Part shown: one piece after another, positions 1-64,000 of the stretch | Layout of the letters: every line of letters begins with the position of its first letter | How positions within the stretch are numbered: position 1 is the stretch's first letter | Assembly: GCA_963829055.1 (NCBI GenBank) | Contig: CAWHHI010000016.1 | Location: 992,001 to 1,056,000, forward strand | DNA length: 64,000 nucleotides | Direction of reading: 5' to 3' | From: an uncultured Gemmatimonadaceae bacterium | GTDB lineage: Bacteria > Gemmatimonadota > Gemmatimonadetes > Gemmatimonadales > Gemmatimonadaceae | The notes under the pieces: model-generated | What the model was told of the DNA's origin: nothing | What the model saw: the letters and a program-made list of their open reading frames with translations, nothing else | Database searches by the model: none | Translations under genes and position numbers: made by a program

Positions 1-1638
1 CCATCGCACCGATGCGTCGGCGTCGTCCCCCGGCCGCAGCGTCCGTCGTAGCGCGTCACCTGCGCTCTGCATGCGCCGCGCGATGCCGCGCAGCTCGTTC
101 AGCAGCGGCGCGACCGCTTCGGCGCGCGCCGCGTCGGTCTCGATCCGCTCGCGCACGACGCGGAGACCATCATGCAACAGCTCGACTTCGCCGAGGAGTT
201 CGGTGAGTGCGAGGTCGAGCCCACTGCGCCAGATGCGATGCTTCGCGAAATCCTCGGTGAGCCGCATGACGGGCAAGCCCGTCTCGTCCAACAGCGTTGT
301 GAGAAGATCGAACACGAGCCCGCTGCGGTCGCGCGCCGCGAGCACGGCCGGAGCGAGCTTCGTCCGCGCGAGATCGAGGCTCGCGATGCTGAGCAGGTCC
401 TTCCCCTCCGCGAGCCGCGCCATGAGGGCTGGGAGAATTCCCTTCCCCGTCCGATCGAGCCGAGCGAAGAGTCGCTGCAGCGAACGACGCGTGACCGTGG
501 CGCCGAGGTGCGCGGCAGCAGCGTCCTCGATGTGATGCCCTTCGTCGACGACGAGCCTCGCGTAGGCCGGCAGCACCGCCGCATCGTCCCAGTTCTGCGA
601 GACTCGGCGCACGGCCACGTCCGACATCAGCAGGTGGTGATTCACCACGATGACATCCGCCTGAGCGGCCTTCCGCCGCGCCGCGAACAGGAAGCAGCGC
701 TCGTAATGCGGGCAGCGCATCCGCGTGCACAGGTCGGGCTCGGCCGAGACCTCGTCCCACACCTCACCTCGCGGCGGCGCCGGCAGATCGCTCAGCGACC
801 CGTCGGTGGTACGCTCCGCCCACGCCGACAGCGTCGCGATCTCGTTGCCTAACGATTCCTCGAACAGCGCCGCGCCCGTCGACCGGGCCTGCTCGAGTCG
901 CATGAGGCAGAGGTAGTTGCGCCACCCTTTGAGCAGCGCAAACCGCACCGGCTGATCCGACAGCGCACGCGCGAGAAACGGCAGGTCCTTCCCGACGAGC
1001 TGCTCCTGGAGGTTGATCGTGTTCGTCGAGACGACCGTGCGCTCGCCGTTCGCCGCCGCCCACCGCAGCGCCGGGATCAGATAGCCGAGCGACTTTCCGA
1101 TGCCCGTGCCCGCCTCGAGCAGCCCGACGCCGCCGTCGTTGTACAGCTTCGCGATGGTTGCCGCGAGCTCGCGCTGCGCCGGTCGATCCTCGTACTTGGG
1201 CAGCAGTCGCGCGATGGGGCCGTGAGGACCGAGGTCAGCGTCGATGGCCGTGATGTCGAGCGGCGTATCGGGATCTTCCCGCGGCACCTCGACGACGACG
1301 TAGAGCTCGCGGGCGTCGTTGTCGATGATGCCGAACCCGATGCCGTCATCGTGCATGCGCGCGGCGACTTCGTAGTCGGCGCCGGAGGGTTCGAGCAGCC
1401 CTGACGGATGGTTGTGCACGAGCATCTCGCCGCGCTGCGCGAAGCCGGGCAGCGCGAGCACGCTCTGCACGTCGCCACGAGCGACGACACGCGCGGTGCG
1501 CACGATGGCGTCGTCATCGAGGGTGCAGACGAAGCACACTTCGCGTCCGCCGGCGAGCCGGATGGCGGCGCGCATGGCGGCAGCGGCGGACGACGCCAGG
1601 CGGGACTGACGCGGCTCGGAAACGGCGGTCGGGGGCAC
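1..1638 (-). CDS. DinG-family Fe-S helicase with N-terminal RadC-like JAB domain (runs off left edge)
   Basis: Manual translation (absent from the ORF track because it is truncated): GREVCF...MLVHNHPSGLLEPSGAD (JAB motif), Q-motif YEDRPAQ, Walker A EAGTGIGKS, STNTINLQEQL, NYLC...CTRMRCPHYERC, VVNHHLL, VVDEGHH. Start GTG 1638 or ATG 1575. Confidence 0.9.
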   Translation of the reverse strand, partial: MPPTAVSEPRQSRLASSAAAAMRAAIRLAGGREVCFVCTLDDDAIVRTARVVARGDVQSVLALPGFAQRGEMLVHNHPSGLLEPSGADYEVAARMHDDGIGFGIIDNDARELYVVVEVPREDPDTPLDITAIDADLGPHGPIARLLPKYEDRPAQRELAATIAKLYNDGGVGLLEAGTGIGKSLGYLIPALRWAAANGERTVVSTNTINLQEQLVGKDLPFLARALSDQPVRFALLKGWRNYLCLMRLEQARSTGAALFEESLGNEIATLSAWAERTTDGSLSDLPAPPRGEVWDEVSAEPDLCTRMRCPHYERCFLFAARRKAAQADVIVVNHHLLMSDVAVRRVSQNWDDAAVLPAYARLVVDEGHHIEDAAAAHLGATVTRRSLQRLFARLDRTGKGILPALMARLAEGKDLLSIASLDLARTKLAPAVLAARDRSGLVFDLLTTLLDETGLPVMRLTEDFAKHRIWRSGLDLALTELLGEVELLHDGLRVVRERIETDAARAEAVAPLLNELRGIARRMQSAGDALRRTLRPGDDADASVRW

Positions 1639-1674
1639 CCGGAAAACTTACAGCGCCGACGACGACCGCGACGA

Positions 1675-2997
1675 TCAGGTCTTCAGAGGCTTCTTCTTCG
1701 CCGCCGGGAATAGCACGTTGTTCAGGATGAGCCGGTACCCAGGCGACGTCGGATGCAATGAAAGGTCCGTCGGTGCGTTCCCGATGTTGTGCTGCGGGTC
1801 TTCCGGATCGTGCCCACCGAGATACGTGAACGATCCCTTCCCGTAATCGCCGTGGATGTACTTCACCCACGGCGCGCCTTCCTCGTACGCGAGCACCGTG
1901 ATCCCCGGCTTGATCACCGCTTTGTTGAAGCTCGTGGTCACGCCGTAGTAGTCAGGGATCACCGTTCGATGATCCTGCACGAGCATCGTAGCGACCGGAT
2001 CGAATTTGGCCGAGAACGCGAACAGCGTGAACTGGCCGAGCGGCTGTCGGCGTGCCGGGACGTTGACCTGATGGCCGTCGATGTCGCTCATCGAGTTCGT
2101 GAACGGCGACTGCTCCACGTGGACGTCGCGGAATGCCATCGCGCGCTTCCAGTCCATCCGCGAATCGACATCCTCGTCGATCGGCGTGCCGTCCGCGTAC
2201 GCCGCAGCGATGTCCGCGTTATGCGCCGCGATCGCGAGCTCGAGCGTCTCTGTCGCCCCGCACATCGCGAACAGGAACCCACCGCCCTCCACGTACTGCC
2301 GCATCCGCTCCGCCACCGCCTTCTTGAGCGCGGGAATCGTGGCGAAGCCGAGTCGCTTCGCCGCGTCCAGGTTACGCTCACGCTGCTCGACGAACCACGG
2401 CGCATCGCGGAATCCGAGGTACAGCTTGTTCAGCTGACCCGTGAAGTCCTCATGGAACAGGTGAATCCAGTCGTACTTCCGCAGGTCGCCGTTCATGACT
2501 TCGTCGTCCCACACCGTCGTGTACTCGATGCCAGCATACTTGAGCGCGAGCGTCACGGCGTCGTCCCAGGGTGGTGACTTGGGCGGCGTGTAGATCGCGA
2601 TCTTCGGCGCCTTCTCGAGCGTCACCGCGTCCATGTTGCCGCTCGAGATCTCCGCGCGCACCTGTGCCAGCCTGCCGTCGTCGATCGGCTCAATGCTGAT
2701 GCCGTCGAGCGTCGCGCGTTTGCGCATTTCCGGCGTATCCGGGAGGAGGAACGACCCGCCGCGGTAGTTGATGAACCACTCGGCGCGGTCACCTGCCTTG
2801 AGCGCATTGAACGTCAGCCCGTACGCCTTGAGATGGTTCTGCTGCGCGTCGTCCATCGGCACGAGCAGATGCTGCGCACCAGCGAGCGACGAGACACCTG
2901 CGAGTGCCAGCAGAACGGACAGGCCGGTCGTTACGCGCGTCAGGCGTCCGACAGCGCGTCGCGAGTGGGACAGCCTAACGAGTTTGTGTCGAGTCAT
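1675..2997 (-). CDS. Secreted class I glutamine-amidotransferase-like protein (family often labelled 'asparagine synthetase B')
   Basis: Signal peptide; motifs QQNHLKAYG, PWDDAVTLAL, HEDFTGQ, GGFLFAMCGAT, GGHDPED, SPGYRLILNN; ATG overlaps the upstream stop. Confidence 0.7.
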   Translation of the reverse strand: MTRHKLVRLSHSRRAVGRLTRVTTGLSVLLALAGVSSLAGAQHLLVPMDDAQQNHLKAYGLTFNALKAGDRAEWFINYRGGSFLLPDTPEMRKRATLDGISIEPIDDGRLAQVRAEISSGNMDAVTLEKAPKIAIYTPPKSPPWDDAVTLALKYAGIEYTTVWDDEVMNGDLRKYDWIHLFHEDFTGQLNKLYLGFRDAPWFVEQRERNLDAAKRLGFATIPALKKAVAERMRQYVEGGGFLFAMCGATETLELAIAAHNADIAAAYADGTPIDEDVDSRMDWKRAMAFRDVHVEQSPFTNSMSDIDGHQVNVPARRQPLGQFTLFAFSAKFDPVATMLVQDHRTVIPDYYGVTTSFNKAVIKPGITVLAYEEGAPWVKYIHGDYGKGSFTYLGGHDPEDPQHNIGNAPTDLSLHPTSPGYRLILNNVLFPAAKKKPLKT

Positions 2998-4694
2998 ATC
3001 GATGGAACGCTTTGCTTGGCCAAGTCGAGCTCGTGCCGGGCTTGCGGCACGAGCGCGCTTCGCGGATAGGTGAGAATCATGTGTTCGAGACGCTGAACCG
3101 CGGCCGCGGTGTCCCCGCGACGCCGCAGCACCCGCGCCCATTCCAGTTCCGCCTCCGCCGCTTCCGGGGCCGACGAATACTGCTCGCTGACCTGCTGCCA
3201 GATGCTGACCGCCGTACTGTCATCATGCCGCGCTGCAGCAATGCGGGCCGCCGCGTTGAGCATCAGCGCCGCAGCATCCGGAACCTTCGGGGCAGCGGCT
3301 TGGAGCTTGGTCGTCGCGCCAGCGCTGTCTCCACGCACGAGTGCCAGGAACGCACTCCCGACGTCCGGCGCGCTGTCGACCTTCGTGCGCGCCAGGAGCG
3401 CGAGCGCCAGGACGAGATCCGGCTCCGTCTCGCCGGCCCGCTTGAGGATTCGTCGAGCCGAACGCAGATCGCCCTCGTACAACGAGATCCACCCCATCGT
3501 GCGATCTTCTTCCTCGCCCATGGGCGTCGTGCCCATCGCGGCCCGCGCCTTCGCGAGATCACCCGCGCGTACCCATCCCCACGCCGCCATCCGCACGAGC
3601 CTAACGCGATCCAGCGAATCCAGGCGACTCGAGTTTGCGCTGATCAGCGCCTCCGCTTCGGCGGCGCGGCCGAGTGCGCTCAACGCGCGCACTCGGATGG
3701 GGAGGACCGATCGCACACTCGCGGAGTCGCTGGCGTCGGCATACGGTGCGAGTAACGCGACCGCCGACGCCGGATCGCCGCCACTCAACGCATCGTTCGC
3801 GGCACGCACCGCGAGCTCGCGCGTGGGCTTCCGCGCCAGCGCCGCCGCGAACGCATCGCGTGCGACCAGCCACGCGCCCGATCCCTCGGCTTCGTCGCCG
3901 AACTCCGTCCACGCCTTCAGGGCGTCTTCGCTCGGCGGCAGATCCTTGAGCGCAAGCCAGCCCTCGCGCGCCGAGCGCCAGCGCAGCTCGAGCAGCGCCA
4001 GCGCGCGCCGTGACGGAACCTCCACGGGAGCGGCACGGAATACCTGACGCACGGTAGCCCGCAGCGAGTCCGGCGTCGGGAATAGCGAGAACACCGCCGC
4101 CTGATCGAGATACGGCGATGTCGCCATTGCCTCACGCCAACTACGCGCGGATAACTCCCAGAGGCCGGTCGCGGCCCTGAGCTGCGCCATCTCGACCGTG
4201 ATGTCGCGTGTTCCGCCTAACGCCCGCTGAGCGCGCTGCAGCACCGTATCGGCGCTCGCCGACCGGCCATCGTCGAGCAGAAGCCGCGCGTACTCGCGGT
4301 ACGGTGCGGCGTCCCGAGGCGCGAGTTGCACCCATCGCTCGAACGCCGCCGCGGCAGCCGCGTCGCGATGCAGGTATGACAGCGTGCGGAGTTGTATCGT
4401 GCGCAGCATCGGTTCCTGCGGGTACTTCGCCAGCAGGGTGTCGAGCAGCGGCACGATGGAGTCTCGCTTGCCCAGCTGGTCGTACACGCGCTCGATGCCG
4501 AGAATCGATCCCGTGAGCGACCCATCGAGCGCGGCGCGGTACGCGGCGAGCGCTTCGCGCCACTTCCCCGCTTGCTCGAGCTCGAGCGCGCGCATCGGCA
4601 AGCCTGGTTGTGCCTGCGCCCGCGCCATTGCCGGCGCGAGCGCCATCACCCATGCGACCCTGAACGCGAACGCGGCGCTACGGCTTCTCCGCAT
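2994..4694 (-). CDS. Secreted tetratricopeptide-repeat protein
   Basis: Signal peptide, Ala-rich helical repeats, C-terminal BamD/YfiO-like 'LEHMILTYPRSALVPQAR'. Confidence 0.75.
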   Translation of the reverse strand: MRRSRSAAFAFRVAWVMALAPAMARAQAQPGLPMRALELEQAGKWREALAAYRAALDGSLTGSILGIERVYDQLGKRDSIVPLLDTLLAKYPQEPMLRTIQLRTLSYLHRDAAAAAAFERWVQLAPRDAAPYREYARLLLDDGRSASADTVLQRAQRALGGTRDITVEMAQLRAATGLWELSARSWREAMATSPYLDQAAVFSLFPTPDSLRATVRQVFRAAPVEVPSRRALALLELRWRSAREGWLALKDLPPSEDALKAWTEFGDEAEGSGAWLVARDAFAAALARKPTRELAVRAANDALSGGDPASAVALLAPYADASDSASVRSVLPIRVRALSALGRAAEAEALISANSSRLDSLDRVRLVRMAAWGWVRAGDLAKARAAMGTTPMGEEEDRTMGWISLYEGDLRSARRILKRAGETEPDLVLALALLARTKVDSAPDVGSAFLALVRGDSAGATTKLQAAAPKVPDAAALMLNAAARIAAARHDDSTAVSIWQQVSEQYSSAPEAAEAELEWARVLRRRGDTAAAVQRLEHMILTYPRSALVPQARHELDLAKQSVPSI

Positions 4695-7600
4695 TGATGC
4701 GCTTGAAGTAATCGAGCACGAGGCGCCGCTCCTCCGGCGTCAGCCCGCGGAGGTCGTTCCAGTTCGGCGGCGCGAACCGCGACGCGGCCTTGCCACTGGC
4801 TGACGCGTTAGGTGGCAGGAACAGCTCGTTCCCGGTCGCCGCCTTCGCCTCGCGTTTGCCGTTATCCTCGCGCTCGTCGCGTTCCAGCGTGCGACCGGCG
4901 TCGAGCATGCGGCGGAACAACCGCTGCTGCCGTTCGATCACGGTAGGATCGAGGCCGCCGCTCTCCAGTGCCTGCGCGAGCTGCCGCGCTTCCTTGGCCA
5001 ACTCCTCCGCGCGCCCGGTCCGGTCATTGTCGCTCATGTCATCGAGCGACGACGCGACGTCGCGCTGTTGCCGCCCGAGCTGACGCGCCTGCTCGCGGCC
5101 CTGTTGGTCCATCTGCGACCCTGGCCGCGGAATGAGCTGCGCCGTCTGCGAGTTCAGCGACCCTTGCTGCTGCGCCATGTCCTTGAGCTGCTCGAGCATT
5201 TCCGAGAATCCGGATGCGGAGTTCGCGTTCTTCGCGCGTTCCCGGTCGCGTACCAGGGTTGCCGCCGCCTGGTTCAGCGCTTCGGACGCGTCACGCATGG
5301 ACCCCGCCGCCTGCTCGCTCTGGCGCGCGTTCGCGAGATCACGCGTCGCCTGTTCGACCTTCTGCTGCGCGTCCCCCACCGACCGCTGTGCGCGCGGCGA
5401 GAACAGCGACGACTTCTGTCCCGCTTCACCGAGACGCTTGCCGGCCTGTTGCACGCCCTGCTGCAGCGCGCTCTGCTCCGCCTGCAGCGATGCCTTGTCA
5501 GCTCCCTGGCGCGCCTTCTGTTCGAGCTGCTCCTGCTGCCGCGAGAGCTGCAGCATTTCCTGGATCGACTGATCGAGCTCGCCGGTCAGCTCCTGCTTCC
5601 AGGCATCGATCTGCTTTTCTCGCGCGTCGGAGAGCTGGTCAGCCGCCCGCTGCATGGCATCCGCCGCGTCGTTCGCCGCCTTCTGCCCAGCGCTCTGTTG
5701 TTGTCCCTGCTGCTGCCCCTGCGCGCCCGGCTGCTGCCCTTGCTGCTGACCCTGACCGGGCTGCTGGCCCTGCTGTTGTCCCTGCTGACCAGGCTGTCCC
5801 TGTTGGCTCTGCTGACCCTGTTGGCCTTGCTGTCCTTCCTGTTTCTGCGCACCGGGCTGACTCTGCTCCTGCCCCTTCTGGCCCTGGGCACTCTTCTCCT
5901 GCGCGCTCTTTTCCTGCCCTTTCTCACCCTGCTGTCCGTTTTGCTGCTGGGCGTTCTGCTGCTGTTGTTGTTGCTGGCCAGCCTGCTGCTGACCAGCCTG
6001 CGGCTGGCCGTTCTGCGGCCTCTGCTCACCAGGTTGCTGCTGCTGGCGTTGCTGGTTCTGCTGCGACTCCGCGGACCGCTGCTCCTGTTGCTGCTGATCA
6101 CGCGCCGCGCGCTGCATGGCCTCGGCCGATTCCTTCACCTGCTGATTCGCGTCGTTGACGCCCTTCGCTCCCGGCTCCGCGTTCTCGCGCTGCAGCCGCT
6201 TCTGGAGCTCCTCGATCTGCTTCGCGAGATCGCGTGACCTGTCGGCGAGCTCGCGCGCGTCCTTCTGCGCTTCCTGCTTCTGCGCCGCCTCGCGCGCCTT
6301 CGCCATCGAATCCGCGTTCGCGCGCTCGTCCTTCGAGATGTCCTTCGCCTCTTCCTTCAGCGTTTGCATTGACCCTTCGAGCGCGGCGCGCTTCAACATC
6401 TCCACGCTCTTCTCGAGCTGCTCGCGGAGCTTCTGCTGCTGCTGCGCGAGGTCGCCCATGGCCTTCTGGGCATCCTCGGCCGACAGCTTCTGCGCCGATG
6501 CTTCCAGTTGGCGCAGCTTCTCCGCAAGCTCCGGCGTCAGTGCGTCGCGCAGGAGCTTCTGCGTTTCCTGCAGTCGCTGAGCTAGCGCGCTATCGAGCGC
6601 GCCCGTCTGCTTGAGCTGCTTCTCGAGCTGCTCCGCCGTCTTCTGCAGCTGCTGCATGCGCTCGGCGAGCTCGCGTTGCTCTTTCGCGAGCGCCTGCGCC
6701 TGCTGCGCCGACTCGTAGGACATCGAGTTCGTGCCCTTGGCCGAGCTGTTCTTGTCACCGGTCTTCGGCGTCGCGGGGCGCTGCCGTGCGCGCGCGGCTT
6801 CGGCGGTCCGCTGCTGCAGCGATTTCTGCGCGGCGGCGGCGGCCTGTGCACGTTGCACTGCGGAATCCGCGGCGGCACGCACGTTGGCGCGCGCCTCCGT
6901 CATGCCGGGAACGCGGAGCACCAGCTCGCGGCTCGACCCGCTCTGTCGCCACGGCGAGGCATCCACCGCGACCGCAACGATGTGCACAGCCTCGCCGGCC
7001 TCCACACCTAACGACGGCAGGGAGAGCGCCGCATCACCCGTCCACTGCGTAGTCGCCCGGGACACGAGCGTGCGACTCGTCTCCGGCAGCGCCGCTGCAC
7101 CCTCCGGCACGCGCCAGACGCGAAGCGCGACGCTGCCGATCCCGTGATCGTCGGTCGCGAGAAAGGACAGCGGAATCGTGTCGAGCGCCGAGACCGTGGT
7201 GTCCGTAGCCGGCGCGAGAATCTCGATCTTCGGCGCCGAGTCGGGGATGACTTCGAACTCGAGCGCGGCCGGCACGTCGGCGATAGGACCGCCGACACCG
7301 GCCGCATTCCACTCGTAGCGTCCGGTCTGGCTCACCGGCAGACGCCCAGTGAACGCGCGGCCGGTCGTCGTTAGGTGGAGTGTGTCCTTGCCGCGAGCGA
7401 GCGCGACACGCGTGAGCTCTGTCGACGAGTGTCCGGAGATGGCGAGGACGGTGCCACGCGGGAGTTGCGCCGCTTCGCCGACCGGCAGTGTCTCGTCACG
7501 TCGATCCAGGTACTTCGGGAATGTCGCCGTGATCGCAACGTCACCGATGAATGGGCGTTCGACCATCTCCAGCGCCGCGGTATCGCTCACCGTGCGACCA

Positions 7601-8364
7601 TCGGTCGCGAAGAGCGCGAGATCCGCATCCATCGGCGCGAGCCGCACCTTCGCCACGCCATCGCGGACCTCGTGTTGCGACGCTCGCCACGCGGATCCCT
7701 TCGCGCGTTGATACACCGTGATCCGGCGGCGATCGGGCGCAGAGATCGCGAGTGCGACGCGTTCGCCGCGAAGCACGGTCTTCGGCGCGCGCTGCACGGA
7801 GATCGGGGCGAGCAACGTCCCTGTCCACGCCCGCACCGGATGCGCGATGGCCTGCCACCCGTCGGGCGTCGCGGACGAGCGCGTCGCGAGCAGCAGAATG
7901 CCGACGCCGCACGCCGCGGCGGCGCCCCCGACGCGAACCAGCGCGCGACGCGTGAGCGTAGGCGTCAACGACTTCCCACCCGACTTCTCGTTCAACCGGC
8001 GTGCTACCTGCTCGGCGTTGTAGCGTCCGAGTGTTCCGGTGCTCGCGACTTCCAGCGCGCCGCGCAGCGCGCCGGCCCGAAGCGACTGCTCCCGTTCGAC
8101 CTCGAACGCGAGCCCATTCACCGACGCATCGCGCGCGAGACGCCGACGCGTCCACCAGATCCCTGCCACGGCCACGATCACGACCGCGAGCCACACGATG
8201 AACGGGACGACTCTCGGAAGATCGATCCAGCGCGCACGACCGAGCGCGACGACGCCGGCTGCGAGCAGCAGCGCCGCGCAGCCGATGGCCGCCGCGCCGC
8301 CCGTCGCCGCGATGAGACGAGAAAGCCGGCCGCGCTCGCGGTTGACGAGGTCGATGACCGTCAT
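4678..8364 (-). CDS. DUF4175-like membrane-anchored coiled-coil protein with Gln-rich linker
   Basis: N-terminal TM helices, Ig-like 'ATDDHGI' region, long coiled coils, C-terminal 'LVLDYFKRI'; ATG at 8364 overlaps the upstream stop. Confidence 0.75.
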   Translation of the reverse strand: MTVIDLVNRERGRLSRLIAATGGAAAIGCAALLLAAGVVALGRARWIDLPRVVPFIVWLAVVIVAVAGIWWTRRRLARDASVNGLAFEVEREQSLRAGALRGALEVASTGTLGRYNAEQVARRLNEKSGGKSLTPTLTRRALVRVGGAAAACGVGILLLATRSSATPDGWQAIAHPVRAWTGTLLAPISVQRAPKTVLRGERVALAISAPDRRRITVYQRAKGSAWRASQHEVRDGVAKVRLAPMDADLALFATDGRTVSDTAALEMVERPFIGDVAITATFPKYLDRRDETLPVGEAAQLPRGTVLAISGHSSTELTRVALARGKDTLHLTTTGRAFTGRLPVSQTGRYEWNAAGVGGPIADVPAALEFEVIPDSAPKIEILAPATDTTVSALDTIPLSFLATDDHGIGSVALRVWRVPEGAAALPETSRTLVSRATTQWTGDAALSLPSLGVEAGEAVHIVAVAVDASPWRQSGSSRELVLRVPGMTEARANVRAAADSAVQRAQAAAAAQKSLQQRTAEAARARQRPATPKTGDKNSSAKGTNSMSYESAQQAQALAKEQRELAERMQQLQKTAEQLEKQLKQTGALDSALAQRLQETQKLLRDALTPELAEKLRQLEASAQKLSAEDAQKAMGDLAQQQQKLREQLEKSVEMLKRAALEGSMQTLKEEAKDISKDERANADSMAKAREAAQKQEAQKDARELADRSRDLAKQIEELQKRLQRENAEPGAKGVNDANQQVKESAEAMQRAARDQQQQEQRSAESQQNQQRQQQQPGEQRPQNGQPQAGQQQAGQQQQQQQNAQQQNGQQGEKGQEKSAQEKSAQGQKGQEQSQPGAQKQEGQQGQQGQQSQQGQPGQQGQQQGQQPGQGQQQGQQPGAQGQQQGQQQSAGQKAANDAADAMQRAADQLSDAREKQIDAWKQELTGELDQSIQEMLQLSRQQEQLEQKARQGADKASLQAEQSALQQGVQQAGKRLGEAGQKSSLFSPRAQRSVGDAQQKVEQATRDLANARQSEQAAGSMRDASEALNQAAATLVRDRERAKNANSASGFSEMLEQLKDMAQQQGSLNSQTAQLIPRPGSQMDQQGREQARQLGRQQRDVASSLDDMSDNDRTGRAEELAKEARQLAQALESGGLDPTVIERQQRLFRRMLDAGRTLERDEREDNGKREAKAATGNELFLPPNASASGKAASRFAPPNWNDLRGLTPEERRLVLDYFKRINAEKP
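5690..6100 (-). repeat. Low-complexity Gln/Gly-rich coding tract (CAG-rich)
   Basis: Encodes QQGQQPGQGQQQGQQ... within the DUF4175-like CDS. Confidence 0.8.
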
Positions 8365-9060
8365 GCCGTGGGGCGGCTCGTAACCGCGTAGACGAACAGA
8401 TTCACGCCCATGCGCAATGCCGCCTCGTGTAACTCGGGTGGATCGGAGTACGTGCCGGGATCTTCCCATCCGTTTCCGAGATCGGACGAGAAGTCGTAGT
8501 AGACCGCGAGTCGGTCGCCGATGAACACGCCGAGTCCACGCGCGGGCTTGCCGTCGTGCTCGTGGATCTTCGGGACGCCCTGCGGAAAGTCGTACACCAA
8601 ATGATAGATCGGGTGCGTGAGCGGCACATCGACGAGCGGCCGATCCGGGAACACCCGCGCGATCTCGCGCCGGAAGTTCGCGTCGAGACCGTAGTTGTCG
8701 CTGACGTGGAGGAAACCGCCGCGCAATAGATACTGGCGCAGTCGATCGACCTCGGCGTCACTCAGTCTGATGTCCCCGTGACCCGTGACGTGGAGGAACG
8801 CGTAATCCCACAACCGCTCATCCATGAGCGTAACGCGCCCCTCCGTCTTGTCGACCTTGAGCGACGTTCGGTCGTTCACGGCCTCGATGAGATTCGGGAT
8901 ACTCGACGGATTGCCGTACCAGTCGCCGCCTTCGTACTGCAGTCGGGCGATGGCGAGACGCGGCCCTTTGTGAGCCGCGCCGACGACCGCGAGCGCCAAC
9001 AGCGCCGCGAAGAGTGCTCGTGCAGTTCGTGCGGTTCGTGCGTGCTGGTGCTTTTCTCAT
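8361..9060 (-). CDS. DUF4159 domain protein (probable indel near start)
   Basis: ARLQYEGGDWY, VTGHG, LRQYLLRGGFLHVSDNY, HPIYH, SDLGNGWE, ALRMGVN. The ATGA-overlap start at 9060 is out of frame with the body (8361..8999). Confidence 0.85.
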
Positions 9061-9947
9061 GCTTCGTGAGCGAGTCGGTAGGCCAGATTGCGGGACGCAC
9101 CATCGTCTCGAACGAGCGCGGCGGCGACGTCTCTCGCGCTGAGCCCGGAGTCACGGAGCGACCGTGCACGCGAGCGCAGCTCGTCTTCGTCGAGCGGTTG
9201 CGAAGTCATGCCCTCGAGCACGAGCACGACCTCCCCGCGCGGCGACGATCCATCGTAATACGCCGCAAGCTCCGCGACCGTTCCGCGCCGGACTTCCTCG
9301 AACTGTTTCGTCAACTCCCGGGCCACGACAGCCCGTCGTCCTCCGCCACCACGGCGCTGCAATTCGTCGAGCGTCGCGAACACGCGATTCGGCGACTCGT
9401 ACAGTACGGCCGTGTGCCGCAGAGCGCTCAGCTCTCCGAGCGCCTCCTCGCGTTCACGGCCCTTTCGGGCGAGAAACCCATAGAACGTGAATCGATCGCT
9501 CGCGATGCCGGAACTTACGAGCGCGGCGAGGAGCGCGGACGGGCCAGGAACAGGAACGACGGGAATACCAGCCTCCGCAGCATCGCGGACGAGCCGCGCG
9601 CCCGGATCGGAGAGCAGCGGCGTTCCGGCATCGGAGATCAACGCGACGTCCGTCCCATCGCGAAGACGAGCCAACGCACTCTCGGTTGCACGCGCCTCGT
9701 TATGCTCGTGATACGACATCATTCTCGTCGAGATGCCGTGGTGTACGAGCAGGTTTCGGGAATGGCGCGTGTCTTCGGCCAGAATGAGATGGACGCTCCG
9801 CAGGACGTGGATCGCGCGCAGGGTGATGTCCTGCATGTTGCCGATCGGCGTGCTGACGACGTAAAGCGAACCCGTTCGGACCGTCGTGCCGCCGACCTCA
9901 CTCGCTGTTTCGACCGCGTCGAGCTCGGCATCACCTGGCTCTACCAC
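9057..9947 (-). CDS. rsmI: 16S rRNA (cytidine1402-2'-O)-methyltransferase
   Basis: LYVVSTPIGNMQDIT, AEDTR, SDAGTPLLSDPG, YESPNR, RELTKQFEE, PRGEVV. Confidence 0.95.
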   Translation of the reverse strand: MVEPGDAELDAVETASEVGGTTVRTGSLYVVSTPIGNMQDITLRAIHVLRSVHLILAEDTRHSRNLLVHHGISTRMMSYHEHNEARATESALARLRDGTDVALISDAGTPLLSDPGARLVRDAAEAGIPVVPVPGPSALLAALVSSGIASDRFTFYGFLARKGREREEALGELSALRHTAVLYESPNRVFATLDELQRRGGGGRRAVVARELTKQFEEVRRGTVAELAAYYDGSSPRGEVVLVLEGMTSQPLDEDELRSRARSLRDSGLSARDVAAALVRDDGASRNLAYRLAHEA

Positions 9948-10918
9948 TCGAGCGCCCAGGGCAATGCGGAAAGGAATCCCGCCGCATGGAGCATGTGGCG
10001 TCGGTCGCGCGCAGCGACCTGCACCACGTTGCGTGCAGCCTCGTCGTCCCCGTCGAGTGATTCGCGGACGGTTTCAGTAACCCACGCGGCGACCGCGGCG
10101 GTGATTTCTTCCTGATCGTCCGGAGGATCCTCGGGCTTCGCGCCACCCACGAAACGTTTGAGCGCCGGGTGGCGACCCACCAACCCGTCCCGCACGCGCT
10201 CGCCCACGGCGGACGGAACCGGAACACCATACGAACCGAGCTCGAGATACAGTTTATCCACCAGCTCGCGATACGCCGTCACCAACGCTGCTGGCGCCTG
10301 CACCGGCATTGTCAGCGGCCCGGTCCAACCGCGAACCCGGGCCCGCGGGCGTGGTGACAGCGGTCCGAAGATGCGGCCGATTTGTTCGGTTCGGCCCGCG
10401 CCGCTGTCATCCACGAGATAACTGTGCTCGATCAGGCCCTCGTGCATGACGAGATAGTTGACCGTGTCTCGATTCACGACCTCGGTCACGCCCGTGAACT
10501 TCGTGTCGCGGAGATGCGGAAAGAGCACCTTGGGGTCACCCGCCAGGAAATCGGCCGGCCACGGTTCTGCGGGCACGACCAGCGTGTGGTACATGCACAC
10601 GAGTTGCTCCGGCGGCGCCTCGTAGAATGCGATTTCGCCGAATTCGGGCTCGGGTGGAATGCGGCCGAGTGATGCCGAGATGGCTGTCGGTTCAGTACCG
10701 CGCGGCGTGGAGCTGACCGCGTTTACGACCTCGCCATCCTGAAGAAACAAAAGGATGAACTCCTCAGGGAGCCAGATCGCGACGTAGCCCGCCACACGCG
10801 CGGTCCGATCGCGCTTGGCGTCGCTGATGAGATTGCGGAGGTGAACGTACGCGAGCTTGGTTCTCGCGAGGAGAACGCGGCTGTGGGGATAACGGAGTTG
10901 CGCGGCGTGTGCGGCCAT
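9941..10918 (-). CDS. Hypothetical protein
   Basis: 325-aa ORF with protein-like composition, overlapping the rsmI start; no family recognised with confidence. Confidence 0.7.
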   Translation of the reverse strand: MAAHAAQLRYPHSRVLLARTKLAYVHLRNLISDAKRDRTARVAGYVAIWLPEEFILLFLQDGEVVNAVSSTPRGTEPTAISASLGRIPPEPEFGEIAFYEAPPEQLVCMYHTLVVPAEPWPADFLAGDPKVLFPHLRDTKFTGVTEVVNRDTVNYLVMHEGLIEHSYLVDDSGAGRTEQIGRIFGPLSPRPRARVRGWTGPLTMPVQAPAALVTAYRELVDKLYLELGSYGVPVPSAVGERVRDGLVGRHPALKRFVGGAKPEDPPDDQEEITAAVAAWVTETVRESLDGDDEAARNVVQVAARDRRHMLHAAGFLSALPWALEW

Positions 10919-10938
10919 CGCGGGGGATGAAAGGGGAA

Positions 10939-10966
10939 ACGCCCGAGAGACGACTCTCTCGGGCGT
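10939..10966 (-). terminator. Intrinsic terminator downstream of trxA
   Basis: 12-bp stem ACGCCCGAGAGA/TCTCTCGGGCGT, 4-nt loop, followed on the minus strand by TTCCCCTTTC. Confidence 0.6.
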
Positions 10967-11014
10967 AACTTGCCGATCGCCGCTCGACGCCGCAATCGTT
11001 TCCCGCTCTGGCGT

Positions 11015-11344
11015 TTAGGCCGCAGCGTGCTGCTTGAACTTCGACTCGAGCGCCGGCTTCGGTACAGCGCCGATCACTTGATCCACGAGCTTGCCGTTCT
11101 TGAAGAACAGCACCGCCGGGATCGACCGGACGTTGAAGCGCGTCGCCGTGCGAATGTTCGAGTCCACATCGAGCTTGGCCACCTTCGCCTTGCCCTGATA
11201 TTCCACCGCGAGCTGATCGAGAATGGGCGCGATCATGCGGCACGGGCCACACCAGGTCGCCCAGAAATCAACCACCGCGAGACCATCGTGCTTCTCGATC
11301 TCCTGCTCGAAGTCCGCGTCGGTCACTGCCACTGCGTTCGACAT
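11015..11344 (-). CDS. trxA: Thioredoxin
   Basis: VDFWATWCGPC motif; GGAGG RBS. Confidence 0.97.
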   Translation of the reverse strand: MSNAVAVTDADFEQEIEKHDGLAVVDFWATWCGPCRMIAPILDQLAVEYQGKAKVAKLDVDSNIRTATRFNVRSIPAVLFFKNGKLVDQVIGAVPKPALESKFKQHAAA

Positions 11345-11435
11345 TTCTGTAAGCCTCCAGCGGCCGGGCTTCGCCCGACCGGGAATCGGATTAACTTCTC
11401 GCGCTTCTCACACGTTCTCACGTAGCGGAAGCGCC

Positions 11436-11849
11436 ATGAGCATTCCACCAGCCCGCCGCGGAACCCGCCTCGCGCACATCGGCATTGCGGTGCGGTCCCT
11501 CGATGAGATCCTGCCATTCTATCGCGACATCCTCGGCCTTCCCGAGGAGCCGCTCGACGACGCCGACGGAGCGACCATTGCCGGCCTCAGGGCCGGCGAA
11601 CCGCTCGTCGAATTGTTGGAAGCCGAATCCCCGGACTCACCCATAGGCAGGTTCGTGGCCAAACGTGGCCCGGGCATTCATCACCTTTGCTTCGCCGTCG
11701 ACGACCTCGACGTCGCGCTGGAGCGCTGTCGAGCCGCCGGCATTCGTCTCATCGATGAGTCACCCCGCATCGGTGCGGAGAAGAAGCGCATCGCGTTTCT
11801 CCATCCGGCATCGACCGCGGGAGTTCTTATCGAGCTGTCGGAATATTAA
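11436..11849 (+). CDS. mce: Methylmalonyl-CoA epimerase (VOC family)
   Basis: [30 protein letters not shown]...GVLIELSE. Confidence 0.9.
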
Positions 11850-11904
11850 TCCAGGCTGCTGTGCTTCCGTTCCGCATTCGGAATCCGCACCCAGGCTGAC
11901 GAGG

Positions 11905-12354
11905 TCAGCGCTTGCAGAGTGCCGTAACGGCCGCGAAGTCAGCGTCTTCGACGTACCAGCGGTCGGACGGACCTTTCACCGTCGTGAAACGCGGTGTCTT
12001 CGTGACGGCTCCCCTGGTTATCTCTACACGAAGGACTCGCTTGCCGTTGTCACCCGGCTGCTCGTCTACGATCTGGTGCTTGTCGCTGTCGTAGCAGCCC
12101 TGCATTACGATGAGGCGTTTCTCGAGTTCGGCTCGCTCGAACTGATCGCGCGCTGGCCCCTTGGACGTTCCCCACGCAATCGACATCTCCTGGAGGTCCT
12201 GGCTCTTTGCAGCCGCCAGAAACCGCTCGACCGCCTGCTTCGGAGCAGCGGCACCCGGAAGGTTCGCCGGGACGCTCGCGTTGGAACTGGGCGGCGGGGT
12301 CGAAGCCGACCGACAAGCGGCGAAGGTCAGCAACAACAGGATCGTTCGCTTCAC
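11905..12354 (-). CDS. Hypothetical lipoprotein
   Basis: GTG start after GGAGAG; lipobox-like LTFAAC; 149 aa. Confidence 0.7.
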
Positions 12355-12402
12355 TGGACTCTCTCCACGCGCTCTGGCGTGCAAATGGTGGTTCGGCCCG
12401 CA

Positions 12403-13129
12403 ATGTACCAGCGCCTTTACATTAACATCGACCACGTCGCGACGCTGCGCCAAGCGCGTCGCACCATCGAACCCGACCCGGTACTCGCTGCGGTCGAATG
12501 CGAGACCGCCGGGGCCGATGGCATCACCGCGCACCTGCGCGAGGATCGCCGTCACATCCAGGATGACGACGTGGAGCGCCTGACGACAACAGTTCGGACG
12601 GTGCTGAACCTCGAGATGGCCTGCACGCGCGAGATGGTCGCGATCGCCGACCCGACTCCGGCCGTACCAGGTGACGTTCGTTCCGGAACGACGCGAGGAG
12701 GTCACGACCGAAGGGGGTCTCGATGTCTCGCGCGATCCAAAGGGACTGCGCTCCGCGATCGAAGCGCTCGGGGCGTCGGGCGTTCGGACGAGCCTCTTCA
12801 TCGACCCGGACCTCGACACAGTCACTCGCTCGCGGGACCTGGGCGCCGTCGCAATCGAGCTTCACACCGGGCGCTATGCGCACCATCCGAACGACCCAGC
12901 CGTTCTCCGGGCGCTGGAGGACGCATCTCGCCATGGAAAAGCGCTCGGACTGGCCGTCCACGCGGGGCACGGCCTGACGACGCGCAACGTCGCGCCGGTC
13001 GCGGCGATTCCCGAAATCGAGGAGCTGAACATCGGCCACTCGATCGTCAGTCGCGCGGTCTTCGTGGGGATCGCGGACGCCGTTCGCGAAATGCGTGCGG
13101 TCATGGATGTTGCGCGCACCCGAGGGTAG
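12403..13129 (+). CDS. pdxJ: Pyridoxine 5'-phosphate synthase (indel near 12650)
   Basis: [21 protein letters not shown], then in another frame [35 protein letters not shown]. Confidence 0.95.
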
Positions 13130-13182
13130 ACCGTCCTTGGGCGTGCGGCTTAACTTCGGGCGGTTCCCCTGACGGAGCGGGC

Positions 13183-14825
13183 ATGAGCGTGGCGGTCGGG
13201 CTGCTGGACTTCTACATCCTCGAGGCGAGTGAATACGTCGACCAGCTCGACGCACTGGTCGGCGCTGCCGTGCACGCGCCCCCCGAGTCGACGCCGTTCA
13301 TCACCGCCGCGCGCGCGCTGCGTGGCAGCTCCACCATGGCCAAGCTCCTGCGCCTGGCGGAGCTGGCCGGCTCAGTCGAGCGAGTCGGCCGAGGGTTGCG
13401 CGACGGGTCCGTGCGCTGGACGGTCGAGCTTCGATCTGCCGTCGTCGCCGCGATCGATGACATCCGCGTCCTGCTCCGGACGGTCCGTACGTGGAGCGCG
13501 TCCGAGGAACAGCGCGCCGCGGCCCGCATCGCCGAGTTGCGGCGCTTCGTGCCGGAAGGTGCCGCGCCGACGAACACGCCGATCAGCAGCGCGGTCAGCC
13601 CGACGTTCTTCGCGTCGGAAGTCGAAGGCGTCGCCGCCGCGCTCGATGCATTCGTTGCCTCGCCAGCGGATCGTCGCTCGCTCGACGAAGCGCTCGGACG
13701 CGTTCGCGCGCTGCGTGGCATCGCGACACTGAAGGACCTGCCGCCGCTCTCGGACGTCGCCGATGCCATCGAGCACGCAGCGAGAACGAGCACCGGCGAC
13801 GGACGATCGCTGACCACGCAGCATGCCGAGTTGTACGATGCGTCCGCGCACGTGCTTCGACGTGCGGCGCGGGAGCTTCGGACGTCGGGGCGTCCGGACG
13901 CATCCGCTCCGGAAGTCCGCCGGTTCGCGGCACGCGACGACCGCACTGCAGGAACAGACGCGCGACGAAGAGCAGGTCGTGCCAGTCGCGAATCTGTTCT
14001 ACGGGGATGAGGGTCCGCACGTCGTGTCCCGCGCCGATCGCCCGGCCGCGACGGTCGAAGCGCGTTTCCGCACGGAGATCACGTCGCTCGCCGAACACCT
14101 GCGACGCCTCGTGGATGAAGCGCGAAACGCCAATACCGCGGTGAGTCGCGACCGCGCGATGCACGAGTTGCGGCGCGCGTTGCGCACCGCTCGTGGGACG
14201 CTCGAGAGCTTTGGTCGCGCCGACGCCGGCCGCTTCTTCGCGAATGCGGCCGCGGAGCCGAACGTCGGCGATCCGATGCTGCTTTCGTCCATCGACGCCG
14301 CCGCGACCCTGCTCGGCTCCCCATCCATCGCGATGACGGATCTCGTCGTTAGGCTGGCGGAGCTGGGGCGCGGAAGTACGGTCGATCGCGCGATCGGCAT
14401 GGCGTTCAGCCCACTCGGCCAGCCTCGTCGAGCTCCTTCTGGTACGACGGCGCCAACGCCCGCTGCGGATGCTCCGCGGTCCGATCGCAGAACGCCCGCG
14501 CCCACCCGCGTGTCACGTCCCACCCCCGGCCGGGGCGACGCTCCGGTCGCGCGACGCGCGCCGCTTACGCCGACCGGTGCAGAGCTTCACCAGTTCCTGC
14601 AGTCCGGCATCGCCGGGTTCACTGAGCTCGATCAGACTCCACTCGCGGCGCCTGCCCTGCTCGACGATGCGACGCTCATTCCCGATTGAGGATCTGTTGT
14701 ATCGCGGTCGGGGCGCGCTCGAGCGCGCGATCGAGGTGCGCGACCTGATGCGCCTGTCGGGCGGGAACAACGACGAGGCGCTCGCGGAGCTGTTCGATCT
14801 GCTGGATCTCGCCGCCGCCGACTAG
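13183..14825 (+). CDS. Hpt-like (CheA P1-like) helical domain protein (indels near 13930 and 14685)
   Basis: [17 protein letters not shown]...[11 protein letters not shown] resembles an Hpt fold; second repeat [10 protein letters not shown]-terminal [15 protein letters not shown]...ELFDLLDLA joined across frames. Confidence 0.7.
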
Positions 14826-14831
14826 CCCGAC

Positions 14832-15846
14832 ATGCGATTGAACTGGAAGAGCGCGCTCGGCATTGCGCTGAGCGCCGGGCTCCTCGTGTGGACGCTTCGT
14901 GGGGAATCGCCGGCGGAGATCTGGTCGGTGCTCTCGCAGTCGAACCTGCCGCTGCTCGCGCTCGCAGCGCTGGTCGCGACGTCGATCTTCCCGCTGCGCG
15001 CGATCCGATGGCGGATCATCCTCGACCCTCTGGCGCCCAAGCTGCCGATCGGTGCCCTGTGGCGATCCATCGCGATCGGGATGATGGTCAATAACATCTA
15101 TCCCGCTCGGCTGGGCGAGGTTGCCCGCGCCTTCGCCCTGACGCGTGAGACGAGGCGCGTGAGCCTGGCGGGGTCGGTCGCGTCGCTCGCGGTGGACCGG
15201 GTGTTCGACGCGCTCACGCTTGATGCTGCTCCTCGTGAGCGCGATGCTCGTTCCGGAATTTCCGAAGGGCATGACGGTGGGCGGACAGCCTGTCCAGCGC
15301 GGCGCGTTCGTGTTTGGTGCGGGCGCTGTCGGCCTGTTCGTGATCCTGTACGTCATCGTCGCGATTCCCGAACGGCTCGTGTGGATGTACGCCGCCGTCG
15401 TCGGCAGGTTCGCGCCGCGATTCGTGACCCGCGGGAGCGAGATCATTCACTCGTTCTCCCAGGGGCTAGGCGTTCTTCGCAGCCCGACGCGGTTCATTGC
15501 AGTGTTTTTCTGGGCGATCGTCCATTGGCTCGTGAACGCACTGGCGTTCTGGCTCGGGTTCAAGGCGGTCGGGATCAATGTGCCGTTCAGCGCCGCGAAC
15601 TTCCTTCAGGGGATCATCGCTATCGGCGTCGCGCTGCCATCGTCACCGGGTTTCTTCGGCGTATTCGAGGCGGCGTCGAGGGTTGGGCTCGAGGTGTACA
15701 GCGTGCCCGGTCGTCAGGCAGTGAGCTGGGCCATCGGGTTTCACGTGCTGTCGTTCATTCCGATCACCGTCATGGGCCTGTACTACTTCGCTCGGCTCGG
15801 TCTGCACTTCAGCGATTTCAAGACGCCGCCGTCCGATAAGCAATGA
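14832..15846 (+). CDS. Lysylphosphatidylglycerol-synthase TM / UPF0104 flippase-like membrane protein (indel near 15220)
   Basis: RAIRWRIIL, NNIYPARLGEVAR, DRVFD, LPSSPGFFGVFE; multiple TM helices. Confidence 0.85.
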
Positions 15847-16784
15847 GCAGCGCGGTCGACCTGCCGCGCATCGCGAACGGGACGGCCGCTCGTACCGTCG
15901 CGCAGGCGAAGCTCAACCTGTTCCTGCGCGTGCTCGCGCGCGAAGCCAGCGGCTACCATCAGATCGAGACGCTGTTCTGCCGGCTCGAGCTGGGCGATGA
16001 CGTGGTCGTGCGCACGAACGTGCGCGGCCGGTCGCTGGACTGCGTGGGCGACGCGATCCCGCCGGAGGGGCTCGGGCCGACAGAACGCAACCTTGGCTGG
16101 CGCGCCGCCGCTGCCTACTCCGCCGCTACCGGATGGCCTAACGATTGGGCGGTCGAGATCTCGAAGCGCGTGCCCGTCGGCGGCGGCATGGGTGGTGGGA
16201 GCGCCGACGCGGGTGCCGTGCTGCGCTGCCTGAACGCGCTGTCCCCCCGGCCGCTTTCCGAACACGAGTTGCTGTCGCTCGCCGCGCCGCTCGGCGCCGA
16301 CGTGCCATTCTTGTCCATTGATGCGCCACTCGCACTGGCGTGGGGGCGCGGAGAGCGGCTGTTGAAATTGCCGGCGCTTCCGAGCCGCGACGTCGCGCTC
16401 ATCACGTTCCCATTCGGGGTGGTGACGCGGGACGCCTACGGCTGGTTGGACGACGCCCGCGGTGGCGACGGTTCCGACGCAAACGCGCTGACGCTGCACG
16501 ATCTCTCGACGTGGAGCGGCGTCTGTCGGCTCGCGCATAACGATTTCGAGCCCGTCGTGTCCAAGCGCATCGCGGACGTTGCCGCGTCGTTGTCGGTGCT
16601 GCGGACTGCACTCGCGACGGGGCGCGATCGCGACGCGATCGCGCTGCTCGCCGGCTCGGGGGCGACAGTGTTCCTGGTCTCCGACGATCTGCCGCTCCGT
16701 GAGGTGCGCGCGGAAGGCATAGCGTCGCGCACGCTTCGCACGCGCACGGCCACCCGTGTTGTTGACGTGGAGGTGTCGGGGTAG
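15843..16784 (+). CDS. ispE: 4-(cytidine 5'-diphospho)-2-C-methyl-D-erythritol kinase
   Basis: AKLNLFL, GYHQIET, KRVPVGGGMGGGSADA, LGADVPF, NDFE, GSGATVF. Confidence 0.95.
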   Translation: MSSAVDLPRIANGTAARTVAQAKLNLFLRVLAREASGYHQIETLFCRLELGDDVVVRTNVRGRSLDCVGDAIPPEGLGPTERNLGWRAAAAYSAATGWPNDWAVEISKRVPVGGGMGGGSADAGAVLRCLNALSPRPLSEHELLSLAAPLGADVPFLSIDAPLALAWGRGERLLKLPALPSRDVALITFPFGVVTRDAYGWLDDARGGDGSDANALTLHDLSTWSGVCRLAHNDFEPVVSKRIADVAASLSVLRTALATGRDRDAIALLAGSGATVFLVSDDLPLREVRAEGIASRTLRTRTATRVVDVEVSG

Positions 16785-16799
16785 GTTTCCGGCGGTAGG

Positions 16800-16870
16800 T
16801 GCCCCTTCGTCTAACGGTAAGACAACGGCCTTTGGAGCCGTGAATCGTGGTTCGATTCCACGAGGGGCAA
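16800..16870 (+). tRNA. tRNA-Gln (anticodon TTG), CCA not encoded
   Basis: Acceptor stem TGCCCCT/AGGGGCA, anticodon arm ACGGC-CTTTGGA-GCCGT, T-loop TTCGATT; usual position after ispE. Confidence 0.95.
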
Positions 16871-16905
16871 TCGGCCCGCTCTTCCCTCGCCGACACTCAC
16901 CTCAC

Positions 16906-17878
16906 ATGGCTGTCCCAGAACGCCTCCCGATCCGCGGCGGTGATGACGACGCGCGGATCGACGCCGCCATCGGCAACACGCCCATGGTCCGCCTAACGCG
17001 CGTCGTCGAGCCGGCGATGGCCGAGGTGTGGGTCAAGATCGAGGGGATGAATCCCGGGGGATCGATCAAGGACCGCACCGCGCTCGGCATGATCATCGAC
17101 GCGGAGCGCAGCGGGGCGCTCCAACCCGGCCAGATGATCGTCGAGCCGACGTCCGGCAACACCGGCATCGGTCTCGCCCAGGTGGCGGCGGCGCGCGGCT
17201 ATCCGCTCACGCTCTGCCTTCCGGCGCAGATGAGCGAGGAGCGCAAGCGTACGCTGCTCGCCTATGGCGCCCGTCTCGTGCTCACCGACCCCGAACGACG
17301 CATGCTCGCGGCGATCGAGGAAGCGGAGCGCATCCGCGATGCGACTGGCGCGTGGATGGCGAACCAGTTCGCGAATCCGGCGAACCCACGGGTTCACTAC
17401 GAGACGACGGCGCCCGAACTGTGGCGCCAGATGGACGGCCGCATCGACGCATTCGTCTACGGCTCCGGTACCGGCGGGACCATCTCGGGAGTCGGTCGGT
17501 TTCTTCGCGAACGCAATCCGCGCGTCACGGTGGTTGCCGTGGAACCGGGACGGAGCCCTGTGCTCTCCGGCGGCGAGCGCGGGCAGCATCAGTTCCAGGG
17601 CATGGGGCCGGGGTTCGTCCCACCGAATTTCGACCGGCAGCGTGGTCGACCGCGTCGTTCAGGCGTGGGAAGAGGACGCGTTCCCACTCGCACGACGGCT
17701 CGCGCGCGAGGAAGGGCTGTTCGTCGGTATGTCGAGCGGCGCGATCACCTGGGTGGCGCTGCAGATCGCCCGCGAAATCGGACCGGGCCGTCGCGTCGCG
17801 ATGATCGCGCCGGATTCCGGTGCGAGATATCTGTCGACGTCCTTGTTCGAGGCGCCGCCCCCCGACCCGTCGCCATAA
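16906..17878 (+). CDS. cysK: Cysteine synthase (indel near 17635)
   Basis: IGNTPMV, KIEGMNPGGSIKDR (PLP Lys), EPTSGNTGIGLA, GSGTGGT, QGMG, EEGLFVGMSSGA, PDSGARYLST. Confidence 0.9.
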
Positions 17879-17933
17879 ATCCGCGTAGAGCCCTGTCGGG
17901 CGAGGCGTTCCGTCGCTACCTTGGCGCCTCCCC

Positions 17934-18425
17934 ATGAAATGCTCAGCTCGCCGGATACCGCTCGCTGCTGTCCTTCTCTCCATCGCCGCGTGCAGTCATC
18001 AAGCGACGCCGGACACATCGGTCACGCCGGTGCGCATGGTTGCGCCCGACTCGGTAGTGACGTGCAGTGACTGGGTCCGCCGTGCGGTCGCCGATCCGGA
18101 AATGGGCGTCGAGCAGGTGCCTGCGCCCGTCGCATTCAAGCCAGCGCCCATCCCGCGACCGATTCCGAAAGGCGTGCTCGGGAAGGACGGCAAGGCAGAA
18201 GTGCGAATTCGCGTTCTCGTCGACACGCTGGGCGCGGCGGACATGGCCACGTTCACGGTTATCAAGAGCACCAGTCCCACGTTGACAAAACTCGTCCGCA
18301 CGGCCGTCGCGAAGTGGACGTTCTCGCCCGCCCGGGTGAGCGGTTGCAAGGTGCCGCGCAACTTCAACTGGGCGGCCGTCTATCCCCCCGCGCAAGTCGG
18401 CGATGACAACAATGACGCACGTTAG
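17934..18425 (+). CDS. TonB C-terminal domain lipoprotein
   Basis: Lipobox IAAC; VRIRVLVDTLG...AVAKWTFSPARVSGCKV resembles TonB_C. Confidence 0.75.
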   Translation: MKCSARRIPLAAVLLSIAACSHQATPDTSVTPVRMVAPDSVVTCSDWVRRAVADPEMGVEQVPAPVAFKPAPIPRPIPKGVLGKDGKAEVRIRVLVDTLGAADMATFTVIKSTSPTLTKLVRTAVAKWTFSPARVSGCKVPRNFNWAAVYPPAQVGDDNNDAR

Positions 18426-20154
18426 GCTCATCGGCGCGGCCATGGCGGCACTCGCCATGTCCGGGTGCCTCGATGACACACCCACAGCGGCCACACCCCC
18501 CAGCGTCCGGGCAACGCTCAGCGCGAACGTCGTCGGCGAGATGGCCGGCGGAACCGTCCGCATTCGCGTCGCCTACCGCACCAATACACAGACGCTCGTC
18601 ACGCTCCCTTCGAACCCCGCGCAGGTCACGCTTGCGGCCGGAGCGACGGTGGTGGTTCCGGTCACCGTCGACATCGGCCGGTGTCTCAAGGATCGCCAGC
18701 GTGCGTTGGCCACGACGCGTGGGTGTCAACTCACGATCGAGCTGACGCTGAGCGACGCAACAGGTGAGACCGTAGACGAGCAGTCCATCGATGCGCCGAA
18801 ACCGGCGACGCCGGGGGCGACAGTGGACTTCGGCTCCATAACCATTGGCGCTCGCGTATCGACGATCACGGTTGCTCCGGCATCGGTCACTGCGAACGTG
18901 TCGCAGGACCAACAGCTGACCGCCACCGTGCGTGATCTGAGCGGCGCCGTTGTCACGACGGCTCCGCTGACGTGGACGACGAGCGATGCCACCGTCGTGC
19001 AGATCGGCGCCGTGTCAGGCCAATCGGTAACCATACGCCCGCTCAAGCTTGGCGTTGCGACCGTCACGGCGACCGCCGGACGAAAGACGAGCAATGCGGT
19101 GAGCGTGAACGTCGTCCCGCCAACACCGTTAACCCTTCGGCAGCGGCCCGCCGCGGGGTGCATCATCGCCGGGCAGACGGTCACGCTGGATGTCGATACG
19201 CCGCCGGCAGCCATTGCGTGGTCCAGCGCCAATCCGGCTATCGCGACGGTCAACCCGACCACCGGCGTCGTCACCGGCGTCGTTGCAGGAGAGACGACGA
19301 TCACGGCGACGAGCGGCATTCGCACCGGGACCGCAACGGTCTGCGTCATCGGCCCCTTCGTCGTGACGCCGTCGAGCCTAACGATCGTCGCCGCTCGCAC
19401 GGCGCAGCTGACCGTGTCGAACTCCGTCGGCGCCACGCTCTCGTACGTCTCGAGTGCCGGATCGGTGGCGAGTGTCAGCTCCAGCGGTATCGTTCACGCC
19501 ATCACGGTCGGCCAGACGACGATCACGACGACGGTGGTCGCCGCGAGCGGCACGATCACGCTGACCACGCCCGTCACAGTGAACGCCGGCAGCGTGGACA
19601 TCTCGCCAACCAGCGCGACGGCGTCGGTCGATGGCACCTCGCGGTATGGCGTCGTCGTCCGCGACGGAGACGGTGGACTGCTAGCCGACGTTGCGGCGAC
19701 GTGGACGATCGACGACCCATCGATAGGAACGCTGTCCGTGACTGCCGGGCCGACGGTGGACGTGCGCGCAACGAAGATCGGGACCACCACCGTCCGGGCC
19801 GCGGTGCCCGGAGGCTCGGCGTCAGCGTCCTTCACGGTGACGGCAGCGCTGCCCGCGGTGCGTCTCGAGAAGGTCTCGGGCGATGACGCCGTCTCGGGGC
19901 CGGTCGCGAACTACGTCCAGGTGTTGACGCTGAATCGCACGGTGACTCCCGCGGCGCTCACTCTCGCGTTCGATGAGTCGCAGCTGCCATTCGGCAACTA
20001 CGTACTCGACATCACGGTCTCGACAACCACGCCGGGAATCGGTACCGACGTCGAAACGATCGTGTTCACTCCAGCCCCTTCAGGGTTCTCGACCTCGAAC
20101 GCGCCCCGACGGCAGGACTTGCGTCGAGCGTCGGTCGCTCTGCGAGCACCGTAG
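18412..20154 (+). CDS. Lipoprotein with about 4 bacterial Ig-like (Big_2) repeats
   Basis: Lipobox MSGC; repeats WTTSDATVV, WSSANPAIATV..TGVVTGVVAGETTITAT, YVSSAGSVASVSSSGIV, WTIDDPSIGTL. Confidence 0.85.
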   Translation: MTHVRLIGAAMAALAMSGCLDDTPTAATPPSVRATLSANVVGEMAGGTVRIRVAYRTNTQTLVTLPSNPAQVTLAAGATVVVPVTVDIGRCLKDRQRALATTRGCQLTIELTLSDATGETVDEQSIDAPKPATPGATVDFGSITIGARVSTITVAPASVTANVSQDQQLTATVRDLSGAVVTTAPLTWTTSDATVVQIGAVSGQSVTIRPLKLGVATVTATAGRKTSNAVSVNVVPPTPLTLRQRPAAGCIIAGQTVTLDVDTPPAAIAWSSANPAIATVNPTTGVVTGVVAGETTITATSGIRTGTATVCVIGPFVVTPSSLTIVAARTAQLTVSNSVGATLSYVSSAGSVASVSSSGIVHAITVGQTTITTTVVAASGTITLTTPVTVNAGSVDISPTSATASVDGTSRYGVVVRDGDGGLLADVAATWTIDDPSIGTLSVTAGPTVDVRATKIGTTTVRAAVPGGSASASFTVTAALPAVRLEKVSGDDAVSGPVANYVQVLTLNRTVTPAALTLAFDESQLPFGNYVLDITVSTTTPGIGTDVETIVFTPAPSGFSTSNAPRRQDLRRASVALRAP

Positions 20155-20160
20155 CCTCGA

Positions 20161-21144
20161 ATGCCCATTCTCCGCCATCCAGCACCTGCTTTGAACCGAG
20201 TCATCACGACAGCGCTGTTGGCACTCGCGACTGTCGCGGGCGCAAGTTGCCGCGCGAAGCCAAGTGAGCGCGTCGTACCCGACCGGGTCAACGAAGCCGA
20301 GGAAGCAGCGCGCAGCGCGATCGCCAACGAGCGCGCCATCAACGTTGCCTCCCTGCCCGAGCGATCGGTGGGGGTCACACCGTTCGCGGTCAGCACGAGC
20401 GACACGACGATTGCGCCGTTGGCGTACGGGCTCGCCGACATTCTCATTACGGATCTGCAGCGAAGCGGCCAGCTCCAGCTCGTGGATCGGCTGCGTCTCG
20501 ATGCGCTCCTGCGTGAGGTGGAACTGGTGGGACCCGGGCGCGTGGACACGATGACGGCGCCTCGCGTCGGACAGCTCGTGGGGGCGCGCCGGTTGATTCT
20601 CGGTTCGCTCTCGGAGCGACCGGGTGGACAGATCGTGATCGACGCGCGCGTCGCCGATGTCACCAGCGCCGAGGTACGCACCGCCGTCTCAGCGACGGCA
20701 CCGCTTGCCGACATCCTCGCGGCCGAAAAGGAGATCGCTATTCGGCTACTTGGAGAGCTAGGGGTCAACCTGACCCCGGCGGCGCGTGCCGCCATTGAAG
20801 AGCGGCCGACGCGCAACATCGCGGCGCTGCTGGCCTACAGTCGTGCCGCCCGCTTCGAGGTCGGCGGTGACTATCCCAGCGCCGCGGCCGAATATCGCAC
20901 GGCGCTCAGGCTCGACCCCCGCTTCGCGCTCGCTGGCCAGCGACTGAGCGAGTTGCCAGGCGAGTCGTCCACTGACGCACGTTCGAGCCTCGCGCGTGCC
21001 ACGGGGATGGCTTTGGATCGGATCAATCCCGTGTTCTTCTCACCACTCGCGGGCGGGCCGCGCGCGGGTGCCGGCGGTATTGCGGACCCGTCGTTCCCAT
21101 CACAGACGGTCATCGTGCTCGTCACCATCACGACACCCCCATGA
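20161..21144 (+). CDS. CsgG/HfaB-like lipoprotein with C-terminal TPR
   Basis: Lipobox GASC; VGVTPF, GLADILITDL, LVDRLRLDALLREVEL, TAPRVGQLVGARRLILGS; TPR-like AAAEYRTALRLDPRF. Confidence 0.8.
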   Translation: MPILRHPAPALNRVITTALLALATVAGASCRAKPSERVVPDRVNEAEEAARSAIANERAINVASLPERSVGVTPFAVSTSDTTIAPLAYGLADILITDLQRSGQLQLVDRLRLDALLREVELVGPGRVDTMTAPRVGQLVGARRLILGSLSERPGGQIVIDARVADVTSAEVRTAVSATAPLADILAAEKEIAIRLLGELGVNLTPAARAAIEERPTRNIAALLAYSRAARFEVGGDYPSAAAEYRTALRLDPRFALAGQRLSELPGESSTDARSSLARATGMALDRINPVFFSPLAGGPRAGAGGIADPSFPSQTVIVLVTITTPP

Positions 21145-22397
21145 TCTCGCTCGCTCGGGTGACGATTCGCGGCCGCGCCGTATGTCTCGCCGCATTGGCG
21201 ACCATCGGACTCGCGCCGTGCCTAACGTCGATCGCGGCCCAGGAGCAACTGTTCCCGGCCCGCACGGCACTGATCGGACCGGTGTTCGAGCGTTGGTCGT
21301 TCGGGGCCGGCTTGCTTCAGCCCTCCGTCGACGGGGGCGGAACGGTCGAGCTGCATAGCGCATCGGCGCTGTCGCTGCCGATCGGCGCGTCGGTCGCGTT
21401 CGGCGAGCGATGGACGCTGGATCTCGCCACGTCCTACTCGAGTGGAACTGTCAAACTACGCGCGCCGGATCCGTCGTCCGGCGCCGAGGAGTACTCGCTG
21501 TCCGGTCTCACCGACCTGCGCGCGAGACTCACGACACACGTCGTCAGCGACAACGTGTTGGTGACGGTCGGCGCCAACCTGCCGACGGGGCAGACATCGC
21601 TCGATGCCGAGCAGTACGCGGCGTTGCGCGTGCTCACGTCGCCGGCTCTCGCCCTGCAGTCTCCCGCGTTAGGCACCGGCCTCGGTGCCACGGCCGGCGT
21701 CGTGCTGGCACGTCAGGTGGCATCGTGGGCATGGGCCTTCGGTGCGTCGTACGAGCTCCGCCGCAGTTACACCCCTGTCGCGTTTGCGACGGGCACCCCG
21801 GCGCCGGATGAAAATCCGGGCGACGCGGTGCACCTCACGATCGGGACCGACGGTGTCGTCGGCCGGAGCGGGATGACGGTAGCGCTGACGGCCGACCTCT
21901 TCACTGACGATCGGCTCGAGCCCAACATCGGGGGAGAATCCGGTGGCGCAGGCAGTTCACCCGCAGTGTCCACGCGCCTCGGCCCGATCTTCACTGCCGA
22001 CTGGCAGCTGCGAGTCGCTGCGCCGCGGATGCGTGAGCTGACCCTCTACGCAATCGACCGTTACCGCACGCCGTACGATCGCAATGGCGCGCAAGTCGAG
22101 GAAAGCAGCGGCAACTATCTCGATGCCGGCGTGCGAGCCGTCTTTCCGCTCTCACCCGCGACAGGCCTGTTGTCAATTCTCAACGCGCGACATCAGACTG
22201 GTCTCAAATCCGACAGTACGCTGGCGACCGCCGCCACCGCGGGCGTTGGTCTCACGGTCGGACTCGCACACGCGTTCGGCGGCGGGTATTCGCTGCAGCC
22301 CTTCGTTCGCGCCGAGTATGCGACCATCAAGAGTGTCGACGCTTCGGCCCGCTCTAACGCGTTGGCAGCCGGTATCTCGTTAGGCCGGCGCTTCTAG
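21141..22397 (+). CDS. Putative outer-membrane beta-barrel protein
   Basis: Signal peptide, alternating amphipathic strands, GLTDLRAR...ANLPTG motif, terminal Phe (ISLGRRF). Confidence 0.7.
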   Translation: MISLARVTIRGRAVCLAALATIGLAPCLTSIAAQEQLFPARTALIGPVFERWSFGAGLLQPSVDGGGTVELHSASALSLPIGASVAFGERWTLDLATSYSSGTVKLRAPDPSSGAEEYSLSGLTDLRARLTTHVVSDNVLVTVGANLPTGQTSLDAEQYAALRVLTSPALALQSPALGTGLGATAGVVLARQVASWAWAFGASYELRRSYTPVAFATGTPAPDENPGDAVHLTIGTDGVVGRSGMTVALTADLFTDDRLEPNIGGESGGAGSSPAVSTRLGPIFTADWQLRVAAPRMRELTLYAIDRYRTPYDRNGAQVEESSGNYLDAGVRAVFPLSPATGLLSILNARHQTGLKSDSTLATAATAGVGLTVGLAHAFGGGYSLQPFVRAEYATIKSVDASARSNALAAGISLGRRF

Positions 22398-22422
22398 CGG
22401 CAGGTCACGACTCGCGGGAACG

Positions 22423-24265
22423 TCAGCGCCGATTCGCGCAGCCCAGCGCGGTGTCGGCGAGGAACCGCTCGACTCGGCCTTCGAACTCCGTTCCCCGCGA
22501 TCCCGACCGAACCTGCAGCAGGAGGCGGCACGCGTCAGCGGGGCGATCCAGGATGAGATTCGTCTCGATCGCGTAGTACGTGGCCTCGACGCTGTCCTGG
22601 CGAGCGACCAGCCGGGGTAGCAGGCGGCGAATGTCCTGCAGGATCGCGTCACCATTGCCAGCCGCTCCAACGGCATCCGGATCGGCGAGCGCGCTCTTCA
22701 CGCGATCGAGGTCGGCACGGGCGCGCCTGTTCTCTTCGAGGGCCGCGCTCGGGCGTTCGACGACGACACTTGGCTCACTCGACGTCGGTGCCGCCCGTTG
22801 GCCAGTCGTATCGGGCCTGCTGTTCGGCGTGGTGCCGCTGCTCGGTTTGATCGAGCTGTCCACAGCGGGCGCGCGCGCGACGCCCTTCCCGGTTGGCCGC
22901 GGTCGCGACGACGGGGTCGCGGCGGGTGAGGCGGAATCGTTAGGCGCCGTCGTCGATGGAGCGACCGTCATGACAGCACCATCGGGCGGGTTTCGGCGCT
23001 GCCACGCGAGGACGCCAGCGGCCGCGAGCACCACCGCACCGGCGGCAATGCCCCCTCCGACCCAGGATTTGCGCCGCGGCGGCGCAAGGTCGGCGCTCGC
23101 GACGCCGGCTGGCGGGGTGACCGGACTGCGTGAATCGGCCGCGGGCGGGACACGTGCTGGGATCGCGCCCGCAGGCACGGGCGGCACCTCGACGGGTCGC
23201 GTGGACGCCATCGAACTGGCTGCCGTGGCCACCGCCTGTGACAGTGGTCCCGGCGCGTCACCCACGACGGCGAACGACCACGACGGCGTGGGGAGACCGA
23301 ACGCACGAAGGAGCGCTGCCGCAAACTCCATCGCTGAGGGTGTGCGATCGTCCGCGTCCATGGCCAGCGCATGATCGAGCGCCGCCTGAGCAGCGGCCGG
23401 CCATGCGATGTCGGGGCTCACCTGCTCCAGCGTCAGCGGTCTGTTGGTCAGGCGCTGCAGCGCCCACTGAATGCTGGACTCATCGTTAGGCGACGCGCTC
23501 GCGAATGGCATCCGCCCCGTGAGCATCTGGAATGCGATCATCCCCAAGGCGTAGATGTCGCTCCTGACGTCGACGACGCCGCCGGTCAGCTGCTCCGGAC
23601 TCATGTAGCGTGGCGTGCCTACGACGAGCCCCGGCGTCGTCAGCAGTTGGGTCTCTCGCTTGATCGGCCTTCGCGATCCCGAAGTCGACGACCTTCACCC
23701 AATCACTGCCGTCGCGCGTCGCCTTCAGCAGGATGTTGTCCGGCTTGAGGTCGCGGTGGACCACCGGCTCCGCGAGCTCGTGCGCCGCGGTGAGCCCGGC
23801 GGCGATCTGGCGAACGATCTCGACGGCGCGAACCGGTGGCACGAGCCTGTCCCGCTCGAGGCGGCGGCCGAGCGTTTCGCCCTCGATGAACTCCATTGCG
23901 AGGAACACCAGACCGTCGGACGTCTCGCCGAAATCGTAGACGGCGGCGACGTTCGGGTGATCGCCTACGCTGGCGGCGTTCCGCGCTTCGCGATTGAACG
24001 CGGCGACGGCGTAGGGATCCGCGATGAGCGCGCGCCGAAGGACCTTGATCGCCGCCTCACGCGGTACTCGGACGTGGCGCGCCCGGTAGACGCGCCCCAT
24101 CCCGCCTTCCCCGATGATCGCTTCGACGCGATAGCGGTCCGCTATGACGGTCCCGACGAGGTTGTCCGCCTCCGCGCCGGTCGACCGCAGCGGAGCGCCG
24201 TCGGCCGCGCAGAAATAATCGTCGTCACCGTAGGTGAGCTCGCAGCTCGGACAGACCTTGGCCAT
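22423..24265 (-). CDS. Membrane Ser/Thr protein kinase (Hanks type) with N-terminal Cys knuckle (indel near 23650)
   Basis: [62 protein letters not shown] helix then Pro-rich extracytoplasmic region. Confidence 0.92.
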
Positions 24266-24277
24266 CCGGATCGCCGA

Positions 24278-25070
24278 CTACGAACCGCTCGACAGCTCGC
24301 GCACCTTCTGCTCGGCACGGCGACGCTGCGAGGCGAGGATCGTACTCGGAGACTTGTCCAGAAAATCCTTGTACAGCGCGACCGCCTCGGCCGGCTGTTT
24401 CTTGTCGTTCGCGTCCTCGGCTCGCGCATAGCGGATCAGGTCACGCCACCGCCCCGGCTTGGTCGCTTCCGGGTTGCACCGCCGGCCGCGCCACACCACC
24501 CGGCATGGGAGGCAGCTTGAGGCCTTTATTCAGCTTGTCTGCCAGGCTCGTGAGGATCGCCAGCAGATTGTCGGCCTTGTCGGTGACGGTCTCGACGTGC
24601 TCGATCTCCGACGTCTCGACGTTCACCGATCGCGCATCGAGACGCATCTGGCCCTTGGAGTCGATAATGAAGCCGCCGAAAATCATGTGATGCGCGCCCA
24701 CGAGCTTGCCGAGCTTCACCGCGGTCTCCTTGTCGACCCGGCCCGAGGCGCCAAGGTTCTGTTCGTCGAGCAGCTGCTGCACCCGATCGCGCTCGACGAC
24801 GCGTAGCGCCGGATTGGCGGCGAGCTCCGTGATGAGCACGTCGGCGATGCCCTTTCCGAGCGCGTCGTACTCGGCGTGATTCGTCACCGCGCCGTTGGTG
24901 AAATAGGGCATGATGGCGACTGTCGCGCGCTGGTCAGCCGGAGCCGCTTGTCCCGCGAGCCGGCGACCGGGAAGAGAGATAGACAGGCACAACAGCGAAC
25001 CCGTCGCGGTCAGGAGGGCGACGCGCCTGACGGTGGATCCTCGGAGAGCAACTGGTCTGGTGGAGAACAT
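24278..25070 (-). CDS. Secreted CsgG/HfaB-like protein with C-terminal TPR-like helices (indel near 24465)
   Basis: Signal peptide; VAIMPYF, GIADVLITEL, VVERDRVQQLLDEQNL, TAVKLGKLVGAHHMIFG, RLDARSVNVETSEI. Confidence 0.8.
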
Positions 25071-25308
25071 GGCTCGCATACGCTTCCTGGAGTTGGGTCC
25101 GTCGCCTGGTGGGTCTTGATGAGTCTGCGCGAGCCACGATAGTAGACGTAGTACACCACCCCAGCAATACGATCGATCGCTGGAAACGCCCGCTTGCCGC
25201 CGAATGTGTCGCCGTGTTGCTCGCGGCGCGTAGCGTCCTGAAACCGGCTCGGTTAGGTTATGGGGCTCCCGACCCCACCCGCGACCACCGGTCCGCGCGC
25301 GGTCGGAA

Positions 25309-25337
25309 TTGACTATCTCGTTAGCTCCTCTTACGAT
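25309..25337 (+). promoter_or_regulatory. Sigma70-type promoter for prs
   Basis: TTGACT (25309-14), 17-nt spacer, TACGAT (25332-37), 14 nt before the ATG. Confidence 0.7.
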
Positions 25338-25351
25338 ACAAGGCTGCGGCA

Positions 25352-26308
25352 ATGGACGGCTTGTCCGTACCGAGGCACGGATTCAAGCTGCTGTCGGGCA
25401 CCGCCAACCGGGCGCTCGCGGAGGAGATCGCAGGACAGCTCGGCGTCGAACTCTGCCGGGTCACGTGCAGTCGATTCGCCGACGGCGAGATCTTCGTCCG
25501 CATCGACGAGAACGTCCGCGGCAACGACGTCTTCATCGTGCAGCCGACGAATCCACCGGCCGACAACATGATGGAGCTGTTGCTCCTGATCGACGCGGCC
25601 CGGCGTGCGTCGGCGGCGCGGATCACGTGCGTGATGCCGTACTACGGGTACTCGCGCCAGGATCGCAAGGATCAGCCGCGCGTCGCGATCGGCGCGAAGC
25701 TGCTGGCGAACATGATCGAGACCGCGGGCGCCGATCGCGTGCTCGGCGTCGATTTTCACCAGCACCAGCTGCAGGGGTTCTTCGACGTTCCGGTCGATCA
25801 CCTGTACGCGATGCCGGTGTTCACGTCGCACTATCGGAAGAAGCAGTTGAAGGACCCCGTCGTCGTCGCGCCGGACGTCGGGTCGGCGAAGATGGCGCGC
25901 GGGTTCGCGAAACGGCTCAACGCGACGCTGGCGATCATCGACAAGCGCCGACCGACGCGCGAACGTGGCCGAAGTGGTGAACGTCGTCGGTGATGTCGAA
26001 GGACGCGACTGTCTCCTCGCCGACGACATGATCGATACCGCGGGTACGGTCACCGAGGCCGCGCGCGCGCTGCAAGAAGCTGGGCGCGAAGGACATTTAC
26101 GTCTGCGCCACGCACGCGCTGCTCTCCGGCCCGGCCGTCGAGCGCTTGAGCGCGGCACCGATCAACGAGGTCGCGGTCACCGACACGATCGCGATTCCGC
26201 GAAGAACGGCGCTTCCGACGCGCTGACGTGCTGTCGGTCGGCGAGCTGCTCGCGAAGGCGATTCGGTTCACGCACAGCGAGCAGACGGTGAGCTCGCTGT
26301 TCGACTGA
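25352..26308 (+). CDS. prs: Ribose-phosphate pyrophosphokinase (several indels after about 25950)
   Basis: [45 protein letters not shown]-terminal TVSSLFD*. Confidence 0.95.
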
Positions 26309-26413
26309 GCGTCGTAGGACTCGGTTCGACCTCAAGGTCGAGGACGCAGCCTCTCGAGCGCGGCGTTGCCGAACACGTTAGCACGCGACAGTTCCGCACG
26401 GTTATCCCGTACA

Positions 26414-27077
26414 ATGGCAACCGCATCAACTCTCCGCAGTCTCGCGCAGCACGAGCCGGCAAGGGCGTCGCGCGCAAGCTTCGCAGCGCCGGTCAGATTC
26501 CGGCCGTCATCTACGGCCACGCTCGCGAGCCGCAGTCGCTCGCCGTCACCGACGCGCGAGCTCGAGAAGCTGCTCGAGCGCAGTCTCCGCCGAGAGCACC
26601 GTCATCGAGCTCACGCGTCGACGGCGGACGTCGCGCGCACGCTGATCCGCGAGATCCAGCGCCACCCGTTCAAGAAGCAGATCCTGCACATCGACTTCCA
26701 GGAGCTCGTCGCCGGCGAGAAGGTCACCGTCAACATCCCGCTCGTGCTCATCGGCGTGCCGGACGGCGTCCGCGTCTCTGGCGGCATCCTCGAGCAGATG
26801 ATGCACGAGCTCACATCCGCGTCGATCCGGTCGAACATTCCGCGACCACATCGACGTCGACGTCACGCACGCTGACGATCGGACACTCGCATCCACGTCC
26901 GCGATCTGAAGGCTCCCGAGGGCGTCGAGATCCTGGACGACGCCGACGCCACGGTCTGCGTCGTGTCCGCGCCGAAGGTCGAGGCCGAGGCACGCGACGG
27001 CGGAAGCCGCGACGACCGGGGCCGAGCCGGAGCTCATTCGCAAGACGAAGGAGGAGGAAGAGGCCGAGTCGAAGTAG
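26414..27077 (+). CDS. rplY: 50S ribosomal protein L25/Ctc (multiple indels)
   Basis: GKGVARKLRSAGQIPAVIYGH, LIREIQRHPFKKQILHIDFQEL, GVRVSGGILEQ, EPELIRKTKEEE. Confidence 0.9.
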
Positions 27078-27129
27078 GTCGTGCGAGTTCCGTCGACTCG
27101 GCGCGTCGTCCTCACGCGACGACGAGCCG

Positions 27130-27727
27130 ATGAAGGTCATCCTTGGACTGGGCAATCCCGGGCAACGAATACGAGCACACGCGTCACAACGTCGGCTGGT
27201 GGGTTCGTCGACCACCTCGCCGACGTTTGGCGTTTCGACGGCTGGCGGACGGACGGCGAGACGCGCTGTCGCGAGCGGGCACGTTCGCGAATCAGGCGGT
27301 GCGGCTCGTGAAGCCGCTGACGTACATGAACCTGAGCGGGCAGGCGCTGCGTCCGTACCTGCGTCGTCCGTTCTGGTCGGCGGCGACGGATCTGATGGTC
27401 GTCGTCGACGAGGTGGCGATCCCGCTCGGTACGTATCGCTTTCGCGCCCACGGGAGCGCCGGCGGCCACAACGGCCTCAAGGAGCATCGAGCGCACGTTA
27501 GGCACGCAGGAGTACCCGCGGCTGCGCATCGGCATCGCCGCCGGACGATCCGCGCGCGTCGGCGACCTCGCGGACTTCGTGCTCGTCGCCATTCTCGAGC
27601 GACGAGAGGCCGGTCGTCCTGCGAGCTGCTGCCACGGCTCCAGGACGCGCTCGAGATCTGGCTGCGCGACGGCATCATCCAGGCGATGAACATCCACAAC
27701 GGCGACGGCAAGGCGAAGCCGGCGTAG
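27130..27727 (+). CDS. pth: Peptidyl-tRNA hydrolase (multiple indels)
   Basis: [46 protein letters not shown]. Confidence 0.93.
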
Positions 27728-27747
27728 GCATTCATCTTTCGCACCTC

Positions 27748-28854
27748 ATGCTCAAACTCGGAATCGTCGGACTGCCGAACGTCGGCAAGTCGACGCTGTT
27801 CAACGCGCTCACGTCCGCCGAAGTGCCACGCGGCGAACTATCCGTTCGCACGATCGAGCCGAACGTCGGCCGGTCGAACGTGCCCGATCCGCGACTCGAC
27901 GAGCTCGCGCGAGATCGTGCAGCCGAAGCGCACCGTGCCGGCCGTCGTGCGAGTTCGTCGACATCGCCGGCCTCGTCAAAGGCGCGTCGCAGGGCGAAGG
28001 ACTCGGCAACCAGTTCCTCGCGAACATCCGCGAGACCGACGCGATCGTGCACGTCGTGCGCTGCTTCGACGACGACGACGTCACTGCACGTCATGGGCGC
28101 CGTCGATCCGGTGCGCGATCGCGAGGTGATCGAGTTCGAGCTCGCGCTCGCCGATCTCTCGGCCGTCGAGAAGCGTCTCGACCGCGCGAAGCGCTCGGCG
28201 AAGACCGGCGACAAGGAAGCGCTCGCCGAGCTGCCGGTGCTCGAGAAGGCGCAATGCGTTTCTCAGCGAGGGCAAGGGCCTGTGGGAGGCGAAGCTGTCG
28301 CCCGAGGAGCTCGCGACGCTCGCGCCGCTCTCGCTGCTGACCGCTCAAGCCGATCCTCTACGCGGCGAACGTCACCGATGCGGAGCTGTCCGGCGCGGAA
28401 GGCACACACGTCAAGGCGCTTCGCGCGGCGATCGCCGCGAGCGGCGAGCACGCGGAGGTCGTTCCCTTCTCCGCCAAGATCGAAGCGGAGCTGGCCGAGC
28501 TGCCGCCGGAGGATCGGGCGGAGTTTCTCGCGTCGCTCGGCCTCGAGTCGGCCGGTCTCGATCGGCTCATTCGCGCCGGCTACCACCTGCTCGGACTGCA
28601 GACGTACTTCACGGCCGGCGAGCAGGAAGTCCGCGCGTGGACGATTCATCGCGGCGACACCGCGCCGCAGGCAGCGGGCGTGATTCACACCGATTTCGAG
28701 CGCGGCTTCATTCGCGCCGAGACGGTGGGCTACGATGAGTTCGTCGCGAACGGCGGCTGGAAAGGCGCGAAGGAAAAGGGCGTCGTCCGGTCGGAAGGCA
28801 AGGAGTACGTCGTGCAGGACGGCGACGTGCATGCTGTTCCGCTTCAACGTTTAG
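27748..28854 (+). CDS. ychF: Ribosome-binding ATPase YchF (multiple indels)
   Basis: [72 protein letters not shown]. Confidence 0.95.
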
Positions 28855-29111
28855 CGGGATGCCGAATTCGGTTACGCCGCCGGACCGCTGTGACGAACCC
28901 GGTGTCTGCGCTGCGACAACGATCTGCGTTGCCAGGATTCTTGATACCATTCGCGGCTACGTCACAAGCGCTGAAACGACGCGCTGACGAAGTCCGTCAA
29001 CGCGATCGACCAGGTCTGGGACGGCATTGAGTGTGGCCCGCTCGTGACCCGTCTCCGTCGCTGGGCGCCAACGGATGTGCGCGACGCCCACCGCTCCATG
29101 CTCAGGCAGCG

Positions 29112-29765
29112 CTACTTGTTCGGAAACTGCTTGATGATTCCCTCCGAGAACATGTCCGCCAGTTTCAGCGACTGTGCCAGGATCGTGTCGAACGTCTCGA
29201 CATCGGCGTTGTAGTCCCGCTTAAGGCGCGCGTTGGTCTCCGCTATCGTGAGGTTCATGCCCCCGACCAACACGGGCTGAATGGTTGCCATCGGCCAGTT
29301 GGTCGGATTGACCGTGCTGAGAAGCGTCGTTATCGAGTCTGCGTTCGCGCGCCACCGCTTGTCCGCTTCCGTGCGCTTTGCCGTATCCTTCGCCATCGAG
29401 GCCTCTATCATTTCCTTCATGAGGCTCGTGTGTTGCCTGAGGAGGGTAGTGACCTTCGATCCGGTTTCCGCGCCGTAGAACGGCGCAAATGCGCGGCCGA
29501 TGTCATCCTGGCTCTTTGCCAGGCGCTTCGAGGCCGCGTCGAGACTCTGGTCTACCTCGATCGTGTTGACGATGTATTCGCGCATCCAGATGGCGTTGCT
29601 CACCCAGAGTTTGCGCATCGCCACCCTCAGTTCATTGGCGTTGATGGGATCCGGACGCGCGACATCACCCTTTGACGTGGTCGGGACCTGCGCGTCTGTC
29701 CTCGAGGCGAAGGTGGCGACGGCGATCGTCAGCAGCAGCGCCGCGGCTCGTGCAGAATACGGCAT
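29112..29765 (-). CDS. Secreted all-helical protein (family often mislabelled 'acetylglutamate kinase' or 'glycosyltransferase')
   Basis: GGAGG RBS, signal peptide; LRVAMRKLW..., RLAKSQDDIG..FAPFYG, WRANADSI, MFSEGIIKQFP. Confidence 0.75.
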   Translation of the reverse strand: MPYSARAAALLLTIAVATFASRTDAQVPTTSKGDVARPDPINANELRVAMRKLWVSNAIWMREYIVNTIEVDQSLDAASKRLAKSQDDIGRAFAPFYGAETGSKVTTLLRQHTSLMKEMIEASMAKDTAKRTEADKRWRANADSITTLLSTVNPTNWPMATIQPVLVGGMNLTIAETNARLKRDYNADVETFDTILAQSLKLADMFSEGIIKQFPNK

Positions 29766-30059
29766 ACTTCCTCCCGTTCTGGCCATTGGAGCGTGGGCAT
29801 CACGGTCCGGCGGCATCGCCACACAGGCCGGTGCAGCGTGGCCAGACCGATTCAGGGTTTCTCGTTGGTGCCCCGCAGCGGGCGAATACCGTGTACATAA
29901 TTGGCGCTTCGCTCGCGCAGCATACGTTGGACCATGGTATAACGTCACGCTGCAACCTCGGTGTTCCCGTCGCGTCGCTGTGCGTCCTGAAGGGCCGGTA
30001 CGACGTTCGCCGACTCCGCGAATACCGCAAGAGTGCGGTCTACCTGTGCGGCCACGGCT

Positions 30060-30265
30060 CGCGAAGGCGGAAACACTCGCCAGGCTGCCGAAATTGGCGC
30101 GTGGCGGCTTCCATCCCTTCCGGCGGCTCTGGGCCTCGGAGCGCCGCCATTTGCCCGCCCAAGACGTCGCCGCGGCCGGCGGCTGGCGGTCGCTCGAGGT
30201 GATGCGGCACGCATATCAGCACGCCGATGCCGCGGGTATGATGTCAGTCGTGGAATCGCCGCGAA
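30060..30265 (+). pseudogene. Tyrosine recombinase/integrase C-terminal remnant
   Basis: GGFHPFRRLWASERRHLPAQDVAAAGGWRSLEVMRHAYQHAD gives H-x-x-R ... GW ... catalytic Y; no N-terminal part recognisable. Confidence 0.75.
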
Positions 30266-31042
30266 CGGCGCCCGATCCCGAATCGTCGGTCGTCGAGCCG
30301 GACAAGGTAGCTCAGCGAGGGCTGGCATTGAAGTGCACTGTATGCGAGACGGCACCGAGCCAGAGACCTAACGCCGGGGAAACACGCAGCATCGGCATGG
30401 AAATCGGGTCGACAGGAGTCTGCATCGCGCTGGGCATCGCGTTCATGCTTGTGGGCGTCTACTTCCTCGCAGTGGCGCCGCTGGATTACTAACGCGTTAG
30501 GCAATCGCCTCACGTTCGCTTCAACGTTTGACGGTTGGCGATACTCGGGGCAGGACACGAACCGGCTCGCGCCTCCCGCCAACGTCCATGCTGGCCCGCT
30601 CGCACGTCCCAGATCGAGCTCGGTCGCCAACTGGGCGCTTGCACTGATCGGCGTCGCCGGCTTCTGGAGCACGTGGTCGTTCTGGGCAGCGACCGTTCTC
30701 GCGTTCTCGACGTTCTACTGGGGCTGCGCTCTCCTGCACTGGCGCGGCTCCTGCGTTCGGCCAACACCGCCCCGGACGCGCGGGTTCATGCTCTGGTGGG
30801 ACACCCTCTTTCCGCCCGCGTTGCTGGGGCTTCTCTGGTTGTCGCGGTGAGGTTGGCCCCAGACGCTGGGAAGTCCGGAGATCTGCCACAATCCGCACTG
30901 CGCCTAACGGATCTCGCGCGATTCCGGGTGCTCCTCGCGCGAGAGCTCCGCGGCACCACATCGCTGCTGGTACTTGCGCGGGAGGCGCGTCCGGCACATG
31001 TGGACCGCGACACGGATCCAACCGAGTCACGAATGACGGCCA

Positions 31043-31347
31043 GTGGCTGACCACAGCGAGATCGCGCGCATTGAAGCGGCGGAGCGCGACCTGATCGCCG
31101 CGCCTAACGCCGTGGCGGCAGGACTAGCCGACGCAATCCGCGATCTGCTTGCGCGGATCGAGCAGGCCACGCCGGGAGGTGCCCCCCTGCACGCCCAGCT
31201 CGACGCGACCCGCAAGTGGCTCGCCGTACTCGAGCGGCCCGCTGACCACGACCGGTTCGGTGGATCGGCGCATATCCGCGACTACTGGTCACCCAGCTTC
31301 GCCTCACGCGCGGCGCCGTCGAGGACTACGCCCGCGAAATGCCGTAA
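31043..31347 (+). CDS. Small hypothetical helical protein (probable indel near 31285)
   Basis: GTG-start ORF MADHSEIARIEAAERDL...; an alternative frame continues VTQLRLTRGAVEDYAREMP*. Confidence 0.5.
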
Positions 31348-31446
31348 AAGCTGCGCTCCGGACCGGCAACCCCATTGTCCCGGACGCCCCGAAACCATTA
31401 AGTTGCAAGGCTTTTCACAACGGGCCCCGCTTCTGGCGGCCCTTCA

Positions 31447-31500
31447 TTCCCCTCCCCCTGCCTAGGCAACCGACGGGGGGCGGTCACGACCAAAGGGAGG
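31447..31500 (+). promoter_or_regulatory. Putative S6:S18-binding rpsF leader RNA
   Basis: TTCCC can pair with the SD GGGAG; inner stem CCCCCTG/CGGGGGG; ACC just before the SD. This matches the known rpsF leader layout. Confidence 0.55.
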
Positions 31501-31511
31501 ATTGCCGACAC

Positions 31512-31874
31512 GTGTCTCGAGAATACGAGGCGGTGTACATCTTCGATTCGACGCTCGAAGATGCCGCCATCAACGACAAGCTGACCCGTTTCCACGGGCT
31601 GCTTCACGTCAACGGTGAGATCAAGGCCGACCACTGGGGTCGCCGCCAGCTCGCCTACCCGATCGGCCCGCGCGAGAACGGGTATTACGTCGTCGCGCGC
31701 TTCAACACCGATCCCAAGACGCTGCCCGAGTACGAGCGCGCGCTCAAGCTCGACGACGGGATCGTACGCTACCTCGTCACGCTCCACGAGCACGAGGTCG
31801 GTGCGCCGCCGATGTCCGAAGAAGAGATGCTCGCTGCACGTCGCCGCGACGAAGACGATGAGGACGAGGACTAG
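31512..31874 (+). CDS. rpsF: 30S ribosomal protein S6
   Basis: REYEAVYIF, WGRRQLAYPI, GYY, acidic tail. Confidence 0.97.
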   Translation: MSREYEAVYIFDSTLEDAAINDKLTRFHGLLHVNGEIKADHWGRRQLAYPIGPRENGYYVVARFNTDPKTLPEYERALKLDDGIVRYLVTLHEHEVGAPPMSEEEMLAARRRDEDDEDED

Positions 31875-31877
31875 ACC

Positions 31878-32099
31878 ATGCGCCGAGCCCAAAAATCCTG
31901 CCCATTCTGCGAGACGCGTGTTCGGTTCATCGACTACAAGGATGACCGCACGCTTGGCCGCTTCATCACCGACCACGGCAAGATCCTGCCGAGCCGGTTG
32001 AGTGGCGTCTGTGCTCGCCATCAGCGCCAGCTGTCGACGGCGGTGAAGCGTGCGCGCTACCTCGCCATCATCCCGTACATCCGCGGCCACCAAGCCTGA
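31878..32099 (+). CDS. rpsR: 30S ribosomal protein S18 (Zn-binding form)
   Basis: CPFC, IDYKD, GKILPSR, CARHQR, VKRARYLA. Confidence 0.97.
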   Translation: MRRAQKSCPFCETRVRFIDYKDDRTLGRFITDHGKILPSRLSGVCARHQRQLSTAVKRARYLAIIPYIRGHQA

Positions 32100-32133
32100 C
32101 GGTAAGCGCCTAACGGGTTCGCGGAACGACGGC

Positions 32134-33177
32134 ATGACGCAGAGCGCCGAGGCGCCTCAGGCGTCGGTGGCTCCGGCCCCGGCACCACGGGAACAGGGAT
32201 GGCGACGCATCATCCTTGCCCTCCTGGCGTTCGTGTTGTTGCCGCTCGTTCCGCTGCTCAGGGCGGCGGTGCCGATCGAGCAGTCGCTGTTGCTCATCGT
32301 GCCGGCGCTCGCGACGTGCGCGCTCGTGGGCTGGTGGGCCGGGGGACGGCTATTCCTCGCGCTCACCTGGACCGCGCTCGCCGTCTGGATGCTCGTCACT
32401 CCCCTTCCCGGCGCTCCGACATTCGTCGCGCTCTCGAAGGGTTGGGCGTTGCTGCTGGTCGCTTCGTTCGGCGTGGCCTCGATCATGAGTCCGCGCCAGT
32501 CTTTTTTCCCGCGCGCGCTGTCGGCGATCGGACTGTCGTTCGGTGTTGGACTCGCGCTCGTTCTGTTCGCGTCGAGACGGCCGGATACGGTCGAACGTGC
32601 AGTCCGCACAGAGTACACCCGGCGTGTCGACTCGTGGCTCACGGACTGGGAGTCGGTCTCACAGACGCGCGAGTGGCAGCAACTCGCGCGTGACAAGCCC
32701 GGGATGGAAACGCTGGCTCGCGAGAGCTCGGAACGTCTGAAGCAGATTCCGCCGATCACGTCGCCGCTGTTTCCGTCGCTGCTGGCCCTCGAGTCACTCG
32801 CGGTGTTGGCCCTCGCATGGGGCCTGTACCACCGAGTGAGTCGAGCGCGGATCGGGCCACCGCTCGCGCCGCTCAAGGAATTTCGCTTCAACGACCAACT
32901 CGTCTGGGGGTTGGTCGCCGGAATCACCGCAGTCGCTGTACCAACAATGACTGCATTTCGCGTAGTCGGACTCAACCTGCTCGTGTTCTTCGGGGCGCTC
33001 TACGCGCTGCGTGGACTCGGAGTGCTCACCTGGTTCTTTGCGCCGGGGCGCCTCATGGTGGCGTTGACGATCGGACTCGCCATTTTCATGTGGCCGCTCA
33101 TCGGCGTGTTTGCGCTGGGGATCGGCCTCGGAGATACCTGGCTCGACTGGCGCAGTCGTCCGCGCCCGACCACATAA
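32134..33177 (+). CDS. DUF2232/YybS-like membrane protein
   Basis: Multiple TM helices, GLGDTWLDWR ending, typical position between rpsR and rplI. Confidence 0.8.
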   Translation: MTQSAEAPQASVAPAPAPREQGWRRIILALLAFVLLPLVPLLRAAVPIEQSLLLIVPALATCALVGWWAGGRLFLALTWTALAVWMLVTPLPGAPTFVALSKGWALLLVASFGVASIMSPRQSFFPRALSAIGLSFGVGLALVLFASRRPDTVERAVRTEYTRRVDSWLTDWESVSQTREWQQLARDKPGMETLARESSERLKQIPPITSPLFPSLLALESLAVLALAWGLYHRVSRARIGPPLAPLKEFRFNDQLVWGLVAGITAVAVPTMTAFRVVGLNLLVFFGALYALRGLGVLTWFFAPGRLMVALTIGLAIFMWPLIGVFALGIGLGDTWLDWRSRPRPTT

Positions 33178-33191
33178 CGACTGGAGTCAAC

Positions 33192-33638
33192 ATGGATGTC
33201 ATCTTGCGCCAGGCGGTCGAGAAGCTCGGCCAGCCGGGAGACGTGGTGAAGGTTTCGGCCGGGTTCGCCCGGAATTATCTGCTCCCTCGCGGCATCGCCT
33301 ACGCGGCGACCGCCGGGAATCTGAAGCGCATCGCCCAGGAGAAAGAGCGCCTCGAAGCCGCCGAGAACGAGCGGCGCGGCGGCGCACAGGGTATCGCGGC
33401 GCGCCTCGAGCAGGTCTCGCTCACCTTCTCGGCGCGCGTCGGTGAAGAAGGCAAGCTGTTCGGTTCCGTTACGTCCGCGGATATCACCGAGCAGCTGCAC
33501 GCTCAGGGCTTCGACATGATCGAGAAGCGCCAGATCGATCTCCACGAGCCCATCAAGGCACTCGGCGTCTATCGCGTGCCAGTCAGACTGCACGCCGATG
33601 TGAAGCCAGAGATCAAGGTCTGGGTCATCAAGCAGTAG
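33192..33638 (+). CDS. rplI: 50S ribosomal protein L9
   Basis: VIL..VEKLG, GFARNYLLP, GKLFGSVT, PIKALG. Confidence 0.97.
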   Translation: MDVILRQAVEKLGQPGDVVKVSAGFARNYLLPRGIAYAATAGNLKRIAQEKERLEAAENERRGGAQGIAARLEQVSLTFSARVGEEGKLFGSVTSADITEQLHAQGFDMIEKRQIDLHEPIKALGVYRVPVRLHADVKPEIKVWVIKQ

Positions 33639-33693
33639 GACGAAGCAGCAAGCAGCAGGAAGGCAGTAGGCACGAGCAACACTGCTGGAATTC

Positions 33694-33734
33694 ACGAGCC
33701 GGCCCGGGCGCACTGTACGCCCGGGCCGGCTCGT
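33694..33734 (+). terminator. Strong hairpin after rplI (probable terminator)
   Basis: Perfect 17-bp stem ACGAGCCGGCCCGGGCG/CGCCCGGGCCGGCTCGT, 7-nt loop; weak U-tract. Confidence 0.6.
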
Positions 33735-33897
33735 CATTGCCGCCCATTTCTGCGCCGCAGTTTCCCGTTTCGGCGGCGACGCACGCGCATTATGCTTGGG
33801 CGACCGGTGGACCTGCGCCCCGGACCGCGTTCGTGTGGACGCGAGCCGTTGGCCCACGCTCCTCCACACCATTCGCAATCGGACCCGACTGCCCCGA

Positions 33898-34278
33898 ATG
33901 ACAGCACCCACCGCGCCCGCTCCGGCGTCTCTTGCCCAGCGCGCGGCCGCGCTGTGCCTCGATCTCAAGGCCAATGACGTCGTCGTGCTGGACGTACGCG
34001 GCGTCACCGACATGACCGATTACTTCGTGATCGCGAGCGGCACCTCGGACACGCACGTGCGAAGCGTTGCGGAACACGTGCTCGAGGAGTTACGCAAGGA
34101 AGGCTCGCGCGCGCATCACGTCGAGGGAGTCCAGCAGGGACGCTGGGTGCTCCTCGATTATGTGGACATGGTCGTCCACATTTTTCACCCGACGCTCCGC
34201 GAGTTCTACCAGCTCGAACGGTTGTGGGGCGACGCGACCGTTGTTGCGGTCGATCAGCAGCAAGGAGCACTCAAATGA
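33898..34278 (+). CDS. rsfS: Ribosome silencing factor
   Basis: KANDVVVLDV, TDYFVIASG, WVLLDYVDMVVHIF, FYQLERLWGD. Confidence 0.95.
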   Translation: MTAPTAPAPASLAQRAAALCLDLKANDVVVLDVRGVTDMTDYFVIASGTSDTHVRSVAEHVLEELRKEGSRAHHVEGVQQGRWVLLDYVDMVVHIFHPTLREFYQLERLWGDATVVAVDQQQGALK

Positions 34279-37200
34279 GACTCGTGAGGGCGGGCGCATG
34301 CGCGGCCGCGCTCGCCGCCAGTGTTCTCGGCGCGGCGAGGCTCGAGGCGCAGACGTACTTCGGACAGAATCAGGTTCAGTACGACCGGTTCAAGTGGACG
34401 GTGCTCGAGACCGAGCATTTTCTCGTCCACTACTATCCGCAAGAGCGCGTCGCCGCGATGGACGCGTCTCGCATGGCCGAGCGTGCGTATGCCCGCCTCT
34501 CACGTCTCCTGAATCACCAGTTCCGCGAGAAGAAGCCGCTCATCCTCTACTCGTCGCGCGGCGACTTCGGTCAGAACAACGTGACCGGGGACCTCGGCGA
34601 AGGGACCGGCGGCGTCACCGAAGCGCTTCGCCATCGCATGCTCCTGCCGTTCACCGGCGACTACAGGAGCTTCGAGCACGTGCTGGCACACGAGATGGTG
34701 CACGCGTTCCAGTACGACATCTTCGCGCGCGGCCGCGCTGGCGCAGGGCTGCAGACCCTCGCCCAAGTCGATCCGCCGCTGTGGTTCATGGAAGGCATGG
34801 CGGAGTATCTCGCCGGCGGCCCAAACCACATTCTCACGCAGGCGTGGGTTCGCGACGCCGCGCTCAACGGCCACCTGCCGAGCCTCGAGCAGATGACCCT
34901 GCGCCCGGATCAGTTTTTCCCGTATCGCTACGGCGAGGCGTTCTGGGAATACGTCGGCAACCGGTGGGGCGACGAGATCATTGGCGAGGTGCTCAATTCC
35001 GCGCCTAACGTGGGCATCGAGCGCGCCTTCAAGCGCGAGACGGGCCTCTCGCTCGAGGACCTGAGCGACGAGTGGCGCGAGGCGATGCAGACGAAGCACC
35101 TGCCGCAGGTGGCGTCGCTCGACCGGGCGCGGAAGTTCTCGCAGCCGCTACTCAACGAACGGAAGAGTGGGGGCAGCCTCTTCCTCGCTCCATCGCTCTC
35201 CAGCGACGGCAAGCACATCGCGTTCGTGTCGCTCGGCAGCTTCCTTCGCGGACAGGTCTTCCCCGATCTCTGGCTTGGCGATGGCGAGACGGGCAAGCGC
35301 CTCAAGCGACTCGTGAAGTCGACGACCGATCCGAACTTCGAAGAGCTGCGACTGCTCTACTCACAGAGCGCGTTCTCTCCGGATGGAAAGACGCTCGCGT
35401 TCACCGCGCAGCGCGAGGGACGGGACGTCCTCTACCTGCTCGACGTTCAGCACCGCAAGACAACGTTCCGATTCGAATGTCGGTCTCGAGGGCGTGACTG
35501 GCCCATCATGGTCGCCGGACGGACGTCAGCTCGTCTTCAGCGGCAGTAACGGGGGAATCACCGACCTCTACGTCGTCGACAACAACGGCCGCAATCTCCG
35601 GCGCCTCACGAATGATCGGCACGGCGACGTGCAGCCGCAGTGGTCCCCGGACGGCAAGACGATCGCCTTCGCGTCGGACCGCGGCCCACAGACGCGACTT
35701 CGATGACCTGAAGTTCAGTCGCTGGCAGATCTCGCTCTACGACATGGAGTCCGGCCGCATCAGGGTGATCCCGGCGCAGAGCGGCCAGAATCTGAATCCC
35801 ATGTGGGCGCCGGACGGCAAGTCCATCGCGTTCGTCTCCGACCGCACGGGGATTCCGAACATCTTCATCTACGATCTGGAAAAGAAGAATCATTACCAGG
35901 TCACGAACGTCGTCGGCGCCGTGCTCGCCGTAACGGAGTACAGCCCGGTCATCACGTGGGCGCGCCAGGCGGACCGTCTCGCATTCGGCTACTACGAGAA
36001 CGGCGAGTACACCGTGTGGTCGGTGAATAATCCGCGGCGGCTCATGAAGGAGCCGTATCGCGACTCGACCGCGAAGGCGTCGGTCGTCGCACAGGGGCTG
36101 CCACGACTCGATTCAGCGAGCGTGCGTGCAACTGACGAGCGCCTGCCTGCCGTGACAAACTCGTCGGCGACGCCATCGTCGCTGCCACCCATTCCGCCGG
36201 TCGTCGCGCAGCGTGATACGTCGCGGCGCGACACATCCGTATTCGCTCCACGGTCGACGGCGAATCGTGATTCGGTTGCGCGCGACCTCTCGATCTATCG
36301 TGGCGCGGCGGGGATCCGCGCGTCGGCCGATCTGCCAAGTGGCCCGGAGCGGGCAGAGACGGTGGTGAGTGTCGCGCAGTTGCTCGACAGCGCGGCGCTC
36401 GCGCTCCCGGACACCACGACGTTCAAGCGATACGGATACAAGATCGGCTTCCAGCCGGAGTACATCTCGCGTCCGACGATCGGCTACACGCAGGACAACT
36501 TTGGCCGTGGTGTGTTCGGCGGCACCACGATCATCCTGAGCGATCTGCTCGGCGACCACCGTCTGGCGTTCGCCGCCCAGGTCAATGGCCGAATTACCGA
36601 AGCGTACCTGCTCAGCGCGTTCACGAGCATGGGTCAGCGCATGCAGTACACGGTCGGCGCGCTGCAACAGCCACAGTTCTACCTAACGGGGCAGAGGGAC
36701 GGGTTCGACGCCCGTGGGAATTATTACATCTCGCAGTCCATCACGCGCTTCATCACGCGTCAGGCGTTCTGGATCGGCGCGTATCCGTTGAACCGCTTCA
36801 CCCGCGTAGAGTTCGGCGGCAGCTTCAACGTCGTCGACCGTTCGTCGCAGGTGTACACGCAGTACTATCGCGCAGGCGACGGCGCCCCGATCGAGTTCGA
36901 CCCCGGGACCATCATCCAACAAAGGGGCCTCGTCTACGGCGCGCCATACCTGGCGTATGTCTCCGACAACACGCTCTTCGGTTACACGGGGCCGATAGCG
37001 GGCAGGCGGTACCGATTCCAGGTCGAGCCAGCACTCGGGTCGTATCGGTGGATCGAGTACCAGGGCGACTACCGGCGCTATTACCCGATCCTCTTCAACT
37101 TCCTCACGCTCGCCGCTCGGGCGCAGACGAGTATTTCCGTTGGCCGCGACGAAGAAGTCCTCGAGAAGTACATCGGTCGCCCCGAGTTCGTGCGCGGCTA

Positions 37201-37615
37201 TGATCGCGAGGAATACGGGCGTTCGTGCATACCCGGTACGGCTGCGTCCCCGGAGCAACGGCGGGGATGCAGTGCTATCGAGTTTCTCGGGAGTCGTGTG
37301 GCGTTCGCGAACGCAGAGTTGCGGTTCCCACTCGTCAGGCGGTTCGACCTCGGCCTGCTGCCGATCTCGCTGCCGCCGGTCGATGGACTCGTGTTCTACG
37401 ACGTCGGCCTCGCGTGGTCGAGCGGACAGAAGGTCGTCTCGAGAAGTAATCCAGACGCGGATGTCACGACCACACGCGCACCGCTTCGCAGCTGGGGCGT
37501 AGGCATCCGGCTCAACCTCTTCGGCTTCGCGCTCCTGCGGTGGGACTACTCGATCCCGCTGGACAGGCCGGGCGGAAAGGGATACTGGACCTGGACGTTA
37601 GGGCCCAGCTTCTGA
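34275..37615 (+). CDS. Omp85/BamA-TamA family protein with N-terminal zincin-like domain and PD40/TolB beta-propeller (indels near 35475 and 35690)
   Basis: FGQNQVQY, HEMVH + WFMEGMAEY, repeated WSPDG/FSPDG/WAPDG, VRGY, AELRFPL, terminal LGPSF. Confidence 0.85.
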
Positions 37616-37617
37616 GG

Positions 37618-37767
37618 CGGAATCGGGAATCGGGAATCGGGAATCGGGACTCGGGACTGGGGACTGAGTGAGTGAAGCCCAGCGACCGTTGTTGGTCGAC
37701 CAGCGACCAGCACGAGCGACCAGCTACAAGCTTGCCGTTGATTCCCGATTCCCTATTCCCGATTCCC
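37618..37767. repeat. Inverted pair of G-tract heptamer tandem repeats
   Basis: 7 units GGGA(A/C)T(C/G) at 37618-37666; 4 complementary units GATTCCC/TATTCCC at 37740-37767. Confidence 0.9.
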
Positions 37768-37790
37768 CCCTCCAGCCCTACCTTACCGCG

Positions 37791-39362
37791 GTGCGTGCGA
37801 CCGTAGCTCTCGCGCTCGTGCTCGTTGCGTGCGGCCGCTCCGAGCGGCCCGAAACACCCGCGCAGCACGAGGCGCCGTCCGCCTCAACATCCACCGGCCC
37901 CGACCAGATCATTCTGCGCATTCCGCGCAGTGGCGGGGCCGTTCGTGCATACCGGTACCCCCAGCTCGATTCCGTGATCTGGACGTCGGCCGCTAATGCG
38001 GCCCCGCCAGGCGACGTGCTGGCGTTCGATGCCGATGCAGGTTCACTCGCGTACGTCGACCGGAAGGGAGTCCCAGGACGCATCGATCTCCGATCGGGCA
38101 CCGTCGGCGTGGCCACGCGAGCAAAGCTGACGTCGCTCGCGTCGAGCGATGGGTGGGCTATTTACGGCATCGCCGCAAACGGCAGCGTCACACGACTCAC
38201 GCCGTCCGGCGATTGGACGTTCGCGCCGCCGAGTCGTGCGCGGCTCGTGATCCCGCAACAAGACGGCACGCTGCTCGTGGTGACGGACCACGGGACTGAC
38301 CTTGGCGTGATCCGCGTGCGGCCGCCGGCCACCGATGTGATCGACAGCGCAGCGGTGCCCAACGCGCCACGCATTCCTCACGCACAGGCCGGTGACCGTG
38401 TGTACTTCGGCATCGACTCGTCGCTCATTTCACTTCGCGGTCGATCTCTCCAGGTGACTCCCGCGGTTCATCTCGATGCCGGAGTGCGAGCGGTGACCGC
38501 GACGCCGAGCGGCGACCGCTTGTTCGTCGCGACCGACTCGAGTCGCAACGTCATCGTTGTAGACCGATATCGCGATGCCGTGACGCAATCGATCGAGCTG
38601 CCCGGCACCGTCAGCGCGCTCAGGATGGATCCCCTCGGCCGCTATGTGCTGGCACGCGCCGCAGCGGGCGACTCGGCGTGGGTCGTCGCCGTCGGCACGG
38701 CGCGCGTCATTGGCAGTGTGAAAACCGAGTGGCGCGATGACCTGCCGTTCGTCGCGCCCGACGGTGTGATCGCGCTCGCCGACAAGGATGACGTTCGCTT
38801 GGTCGATGGCGAGACGCTCCGCCAACGTTCGGTCGTCGATGGTGGTGGACGCGATTTCTGGCACGTCATCGTCTGGAACGGCCTTCGACCGCGCGCCGGT
38901 GATCTCGACCAGCCGGTGACATTCGCCGATTCGGATTCGGTCGCGGCACGAGCCGACACCACCGACACCACCGCTTCTCCAGCACCAGTCGTCCCGAAGG
39001 CAGCACCCGATACGGCGAACGGACAGACGGCATCCGCGCCGACAACCGCGCGACCGCCACGCGCGCCGATTCCTCGCCCTGCGCCGCCTCGCATTCCGGT
39101 GGATACGCCTGCCTCACCTGCGCGAAATCCTCGCGCGCAGGGATGGGTCGTATCGTTCGCCGCGTTCGTGTCTGAAGCGCCGGCGCTCAAACGTGCCAGC
39201 GCGATTTCGGTGGAGGGACAACAGGCCCGTGTCGTGGTCGGCCAGACCAATGGCACCGCGGTCTATCGCGTCGTCCTGGGTCCCTACCCGACGAAAGCGG
39301 ATGCGGAACGCATTGGTCGTGCGTCGCGTGAGTCATTCTGGGTGTACGAAGGCAACCCTTGA
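37791..39362 (+). CDS. Lipoprotein with beta-propeller-like region and C-terminal SPOR domain
   Basis: GTG start, lipobox LVAC; Pro-rich linker; WVVSFAAF...YRVVLGPYPTKADA. Confidence 0.8.
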   Translation: MRATVALALVLVACGRSERPETPAQHEAPSASTSTGPDQIILRIPRSGGAVRAYRYPQLDSVIWTSAANAAPPGDVLAFDADAGSLAYVDRKGVPGRIDLRSGTVGVATRAKLTSLASSDGWAIYGIAANGSVTRLTPSGDWTFAPPSRARLVIPQQDGTLLVVTDHGTDLGVIRVRPPATDVIDSAAVPNAPRIPHAQAGDRVYFGIDSSLISLRGRSLQVTPAVHLDAGVRAVTATPSGDRLFVATDSSRNVIVVDRYRDAVTQSIELPGTVSALRMDPLGRYVLARAAAGDSAWVVAVGTARVIGSVKTEWRDDLPFVAPDGVIALADKDDVRLVDGETLRQRSVVDGGGRDFWHVIVWNGLRPRAGDLDQPVTFADSDSVAARADTTDTTASPAPVVPKAAPDTANGQTASAPTTARPPRAPIPRPAPPRIPVDTPASPARNPRAQGWVVSFAAFVSEAPALKRASAISVEGQQARVVVGQTNGTAVYRVVLGPYPTKADAERIGRASRESFWVYEGNP

Positions 39363-40659
39363 CGGACCAGGCTGTGGGCGAATTCGAATCGCTGTGGGAG
39401 GCTGCGGGAAGTCGCGTGGCCGGAGGGCTCGACGATGCGAGCGCCGTTGTCGTCCTGGGCCATGACCCGATCGCGACGGCGTCGGTCGCTCTCGGCATCG
39501 CCCGGGCGCAGTCGGCGCGCAGACGCGTGGCCGTCGGTGATCTCATCGGCGACGTGCCACCGCTGCGCGATCTCGTGACGGACGACGACCCGCACGGGCT
39601 CACCGACGCGTTCCTGTACGGCGTGTCGATGAACAAGATCGCGCGCCAGATCGACGCCGCCGGCAACCTGCACGTGCTCCCGAGCGGGAGCGAGACCGTC
39701 GTTCAGGAGGAGATTCTCCGCAACGATCGGTGGCGTCGACTCGCGAGCGGTTTTCACGAGGTCGGGGCGTTACTGCTCGTCGCCGCGCCCGCCGCGGTGC
39801 CCGGCGTCGATGACCTGATCGGCATGCTCGACGGCGTCGTGCTCGTCGGCGGCGTCGAGAGTCCGGCGCCTAACGCGCGCGTCTTCGCCGACGTTGCCTC
39901 CGCGACGCGTCGCACGACACAACGGCCGGTGCAACGCAAGGCCGTCGTCATGCCCGAAGTCGTCGTGCTCGGCGTCGTCGGTGGGCAATGCCGGTCGCCG
40001 TTGCCGCTGTCCTTGCCGCGGTCGCGGTGGTGCTCGGGCGCAACTACCTAACGAGCGCTCCAGCGCCTGTCTCGGCGCTCCGCCGCGATTCCGCAGCGGC
40101 GTCCGACAGTCTCGTTTCTGCGTCTGCCGTAGTCGACTCGTCGCCGCCGCTCGTCGTGTCGAACCCGGCTGACTCCGCGAACGTGTCACCGTTCGCGGTG
40201 CAGATCGCGATGATCGACACCGAGGACGGCGCCGCGCTGCGCGTGCGCTCCGGAGCGGGCGACTTCCCGGTCGGCACTTATGCGCCAGTCACCCGTGGCA
40301 CTGATCGCGGCACCTGGTACAAGGTCGTCACAGGTGCGTACGTCGATCGCAAGAAGGCCGACCAGCTACTCACGTTCCTGCGCGGACGTGGGCTCGTTCC
40401 CCAGGGCTGGGGTAGCGTCATTCGGGCGCCGCTGGCGCTGCAACTCGTGACGGCACCGTCGGCGACGGAAGCAGCGGCGCTGATCGCCGACTATCAGTCG
40501 CGGAAGGTCCCCGTGTACGGTTTGTTGCAGCGTGATGGCTCGGTACGCATCTACGCTGGCGCATTCGAAAACCCCGATGAGGCCGCGCTGTTCAAGTCGG
40601 CGCTCAAGATGAAGAACATTGATGCGACCCTCGCTTACCGGGTCGGGAGAGCCTATTAG
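39359..40659 (+). CDS. Degenerate MinD/ParA-like domain + TM + SPOR domain protein (probably one gene, indel near 39960)
   Basis: RRVAVGDL, GLTDAFLYG, NLHVLPSG; second ORF has a TM helix then FAVQIA...WYKVVTGAY and IYAGAF. Confidence 0.65.
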
Positions 40660-43600
40660 GTGCGTTTGACGAAGCTGGAGTTACAGGGATTCAAATCGTT
40701 CGCCGATAACACCATGCTCGCGTTCGAGCCTGGCGTGACGGCGATCGTCGGGCCTAACGGGTGCGGCAAGTCGAACGTGTCCGACGCTGTCCGTTGGGTG
40801 CTCGGTGAGCAACGCGCGCGGCTCCTTCGCGGCGCGAAGATGGAAGAGGTCATCTTCCAGGGCTCGTCGGCGCGTCGCGCCGTGAACCTCGCCGAGGTCT
40901 CCCTGCACTTCGACAACTCCGAGGGCCAGCTTCCAATCGCGTTCAAGGAGGTCGTCATTACGCGCCGTCTCTCGCGATCCGGCGAGAGCGACTACCTGCT
41001 GAACCGCGCGCCGTGCCGACTGCGCGACATCCACGACCTCCTGCGCGGCACCGGGCTCGGTGGCGACTCCGGCGTCGTGATCGAGTCGAAAGGAATCGAC
41101 GCATTGCTTTCGGACCGGCCCGACGATCGCCGGGAGCTGTTCGAGGAGGCTGCTGGCGTCGGGCTGTATCGCGATCGCCGTCGGAGCACGGAGCGACGGC
41201 TCGAGGAAACGACGACCGATCTCTCGCGCATCGACGACCTGATCGGAGAAGTACAGAGCCAGGTGCGATCACTCGGCCGTCAGCGGAAACGGGCCGAGCG
41301 CCACGCGGAGCTGATGTCGCGGCGATTCTCCGTCGAGCTGACGCTCGCCGAGCGCGAGATGCGCGCCTGGCACGAGGAGCTCGGCACACTCGAAGGGCGC
41401 GTCGCGGAACTTCGTGAGATCGTGCCGACGGCCGAAGCGGACGTGAGCGAGCACGAAGTCGCGCGAGACGCAGCGCACTCGGCTCGTGCCGCCGCCGAGG
41501 CACAGCGCGCGGAGCTCGCGCGGCTCGCGGCGGTGCAGCGCGAATCGGCGCAGCGACTTCGCGGGGAGATCGCAGTAGCCGAGGAACGGCAACGCAACGC
41601 ACTCATGCGACGCCAGCGCGCCGAAGAGGAGCAGCGTGAAGGTGAGGCGTTAGGCGAGCGGGTACAGGCCGACCGCGAGCGCGCCGTCGCCGAGCGCGCT
41701 AATCTCGAGGACGAAGTGCGCGAAGCAGCACAGGAGCTCGCACGGCGCGCGACCGCGGAAGAGCACGCCCGCCGCGGCGTCGCCGAAGTGCGCACAGCCG
41801 TGGAGGCCGCCGAGCGCCTGGCGCGAGAGAGTCGCGACCAGTTGCGTCGTCTGGAGATCGACCGAGAAGGCGCAGCGCGCGAGCTCGCCGAGGTAGAGCA
41901 GCGCGCGACTGTACTCGAGTCGGAGCGCGCGTCGCTCGCCGACGCCGCCGCATCGGTCGCACGTGAAGTCGAGACCGCGGACGAAGCTGTCGAGCTGGCG
42001 CAGGCCGCCGTCGCTCAGGCCGACGCTGCGCTCGCAGACGCCAGAGCAGCGATGGCCGAGGCCAAGGAGAACGAAGCCGCTGCTCGCCATGAGCTGTTCC
42101 GTGCCGATGAGGCGTTGACGGCACTTCAGGGAAAGGTCCACGGCCTGGAGTCGCTCGAGCGCGAGCGCGTTGGTCTGGCACCCGCAGCTGCGCGTCTCCT
42201 TCGCGAGCGGGCGCAATTCGGCGAAGGCGCTGTCCTCGGTCCGCTTTCGGATTTCGTGAACGCGAGTGCGGCCTCCGCGCTGCTCGTCGAGCGCTATCTC
42301 GGCGCCACGGTGCACGCCGTCGTCGTTCGGGACCAGCACGCGGCCGAGGTCATTCGACGCTGGCACGCGACGAGCAATCCGGGCGCACTGCTGTTGCTGC
42401 CGCTGGATGCCGTGCGCGAAGCAAACGGCGCGGCGTCCACCGGTGAGCTCGTCGCAGATGTGGACGCTGCCGCACCGGCACAGGGTTGGGTGCGCGCGTT
42501 GTTAGGCAACGTGCACGCGCTGGATGACGGCGCCGCGTTCGTCGACGCGCGCGGCGCCGTCTGGCTGCCGGGCGCCACGGGCGGCCCGGGACCGCTTCGT
42601 CGGCGTGCGGAGCTGTTCGCATTGCGCTCGGAGCTCACGGCCAGCGAGGCCGCGCGACAGACGGCATCAGCCGCCGCCGATGCAGCGCGGAGCGCACTGA
42701 CCACGGCGAACGATCGCGTTGCCGCCGCCTCGGAAGAAGCATCGGTCGTACAACAGCAGTGGCGTCGAGCTGGCGAGCAACGCGCTGAACTGGCGCGTCG
42801 CCTCCAGCGCGCCGAGCGTGAGGTCGCGGACGCAGCGGCGCTCGCTGGGCGTTTGCAAACACGGGCGAACGAGCTCACCGAGCGCATCGCGACGCTGGAT
42901 GCGTCGGCGAGCCAGCTCGGCGAGACGATCGCTCAGCGTGACGCCGCCATCGCGGAAAGCCGCACTCGCCTTTCCGAAGCAGAGCGCGCTCAGGAAGAGG
43001 CGCGTGAGCAACGCACGGCGGGGCAGATCGCCGAGGCGCAGGCACAAGCGCGCCTACAGGTGGCGTCGGACCGCGAGCGACGCCTCGTCGAGGAGTTCAC
43101 GTCGGCATCGGCCCGACTCCAGTCGCTCGAACATGAGCTCAGTACACTCGCCAACGCCGATCGCTCGCTTGCCGAGCAGATGGCGACGTGGCAGCTCGAT
43201 CTCGACGATCGTGACGCCACCCTGCGCGAGACGGACGACCGCCTGGCGGCCGCGGAACAAGCAGTCGTGGCCGCCGATACTGCACTCACCGAAGCGGATC
43301 ACGCGCTCGATGAGACGCGTCGTGTCGCGCACCAGACCGCCGATGAGCTGCATCACGCGGAGCTTCGGTTCACCGAGCTCTCAGGACGCCGGACGGCGAT
43401 CCGCGAGCGGCTCGAAACCGAGTGGCGCAAGCCGCTGGACGAGCTGCTCCAGTCGTTCACGCCGGTGGAGGTCGACGACGACACCCTGCGCAGTGAGGTC
43501 GAGCAGCTTCGCGCGCAGCTCGAGTCGTTAGGTGTGGTGAATCCGCTCGCGATCGAGGAACACGAGGAAGAAACGAAGCGCCTCGACTTCCTGACTTCGC

Positions 43601-44187
43601 AGCGAACGGACCTCGCGGACGCGAAGAACTCGCTGCAGCTCGCCATTCGCGAGATCGACGCGACGGCGCGTGAGCTGTTCCTCGCGACGTTCACGCAGGT
43701 GCGAGAGAACTTCCGGCAGATCTTCATGACGCTGTTCGGCGGCGGCGAGTGCGACCTGCGTCTCGAGAATCCGGACCTGCCACTCGATTGCGACATCGAG
43801 GTGCATGCCTCGCCCCGCGGCAAACGCACGCAGCGCATCAACCTGCTGTCGAGCGGCGAGCGCGCCCTCGTCGCGCTCTCGCTGCTGTTCGGCATCTTCC
43901 TCACGAAGCCGAGTCCGTTCTGTCTGCTGGACGAAGTCGACGCGCCACTCGACGACGCCAACATCGGACGCTTCGTGCGTATGCTCAATCAGTTCAAGGA
44001 CAAGACGCAGTTCATCGTCATCACGCACAACCCGCGCACGACGACCGAAGCAGCGGACGCCGTGTACGGCGTGACAATGCAGGAGCCCGGCGTCTCGTCG
44101 ATCGTGAGCGTGCGCATGCGCGGCTCGGCGGTCGAGGAGTTGGCGGAGCTTCTGGGTGAGCCCGAAGTGGCCGCGGCGCCGGCGTGA
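40660..44187 (+). CDS. smc: Chromosome segregation protein SMC
   Basis: GFKSF, GPNGCGKSN, coiled coils and hinge, LSSGE, LLDEVDAPLD, FIVITH. Confidence 0.95.
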   Translation: MRLTKLELQGFKSFADNTMLAFEPGVTAIVGPNGCGKSNVSDAVRWVLGEQRARLLRGAKMEEVIFQGSSARRAVNLAEVSLHFDNSEGQLPIAFKEVVITRRLSRSGESDYLLNRAPCRLRDIHDLLRGTGLGGDSGVVIESKGIDALLSDRPDDRRELFEEAAGVGLYRDRRRSTERRLEETTTDLSRIDDLIGEVQSQVRSLGRQRKRAERHAELMSRRFSVELTLAEREMRAWHEELGTLEGRVAELREIVPTAEADVSEHEVARDAAHSARAAAEAQRAELARLAAVQRESAQRLRGEIAVAEERQRNALMRRQRAEEEQREGEALGERVQADRERAVAERANLEDEVREAAQELARRATAEEHARRGVAEVRTAVEAAERLARESRDQLRRLEIDREGAARELAEVEQRATVLESERASLADAAASVAREVETADEAVELAQAAVAQADAALADARAAMAEAKENEAAARHELFRADEALTALQGKVHGLESLERERVGLAPAAARLLRERAQFGEGAVLGPLSDFVNASAASALLVERYLGATVHAVVVRDQHAAEVIRRWHATSNPGALLLLPLDAVREANGAASTGELVADVDAAAPAQGWVRALLGNVHALDDGAAFVDARGAVWLPGATGGPGPLRRRAELFALRSELTASEAARQTASAAADAARSALTTANDRVAAASEEASVVQQQWRRAGEQRAELARRLQRAEREVADAAALAGRLQTRANELTERIATLDASASQLGETIAQRDAAIAESRTRLSEAERAQEEAREQRTAGQIAEAQAQARLQVASDRERRLVEEFTSASARLQSLEHELSTLANADRSLAEQMATWQLDLDDRDATLRETDDRLAAAEQAVVAADTALTEADHALDETRRVAHQTADELHHAELRFTELSGRRTAIRERLETEWRKPLDELLQSFTPVEVDDDTLRSEVEQLRAQLESLGVVNPLAIEEHEEETKRLDFLTSQRTDLADAKNSLQLAIREIDATARELFLATFTQVRENFRQIFMTLFGGGECDLRLENPDLPLDCDIEVHASPRGKRTQRINLLSSGERALVALSLLFGIFLTKPSPFCLLDEVDAPLDDANIGRFVRMLNQFKDKTQFIVITHNPRTTTEAADAVYGVTMQEPGVSSIVSVRMRGSAVEELAELLGEPEVAAAPA

Positions 44188-44672
44188 CATCGCCCAAGCA
44201 GCCGTTCGTACTCGCGATCGTAGCGCTCGCCGCGGCCATGGCCGCGGCGATGCCGTTTCAGCGCACCACCGTTCACACCAGCGTGCCGGCGCGACTTCGC
44301 GTCGCGAGCGACACCGGCCGCCCGGCGGTGACGCTGCTCTATCAGAATTTCCCGAACCCGTTTCCGACGGCCGATTCGCGCGTGACGTGCATCTGGTTCG
44401 ATCTCAATCGAACCACGTCGGTGAGTCTTACCGTGCACGACGTGCGTGGCAACCTCGTCCGACGCCTGCTGCCTAACGCATCGACGCCACAGTTCCTGGA
44501 GCCGGGGCGCTACGGGCGCGCGACGCCGACCGCCGAGGAAGGTTGCGATCCGATACTGACGTGGGATGGGCACGCAAACGATGGCTCCCTGGTTCCGCGA
44601 GGCGTCTACCTGATCCGGCTGCAAGCGGGTGGTGTGCAGTGGATCAAGAAGGCGGTCTTTCAAGGCCCGTGA
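44184..44672 (+). CDS. Small secreted FlgD-Ig / T9SS-CTD-like domain protein
   Basis: Signal peptide; [40 protein letters not shown]. Confidence 0.75.
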
Positions 44673-44682
44673 CGGGACCGCG

Positions 44683-45451
44683 ATGCGACTGACGACGATC
44701 GGAACAGGCACCGCCGCCCCTTTGCGCGGCCGCGTGCAAAGTGGGCACCTCGTCGAGGCCGGAGCGGTCCGCCTGCTCATGGACTGCGGAAGCGGCGTCG
44801 CAACGCGAATGGCGGATCTGAACGTGAGGTGGCAGGACATCACGCACCTCGCGATCACCCACTTCCACGCGGATCACGTGGTGGACCTGCCGACGATCCT
44901 CTATGCGTGGCGGTATGGCCAACTGCCCCCCCGCTCGGCGCCACTCGACATCATCGGACCGGCCGGGACACTGCGCCTGCTTTCACAGTTCGCCGGCGTC
45001 TTTGGGGACGGACTCCTCAGCCTCGGCTTCGCGATGTCCGTCCGTGAGCTCGCGCCCGGGGACGGCGTCGACCTCGAACCGCGGCGTGCATCTCCGCTGC
45101 CTCAAGGTTCCACACACAGCGGAGAGCGTGGCATATTCCGTAGAGCACCGGGGGCGTCGAATCGTGTACACGGGCGACACTGGCCCAGACACGGAACTCG
45201 GCGTCTGGGCTTCGGGGTGCGATGTGCTGTTGGCCGAGTGCTCGCTGCCAGACTCGATGGCGATCGCCACGCACCTCACACCCGCGCAGTGCGGCGCGTT
45301 AGGTGCCGCGGCGAAGCCTGGCGTACTCGCCCTCACGCACTTCTATCCACCCGTCGAGCACGTCGACATCCGGGGCGAAGTGGGCGCGCAGTTCGGCGGA
45401 ACGGTGGCTCTGGCCACGGACGGATGGACTCTCGATCTCGAGGAACGGTGA
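44683..45451 (+). CDS. RNase Z-like MBL-fold hydrolase (indel near 45080)
   Basis: [38 protein letters not shown]. Confidence 0.85.
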
Positions 45452-46503
45452 TGCTGGTCGTCATGCAAACGGACGCGACACCGGTCGATGTCGACCGCGT
45501 ATGCGGCGTAATCACGGAGATGGGATATCAGGCGGTGCCAATGCCCGGCGGGCAGCGGACCGCGATCGGAGTCGTGGGCAACGATGGGCGCGTCGATGAT
45601 TCGCGCATCTCCGGATTGCCCGGCGTGGCGCAGGTCATCCACGTCTCCAAGCCGTACAAGCAGGTGTCGCGTGAGTGGCGACCCGAGAACACCGTGGTGC
45701 AGCTCGCGCCCGGCGTCCTCGTTGGTGGCACCGACGTGGTCGTCATCGCGGGCCCGTGCTCGGTGGAGTCGGAGCAGCAGATCGTCACGGCCGCTCGTGC
45801 CGTACGGGCTGCGGGAGCGACGGCGCTTCGCGGTGGCGCATTCAAGCCGCGCAGCTCCCCGTACGCGTTCCAGGGACTCGGTAAGCAGGGCCTCGAGCTG
45901 CTCGCGCTCGCGCGGCGTGAGACGGGTCTGCCCATCGTCACGGAAGCAATGGACGAAGCGGGCGCTCACCTCGTGGCCGAGTACGCCGACTGCATTCAGA
46001 TCGGCGCTCGCAACATGCAGAACTACTCGCTGCTCAAGGTCGTCGGTCGCCTGAATCGTCCGGTGCTGCTCAAGCGCGGCATGGCGGCGACGATCAACGA
46101 CCTCCTGTTGAGCGCCGAATACATCCTCGCCGAGGGGAACTCGCAGGTCATCCTGTGCGAGCGCGGCGTGCGGAGCTTCGACAGCGCAGCAAGGAACATG
46201 TTCGACCTGAACGCAATCCCGATCGTGCATCGGCTGTCGCATCTCCCGATCATCGCCGATCCGAGTCACGGCACTGGGCTTCGTGACAAGGTGACTCCCA
46301 TGGCGCGTGCCGCGGTGGCTGCAGGCGCTGACGGCGTGATCGTGGAGGTGCACCCGAACCCGGACCGCGCGCTGAGCGACGGCGCCCAGTCGCTGTTCCC
46401 GGATCAGTTCGTCAAGCTGGTCGCTGAGCTGCGCCTCATTGCGCGCGCCATCGACCGTGCAATCGCCCTATCGCCCGGAACGGTCGCGATCGAGGTGGGT
46501 TGA
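45451..46503 (+). CDS. aroF: DAHP synthase type I-beta with N-terminal regulatory domain
   Basis: [59 protein letters not shown]. Confidence 0.95.
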
Positions 46504-46694
46504 ATAGACAGGGGACCGGGAACGGAGATCCGGGAACAGGAACTACAGCCGATTACTGGCTGGTCGTCGTGCCTGTGGCTGGGTGACGCTGGAGTGCTGC
46601 TTCACTGGCGCTCGAGGCGCGGCCGCTGGATGATGGCTGCGCTTTGATGGCTTCGTTCCTGCCTGTACCTGACTCGACCATGGAAAGGAGAGCA

Positions 46695-47375
46695 ATGTCA
46701 TTGAATCACATATATGCTGTCGCGCTCGGGGCCGGGCTCGTGCTGGGCGTGCCGAAACAGCAGGGCGCCGTCGATCCGATCATCGACAAGGCGGTCGCGA
46801 CGTACAACAGCACCAAGACGTCCAAGGGAACGTTCGAGCAGGTGATCACGAACCCGCTCACCGGGTCCAAGGCGAACGCCAGCGGCGAGTTCGAACAGCA
46901 GCGGCAGCCCGCGAAGTTCTCTTTCCGGTTCGTGCAGCCGAAGGGCGACATGCTCGTCGGCGACGGCAAGTGGCTGTGGGTATACCTGCCGAGCTCGACG
47001 CCAGGACAGGTCATCAAGGTGCCGATGACCGAGGGCGGCGCCGGAAGTCTCGACCTCGCGTCACGTTTCTTCGACTCGCCGAAGACGCGCTTCAACATCA
47101 CCGACGCCGGCGCGGCGACGATCGCCGGACACGCCACACGCGCGGTCGTGCTCCAGCCCAAGTCGAACGCGGAGCCGTTCACTCGAGCCAAGGTCTGGAT
47201 CGACGTGGCCGACGGCACGCTCCGTCAGTTCGAGACGGTCGAGAATTCAGGCATCACGCGGCTGGTGACGATCACGACCGTCACGCCTAACGCGACAGTC
47301 GACCAGAAGTCGTTCACGTTCAAGCCGCCCAAGGGCGCACGCGTCGTGGATCAGACGGTGCTCGGCGGCCGCTGA
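46695..47375 (+). CDS. lolA: LolA-family outer-membrane lipoprotein carrier
   Basis: GTFEQ, FRFVQPKGDMLVGDGKWLWVY, FTFKPPKGARVVDQ. Confidence 0.8.
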   Translation: MSLNHIYAVALGAGLVLGVPKQQGAVDPIIDKAVATYNSTKTSKGTFEQVITNPLTGSKANASGEFEQQRQPAKFSFRFVQPKGDMLVGDGKWLWVYLPSSTPGQVIKVPMTEGGAGSLDLASRFFDSPKTRFNITDAGAATIAGHATRAVVLQPKSNAEPFTRAKVWIDVADGTLRQFETVENSGITRLVTITTVTPNATVDQKSFTFKPPKGARVVDQTVLGGR

Positions 47376-48244
47376 GCCTCATCGAGCGCCTCGGAAATTT
47401 CCGCGAGGCGCTCAGCCGGTGTACCGCGTTCATGCGCGAGCGTGAGCGCGGCGCGCGATAGCGTGACGTACGCGGCGAGCGCCGGCGCATCGTCCGCGAG
47501 CACCGAGAGATGGCCGCGCACGGACGTCACGTCGCCGCGCGCGATGGGGCCCGTGAGGACGTCGTGCGGACGTCCCTTCTCGAGGTTCGACACGGCGGCG
47601 CCCATGAGCCCAACGGTGGCAGCACGCGCCTGCCCTTCCGCCACGCCGGCTTCTTCGAGCAGCCGCTCGGCAAGCGCCGCCACGACGACCGGAAAGTTCG
47701 CCGCGAACACTGCCGCCGCGTGGTAGCGCGGTTTTTCGCCGGGCGGGATCGTCAGCGCGTGAGCGCCAAGTCGCTCGGCCAGTCTGGTTGCGGCAGCGAT
47801 GGCGAACGGATCGCCGTCCACACCGATCCACGCGTCGCGCAGCAGTTCGACCGCGCGCAGCGGGTCCGCGAGCGGAACGAGCGGGTGCATCGTGCCCACG
47901 CCGTGGCCTCGCACGCGCAGCAGCTCCGCTTCCGCTGGATCCATGGCGCCGCTCGCGTGCAGGATTACCGCCCCTGGCGCCAGGCGCGCCGCCGCGAGCT
48001 GGCGAAGCGCGTCCCCGAGCTGAGCGTCACGCACGGTAACCAGCACGACGGTGGCCGTGCCTAACGCGGACGGCAACTCACCCGCGCTGACGACGGGAAT
48101 GGTCGTGGCGTCGGCGTGCCGTCCGTGCAGACCGACGACGTTCACGCCAGACAAAACGAGGGCGCGGGAGAGCGACCGTCCCGCTCGACCCGCGCCCAAC
48201 ACGAACACTGTGTCATCGCCGCTGTCGGCGGCGCGAGAACTCAC
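47351..48244 (-). CDS. Rossmann-like + DUF2520 oxidoreductase
   Basis: GAGRAG, HASGA, MHPL, YHAAAVFAANF, LTGPIARGD. Confidence 0.9.
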   Translation of the reverse strand: MSSRAADSGDDTVFVLGAGRAGRSLSRALVLSGVNVVGLHGRHADATTIPVVSAGELPSALGTATVVLVTVRDAQLGDALRQLAAARLAPGAVILHASGAMDPAEAELLRVRGHGVGTMHPLVPLADPLRAVELLRDAWIGVDGDPFAIAAATRLAERLGAHALTIPPGEKPRYHAAAVFAANFPVVVAALAERLLEEAGVAEGQARAATVGLMGAAVSNLEKGRPHDVLTGPIARGDVTSVRGHLSVLADDAPALAAYVTLSRAALTLAHERGTPAERLAEISEALDEAQRPPSTV

Positions 48245-49842
48245 TCGCCGCGGCGCCCTTGTTGTGCAGCAACGCGCGCGAGCAGGTCCTTCTGGGTCTT
48301 CACACCGCGCGTCAACTCGACCGCGCGCTGCACGACCGGATCCTCCTGCACGGCACGGCGCCGTTCAGCCGCGACTCCCAGGACGTAGCGCGCGACGTCG
48401 TACCCGATGAAGCGCGACACGAGCGGCGCCGCCGCATCGTAGACGGAGCGATCCATCTCGATGCCGCGCTGCCGCATCCGCTGCCATACGCCATCGCGCA
48501 TCGCGTCCGTCACGACGAAGTCGGGAGACGTTACCGTGTTCGTGCCTTTGAGGCTCATCGCGTACTCGGTGATCGCGTCGCGGAACTGCGGGACCTTGCG
48601 GCCTAACGCGTTCTGAAGCGCCAGCTCGCTCGGTACGACGGTCGTGTCACCGGCGACGATGTCGGGCGTGATTCCACCACCGCCATAGACAATGCGTCCG
48701 CCGTCCGTCTTGAACTTCTCGCGTTCGGCCAACGGAGTGGTTTCGGGCCTGGCGTCGGAGTCATCGCTGTCCGCATCACCCTCGACCTTGTGCGGCTTGG
48801 AGATCGACCGGCCCGACGGTGTGAACCACTTCGCGGTCGTCAACTTGAGCGCGCTGCCGCCGGGTATCGGATACACCGTCTGTGCACTGCCCTTCCCGTA
48901 CGACGTGCGGCCAATGACGACTGCCCGATCGTGATCCTGCAGTGCGCCGGCGACGATCTCGGATGCCGACGCCGAGTACTCATCGACGAGCACGACGATC
49001 GGCAGGTTGGGCCACTGCTGCGAGTATCCGTCCACGAACTCGTGGTTCGCTTCCCGCACTCGGCCCCGCATGTTCACGATCTCCTGTCCCCGGTCGAGGA
49101 ACAGGTCGGATACGCCGACGCCCTGCGTCAGCAAGCCACCCGGATTCGCGCGAAGGTCGAGCACGAGCGATCGCATCCCCGCCTTCGACAGCGAGTCGAT
49201 GGCGTGCGACAACTCCTTTTCGGTCGAGTCGCTGAAGACGTCGAGGTCGACGAAGCCGACGCCGTCGGACAGCAGCAGCGAACGGCCAACCGCGCTGCGG
49301 TGGATCTCCTGCCTAACGAGCGACACCGGGCGGCGCGCACCGGCACGGTCCATCACGACCTGAACCGCCGTGCCCGGAACGCCACGTAGCGCCTTGCTTG
49401 CTTCGGCGATCGTCCAGCCCTTGGCCGATTTTCCTTCGACCTCGACGATGCGATCCCCGGTCTCGACGCCGGCGCGCTCGGCAGGAGACCCGGCGAGCGG
49501 CGATACGACGATCACCCAGCCGTCGCGGACGTCAATCTGAATGCCGACGCCGCCGTAGTTACCGGTCGTGCTCTCGTTGAGCCGAGCGAGCCGGTCGGCG
49601 CGCAGGAAGACGGAGTGCGGATCGTGGAGCCCGTCGAGCATGCCGTCGATGGCCTTTCCGTACAGATCCGACGTGCTCACCGAGTCCACGTAGTAGCGCT
49701 CGATGTGCGTCATGACCTCGTCGAAGAGGCGCGGTCCGGAAACGCTGGAGCCGCCACCGCTGAGGCCGCGTTCGAAGAACCACCCGCCCGTGACGAGCGC
49801 GGTGCTGAGAACCCCTAAGACGACGAACGCGCGAGAGCGCAT
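48241..49842 (-). CDS. S41 carboxyl-terminal processing peptidase
   Basis: DPHS, PDZ GGVGI, DLRANPGG, SASASEIVAGALQD, GKGS.Q, GGITPD. Confidence 0.95.
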   Translation of the reverse strand: MRSRAFVVLGVLSTALVTGGWFFERGLSGGGSSVSGPRLFDEVMTHIERYYVDSVSTSDLYGKAIDGMLDGLHDPHSVFLRADRLARLNESTTGNYGGVGIQIDVRDGWVIVVSPLAGSPAERAGVETGDRIVEVEGKSAKGWTIAEASKALRGVPGTAVQVVMDRAGARRPVSLVRQEIHRSAVGRSLLLSDGVGFVDLDVFSDSTEKELSHAIDSLSKAGMRSLVLDLRANPGGLLTQGVGVSDLFLDRGQEIVNMRGRVREANHEFVDGYSQQWPNLPIVVLVDEYSASASEIVAGALQDHDRAVVIGRTSYGKGSAQTVYPIPGGSALKLTTAKWFTPSGRSISKPHKVEGDADSDDSDARPETTPLAEREKFKTDGGRIVYGGGGITPDIVAGDTTVVPSELALQNALGRKVPQFRDAITEYAMSLKGTNTVTSPDFVVTDAMRDGVWQRMRQRGIEMDRSVYDAAAPLVSRFIGYDVARYVLGVAAERRRAVQEDPVVQRAVELTRGVKTQKDLLARVAAQQGRRGE

Positions 49843-49872
49843 GGTACCCCCCGAGATTGAACTACGGCCGAA

Positions 49873-50553
49873 TCAGGGATGAGACCCGACTGCCGGCCGG
49901 AATGTTTCAGGCCACCGTTGCTCGAGTACGGTGATCACGGCCGACGCGACATCGTCGATGGAACCCGCTCCATCGATCGCGATGACCGGACCCGACTCTG
50001 GGTGACTGCGTTGCCATGCACGATCAGTGAACCGCTCGAAGGCTGCGGCGACCCTGTGGTGAAAGTCATCGTCGGCGGCTTCGATCCGATCCCTCGATCC
50101 GCGACTGTCGGTCCTCGCCAGTGCCGAGGCGACGGGTAGCTGCAGAAGTATCGTAAGATCGGGCACGAGCCCGCCAGTCGCAAACCGGTTCGCGGCCGTG
50201 ACCTCGGTATCCGGGAGGCCCCGACCCTCGATCTGGTATGCATAGGTCGACAGGAAGAATCGGTCCGCGACGACCACGAGGCCCTGGTCGAGCGCTGGCC
50301 GAACGTCCTTTTCGATCAATTCCGCACGCGACGCCATGAACAGGAGCGCTTCAGTCCGAGGCGACAACTCGGGGCCAGGCTCGAGGAGAATGTGTCGAAT
50401 CTGGTTCCCGACGGCCGTTCCCCCAGGCTCGCGAACGCCGAGAAATCGGATCCCGCGCGCGGTGAGCGTCTCGCCGAGCCGCCGGATCTGGGTCGTTTTG
50501 CCGACCCCTTCCGCGCCCTCGAATACGATCAGCTTACCGCGCGGCGGCGTCAT
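49873..50553 (-). CDS. tmk: Thymidylate kinase
   Basis: FEGAEGVGKTTQ, REPGGT, DRFFLSTYAYQ, PDLT. Confidence 0.95.
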   Translation of the reverse strand: MTPPRGKLIVFEGAEGVGKTTQIRRLGETLTARGIRFLGVREPGGTAVGNQIRHILLEPGPELSPRTEALLFMASRAELIEKDVRPALDQGLVVVADRFFLSTYAYQIEGRGLPDTEVTAANRFATGGLVPDLTILLQLPVASALARTDSRGSRDRIEAADDDFHHRVAAAFERFTDRAWQRSHPESGPVIAIDGAGSIDDVASAVITVLEQRWPETFRPAVGSHP

Positions 50554-50903
50554 CCGAGCGTGATGATCGAGCTCGTCGCGCCCTTTCGAATGCCCTCGGT
50601 GATCCAGTTGTTCACCTGGAGCATCGTCTTGTCGAAGTTTTCCTGCGCGGAAATCGCGCGCTGGTAGTTCGGATTCACCTGCACCTTACCGAGCAGATCG
50701 TCGAGCTGCTGCTCCATGTCGGCGGTGGGGTTCTCGCCGCGTTCGATCATGCGCTGCGCCTCGTCGCGAAGCTGATCCATCTTCCGGAGCAGGGCGACGG
50801 CGTCGCGATCGTTGTTGAGAGCGTCATTCGCGCGTTTGACCGCCTGGTACTCGGAGCTCTGTCCAATGAGCCGACCAAGCTCACGCGCTTTTTCGTCGAG
50901 CAT
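50550..50903 (-). CDS. YlbF/YmcA-family regulator
   Basis: DEKARELGRLIGQSSEYQ...QVNPNYQRAISAQENFDKTMLQVNNWI helical pattern. Confidence 0.8.
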   Translation of the reverse strand: MLDEKARELGRLIGQSSEYQAVKRANDALNNDRDAVALLRKMDQLRDEAQRMIERGENPTADMEQQLDDLLGKVQVNPNYQRAISAQENFDKTMLQVNNWITEGIRKGATSSIITLG

Positions 50904-50987
50904 GAGAAGTGGGTTGAGGTACGAAACGAATTGTAATTGACGGAACGAACAAAGTTGCTCAGTTGAAACGGCGCCAACAGCGAAAGG

Positions 50988-51141
50988 GCGCGAAATCCCA
51001 AGAGGCGCGAAATGCCGAACAGCGCCAGATGCCGAACAGCGCCGAGATGCCGAACAGCGCGGAATGCCAGACGGCGCGAAATCCCGAAATGCGCGAAATC
51101 CCAAAGTGCGCGAAATCCCAAAGTGCGCGAAGTCCCGAACG
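50988..51141. repeat. Tandem array of nine ~17-bp units, consensus GCGCGAAAT(C/G)CC(G/A)AANN
   Basis: Units read directly starting at 50988, 51005, 51022, 51039, 51057, 51074, 51091, 51108 and 51125. Confidence 0.9.
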
Positions 51142-51148
51142 GCGCGCC

Positions 51149-51197
51149 AACGGCGGACGACGAACGGCGGACGACGAACGGCGGACGACAAACGGCG
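51149..51197. repeat. 3.5 copies of 14-bp AACGGCGGACGAC(G/A)
   Basis: Read directly. Confidence 0.9.
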
Positions 51198-51246
51198 AGT
51201 AGCGAGCGGAGCCGAAAGCAGGAGGCGCCAGCCGCGACGGTCGCGG

Positions 51247-52123
51247 TCAGCGCCGCCGAGCGAGAACGAAGCGCTCGCGCCCCGTGAGATCCAGATGAAC
51301 GGCGACGTCGGCGTACGCGCCGTCCGTCGCGACGGCTTCGGCGACGAGCGAGGCACGCCGCGTGTCGACCTCGAAGGCAAGGAGGCCTCCCGACTCGAGG
51401 ACCGAGCGCGCTTCATGAATGATCTGACGAGTCGCGGCCAGGCCTTGATCGGCGCTCAGGAGCGCGAGAGGTGGTTCCCAGTCGCGCACCGATGCCGGGA
51501 GCTCCTCCAGCTCGGCAAACGCGATGTACGGCGGGTTGGACACCACCACGCGCGCCCGTACATCGCGGACCGGAGCCAGGAGCGAGCCGTGAAAGAACTC
51601 CACGGGCACGCCGAGGTCATCGCGAAGGAACGCCGCGTTGCTCTCGGCCACCGCGAGCGCGTCGCGCGAGACGTCGGTGGCAATCGACGCGGTCGAACGT
51701 GCCTTCTGTCGCGAGCGCGAGCGCGATGGCCCCAGACCCTGTGCCGACGTCGATGACCGTGCCGCGTCCACCGCGCTCTGCCCCGAGTACGAGGTCCACG
51801 AGAATCTCGGTCTCCTGCCGCGGAATGAGCACGCGTTCGTCGACCGCAAGCGTTAGGTAGCGGAACGCCGCTCGACCAACGGCGTAGGCGAACGGCGCGC
51901 CGCGGCTGCGGGCCGCCGCGGCCCTGCGGGCCTCGTCAACAGCCGTCGCGTCGACCAAGGCGTCGCGATTCGCGGTCGGCCAGAAACGCGGGAGGTCGAG
52001 CACCGCGGCAACGATGTCACGGGCCTCATCACGCGGCGTAGGGACGCCGGCCGATTCGAGCTCCGCGGACAACTCGTTGACCAGCGCGCCTAACGATGCC
52101 GGGGCGGCGGCGTCAGCCCTCAC
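51247..52123 (-). CDS. prmC: Release factor glutamine methyltransferase (indel near 51690)
   Basis: [47 protein letters not shown]. Confidence 0.95.
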
Positions 52124-53180
52124 CGAAATTCTCCTCATCGACGGCCTCCTGCAACGCCTCCACGATGCGTCCAATGTCGCCGTCGAGAATACGCTGCAGA
52201 TCGTGCACCGTGAGGTTGATCCGGTGGTCCGTGACGCGCCCCTGCGGGTAGTTGTACGTGCGGATCTTCCCCGAGCGATCGCCGGTGCCGACCTGCGTCT
52301 TTCGCATACGGGACCGCGCCGCTTCCTGCTCGGCGAGTCTCGCATCGAGAAGACGAGCGCGCAGCACTTCCATCGCCTTCGCCTTGTTCTGGATCTGCGA
52401 GCGCTGGTCCTGCTGCGAGACGACGATGCCGCTCGGGATGTGCGTGATGCGCACCGCTGAGTCGGTCGTGTTCACGCCCTGCCCGCCAGGGCCAGATGCG
52501 CGGAACACATCGATGCGCAGATCCTTGTCGTCGATACTGACGTCGACTTCCTCGGCTTCCGGAAGCACGGCGACGGTCGCCGCCGACGTGTGGATGCGTC
52601 CCTGCGCTTCGGTGGCGGGAACACGTTGCACGCGGTGCGTGCCCGATTCCCAGCGGAGCGCGCCGAACGCGCCGTCACCAGTGACCTTGAACACCGCTTC
52701 CTTGAGCCCGCCTAACGTGCCCTCGGAGTACTGCATCGGCGTCCACTTCCAGCCGCGCCGTTCGAGGAAGCGCGTGTACATGCGAAACAGGTCGGCGGCG
52801 AACAGGGCGGCCTCGTCGCCGCCCGTCCCCGGACGAATTTCGACGATCGCGGGCCGATCGTTGAGCGGGTCCGGGGGGATGAGGAGCGGCTTGAGCTGGC
52901 GCTCTACCTCGGCGATCGCCAGCTCGGCCCGCTCGACTTCGGCGCGCGCCTCAGCGGCCATCTCAGCGTCGTCAACGACAACGAGCTCGCGCGCCTGCGC
53001 GAGCTCGTCATCGAGTTTTTCCAAGCGCTTAGCCAGCGCGACGACGTCCGTGAGTCGTTGGTGCTCACGGCCGAGTGATGCGAGCAGCCGTGCATCACGG
53101 ACCGTTTTTGGATCGAGCAGCTCACGTTCGACGTCCGCCGCGCGCACGAGCGCGTCGGCGAGCCGATCGCGGATGCTCAG
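52113..53180 (-). CDS. prfA: Peptide chain release factor 1 (start uncertain: CTG 53180 or GTG 53147)
   Basis: [23 protein letters not shown] (PxT), [16 protein letters not shown]. Confidence 0.95.
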
Positions 53181-53383
53181 GAGGTCGTCTTCCCGTACTT
53201 CTGGCGGAAGCGCTCAACGCGCCCAGCGGTATCGATCAACTTCTGCTTGCCGGTGAAGAACGGGTGGCAGACGTTGCAGATGTCCGTATGGATCTCCGCG
53301 ATGGTGGAGCGCGTCTGGAACGTGTTGCCGCAGGCGCACTTCACGGTGGCGGTCGCGTACTCGGGATGGATATCGGTTTTCAT
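53177..53383 (-). CDS. rpmE: 50S ribosomal protein L31 (Zn-binding form)
   Basis: [29 protein letters not shown]. Confidence 0.97.
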
Positions 53384-53648
53384 GATCGAGCCCTCAGTAG
53401 CTTTGAAAGATAGCCAACAAATATATTCGGTCTCAGCCGCAAAAGACAAGGCGACAATGACTTGCCGCCCGACCGCGGCGTCAGTCCAGTCGCCGATGTA
53501 ATGGCGAGGGGGGCTGGGCGCGTGAGGCCGCGTCGCATTTATTCGTGACGCGGCGCCGCTGTCGGCGTCCATCCAGCGAATGCCAACTCGGTACGCGACT
53601 GCCGTTCGGGCGGCGCCGACGGGTCCTCTTCTCGGAGCAATCTCACTG

Positions 53649-54323
53649 ATGGAGATATCCAACTTCCTGCGGACAGTTCCGCTCTTCACCAAGCTCGACG
53701 ACGCGGAGCTACAGCGCTTTGCGGAGCTGACTCGCGAGAAGAACTATCCGAAGGGCAGCGTCATTCTGTTCGAGGACGATCCGGGAGATTCCCTGTTCAT
53801 TGTCCGCGACGGACGGGTCAAGGTCGTACTCGTCGGGGAGGACGGACGCGAGGTGATCCTCGGCGTCCTCGGACCGGGCGAACACTTCGGCGAGCTCTCG
53901 TTGATCGACGAGCAGCCGCGCTCGGCACACGTGATCGCGATGGAAGACACCAACGTACTCGTCCTCCGCAGCGACGACTTCCGTCGCCGGGTCGAGGCGA
54001 ATCCGGCGGTGGCCTGGGTGCTCATGCAGGAACTGTCGCGGCGACTTCGTCGAGCGGACGGCAAGATCCACGGACTGGCGTTGCTCGACGTGCCGGGGCG
54101 GATCGCGCGCCTGCTGCTCGACTTCGCGTCCGACGACAACGGCGACAAGATCGAGAAGCCGCTGACGCACCAGACGATCGCGCACATGATCGGGGCGAGC
54201 CGTGAGACTGTGTCGCGCACGATGCGAGACTTCCAGAACCAGGGCTGGATCAATGTCGAGCGCCGTCGCATTGCGCTCGCCGATCGGACGGCGTTGAAGC
54301 GCTGCGCGCAGGCACGCGTGTAG
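53649..54323 (+). CDS. Crp/Fnr family transcriptional regulator
   Basis: VPLF, FGELSL..PRSA (cNMP-binding cassette), [18 protein letters not shown] (HTH). Confidence 0.93.
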
Positions 54324-54328
54324 CGACG

Positions 54329-54428
54329 GGGAAGAGGGACTGGGGAATGGGGACTCGGCGCTCCTTGTCGGCGAGAGCGCCTACCTCGGTGCCGTATTTC
54401 CCAGTCTCCTGTCCCTAGTCCCACTCCC
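54329..54428. repeat. Inverted pair of G-tract heptamer repeats
   Basis: GGGAAGA GGGACTG GGGAATG GGGACTC (54329-56) and degenerate complementary copies at 54396-54428. Confidence 0.8.
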
Positions 54429-54435
54429 GGTTCAG

Positions 54436-55320
54436 ATGTCCTTTCGCCTCCGCTTCTGGGGCACACGCGGATCCATTCCGAGCCCCGGCCCGGCGACGGT
54501 CCGTTACGGCGGAAACACGCCGTCGATCGAAGTCCGGACGCCGAGCGGATCGCTTGTGCTGCTCGATGCGGGCACCGGGATTCGGGAGCTTGGTCGCGCC
54601 CTGATCGCGCGCGCGAACGGCGCACCGATCACTGGCGACATTTACCTGACGCACGCCCACTGGGATCACATCCAGGGCTTCCCCTTCTTCGCGCCGGCCT
54701 TTCAGCGCGGGAACCGGTTCACGATCTGGGGAACGAAATCTCTCGCCGCGAGCATTCGCCGCGTCGTCCGCGATCAGATGTCGCCAGTCGTGTTCCCCGT
54801 CGCGTTCGAAGAGCTGGCGGCGACGTTCGATTTTCGCGAGCTGATCGATGAGCAGCACGTGTCGGACGGGTTCGATGTGCGTGCCTTCTCGGTCCGCCAT
54901 CCCGGCGGCGCGTTAGGCTACCGGTTCACATCGCGTAACGCCGACAACACCGACGACGGGTCTGCGTTCGTGTACATCTCCGACAACGAGCTGCGCGACA
55001 GAGACGCGTCACCGAGCGCGGACCGCTGGCGCTCGAAGCTGGTGGAGTTCATCCGCGGTGCGCGTGTGCTCATTCACGACGCGACATACACCGAGGACGA
55101 GTACGAGACACACCGTGGTTGGGGGCACTCGACGTACGGTGACGCCGTGGCGCTCGCGCTCGAGTGCGGCGTCGAAACGCTGGTCCTGTTCCACCACAGC
55201 CCTGACCGCAGCGACGACGAGCTGGATGCACGCCTTACAGAGTGCCGCGCCGCGTGCGCCCAGTCCGGCCGGACGCTGCGCATCATCGCGGCGGCCGAAG
55301 GGATGGAGCTGGACGTCTAA
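54436..55320 (+). CDS. MBL-fold metallo-hydrolase (phosphodiesterase-like)
   Basis: FWGTRGSIP, YGGNT, DAGTG, THAHWDHIQG, HPGG, GWGHS, FHHSP. Confidence 0.9.
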   Translation: MSFRLRFWGTRGSIPSPGPATVRYGGNTPSIEVRTPSGSLVLLDAGTGIRELGRALIARANGAPITGDIYLTHAHWDHIQGFPFFAPAFQRGNRFTIWGTKSLAASIRRVVRDQMSPVVFPVAFEELAATFDFRELIDEQHVSDGFDVRAFSVRHPGGALGYRFTSRNADNTDDGSAFVYISDNELRDRDASPSADRWRSKLVEFIRGARVLIHDATYTEDEYETHRGWGHSTYGDAVALALECGVETLVLFHHSPDRSDDELDARLTECRAACAQSGRTLRIIAAAEGMELDV

Positions 55321-55340
55321 CTCGCACGACCGTGTGGTCG

Positions 55341-56880
55341 TTAGGCTCCCCAGCCTCCGCCACCGGGTGTCATGATGGTGATCACGTCACCCGCCTGCAA
55401 CTGGAGCCGGCATTTGGCCGGAATCAGCGCGCCCGTTCAACTGATTGACCCCAGGCAACCCCGGCGACCCGCCCGCCGCGCCCTGCGGCGCGTGGCGCCT
55501 TCGCTCCGTCAATAACGTGACCGTGCAGGGCTCGAGGACGCGGTAGCGACGCACGATCCCATCGCCGCCGCGGTGCGCGCCGGCACCGCCGGAGTCGCGG
55601 CGGATCGCGTACTCGTCAACGCGAATGGGATACGCATGCTCGAGCGCTTCGATCGGCGTGTTGCGGGTGTTGCTCATGCCCACGTGGACGGCGCTCGGAC
55701 CCGGGCCGCGTGGGCCGCCGCCCTGACCGCCGCCCAGCGTTTCGTAGAACGTCCAGCCGGAACCGCCGAACGTGATGTTGTTCATCGTTCCCTGCCCTTG
55801 CGCGGGCACGGGAACCGCCGCTGCGCCTAACGCAGCGAAGATGGTGTCGGTGATGCGCTGCGACATCTCGACGTTCCCCGCGGCAACGGCGGACGGCCAG
55901 CGGGCGTCGATGGCGCAACCCGGCGGGATGACGAGATCCAGCGCGTCGGCGATGCCGTCGTTCGTGGGGACATCGTCATCGAGCAGCGTGCGCAGCACGA
56001 ACACACTCGCCGCACGCGTCACCGAGCGCGGACAGTTCACGTTGCCGCGGACTGCAGGCGAGGTTCCTGTGAAGTCGAGACGGAGCTTGCCATCGCGCAC
56101 CGAGACGGCGACCGAGACGCCAATGTCGTCGTCGGTCACACCGTCGCCTTCCAGCGCGTCGCGGGCGACGCCGTGAATGTCGCCCAACTCCGCCACGCGC
56201 GCCAACGCACGACGACGCGTGTACTCGAGCAGCGCGTCGCACGCGGCGCCCAGGTGGTCGGCGCCCTCGCGCGTCCGAAGTGCGATCCAGCCGTCTCGGC
56301 CCGCCGCACACGCCGCGCGTTGCGCCGCGAGATCACCGCGCCGCTCGTCGGGCGTACGAACGTTCGCCAGCACCAGGCGCATCACGTCGTCGACGGCAAC
56401 GCCACGTCGCTCGATGCGAACCGGCGGCACGATGATGCCTTCCTGAAACAGCTCGGTCGCGCCCTGCGGCATGCTGCCGGGACTCAAACCACCGACGTCC
56501 GCGTGGTGCGCCCGCACGGCGGCGAAGGCAACGACCTCGCCATCGACGCCGATGGCCTCGACCATCGTGAGGTCAGGCAGGTGCGAGCCGCCAGCGTATG
56601 GATCGTTGAGCAGGAACACGTCGCCCGACTCAGGCGAGCGAGCCATCACGGCGCGCACGGACTCAGGCATGGCGCCGAGGTGCACCGGAATGTGCGCGGC
56701 CTGGGCGATCATTCGTCCGCGCGCGTCGAACAGTGCTGACGATGCGTCGCGACGCTCGCGAATGTTCGGCGAGAGCGCACCTCGCTCGAGCACCGCGCCC
56801 ATCTCCTCGGCGATCATGGACACCGCATGGGAGACGACCATGAGCGCGAGCGGATCGAACCCTGCGCGTTCGTTGCTCAT
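55341..56880 (-). CDS. Hydantoinase B / 5-oxoprolinase subunit (indel near 55425)
   Basis: SPNIRERRD, HIPVHLG, NDPYAGGSHLPD, HHADVGG, NTPIE; true C-terminus GDVITIMTPGGGGWGA* lies in another frame. Confidence 0.92.
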
Positions 56881-58848
56881 GGCGCGCGCTCCATCACCCA
56901 ACCGCCGGTCGGCAACGACCGCGCCTGCCATCCACTGGCGACGAGAAGCGTGGCATCTGGCAAACCAATGGTAGAGCGCCCACGCACGACGACGTCGATC
57001 ACGCCACCGTCATCGCGCGAATCAGGGCCCCACACCGCCGTGCCTCGCCGGCCGAGCCTAACGTCATGCATGCCGGTGGACGCGGTGCATCGCGCACTCA
57101 CAACCTCGACGGGCCGGTCGAGCGTGAAACCGTAGCGTTCCCGATGCCGCTCGGCGAACGTCTCACCTACGGACGCTGGACGCGCGTCAGGCGCGAACGG
57201 GACGTCCAGCTCGTGGCCCTGTCCGACGTAGCGAGCGCGCACGACCCAGTTGAGCACGACGCCGTTGTCGCTCGGTCCGTGCTGTACACCCGAGGCCCGC
57301 GCCGCGAGCGTTGTCGCGAGCGCGCGGACATCCGCATCGCTCATATCGGCGATGCGACGCATGACGCTCGTCGCCGACGTCCGCCGGCTCGGCGCGATCG
57401 CGAGCCCGAGCGCGCTCAACACGCCCGCGTGAGGCGGGACGATCACACGCCGGATGTCGAGACGATCCGCGAGGCCGCAGGCGTGGAGCGGGCCGCCACC
57501 ACCGAACGCGATGAGCGCGCAGTGCCGTGGGTCGATGCCGCGCTCGACGCTCACGCGCCGCAGCGCGCGCGCCATGGACGCGTCGGCAATCGCGATGATG
57601 GCATCGGCGGTCGCCGCGCGGGTCGCGCCAATGCGCCCGGCGAGCGCATCGATGGCCGCGATGGCGCCGGTGACGTCGAGCTCCACGCCGTCGCTCATGA
57701 CCGTCGCCGCAATGTTACCGAGCGCGATGTGCGCGTCGGTGACGGTGGGTTGCGTTCCTCCGCGTCGAAACGCGACCGGCCCTGGACGGGCGCCGGCGCT
57801 TCTCGGACCTACGCGGAGCGCACCGCCATCGTCGACCCACGCGAGGCTACCGCCACCCGCGGACACCGTCTCGACCAGCACGCGTGGGAGCGCGATGGGA
57901 ACGCCGGCGACCGATCCACCGACCTCGAGCAACGGCTCGCCGTGCAGGACGAGTCCGACGTCGGCGCTCGTGCCGCCGATATCGATCGTGAGCGCCTGGT
58001 CGATGCCTAACGTCCGCGCGATGTACGCGGCACCGGTCACGCCGCCGGCCGGCCCTGAGAGCGCGAGCGACGCGCCACTCGACGCGGCCTCCGCGGCTGG
58101 TGCGGTACCGCCGCTGGACGACATCACGCTCGGCGCCGGAAACCCCGCGGCCTCGAGCCGAGTCGCGAGGTGGGCGACGTAGCGACCGACGCCCGGGCGC
58201 ACGTAGGCCTCGCAGACGGTGGTGGCGGTGCGCTCATATTCACGGATCTCGGGCAGGACGTCGGACGAGCAGACGACGTCGCACGTGAGCGATCGCGCCG
58301 CGAGCACGTCCGCGAGCGCGGACGCGACCATACGTTCGTGCAGTGGATTCGCGTACGCGTGCAGCAGCGAGACGGCCACGACATCGGGCGAAAGCTCGGC
58401 GACACGCGTCCGCGACGTCCCTGGCCACCGCTTCCGTGAGCGGGAGCAGCACGCCCTCGGGTGCAATGCGTTCGGCGACGCCGACGACGCGATCGGGCGG
58501 CACGAGCGACGGCGGGTGGTGGACGGAAAGGTCGTACAGACCCGCACGCTCCTGTCGGCGGAGCTCGAGCAGGTCGGTGGCGCCGGCCGTCGCGCACAAC
58601 ACCACACGCGCGCCGGTGCGTTCCAGCAGCATGTTCGTGACGACCGTCGTGCCGTGTACGATCCGCGATACTCGCGGTGCGTCGCCGGGAAGAGCGCGCA
58701 GCGCCGTATCTACCGCTTCGCTCTGATCGCCCGGCGTGCTCGAGACTTTGTACGCGATGACCGAACCGTCGTCAGCGATCGCGACGAGGTCGGTGAATGT
58801 GCCACCGACGTCGACACCCAGGGATAGTCCGCCGGACTGTTCGGTCAC
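56877..58848 (-). CDS. Hydantoinase A / 5-oxoprolinase subunit (indel near 58400)
   Basis: GVDVGGTFTD, HGTT, EIREYER, SGPAGG, DIGGTS, GPRSAGA, PTVTDA, FGGGGPLH. Confidence 0.92.
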
Positions 58849-60192
58849 GCGGCTGATCGCGATACGACCCGTCGCGATGCGGTGCTGCGTCGCGGCGCGC
58901 CCGCGCGCTGCGCCGTCAGCTCGGCGACGGCCCATGCGAGCACCAGATTCGCCGGCAACGCCAGTGCGATCACGGCGCCGTTCTCCTGATTGAACCACGG
59001 CAGCAGCTGCATCGCCAGACCAAGCAGCGACACGACGGCGATCACTCGGGTCAGCGTTAGGGCCGCGCCAACAGCGCGGCCGCGAGCGATCGCGAGCGGC
59101 AGCACCACCGCCAGGATCAACGACAGCGGATCGAACTGCAGGATGTTCTCGTTGTGGCCGATGAAGATGTGACGGGTCGCGGTCCACGCGATGACGAGTG
59201 CCACACCAAGAATGCCACTGATCGCAGCCCATATCGTGGCGATGGTCGTGAACGCGATTCTCGCCACGCGCCTGCCGGCGAGCGCGGCGCGCGCGAGCAA
59301 CGCGAGCAGCGCGGCAATCACGGCACCTATGACGAGATTGCGGACCATCTGGTCCGGCGGGCTCGCTGGCAGTGCGGGCCGCTGCGCGGCAAACAACTGC
59401 TGCTCGTTCCTGACGAGCGGATGCGTGGTGCCGTCCGCGGATTTCACCTGCAGCGAGCGAACCTGCTCCTGGAGCTGCTCGGGCAGAAACGCTGTTTCCC
59501 ACGCACTGATCGGTCGATCCGCGAGCTCGCCCAGCGCGACGTTCGTCGCGAGCCCAACGACGCCTTCCGGCGCCAGCGCTCGCTGGGTGTGGAAGCGGTA
59601 CGTCGTATTCGTTAGGCGGGCCGTCAACGCGGTCTTGAGCTGCCCCCCCACGGCGCGGTCGATGATGTCACGCACGCGCGTCGAGCAGTTGTCGAGGTAG
59701 TAGTCGTACCGGTAGTAGCGGTGCTCGGGTTGCGCGTTCCAGGCGATGAAGTCGCGCACGGCGGCACGCTCGGCCGGCGTGAAGTCGAGCTCCTGCACCC
59801 ACATCGAGCGGTTGTAATAGCGATAGGCGGCGACCGTCTCCGCCATCCCGTCACTCTGCAACCAGTACTCGGTGTTCCCCGTCATGAACCGGCCAATGAA
59901 GTTCGGCTGCGCGAAGTCGAACGTCCCCCAGTTGTACACGCTGTCGGTGCCGCGTGAGGCATCGACGATGCGAATCGCGTTATGCCCGAACCGTTCCCAC
60001 ACTGGATCGCCGGGACCCATGGTCATGAGATAGATGGTCAGTTCGGAACCTGGGGGCTGGGGACTGGGGACTGGGGGCTGGGGAGCTGGCCGCCCCCCGC
60101 CGTTCGGTTCCCGGTTCCCGGTTCCCTGTTCCCTGCGCTTGCGCCCCCAGCGCGCTCGCGAGAAACGAAGCGAGTAGTACAACAGACTTCAA
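58845..60192 (-). CDS. DUF4105 (Lnb-like lipoprotein N-acyltransferase) membrane protein; frame break near or within internal heptamer repeats
   Basis: FGHNAI, YNWGTFDF, YRYDYYLDNCSTR, FLP, C-terminal TM helices; signal peptide MKSVVLLA... is in another frame. Confidence 0.85.
60051..60135. repeat. Intragenic inverted heptamer repeats
   Basis: On the minus strand, GGGAAC(A/C) x4 followed by about 5 CCCCAG(T/C)-like units. Confidence 0.85.
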
Positions 60193-61190
60193 AATCTCAC
60201 CTCTTTCCCCTCGTCGGCCGATCGATACGCGGCTTCGATGACCTTGTGGAGCACAAGCTGATCGGACGGCGCTTCATACGGCGTTTCGTCGCGGACCACC
60301 GACAGAAAGTGCGCGAGCTCTGCACGGTACGACTGATTGAACGAGCTCTCGCGCGCGGCGGCGCCGCCGGGGGACACGTCAGTCGGCTTCCCGTTGAGCT
60401 CCTTCACCACGCGTAACGGCGCGAGGCGCGCGCTGCCGCGCGACGAGAGCGTCTCGAACCACCATCGCTCTTCATAGCCGACGTACGCCCACGAGATGTC
60501 GAACGTGAACGCCACGCCCGTTTCGCACTCGAGCGTTACCAGCGCTGATTCTTCGACGGCGTTTCCGCGCGGCCGGTCCATGTGCGCCCAGACGCGGACC
60601 GGCGCCGGATAGTCCGCAAGCCACATCGCCAGATCGACCATCGGTAGGCCCTGATCGAAGAACGCGCCACCACCGGCCTCGGCGCGTCGCGCTCGCCATC
60701 CTTCGTGGCGAATGCGCGGCTGATACACGCCAGCGCGGATGCCCGTCAGCTTCCCGAGCTCACCGCCACGGAGAAAGCGGTCGAGCGCCTGCACGTCCGA
60801 TCGGAACCGGTGGTTGTTCGCGACGAAGACTTTGCGGTCCACGCGATTCGCTGCCGCGAGAATGCGCTCGACGCCTCGTGCCGTGAGCGACAGCGGCCGC
60901 TCGCACAACACGTGAACCTTCGCGGCGAGCGCGGCGAGCACGTGTGGCTCGTGCAGGTGGTTCGGCGTCGCGACGACCACCGCATCGAGCTCATCGAACT
61001 CGAGCAGGTCCTCAATGTCGGTGAAGACATCGGGAACGTCGAAGCGATCGGCGAGTGCCCGTGCCTTCGGGCGGTCGTTATCGCATAACGCGACGAGCTG
61101 CGCGCCGCGCATCTTCGACAAGAGCGGCAGGTGTGCGAGCTGCGCGATCGCTCCCGCACCAACAACACCAACTCGAATATTCGGGTTCAT
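60189..61190 (-). CDS. Gfo/Idh/MocA family oxidoreductase
   Basis: GVVGAGAIA, VATPNHLH, HVLCERP, GGGAFFD. Confidence 0.9.
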   Translation of the reverse strand: MNPNIRVGVVGAGAIAQLAHLPLLSKMRGAQLVALCDNDRPKARALADRFDVPDVFTDIEDLLEFDELDAVVVATPNHLHEPHVLAALAAKVHVLCERPLSLTARGVERILAAANRVDRKVFVANNHRFRSDVQALDRFLRGGELGKLTGIRAGVYQPRIRHEGWRARRAEAGGGAFFDQGLPMVDLAMWLADYPAPVRVWAHMDRPRGNAVEESALVTLECETGVAFTFDISWAYVGYEERWWFETLSSRGSARLAPLRVVKELNGKPTDVSPGGAAARESSFNQSYRAELAHFLSVVRDETPYEAPSDQLVLHKVIEAAYRSADEGKEVRF

Positions 61191-61876
61191 CGATTGCGCC
61201 GCGGGTTGTCGAAGTAGTAGTTCGCGCCGAATCGCAGCGAGCCGAAACGCGCAAGACTCAGGAAATCGTAGCGCGCTTGTGCGTCGATCGCGATGTGCGG
61301 CATGAGTCGAATGTTAGTGCCCGCGATTCCGGCGACGCCAATGGCGATGATGTCCGTCGCGCGTTCCACGAACGTGCCGTCGATGAGTCGCCCGTCGGCG
61401 TTCACGATATGCGCGCCGATGCCGCCGCCAAGGTACGGCCGGATCCACGCGCTCGCGAAGAACATGCGCCTCGCGTCGGCGCCGAGTACGATGTCCGACA
61501 CGGTGATGTCGCCAAGCACCACCTCGGCATCCCCGGTCGGATCGGAAATCGCGCTCTGCAGCGAATCAGCGTACGCGCGTACGCTGGCGTCGGTAAAGCG
61601 CGATCCCCAGTACGTGGCGTTGAAGACGATATGCCAGCCGGGCGTGATCTCGCCGTAGTCGGCCTGCACCGAGTACGACGTCGTCGGCTCGATGCCATGC
61701 GGAGTGACGATGCCGACCTGCGCCCCCAGCGCACTGAAGCGGAGCTTGTCGATGCCCATCCGCTCGAGCCACGATCCCTCTGCCTGCGCGGAGAGCGGCC
61801 GTGCGGATACGCTCAGACCCACGAGCGCGAACGTCGCGACGATCGAGCGGTAGCGGTCAGTACGCGCGCGCGACAC
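61187..61876 (-). CDS. Small outer-membrane beta-barrel protein
   Basis: Signal peptide, RPYLGGGIG, C-terminal SLRFGANYYF. Confidence 0.7.
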   Translation of the reverse strand: MSRARTDRYRSIVATFALVGLSVSARPLSAQAEGSWLERMGIDKLRFSALGAQVGIVTPHGIEPTTSYSVQADYGEITPGWHIVFNATYWGSRFTDASVRAYADSLQSAISDPTGDAEVVLGDITVSDIVLGADARRMFFASAWIRPYLGGGIGAHIVNADGRLIDGTFVERATDIIAIGVAGIAGTNIRLMPHIAIDAQARYDFLSLARFGSLRFGANYYFDNPRRNR

Positions 61877-63140
61877 TGGTTCCGGGGAAATACGTGCTGA
61901 GAATGCTGCGGAAGTCCTGCCCGGCGCGCGCACGCCCGATGGCGCCCCACTGGCACATGCCGACGCCATGGCCGTAGCCGAGTCCTCGAATCGTGAGGCG
62001 TGCGAGACGTCCGTCCGGCGACGCGAGGACCTCGGGCGAAAAATACGTACTGTTGAGAAGCTCGCCACCCGGAGAGCGCAGCACATAACGAATGTCGTTC
62101 GCCTGGACACGGAAACGCCCCCGCGTCGTCTCGATAGCGATCGCGGCCACCCTGCCTGACGCAGTTCGACCTTCGACCGAGATGTCACGGACGTCGCCGA
62201 CCGGCCCCGCAGGTACCTGTGCGTACGCGCGCAAGTATCGACCGACGATGGCGGTCAACGAATCGCCGCGCCAACTTCGCTCCCACCGAAAACGCGGACC
62301 GATGTCGCAGTAGTAACGATCGCTTCCGGGAATGCGGTCGCTCACGCGCTGGAGAAACGGCTCGTTCCGCGAGCGCCAGATCTCCGCCGGCTCCGCGGTG
62401 CTGCCCCCGCAGGTGGAGTGATACGGCGCGCTCACCACTCGGCCGCCGTAGGAGAGCACGAGGCCCTCGGTTGCGAGGACCGCGGCGTCAGCGGCCGTAT
62501 TCTCGGCGTCCACGCCTCCGTAGACCTGATCGCTGGTGGTGGCGGTGACGTCGTAGGCGCGGGTACGATTGCCGAGTCGCGTGACGACGTAGCTGCGCGC
62601 GGCGACGGCCTGTGCTTCGAGCGCGGCATGATCAGCCGCTCCGCGCACTCCGAGCTCGCGCGGGACGACGCCTCGCAGGTATGCCTCGATCTGCACCTGA
62701 TTGACGACCTGCACACCCGAGTCGACTGGAGCGAACGAAAGCTCGCCGCGGTAGCGCTTCCCGTTGATCGACACGACGCCGCCGTTTACACGGGTCGCGA
62801 GCCGGAGCGGCGGCGCGGCCGCACTCGCTCTTTCGCCACTCAGGTCGATGCTCATCGACGCGTCGGCCGACGCGAGCGATGCGCGATCGCCCGAATCACC
62901 GCGGGCCACCACACGCCCGTCGCGATCGATGAGTTGCCACGCGGCTATCGCGGAGATCGCCGCGACGCGGCTGACCCCGAGCGAGACGCGAACCAACCGC
63001 GCGTCCACATTGCCTGGCGGCGGAGTCGGTGAGGCTGGCGTCGGTGGGACGTGCCGCGCGCACGCCGCCGTCGCAACAATGATCCCGACAACGAACCGAG
63101 TGGCGCGCGCGAGACTCGGAGCGCCGTGCAGCCGCCGCAT
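61857..63140 (-). CDS. SpoIID/LytB domain lipoprotein
   Basis: YRG, YLRGVVPRE, ALEAQAVAARSY, DQVYGG, YHSTCGG, GYGHGVGMCQWGA. Confidence 0.93.
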   Translation of the reverse strand: MRRLHGAPSLARATRFVVGIIVATAACARHVPPTPASPTPPPGNVDARLVRVSLGVSRVAAISAIAAWQLIDRDGRVVARGDSGDRASLASADASMSIDLSGERASAAAPPLRLATRVNGGVVSINGKRYRGELSFAPVDSGVQVVNQVQIEAYLRGVVPRELGVRGAADHAALEAQAVAARSYVVTRLGNRTRAYDVTATTSDQVYGGVDAENTAADAAVLATEGLVLSYGGRVVSAPYHSTCGGSTAEPAEIWRSRNEPFLQRVSDRIPGSDRYYCDIGPRFRWERSWRGDSLTAIVGRYLRAYAQVPAGPVGDVRDISVEGRTASGRVAAIAIETTRGRFRVQANDIRYVLRSPGGELLNSTYFSPEVLASPDGRLARLTIRGLGYGHGVGMCQWGAIGRARAGQDFRSILSTYFPGTSVARAY

Positions 63141-63143
63141 GGG

Positions 63144-64000
63144 TTAGCGGCCGAAGCTCCCGACCGTCGACGTCACCGGCAGCACGCGTCCGCCTCGAAC
63201 GGCGCGAGCCGCGGGGCGTTGCCTGTCGACGATGCGGATGGCCGTCGCGGCGAGATCGTAGTCGTCCTCGACGGCGTCGATGTGGACGTCGACGAAATCA
63301 CCGGGCTGGGCATCGGTGGTCACGCGCGTGACACCGTCCACGTCATCCGCCTGCCACGGCGCACGCGCCTGGGCGCGTCCGGTGGAGTCGGCGACGGCGT
63401 CGACGAGCACTCGCGCACGGCGGCCCACATGGCCTTCGTAGCGCTCGGCCGTGATCACGCGCTGCAGCTCGGTCAAGCCGCTCGAGACGCTCTCGCTTCA
63501 CGTCGTCCGGCACGTCGTCAGGCATCTCCGCACGCGCGCGTGCCCTCCTGCGGCGGAATACGTGAACGCGCCGACGCGATCGAAGCTGGATCTCCTCGAG
63601 GAACTCGAGGAGCTGCTCGAAGTCGTCCTCGGTCTCGCCTGGGAATCCGACGATGCACGTCGTGCGGATCGCGACGTCGGGCACGACATCGCGGATGCGC
63701 TGGATGCGGTCACGGTTCGTCGCCTGCCGCTCGGGACGACGCATGCGCTCGAGCACCGCGTCCGACGCGTGCTGCATCGGCATGTCGAGATAGGGCAGGA
63801 TGCGCGGCTCGCGCGCCATGAGCTCGAGCAACTTCGGCGTGAGGCCCGCGGAGTAGAGATACAGCATGCGGATCCACGGGATCGACGTCTCCGCGACGAG
63901 CGACTCGAGCAGCTCGGGCAGCCCGAACGCCATCACGACGGTCGCGCCCGTAGTGCGCGAGATCCTGCGCAACGAGGTTCACCTCGCGCGCGCCCTGCAG
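63144..64000 (-). CDS. rimO: Ribosomal protein S12 methylthiotransferase, 3' part (indels; runs off right edge)
   Basis: LVAQDLAHYGRD, WIRMLYLY, YLDMPMQHASD, IVGFPGETE, TRAM-like WQADDVDG. Confidence 0.9.

Follow-up and report, generated by a model that had tools for sequence, protein, structure and literature searches.

Why should one short word recur throughout a 64,000-nucleotide stretch of Gemmatimonadaceae DNA (the window), and what might read it?

The word and its abundance

An exact string search of the window returned 47 copies of CCTAACG/CGTTAGG, 28 on the + strand and 19 on the -, reproducing every coordinate and the strand split given in a preliminary description. Beyond the copies taken up individually below, those on the + strand lie at 848..854, 2974..2980, 3600..3606, 4216..4222, 7007..7013, 16137..16143, 19377..19383, 21221..21227, 30367..30373, 30903..30909, 31103..31109, 32109..32115, 35004..35010, 36682..36688 and 58006..58012, and those on the - strand at 4806..4812, 7369..7375, 14347..14353, 21667..21673, 22378..22384, 22938..22944, 23484..23490, 27496..27502, 30495..30501, 37596..37602, 59055..59061 and 59610..59616. 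Dinucleotide-preserving shuffles of the window gave a mean of 2.75 copies and a maximum of 7, and none of 100 reached 47.

The word is over-represented in the window and in the genome alike. The source assembly, a Gemmatimonadaceae genome of 7,784,024 bases in 20 contigs with 66.7% GC, is 86% complete and may contain indel errors. It carries 6,391 copies of CCTAACG (3,154 forward and 3,237 reverse; 0.82 per kb), against Markov expectations of 891 at order 0, 249 at order 2 and 720 at order 3, an excess of 25.7-fold at order 2. Inside genes, 3,740 copies were observed against 315 +/- 18 when synonymous codons were permuted within each gene (20 shuffles of 4,688 crudely called genes), an 11.9-fold enrichment; both kinds of null had been proposed at the outset, and the word is enriched over each. 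Because 6,391 of the 8,933 CTAA/TTAG tetramers of the assembly (72%) fall within the word, the early impression that most such tetramers occur in this context holds.

The exact heptamer copies are real, but the true unit is longer. The letter preceding CCTAACG is mostly G (78% of all copies in the assembly), less often A (13%), C (7%) or T (2%), and the fuller unit is the 8-mer GCCTAACG, one letter longer at the 5' side, which occurs 5,004 times. One-mismatch variants of the word are not enriched in the assembly counts, and conservation of the flanks is absent outside positions -2 to +9. No publication describing GCCTAACG was found in the literature searched, within which the word may stand, as first suggested, as undescribed.

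Word-creating changes are fixed preferentially

In the gene set of the source assembly the word occurs in each of the four stop-free frames, with 1,424, 1,090, 731 and 495 copies, and the odds of writing the word, relative to codon usage, are raised in these same frames 92-, 23-, 17- and 27-fold. Pro-Asn-G sites are written as the word in 61% of 1,790 cases and [A/T/S/P]-Leu-Gly sites in 29% of 4,958, and 54% of all TTA codons belong to word copies. The other proline codons are depleted before AAC-G (CCG 0.26 vs 0.59, CCC 0.057 vs 0.22, CCA 0.021 vs 0.11); because this affects all three, no single mutation path accounts for it. The Pro-Asn dipeptide is itself enriched 1.38-fold, implying that protein sequence is also bent by the word, and stop codons too fall within it (TAA, 199 of 613; TAG, 152 of 1,259). 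Sense and antisense copies are equally represented in genes (1,821 and 1,919). These data support the original proposal that selection acts on the DNA rather than on the protein, and show that word-creating changes are fixed far more often than word-destroying ones, in any reading frame.

In the window, the frames first assigned to four copies match the ORFs found there: CCT AAC G (Pro-Asn) at 40753..40759 (+) and nCG TTA GGn at 41648..41654 (-), both in the SMC ORF at 40660..44187; nnC CTA ACG at 16992..16998 (+), in the ORF at 16756..17937; and nnC GTT AGG at 18420..18426 (-), in the ORF at 18403..20154. The copy at 55339..55345 (-) had been credited with a TAA stop at 55341, but it sits between two convergent ORFs, and no ORF of at least 80 aa stops inside it.

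Replichore skew and spacing, also put forward as checks, reveal an unpolarised word with short gaps under-represented. There are 1,172 forward and 1,260 reverse copies in the assembly where GC skew is positive, and 1,771 and 1,750 where it is negative, although gene orientation tracks the skew (rho 0.47). Neighbouring pairs number 1,605 FF, 1,688 RR, 1,539 FR and 1,539 RF, no local runs of one orientation were seen among the copies of the assembly, and in each of the 42 word-rich genomes of the family forward copies make up 0.47-0.53 of the total. There are 65 gaps shorter than 50 bp where 260 would be expected; gap counts reach parity near 250-300 bp and are in excess from 300 to 1,000 bp, whatever the orientation. 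Mutual avoidance of copies extends to about 250 bp. FR pairs at most 150 bp apart (54 of 1,539) equal RF pairs.

Conservation and distribution in the family

The proposed comparison of orthologous sites showed copies retained above the 7-mer background both within the genus and beyond it. In three genomes of the same genus, 78.5% identical in DNA to the source assembly, the aligned copies that remain intact number 11 of 17, 11 of 15 and 11 of 17, against 20% of all 7-mers; in other genera the figures are 3 of 10 and 2 of 7, against 14% and 12%. Retention of the word at orthologous positions is about three times that of other 7-mers. The copies at 40047..40053 (+), 43526..43532 (-), 44472..44478 (+), 45297..45303 (-), 47286..47292 (+), 48060..48066 (+) and 49312..49318 (+), together with the SMC copy at 41648, are retained in G001, G002 and G005; so are those at 52089..52095 (+), found also in G066, at 52711..52717 (+), also in G066 and G014, and at 54911..54917 (-), also in G014. 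Other copies are not retained: that at 39869..39875 (+) in G005 and G001 (G002 is unaligned here), that at 55826..55832 (+) in the aligned relatives and that at 57057..57063 (+) in the same genus; at the last of these G066, of another genus, reads CCTAACA. G001, G002 and G005 read CCGAGCG at 48602..48608 (+) and CGTGAGG at 51851..51857 (-). At the Pro-Asn copy in the SMC ORF, the same genus has CCGAACG or CCGAATG and G066 has the word.

One stretch of 49.6 kb in the source assembly is without any copy; it looks foreign and holds a second housekeeping gene set, 47-64% identical. Among 201 genomes of the family, 42 are word-rich (at least 5 times the control word) and 122 depleted (less than 0.5 times). 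On an SMC tree the rich loci group together, with 3 changes needed vs 12.8 in shuffles. The word is identical in all rich genera sampled (g1, g9, g55 and g80), apart from small shifts, if any, at the two end positions. It is missing from whole genera and from single species, such as G124 inside g56, and no substitute word was found in the four poor genomes sampled. GCCTAACG, in which A sometimes replaces the first G, is a clade-specific word belonging to only part of the family.

Possible readers of the word

We lean, tentatively and with somewhat less than even confidence, towards a protein-read self tag that is maintained by a DNA-level fixation bias and is most like DNA uptake sequences (DUS). 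A putative protein would recognise GCCTAACG as double-stranded DNA in either orientation. Word-creating changes are fixed preferentially, and because of this bias the word builds up to about one per kilobase and then stays in place. The likeliest source of the bias is as for the DUS of Neisseriaceae and Pasteurellaceae: word-bearing fragments would be preferentially taken up and recombined, and the word could spread via molecular drive or through selection for exchange with kin. A second copy on one short fragment would bring no gain, so the spread would stop, which would give an exclusion zone of roughly 250 bp. According to Treangen et al. (2008, PMC2397512), the spacing of DUS corresponds to the size of conversion fragments, and DUS are conserved and missing from recently acquired genes.

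Of the three mechanisms first suggested, namely an uptake sequence, a nucleoid or SMC-related site and a methylation-driven motif, the uptake sequence agrees best with the anatomy of the word (its density, its symmetry between strands, its even spacing, its conservation and its restriction to a clade), but the distribution of competence genes does not favour it. The source genome has uptake machinery, namely ComEC, a PilQ-like secretin, type IV pilins and a weak HHH_3 (ComEA-type) match. However, when the word was set against such genes, as had been recommended, they proved equally present in word-poor relatives: ComEC and pilin N-termini each occur in 5 of 5 genomes, word-poor relatives included, and the PilQ-like secretin (167 of 201 family genomes) and HHH_3 (188 of 201) in rich and poor alike. 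No receptor candidate such as ComP was identified, and no report of natural competence in the phylum Gemmatimonadota was found in the literature searched.

Alternatively, about one site per kilobase may be selected for binding by an abundant intracellular chromosomal protein, whether nucleoid-associated, a chromosome organiser or a self-marking factor, which we think rather unlikely but worth serious consideration. If each bound protein covered or served roughly 250 bp, close neighbouring copies would be useless. Strand symmetry, the orientation-independent exclusion zone, orthologous conservation and clade limitation all fit, and a word shared unchanged by many genera is more readily reconciled with a conserved housekeeping protein than with an uptake receptor that changes quickly. 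The cyanobacterial word HIP1 offers a precedent, a structural role having reportedly been proposed for it by Xu et al. in 2018 (as cited in PMC13756078) from its quasi-periodic spacing. Against this, no candidate protein was found, we know of no bacterial nucleoid protein that requires thousands of exact 8-mers against codon usage, and whole genera and G124 (g56) without word or substitute would be odd for an essential organiser. HIP1 (GCGATCGC), as presented in PMC13756078, resembles GCCTAACG in being an octamer, hyper-abundant throughout a clade, conserved both inside and outside coding DNA and regularly spaced; its function, long unknown, is there tied to transformation and type IV pilus genes, and two methylases recognise it and transformation is enhanced methylation-dependently. 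This makes it a precedent for a methyltransferase target that accumulates through methylation-linked repair or methylation-dependent transformation, as proposed for HIP1, an explanation we find quite improbable here. A protein of about 1,100 aa with an Eco57I-type methyltransferase domain is conserved across Gemmatimonadaceae, and Eco57I-type enzymes read asymmetric words, which would suit GCCTAACG; but this protein is in four frame pieces in the source assembly and intact in word-poor G124. Whereas HIP1 is palindromic and, in that same source, read by two methylases, GCCTAACG is asymmetric and no searched methyltransferase tracks it. The 86% complete source assembly gave no match to PF01555, PF02384 or PF00145, and its sole D12-class gene is split over two frames; PF01555 is present in 14 of the 42 rich genomes and in 61 of the 122 depleted ones, and PF02086 is present in G066, G124 and G033 and absent from G188 and G014. 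Repair of the very-short-patch type would be expected to convert a single neighbour, whereas the depletion here extends to every synonymous neighbour. The methylation-driven motif once envisaged is not supported: the occurrence of the main DNA methyltransferase families does not follow that of the word, and two methyltransferase-like genes of the source assembly look frameshifted.

Gemmatimonadaceae attC sites have the duplex GCCTAACG/CGTTAGGC as their R box, with 8 of 8 letters equal to the R'' end, which points to another possible reader than an uptake receptor: an integron integrase or related tyrosine recombinase, for which the genome-wide copies would be landing sites, decoys or recombination by-products. 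The general integron core is GTTRRRY and the inverse core RYYYAAC; by arithmetic, a random heptamer fits this consensus in about 0.2% of cases. In three stretches of word-poor G021, 30 of 30 copies open an attC-like element, 29 of them with GTTRRRY 85-131 nt downstream, and the attC-like sites adjoining intI in the source assembly (C20:208041-208958) start with GCCTAACG. We nevertheless consider this reader distinctly unlikely. IntI is above the curated cut-off in 18 of 31 relatives, many of them word-poor (G007-G009, G011, G012, G016, G019, G020, G026, G028 and G029), and was either not found or broken in word-rich G002, G004 and G014, all three fragmented assemblies. Whereas attC sites are IntI-dependent, hairpin-folding inverted pairs within cassette arrays, the copies spread over the genome are solitary boxes in ordinary genes, untracked by IntI; close FR pairs are no commoner than RF, flanks are unconserved beyond -2 to +9, copies lie in frame within conserved genes without insertions, and we know of no mechanism that would let a recombinase multiply the half-site it recognises. 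Chi and KOPS/SRS are likewise short, over-represented chromosomal words, theirs read by a DNA-processing motor, and GCCTAACG is lineage-specific and of Chi-like length. A signal of the Chi or KOPS kind, read by a helicase-nuclease or DNA translocase, is very improbable all the same: those words are strand-polarised with replication, whereas GCCTAACG shows neither polarity with GC skew, which genes do follow, nor one-orientation runs; a search of 5 genomes for RecC found it in none; known Chi sites are far more weakly enriched than GCCTAACG, which is enriched against codon usage; and a probabilistic Chi would not predict the avoidance of close copies. Finally, a base-calling or assembly artefact, or passive codon, amino-acid or mutation bias, is refuted for practical purposes. 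Several genes are frameshifted in the source assembly, whose consensus is therefore imperfect, but 42 of 201 separately listed assemblies are word-rich, and loci on contigs of megahit or SPAdes style are rich in the word as well. Window positions 39001-49000 are covered by contigs of four runs, each belonging to a different study, with no copy hit among the 40 of 348 differences listed; the encoded residues suit conserved proteins, for example Pro-Asn in the SMC ORF, at what the preliminary description named as the Walker A; and the 3,740 copies observed against 315 in codon-preserving shuffles argue against passive bias.

The self tag that we tentatively favour differs from the DUS of Neisseriaceae and the uptake signal sequences (USS) of Pasteurellaceae in several ways. 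It belongs to another phylum, for which the literature searched gave no report of competence; at 8 letters against 9-12 it is shorter than the USS core or DUS; it shows none of the dialects by which DUS/USS vary between related genera, at least among the genera sampled; and it lacks close inverted pairs in terminators. DUS, with their properties as given in PMC2397512, and USS share with GCCTAACG a short, non-palindromic form, about one copy per kb and equal use of both strands; like them, it runs through genes at a cost in codons and residues, is conserved in place, absent from foreign DNA and clade-limited, and has a spacing close to short recombination tracts. This soil bacterium writes GCCTAACG thousands of times through its genes in spite of its codon preferences, rather as Neisseria and Haemophilus do their uptake tags.

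Abundance, frames and spacing of the word

The preliminary description had placed 47 copies of the heptamer CCTAACG/CGTTAGG in the window, and an exact search recovered every one of them in position, 28 on the plus strand and 19 on the minus strand. Across 100 dinucleotide-preserving shuffles of the window, the mean was 2.75 copies and the maximum 7. The whole assembly (G000, in which the window is C16:992001-1056000; 7,784,024 bases in 20 contigs, 66-67% GC, rated 86% complete with 4% contamination) holds 6,391 copies, or 0.82 per kb, with 3,154 forward and 3,237 reverse. All contigs carry the word, at densities of 0.64-1.09 per kb, and it occurs at 0.72 per kb in called genes versus 1.02 per kb elsewhere. 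The copies expected in G000 number 891 from base composition, 249 from an order-2 Markov model and 720 from an order-3 model; under both Markov models the word is the top-ranked 7-mer of the genome. Order-4 and order-5 models absorb it because they are trained on sequence that bears it.

The base 5' of the heptamer is G in 78% of G000 copies and A in 13%; weaker preferences extend from -2 to +9, with no conservation farther out. This G/A preference and the shortness of the flanks imply that the unit is GCCTAACG. It is non-palindromic, differing from its own reverse complement, and occurs 5,004 times in G000 versus 373 times for a control word, which is GCCTAACG read backwards. None of the 21 one-mismatch variants was enriched like the word in this genome: they range from 0.04 to 2.0 times the base-composition expectation, and many are depleted.

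We then placed the copies in reading frames, using 4,688 long ORFs picked by a codon model, a crude calling that covers 66% of G000. These genes contain 3,740 copies, 1,821 sense and 1,919 antisense, distributed fairly evenly along their length. All four stop-free frames are in use: nCG TTA GGn (1,424 copies), CCT AAC Gnn (1,090), nnC CTA ACG (731) and nnC GTT AGG (495). Twenty within-gene shuffles of synonymous codons, the codon-preserving null that the preliminary description had proposed, gave 315 +/- 18 copies versus the 3,740 observed. The word is carried by 61% of 1,790 Pro-Asn-G sites, 29% of 4,958 (A/T/S/P)-Leu-Gly sites, 8.5% of 8,581 x-Leu-Thr sites and 4.2% of 11,806 x-Val-Arg sites, with odds of 23x, 92x, 17x and 27x, respectively, relative to codon usage outside the word. 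More than half of the TTA codons in the gene set (1,424 of 2,632) lie within it, as do 199 of 613 TAA and 152 of 1,259 TAG stops. Before AAC-G, the proline codon is CCT in 66% of cases versus a baseline of 7.9%, and CCG, CCC and CCA are each depleted. Because all other proline codons are depleted, the bias draws every neighbour to the word, rather than following a single mutational path. Residue choice is also affected, the Pro-Asn dipeptide being 1.38x over the expectation from its residues.

The examples of frame use given in the preliminary description match the ORFs of the window, except for a supposed TAA stop at 55341, which disagrees with them. Its broader view, that selection acts on the DNA, is borne out by the use of four frames, the equality of the two strands and the excess over the codon-preserving null. 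There is a strong fixation bias, blind to frame and strand, towards one exact duplex word.

A replichore skew had also been suggested as a test, and the word has no such polarity: 50 kb bins of positive GC skew contain 1,172 forward and 1,260 reverse copies, and bins of negative skew 1,771 and 1,750, though gene orientation does track the skew (rho 0.47). Adjacent copies are paired as FF 1,605 times, RR 1,688, FR 1,539 and RF 1,539. Copies avoid each other in any orientation, with 65 gaps under 50 bp versus 260 expected from an exponential distribution; gap counts equal expectation near 250-300 bp and are in excess at 300-1,000 bp. Inverted pairs showed no excess at distances like those of integron attC sites (FR within 150 bp, 54 of 1,539, and RF the same). 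Apparent plus-only runs in four other genomes of the family (G165, G123, G179 and G065) were a listing effect; the DNA of G165, G179 and G065 has copies on both strands (23/27, 30/18 and 17/23).

Distribution and conservation within the family

In a set of 31 genomes, made up of G000 and the 30 relatives nearest to it, the seven members of the window's genus each contain 3,403-6,707 copies of the heptamer, and G014, from a different genus, contains 9,004. Most of the other relatives have between 10 and 230 copies, fewer than of the control word. We extended the survey to 201 genomes from 77 genera of the family, grouped by their GCCTAACG-to-control ratio: 42 are rich (ratio 5 or more), 22 moderate (2-5), 15 neutral (0.5-2) and 122 depleted (under 0.5). 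These tallies include four unpublished genomes (G013, G051, G052 and G150; G013 is also among the 31), and the conclusions are independent of them. Sixteen genera reach the rich class, 40 are depleted throughout and some are mixed; genus g56 has 3,479-4,141 copies in three genomes versus 66 in G124, and genus g23 has 173-1,991. Mean genome size is 5.1 Mb in the rich class and 3.9 Mb in the depleted class, as raw means that ignore kinship.

One and the same word is found in the rich genera g1, g9, g55 and g80. It is the top word in G165 (63.7% GC) and G179 (74.6% GC), as it is in G000, and a 139 kb sample of G014 (62.5% GC) has 1.79 copies per kb with the flank preferences of G000. In G179, G precedes the heptamer in 48 of 48 copies, and GCCTAAC is followed by G in 48 of 63. 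In samples of word-poor genomes, 100 kb each from G008, G017 and G047 and 67 kb from G124, no substitute word exceeded about 2-6x. The sharing of one word by the rich genera, and the lack of any other in the poor ones, imply that the trait is the presence, strength or absence of a single word, not a set of dialects. Judging from these samples, shifts among rich genera would be confined to two end positions at most.

The window's SMC protein, used as a query, retrieved 78 loci, nearly all titled Gemmatimonadaceae, Gemmatimonas or Gemmatimonadota, which bears out the phylum assumed in the preliminary description. A FastTree phylogeny was built from 60 SMC rows, with 19 of the 78 loci omitted because they had no 1,000 aa ORF with the Walker A pattern. 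Fourteen rows reach 0.15 copies per kb, and they occupy two adjacent clades, requiring three changes versus 12.8 in label shuffles; none of 500 shuffles was equally low, in a comparison that ignores kinship between genomes. The word may have had a single origin followed by losses.

Orthologous sites, whose comparison the preliminary description had recommended, are kept above background in a small sample of 20 kb. When window 38001-58000 was aligned to three genomes of the same genus (78.5% DNA identity), 11 of 17, 11 of 15 and 11 of 17 copies were intact (65-73%) versus 20% of all 7-mers. For a pair of rich genomes from outside the genus, the figures were 3 of 10 and 2 of 7, versus 14% and 12% of 7-mers. 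Copies that had been lost or gained differ by 1-4 letters. The fixation bias has a short-range limit, seen in the spacing of copies, and is inherited within a clade.

Three further features of the window were seen. Positions 50990-51200 are intergenic and hold short tandem-like repeats, among whose units are GCGCGAAATCCC and GGCGGACGACGAAC; dozens of same-genus contigs have comparable patches, 70-130 bp long and 75-88% identical. About 33 bp at 54327-54359 match several contigs of G001, G002 and G005 at 91-96%, and a search for a tRNA at this position found none. Finally, many contigs in all five relatives searched have paralogue-like matches to 48654-49003 at 68-69%, and 48687-49000 has high metagenome contig depth; from such matches, 48654-49003 is a predicted, widely conserved domain.

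That the word is an artefact of sequencing or assembly is extremely improbable. Many separately listed assemblies are rich in it, and it is also found in loci from contigs with names in the style of short-read assemblers. Window 39001-49000 is covered by contigs from four runs in four studies at up to 99% identity, and among the 40 listed of 348 differences, none touches the ten copies there. The residues that the word encodes also suit conserved proteins.

The longest stretch of G000 without the word is 49.6 kb at C6:5440-55038 (69.9% GC). It includes genes for FtsK, chorismate synthase (aroC, in two frames), DAHP synthase, leucyl aminopeptidase (pepA) and others, some of them split, and its housekeeping genes have second copies elsewhere in the genome at just 47-64% identity. 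Few of its ORFs fit the genome's codon model, and CTAA/TTAG occurs at 0.22 per kb versus 1.15 genome-wide. The stretch probably derives from another organism, whether by a chimeric join, by contamination of the bin or by transfer of a large segment. Two other gaps, C4:804932-820718 with ordinary metabolic genes and C16:450462-461723 with gene fragments, were searched for marks of mobile elements, and neither had any. The idea that gaps represent mobile DNA is therefore unsupported outside the C6 stretch.

Candidate readers and the integron attC end

The preliminary description had suggested correlating the word with methyltransferases or competence genes, and neither correlation emerged. None of five methyltransferase Pfam families tracks the word. 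PF01555, PF02384 and PF00145 had several matches in the poor genomes G124 and G033, and no proper one in the rich genomes G000, G066 and G188; PF01555 is present in 14 of 42 rich versus 61 of 122 depleted genomes. The D12 family occurs in G066, G124 and G033 and not in G188 or G014. An Eco57I-type-domain protein of about 1,100 aa is found in rich and poor genomes, intact in poor G124 and in four frame pieces in G000. The sole D12-class gene of G000 is split over two frames. The two seemingly frameshifted methyltransferase-like genes, of Eco57I type and D12 class, lie at C8:73608-76749 and C8:134573-135776. Either G000 could have very little capacity for DNA methylation or assembly indel errors could lie behind the frameshifts. 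Three strong candidates from a regular-expression search of G000 for DNA methyltransferases proved to be RNA methyltransferases (RlmL- and RsmD-type) and a protein kinase.

G000 encodes ComEC, a PilQ-like secretin and type IV pilins, and has a weak ComEA-type (HHH_3) match. Such genes are found nearly everywhere, in rich and poor genomes: ComEC and pilin N-termini in five of five genomes, while 167 of 201 have the secretin and 188 of 201 an HHH_3 match. Because word-poor relatives have them equally, they carry no weight for or against uptake. A candidate pilin at locus L087:2580-3095 matches relatives over its N-terminal helix only, in rich and poor genomes alike, a match that does not discriminate between them.

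The integron core consensus is GTTRRRY. Three stretches of the word-poor genome G021 contain 30 copies, and every one opens an attC-like element of 90-135 nt, which consists of GCCTAACGG..., a conserved inner repeat and GTTAGGC; GTTRRRY lies 85-131 nt downstream in 29 of the 30, and one array adjoins a partial intI. Loci L178 (G021:C95:1-13500), L179 and L180 are large cassette arrays, with homogeneous attC of 90-135 nt every 500-800 bp on one strand. G000 has an integron within C20:198000-218500, where intI, on the minus strand at 208041-208958, narrowly passes the cut-off with 265.7 bits and has attC-like sites 3' of it, at about 205100-207300. Three or four of these sites open with GCCTAACG or ACCTAACG. 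The attC-like sites of G021 and G000 imply that attC in the family's integrons has the word, in eight of eight letters, as its R'' end. Runs of same-strand copies flank the C20 intI on both sides.

IntI scored above the cut-off in 18 of the 31 relatives, many of them word-poor; some rich genomes gave no match, an absence that is uncertain in fragmented assemblies. The R''/R' inverted-pair layout, at 50-140 nt, is limited in G000 to a few copies beside intI. The copies spread through the genome are therefore not attC sites, and IntI, as far as these matches indicate, does not track the word.

Readings and significance

We infer that a sequence-specific protein reader of the word exists. Tentatively, we favour an uptake-type tag like the DNA uptake sequences (DUS/USS) of Neisseriaceae and Pasteurellaceae, because biased uptake together with recombination is a known process that gives just such an anatomy. 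Like DUS/USS, the word is short and hyper-abundant, at about one copy per kb, with equal strands and copies in and outside genes; it is kept in place and has no copy in the 49.6 kb of foreign-looking DNA. Treangen et al. (2008; PMC2397512) tie DUS spacing to conversion tracts and describe DUS as conserved and absent from new genes. In Neisseria, the DUS receptor is a ComP-type minor pilin. The DUS/USS systems have dialects in related genera, whereas the word has none in the genera sampled.

Alternatively, the copies could form an in-cell binding array, which is possible though rather unlikely. An integron-type reader is improbable: attC sites have an inverted R''/R' pair with hairpin potential and are integrase-dependent, whereas the genome-wide copies lack the pairing and, as far as the IntI matches indicate, do not go with the integrase. 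Methylation is a still poorer explanation, as methyltransferase-linked words of the type of the cyanobacterial octamer HIP1 are palindromic and GCCTAACG is not, nor does any of the five methyltransferase families searched track it. A Chi- or KOPS-like signal is very unlikely, since those are strand-polar with the direction of replication and the word is not polar; RecC was found in none of the five genomes searched.

The favoured uptake or self tag might also be tied to integrons, a long shot in which its reader would recognize the same 8 bp duplex as the attC R box. Uptake/recombination machinery tuned to integron cassettes would thereby drive the cassette end into the cell's own genes, or else an integron-derived reader would now mark the whole chromosome. 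If true, this would extend uptake-type tags beyond Proteobacteria for the first time and, also for the first time, connect such a tag with integron recombination sites. The identity of the word with the attC end is itself testable.

To our knowledge, iterated self words with a demonstrated role in transformation are confined to Neisseriaceae and Pasteurellaceae. One source supports this (PMC1939737), and another now proposes a transformation role for HIP1 (PMC13756078). Our literature search, with subscription journals outside its scope, found no paper on a DNA uptake sequence in Gemmatimon*; among the literature matches listed, none concerned words of the phylum Gemmatimonadota, and the listed matches to the letters themselves were unrelated.

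The word can be used as pull-down bait, as a marker that separates native from foreign or mis-binned sequence in metagenomic bins, and as a means to test natural transformation, and so as a way to genetic tools for the phylum; rich, weak and word-less relatives provide a natural series for locating the reader. The Gemmatimonadaceae are abundant in soil and have little genetics, and an equally strong word in one of their clades implies a sequence-specific DNA reader that would have reshaped thousands of codons, and the choice of residues too.
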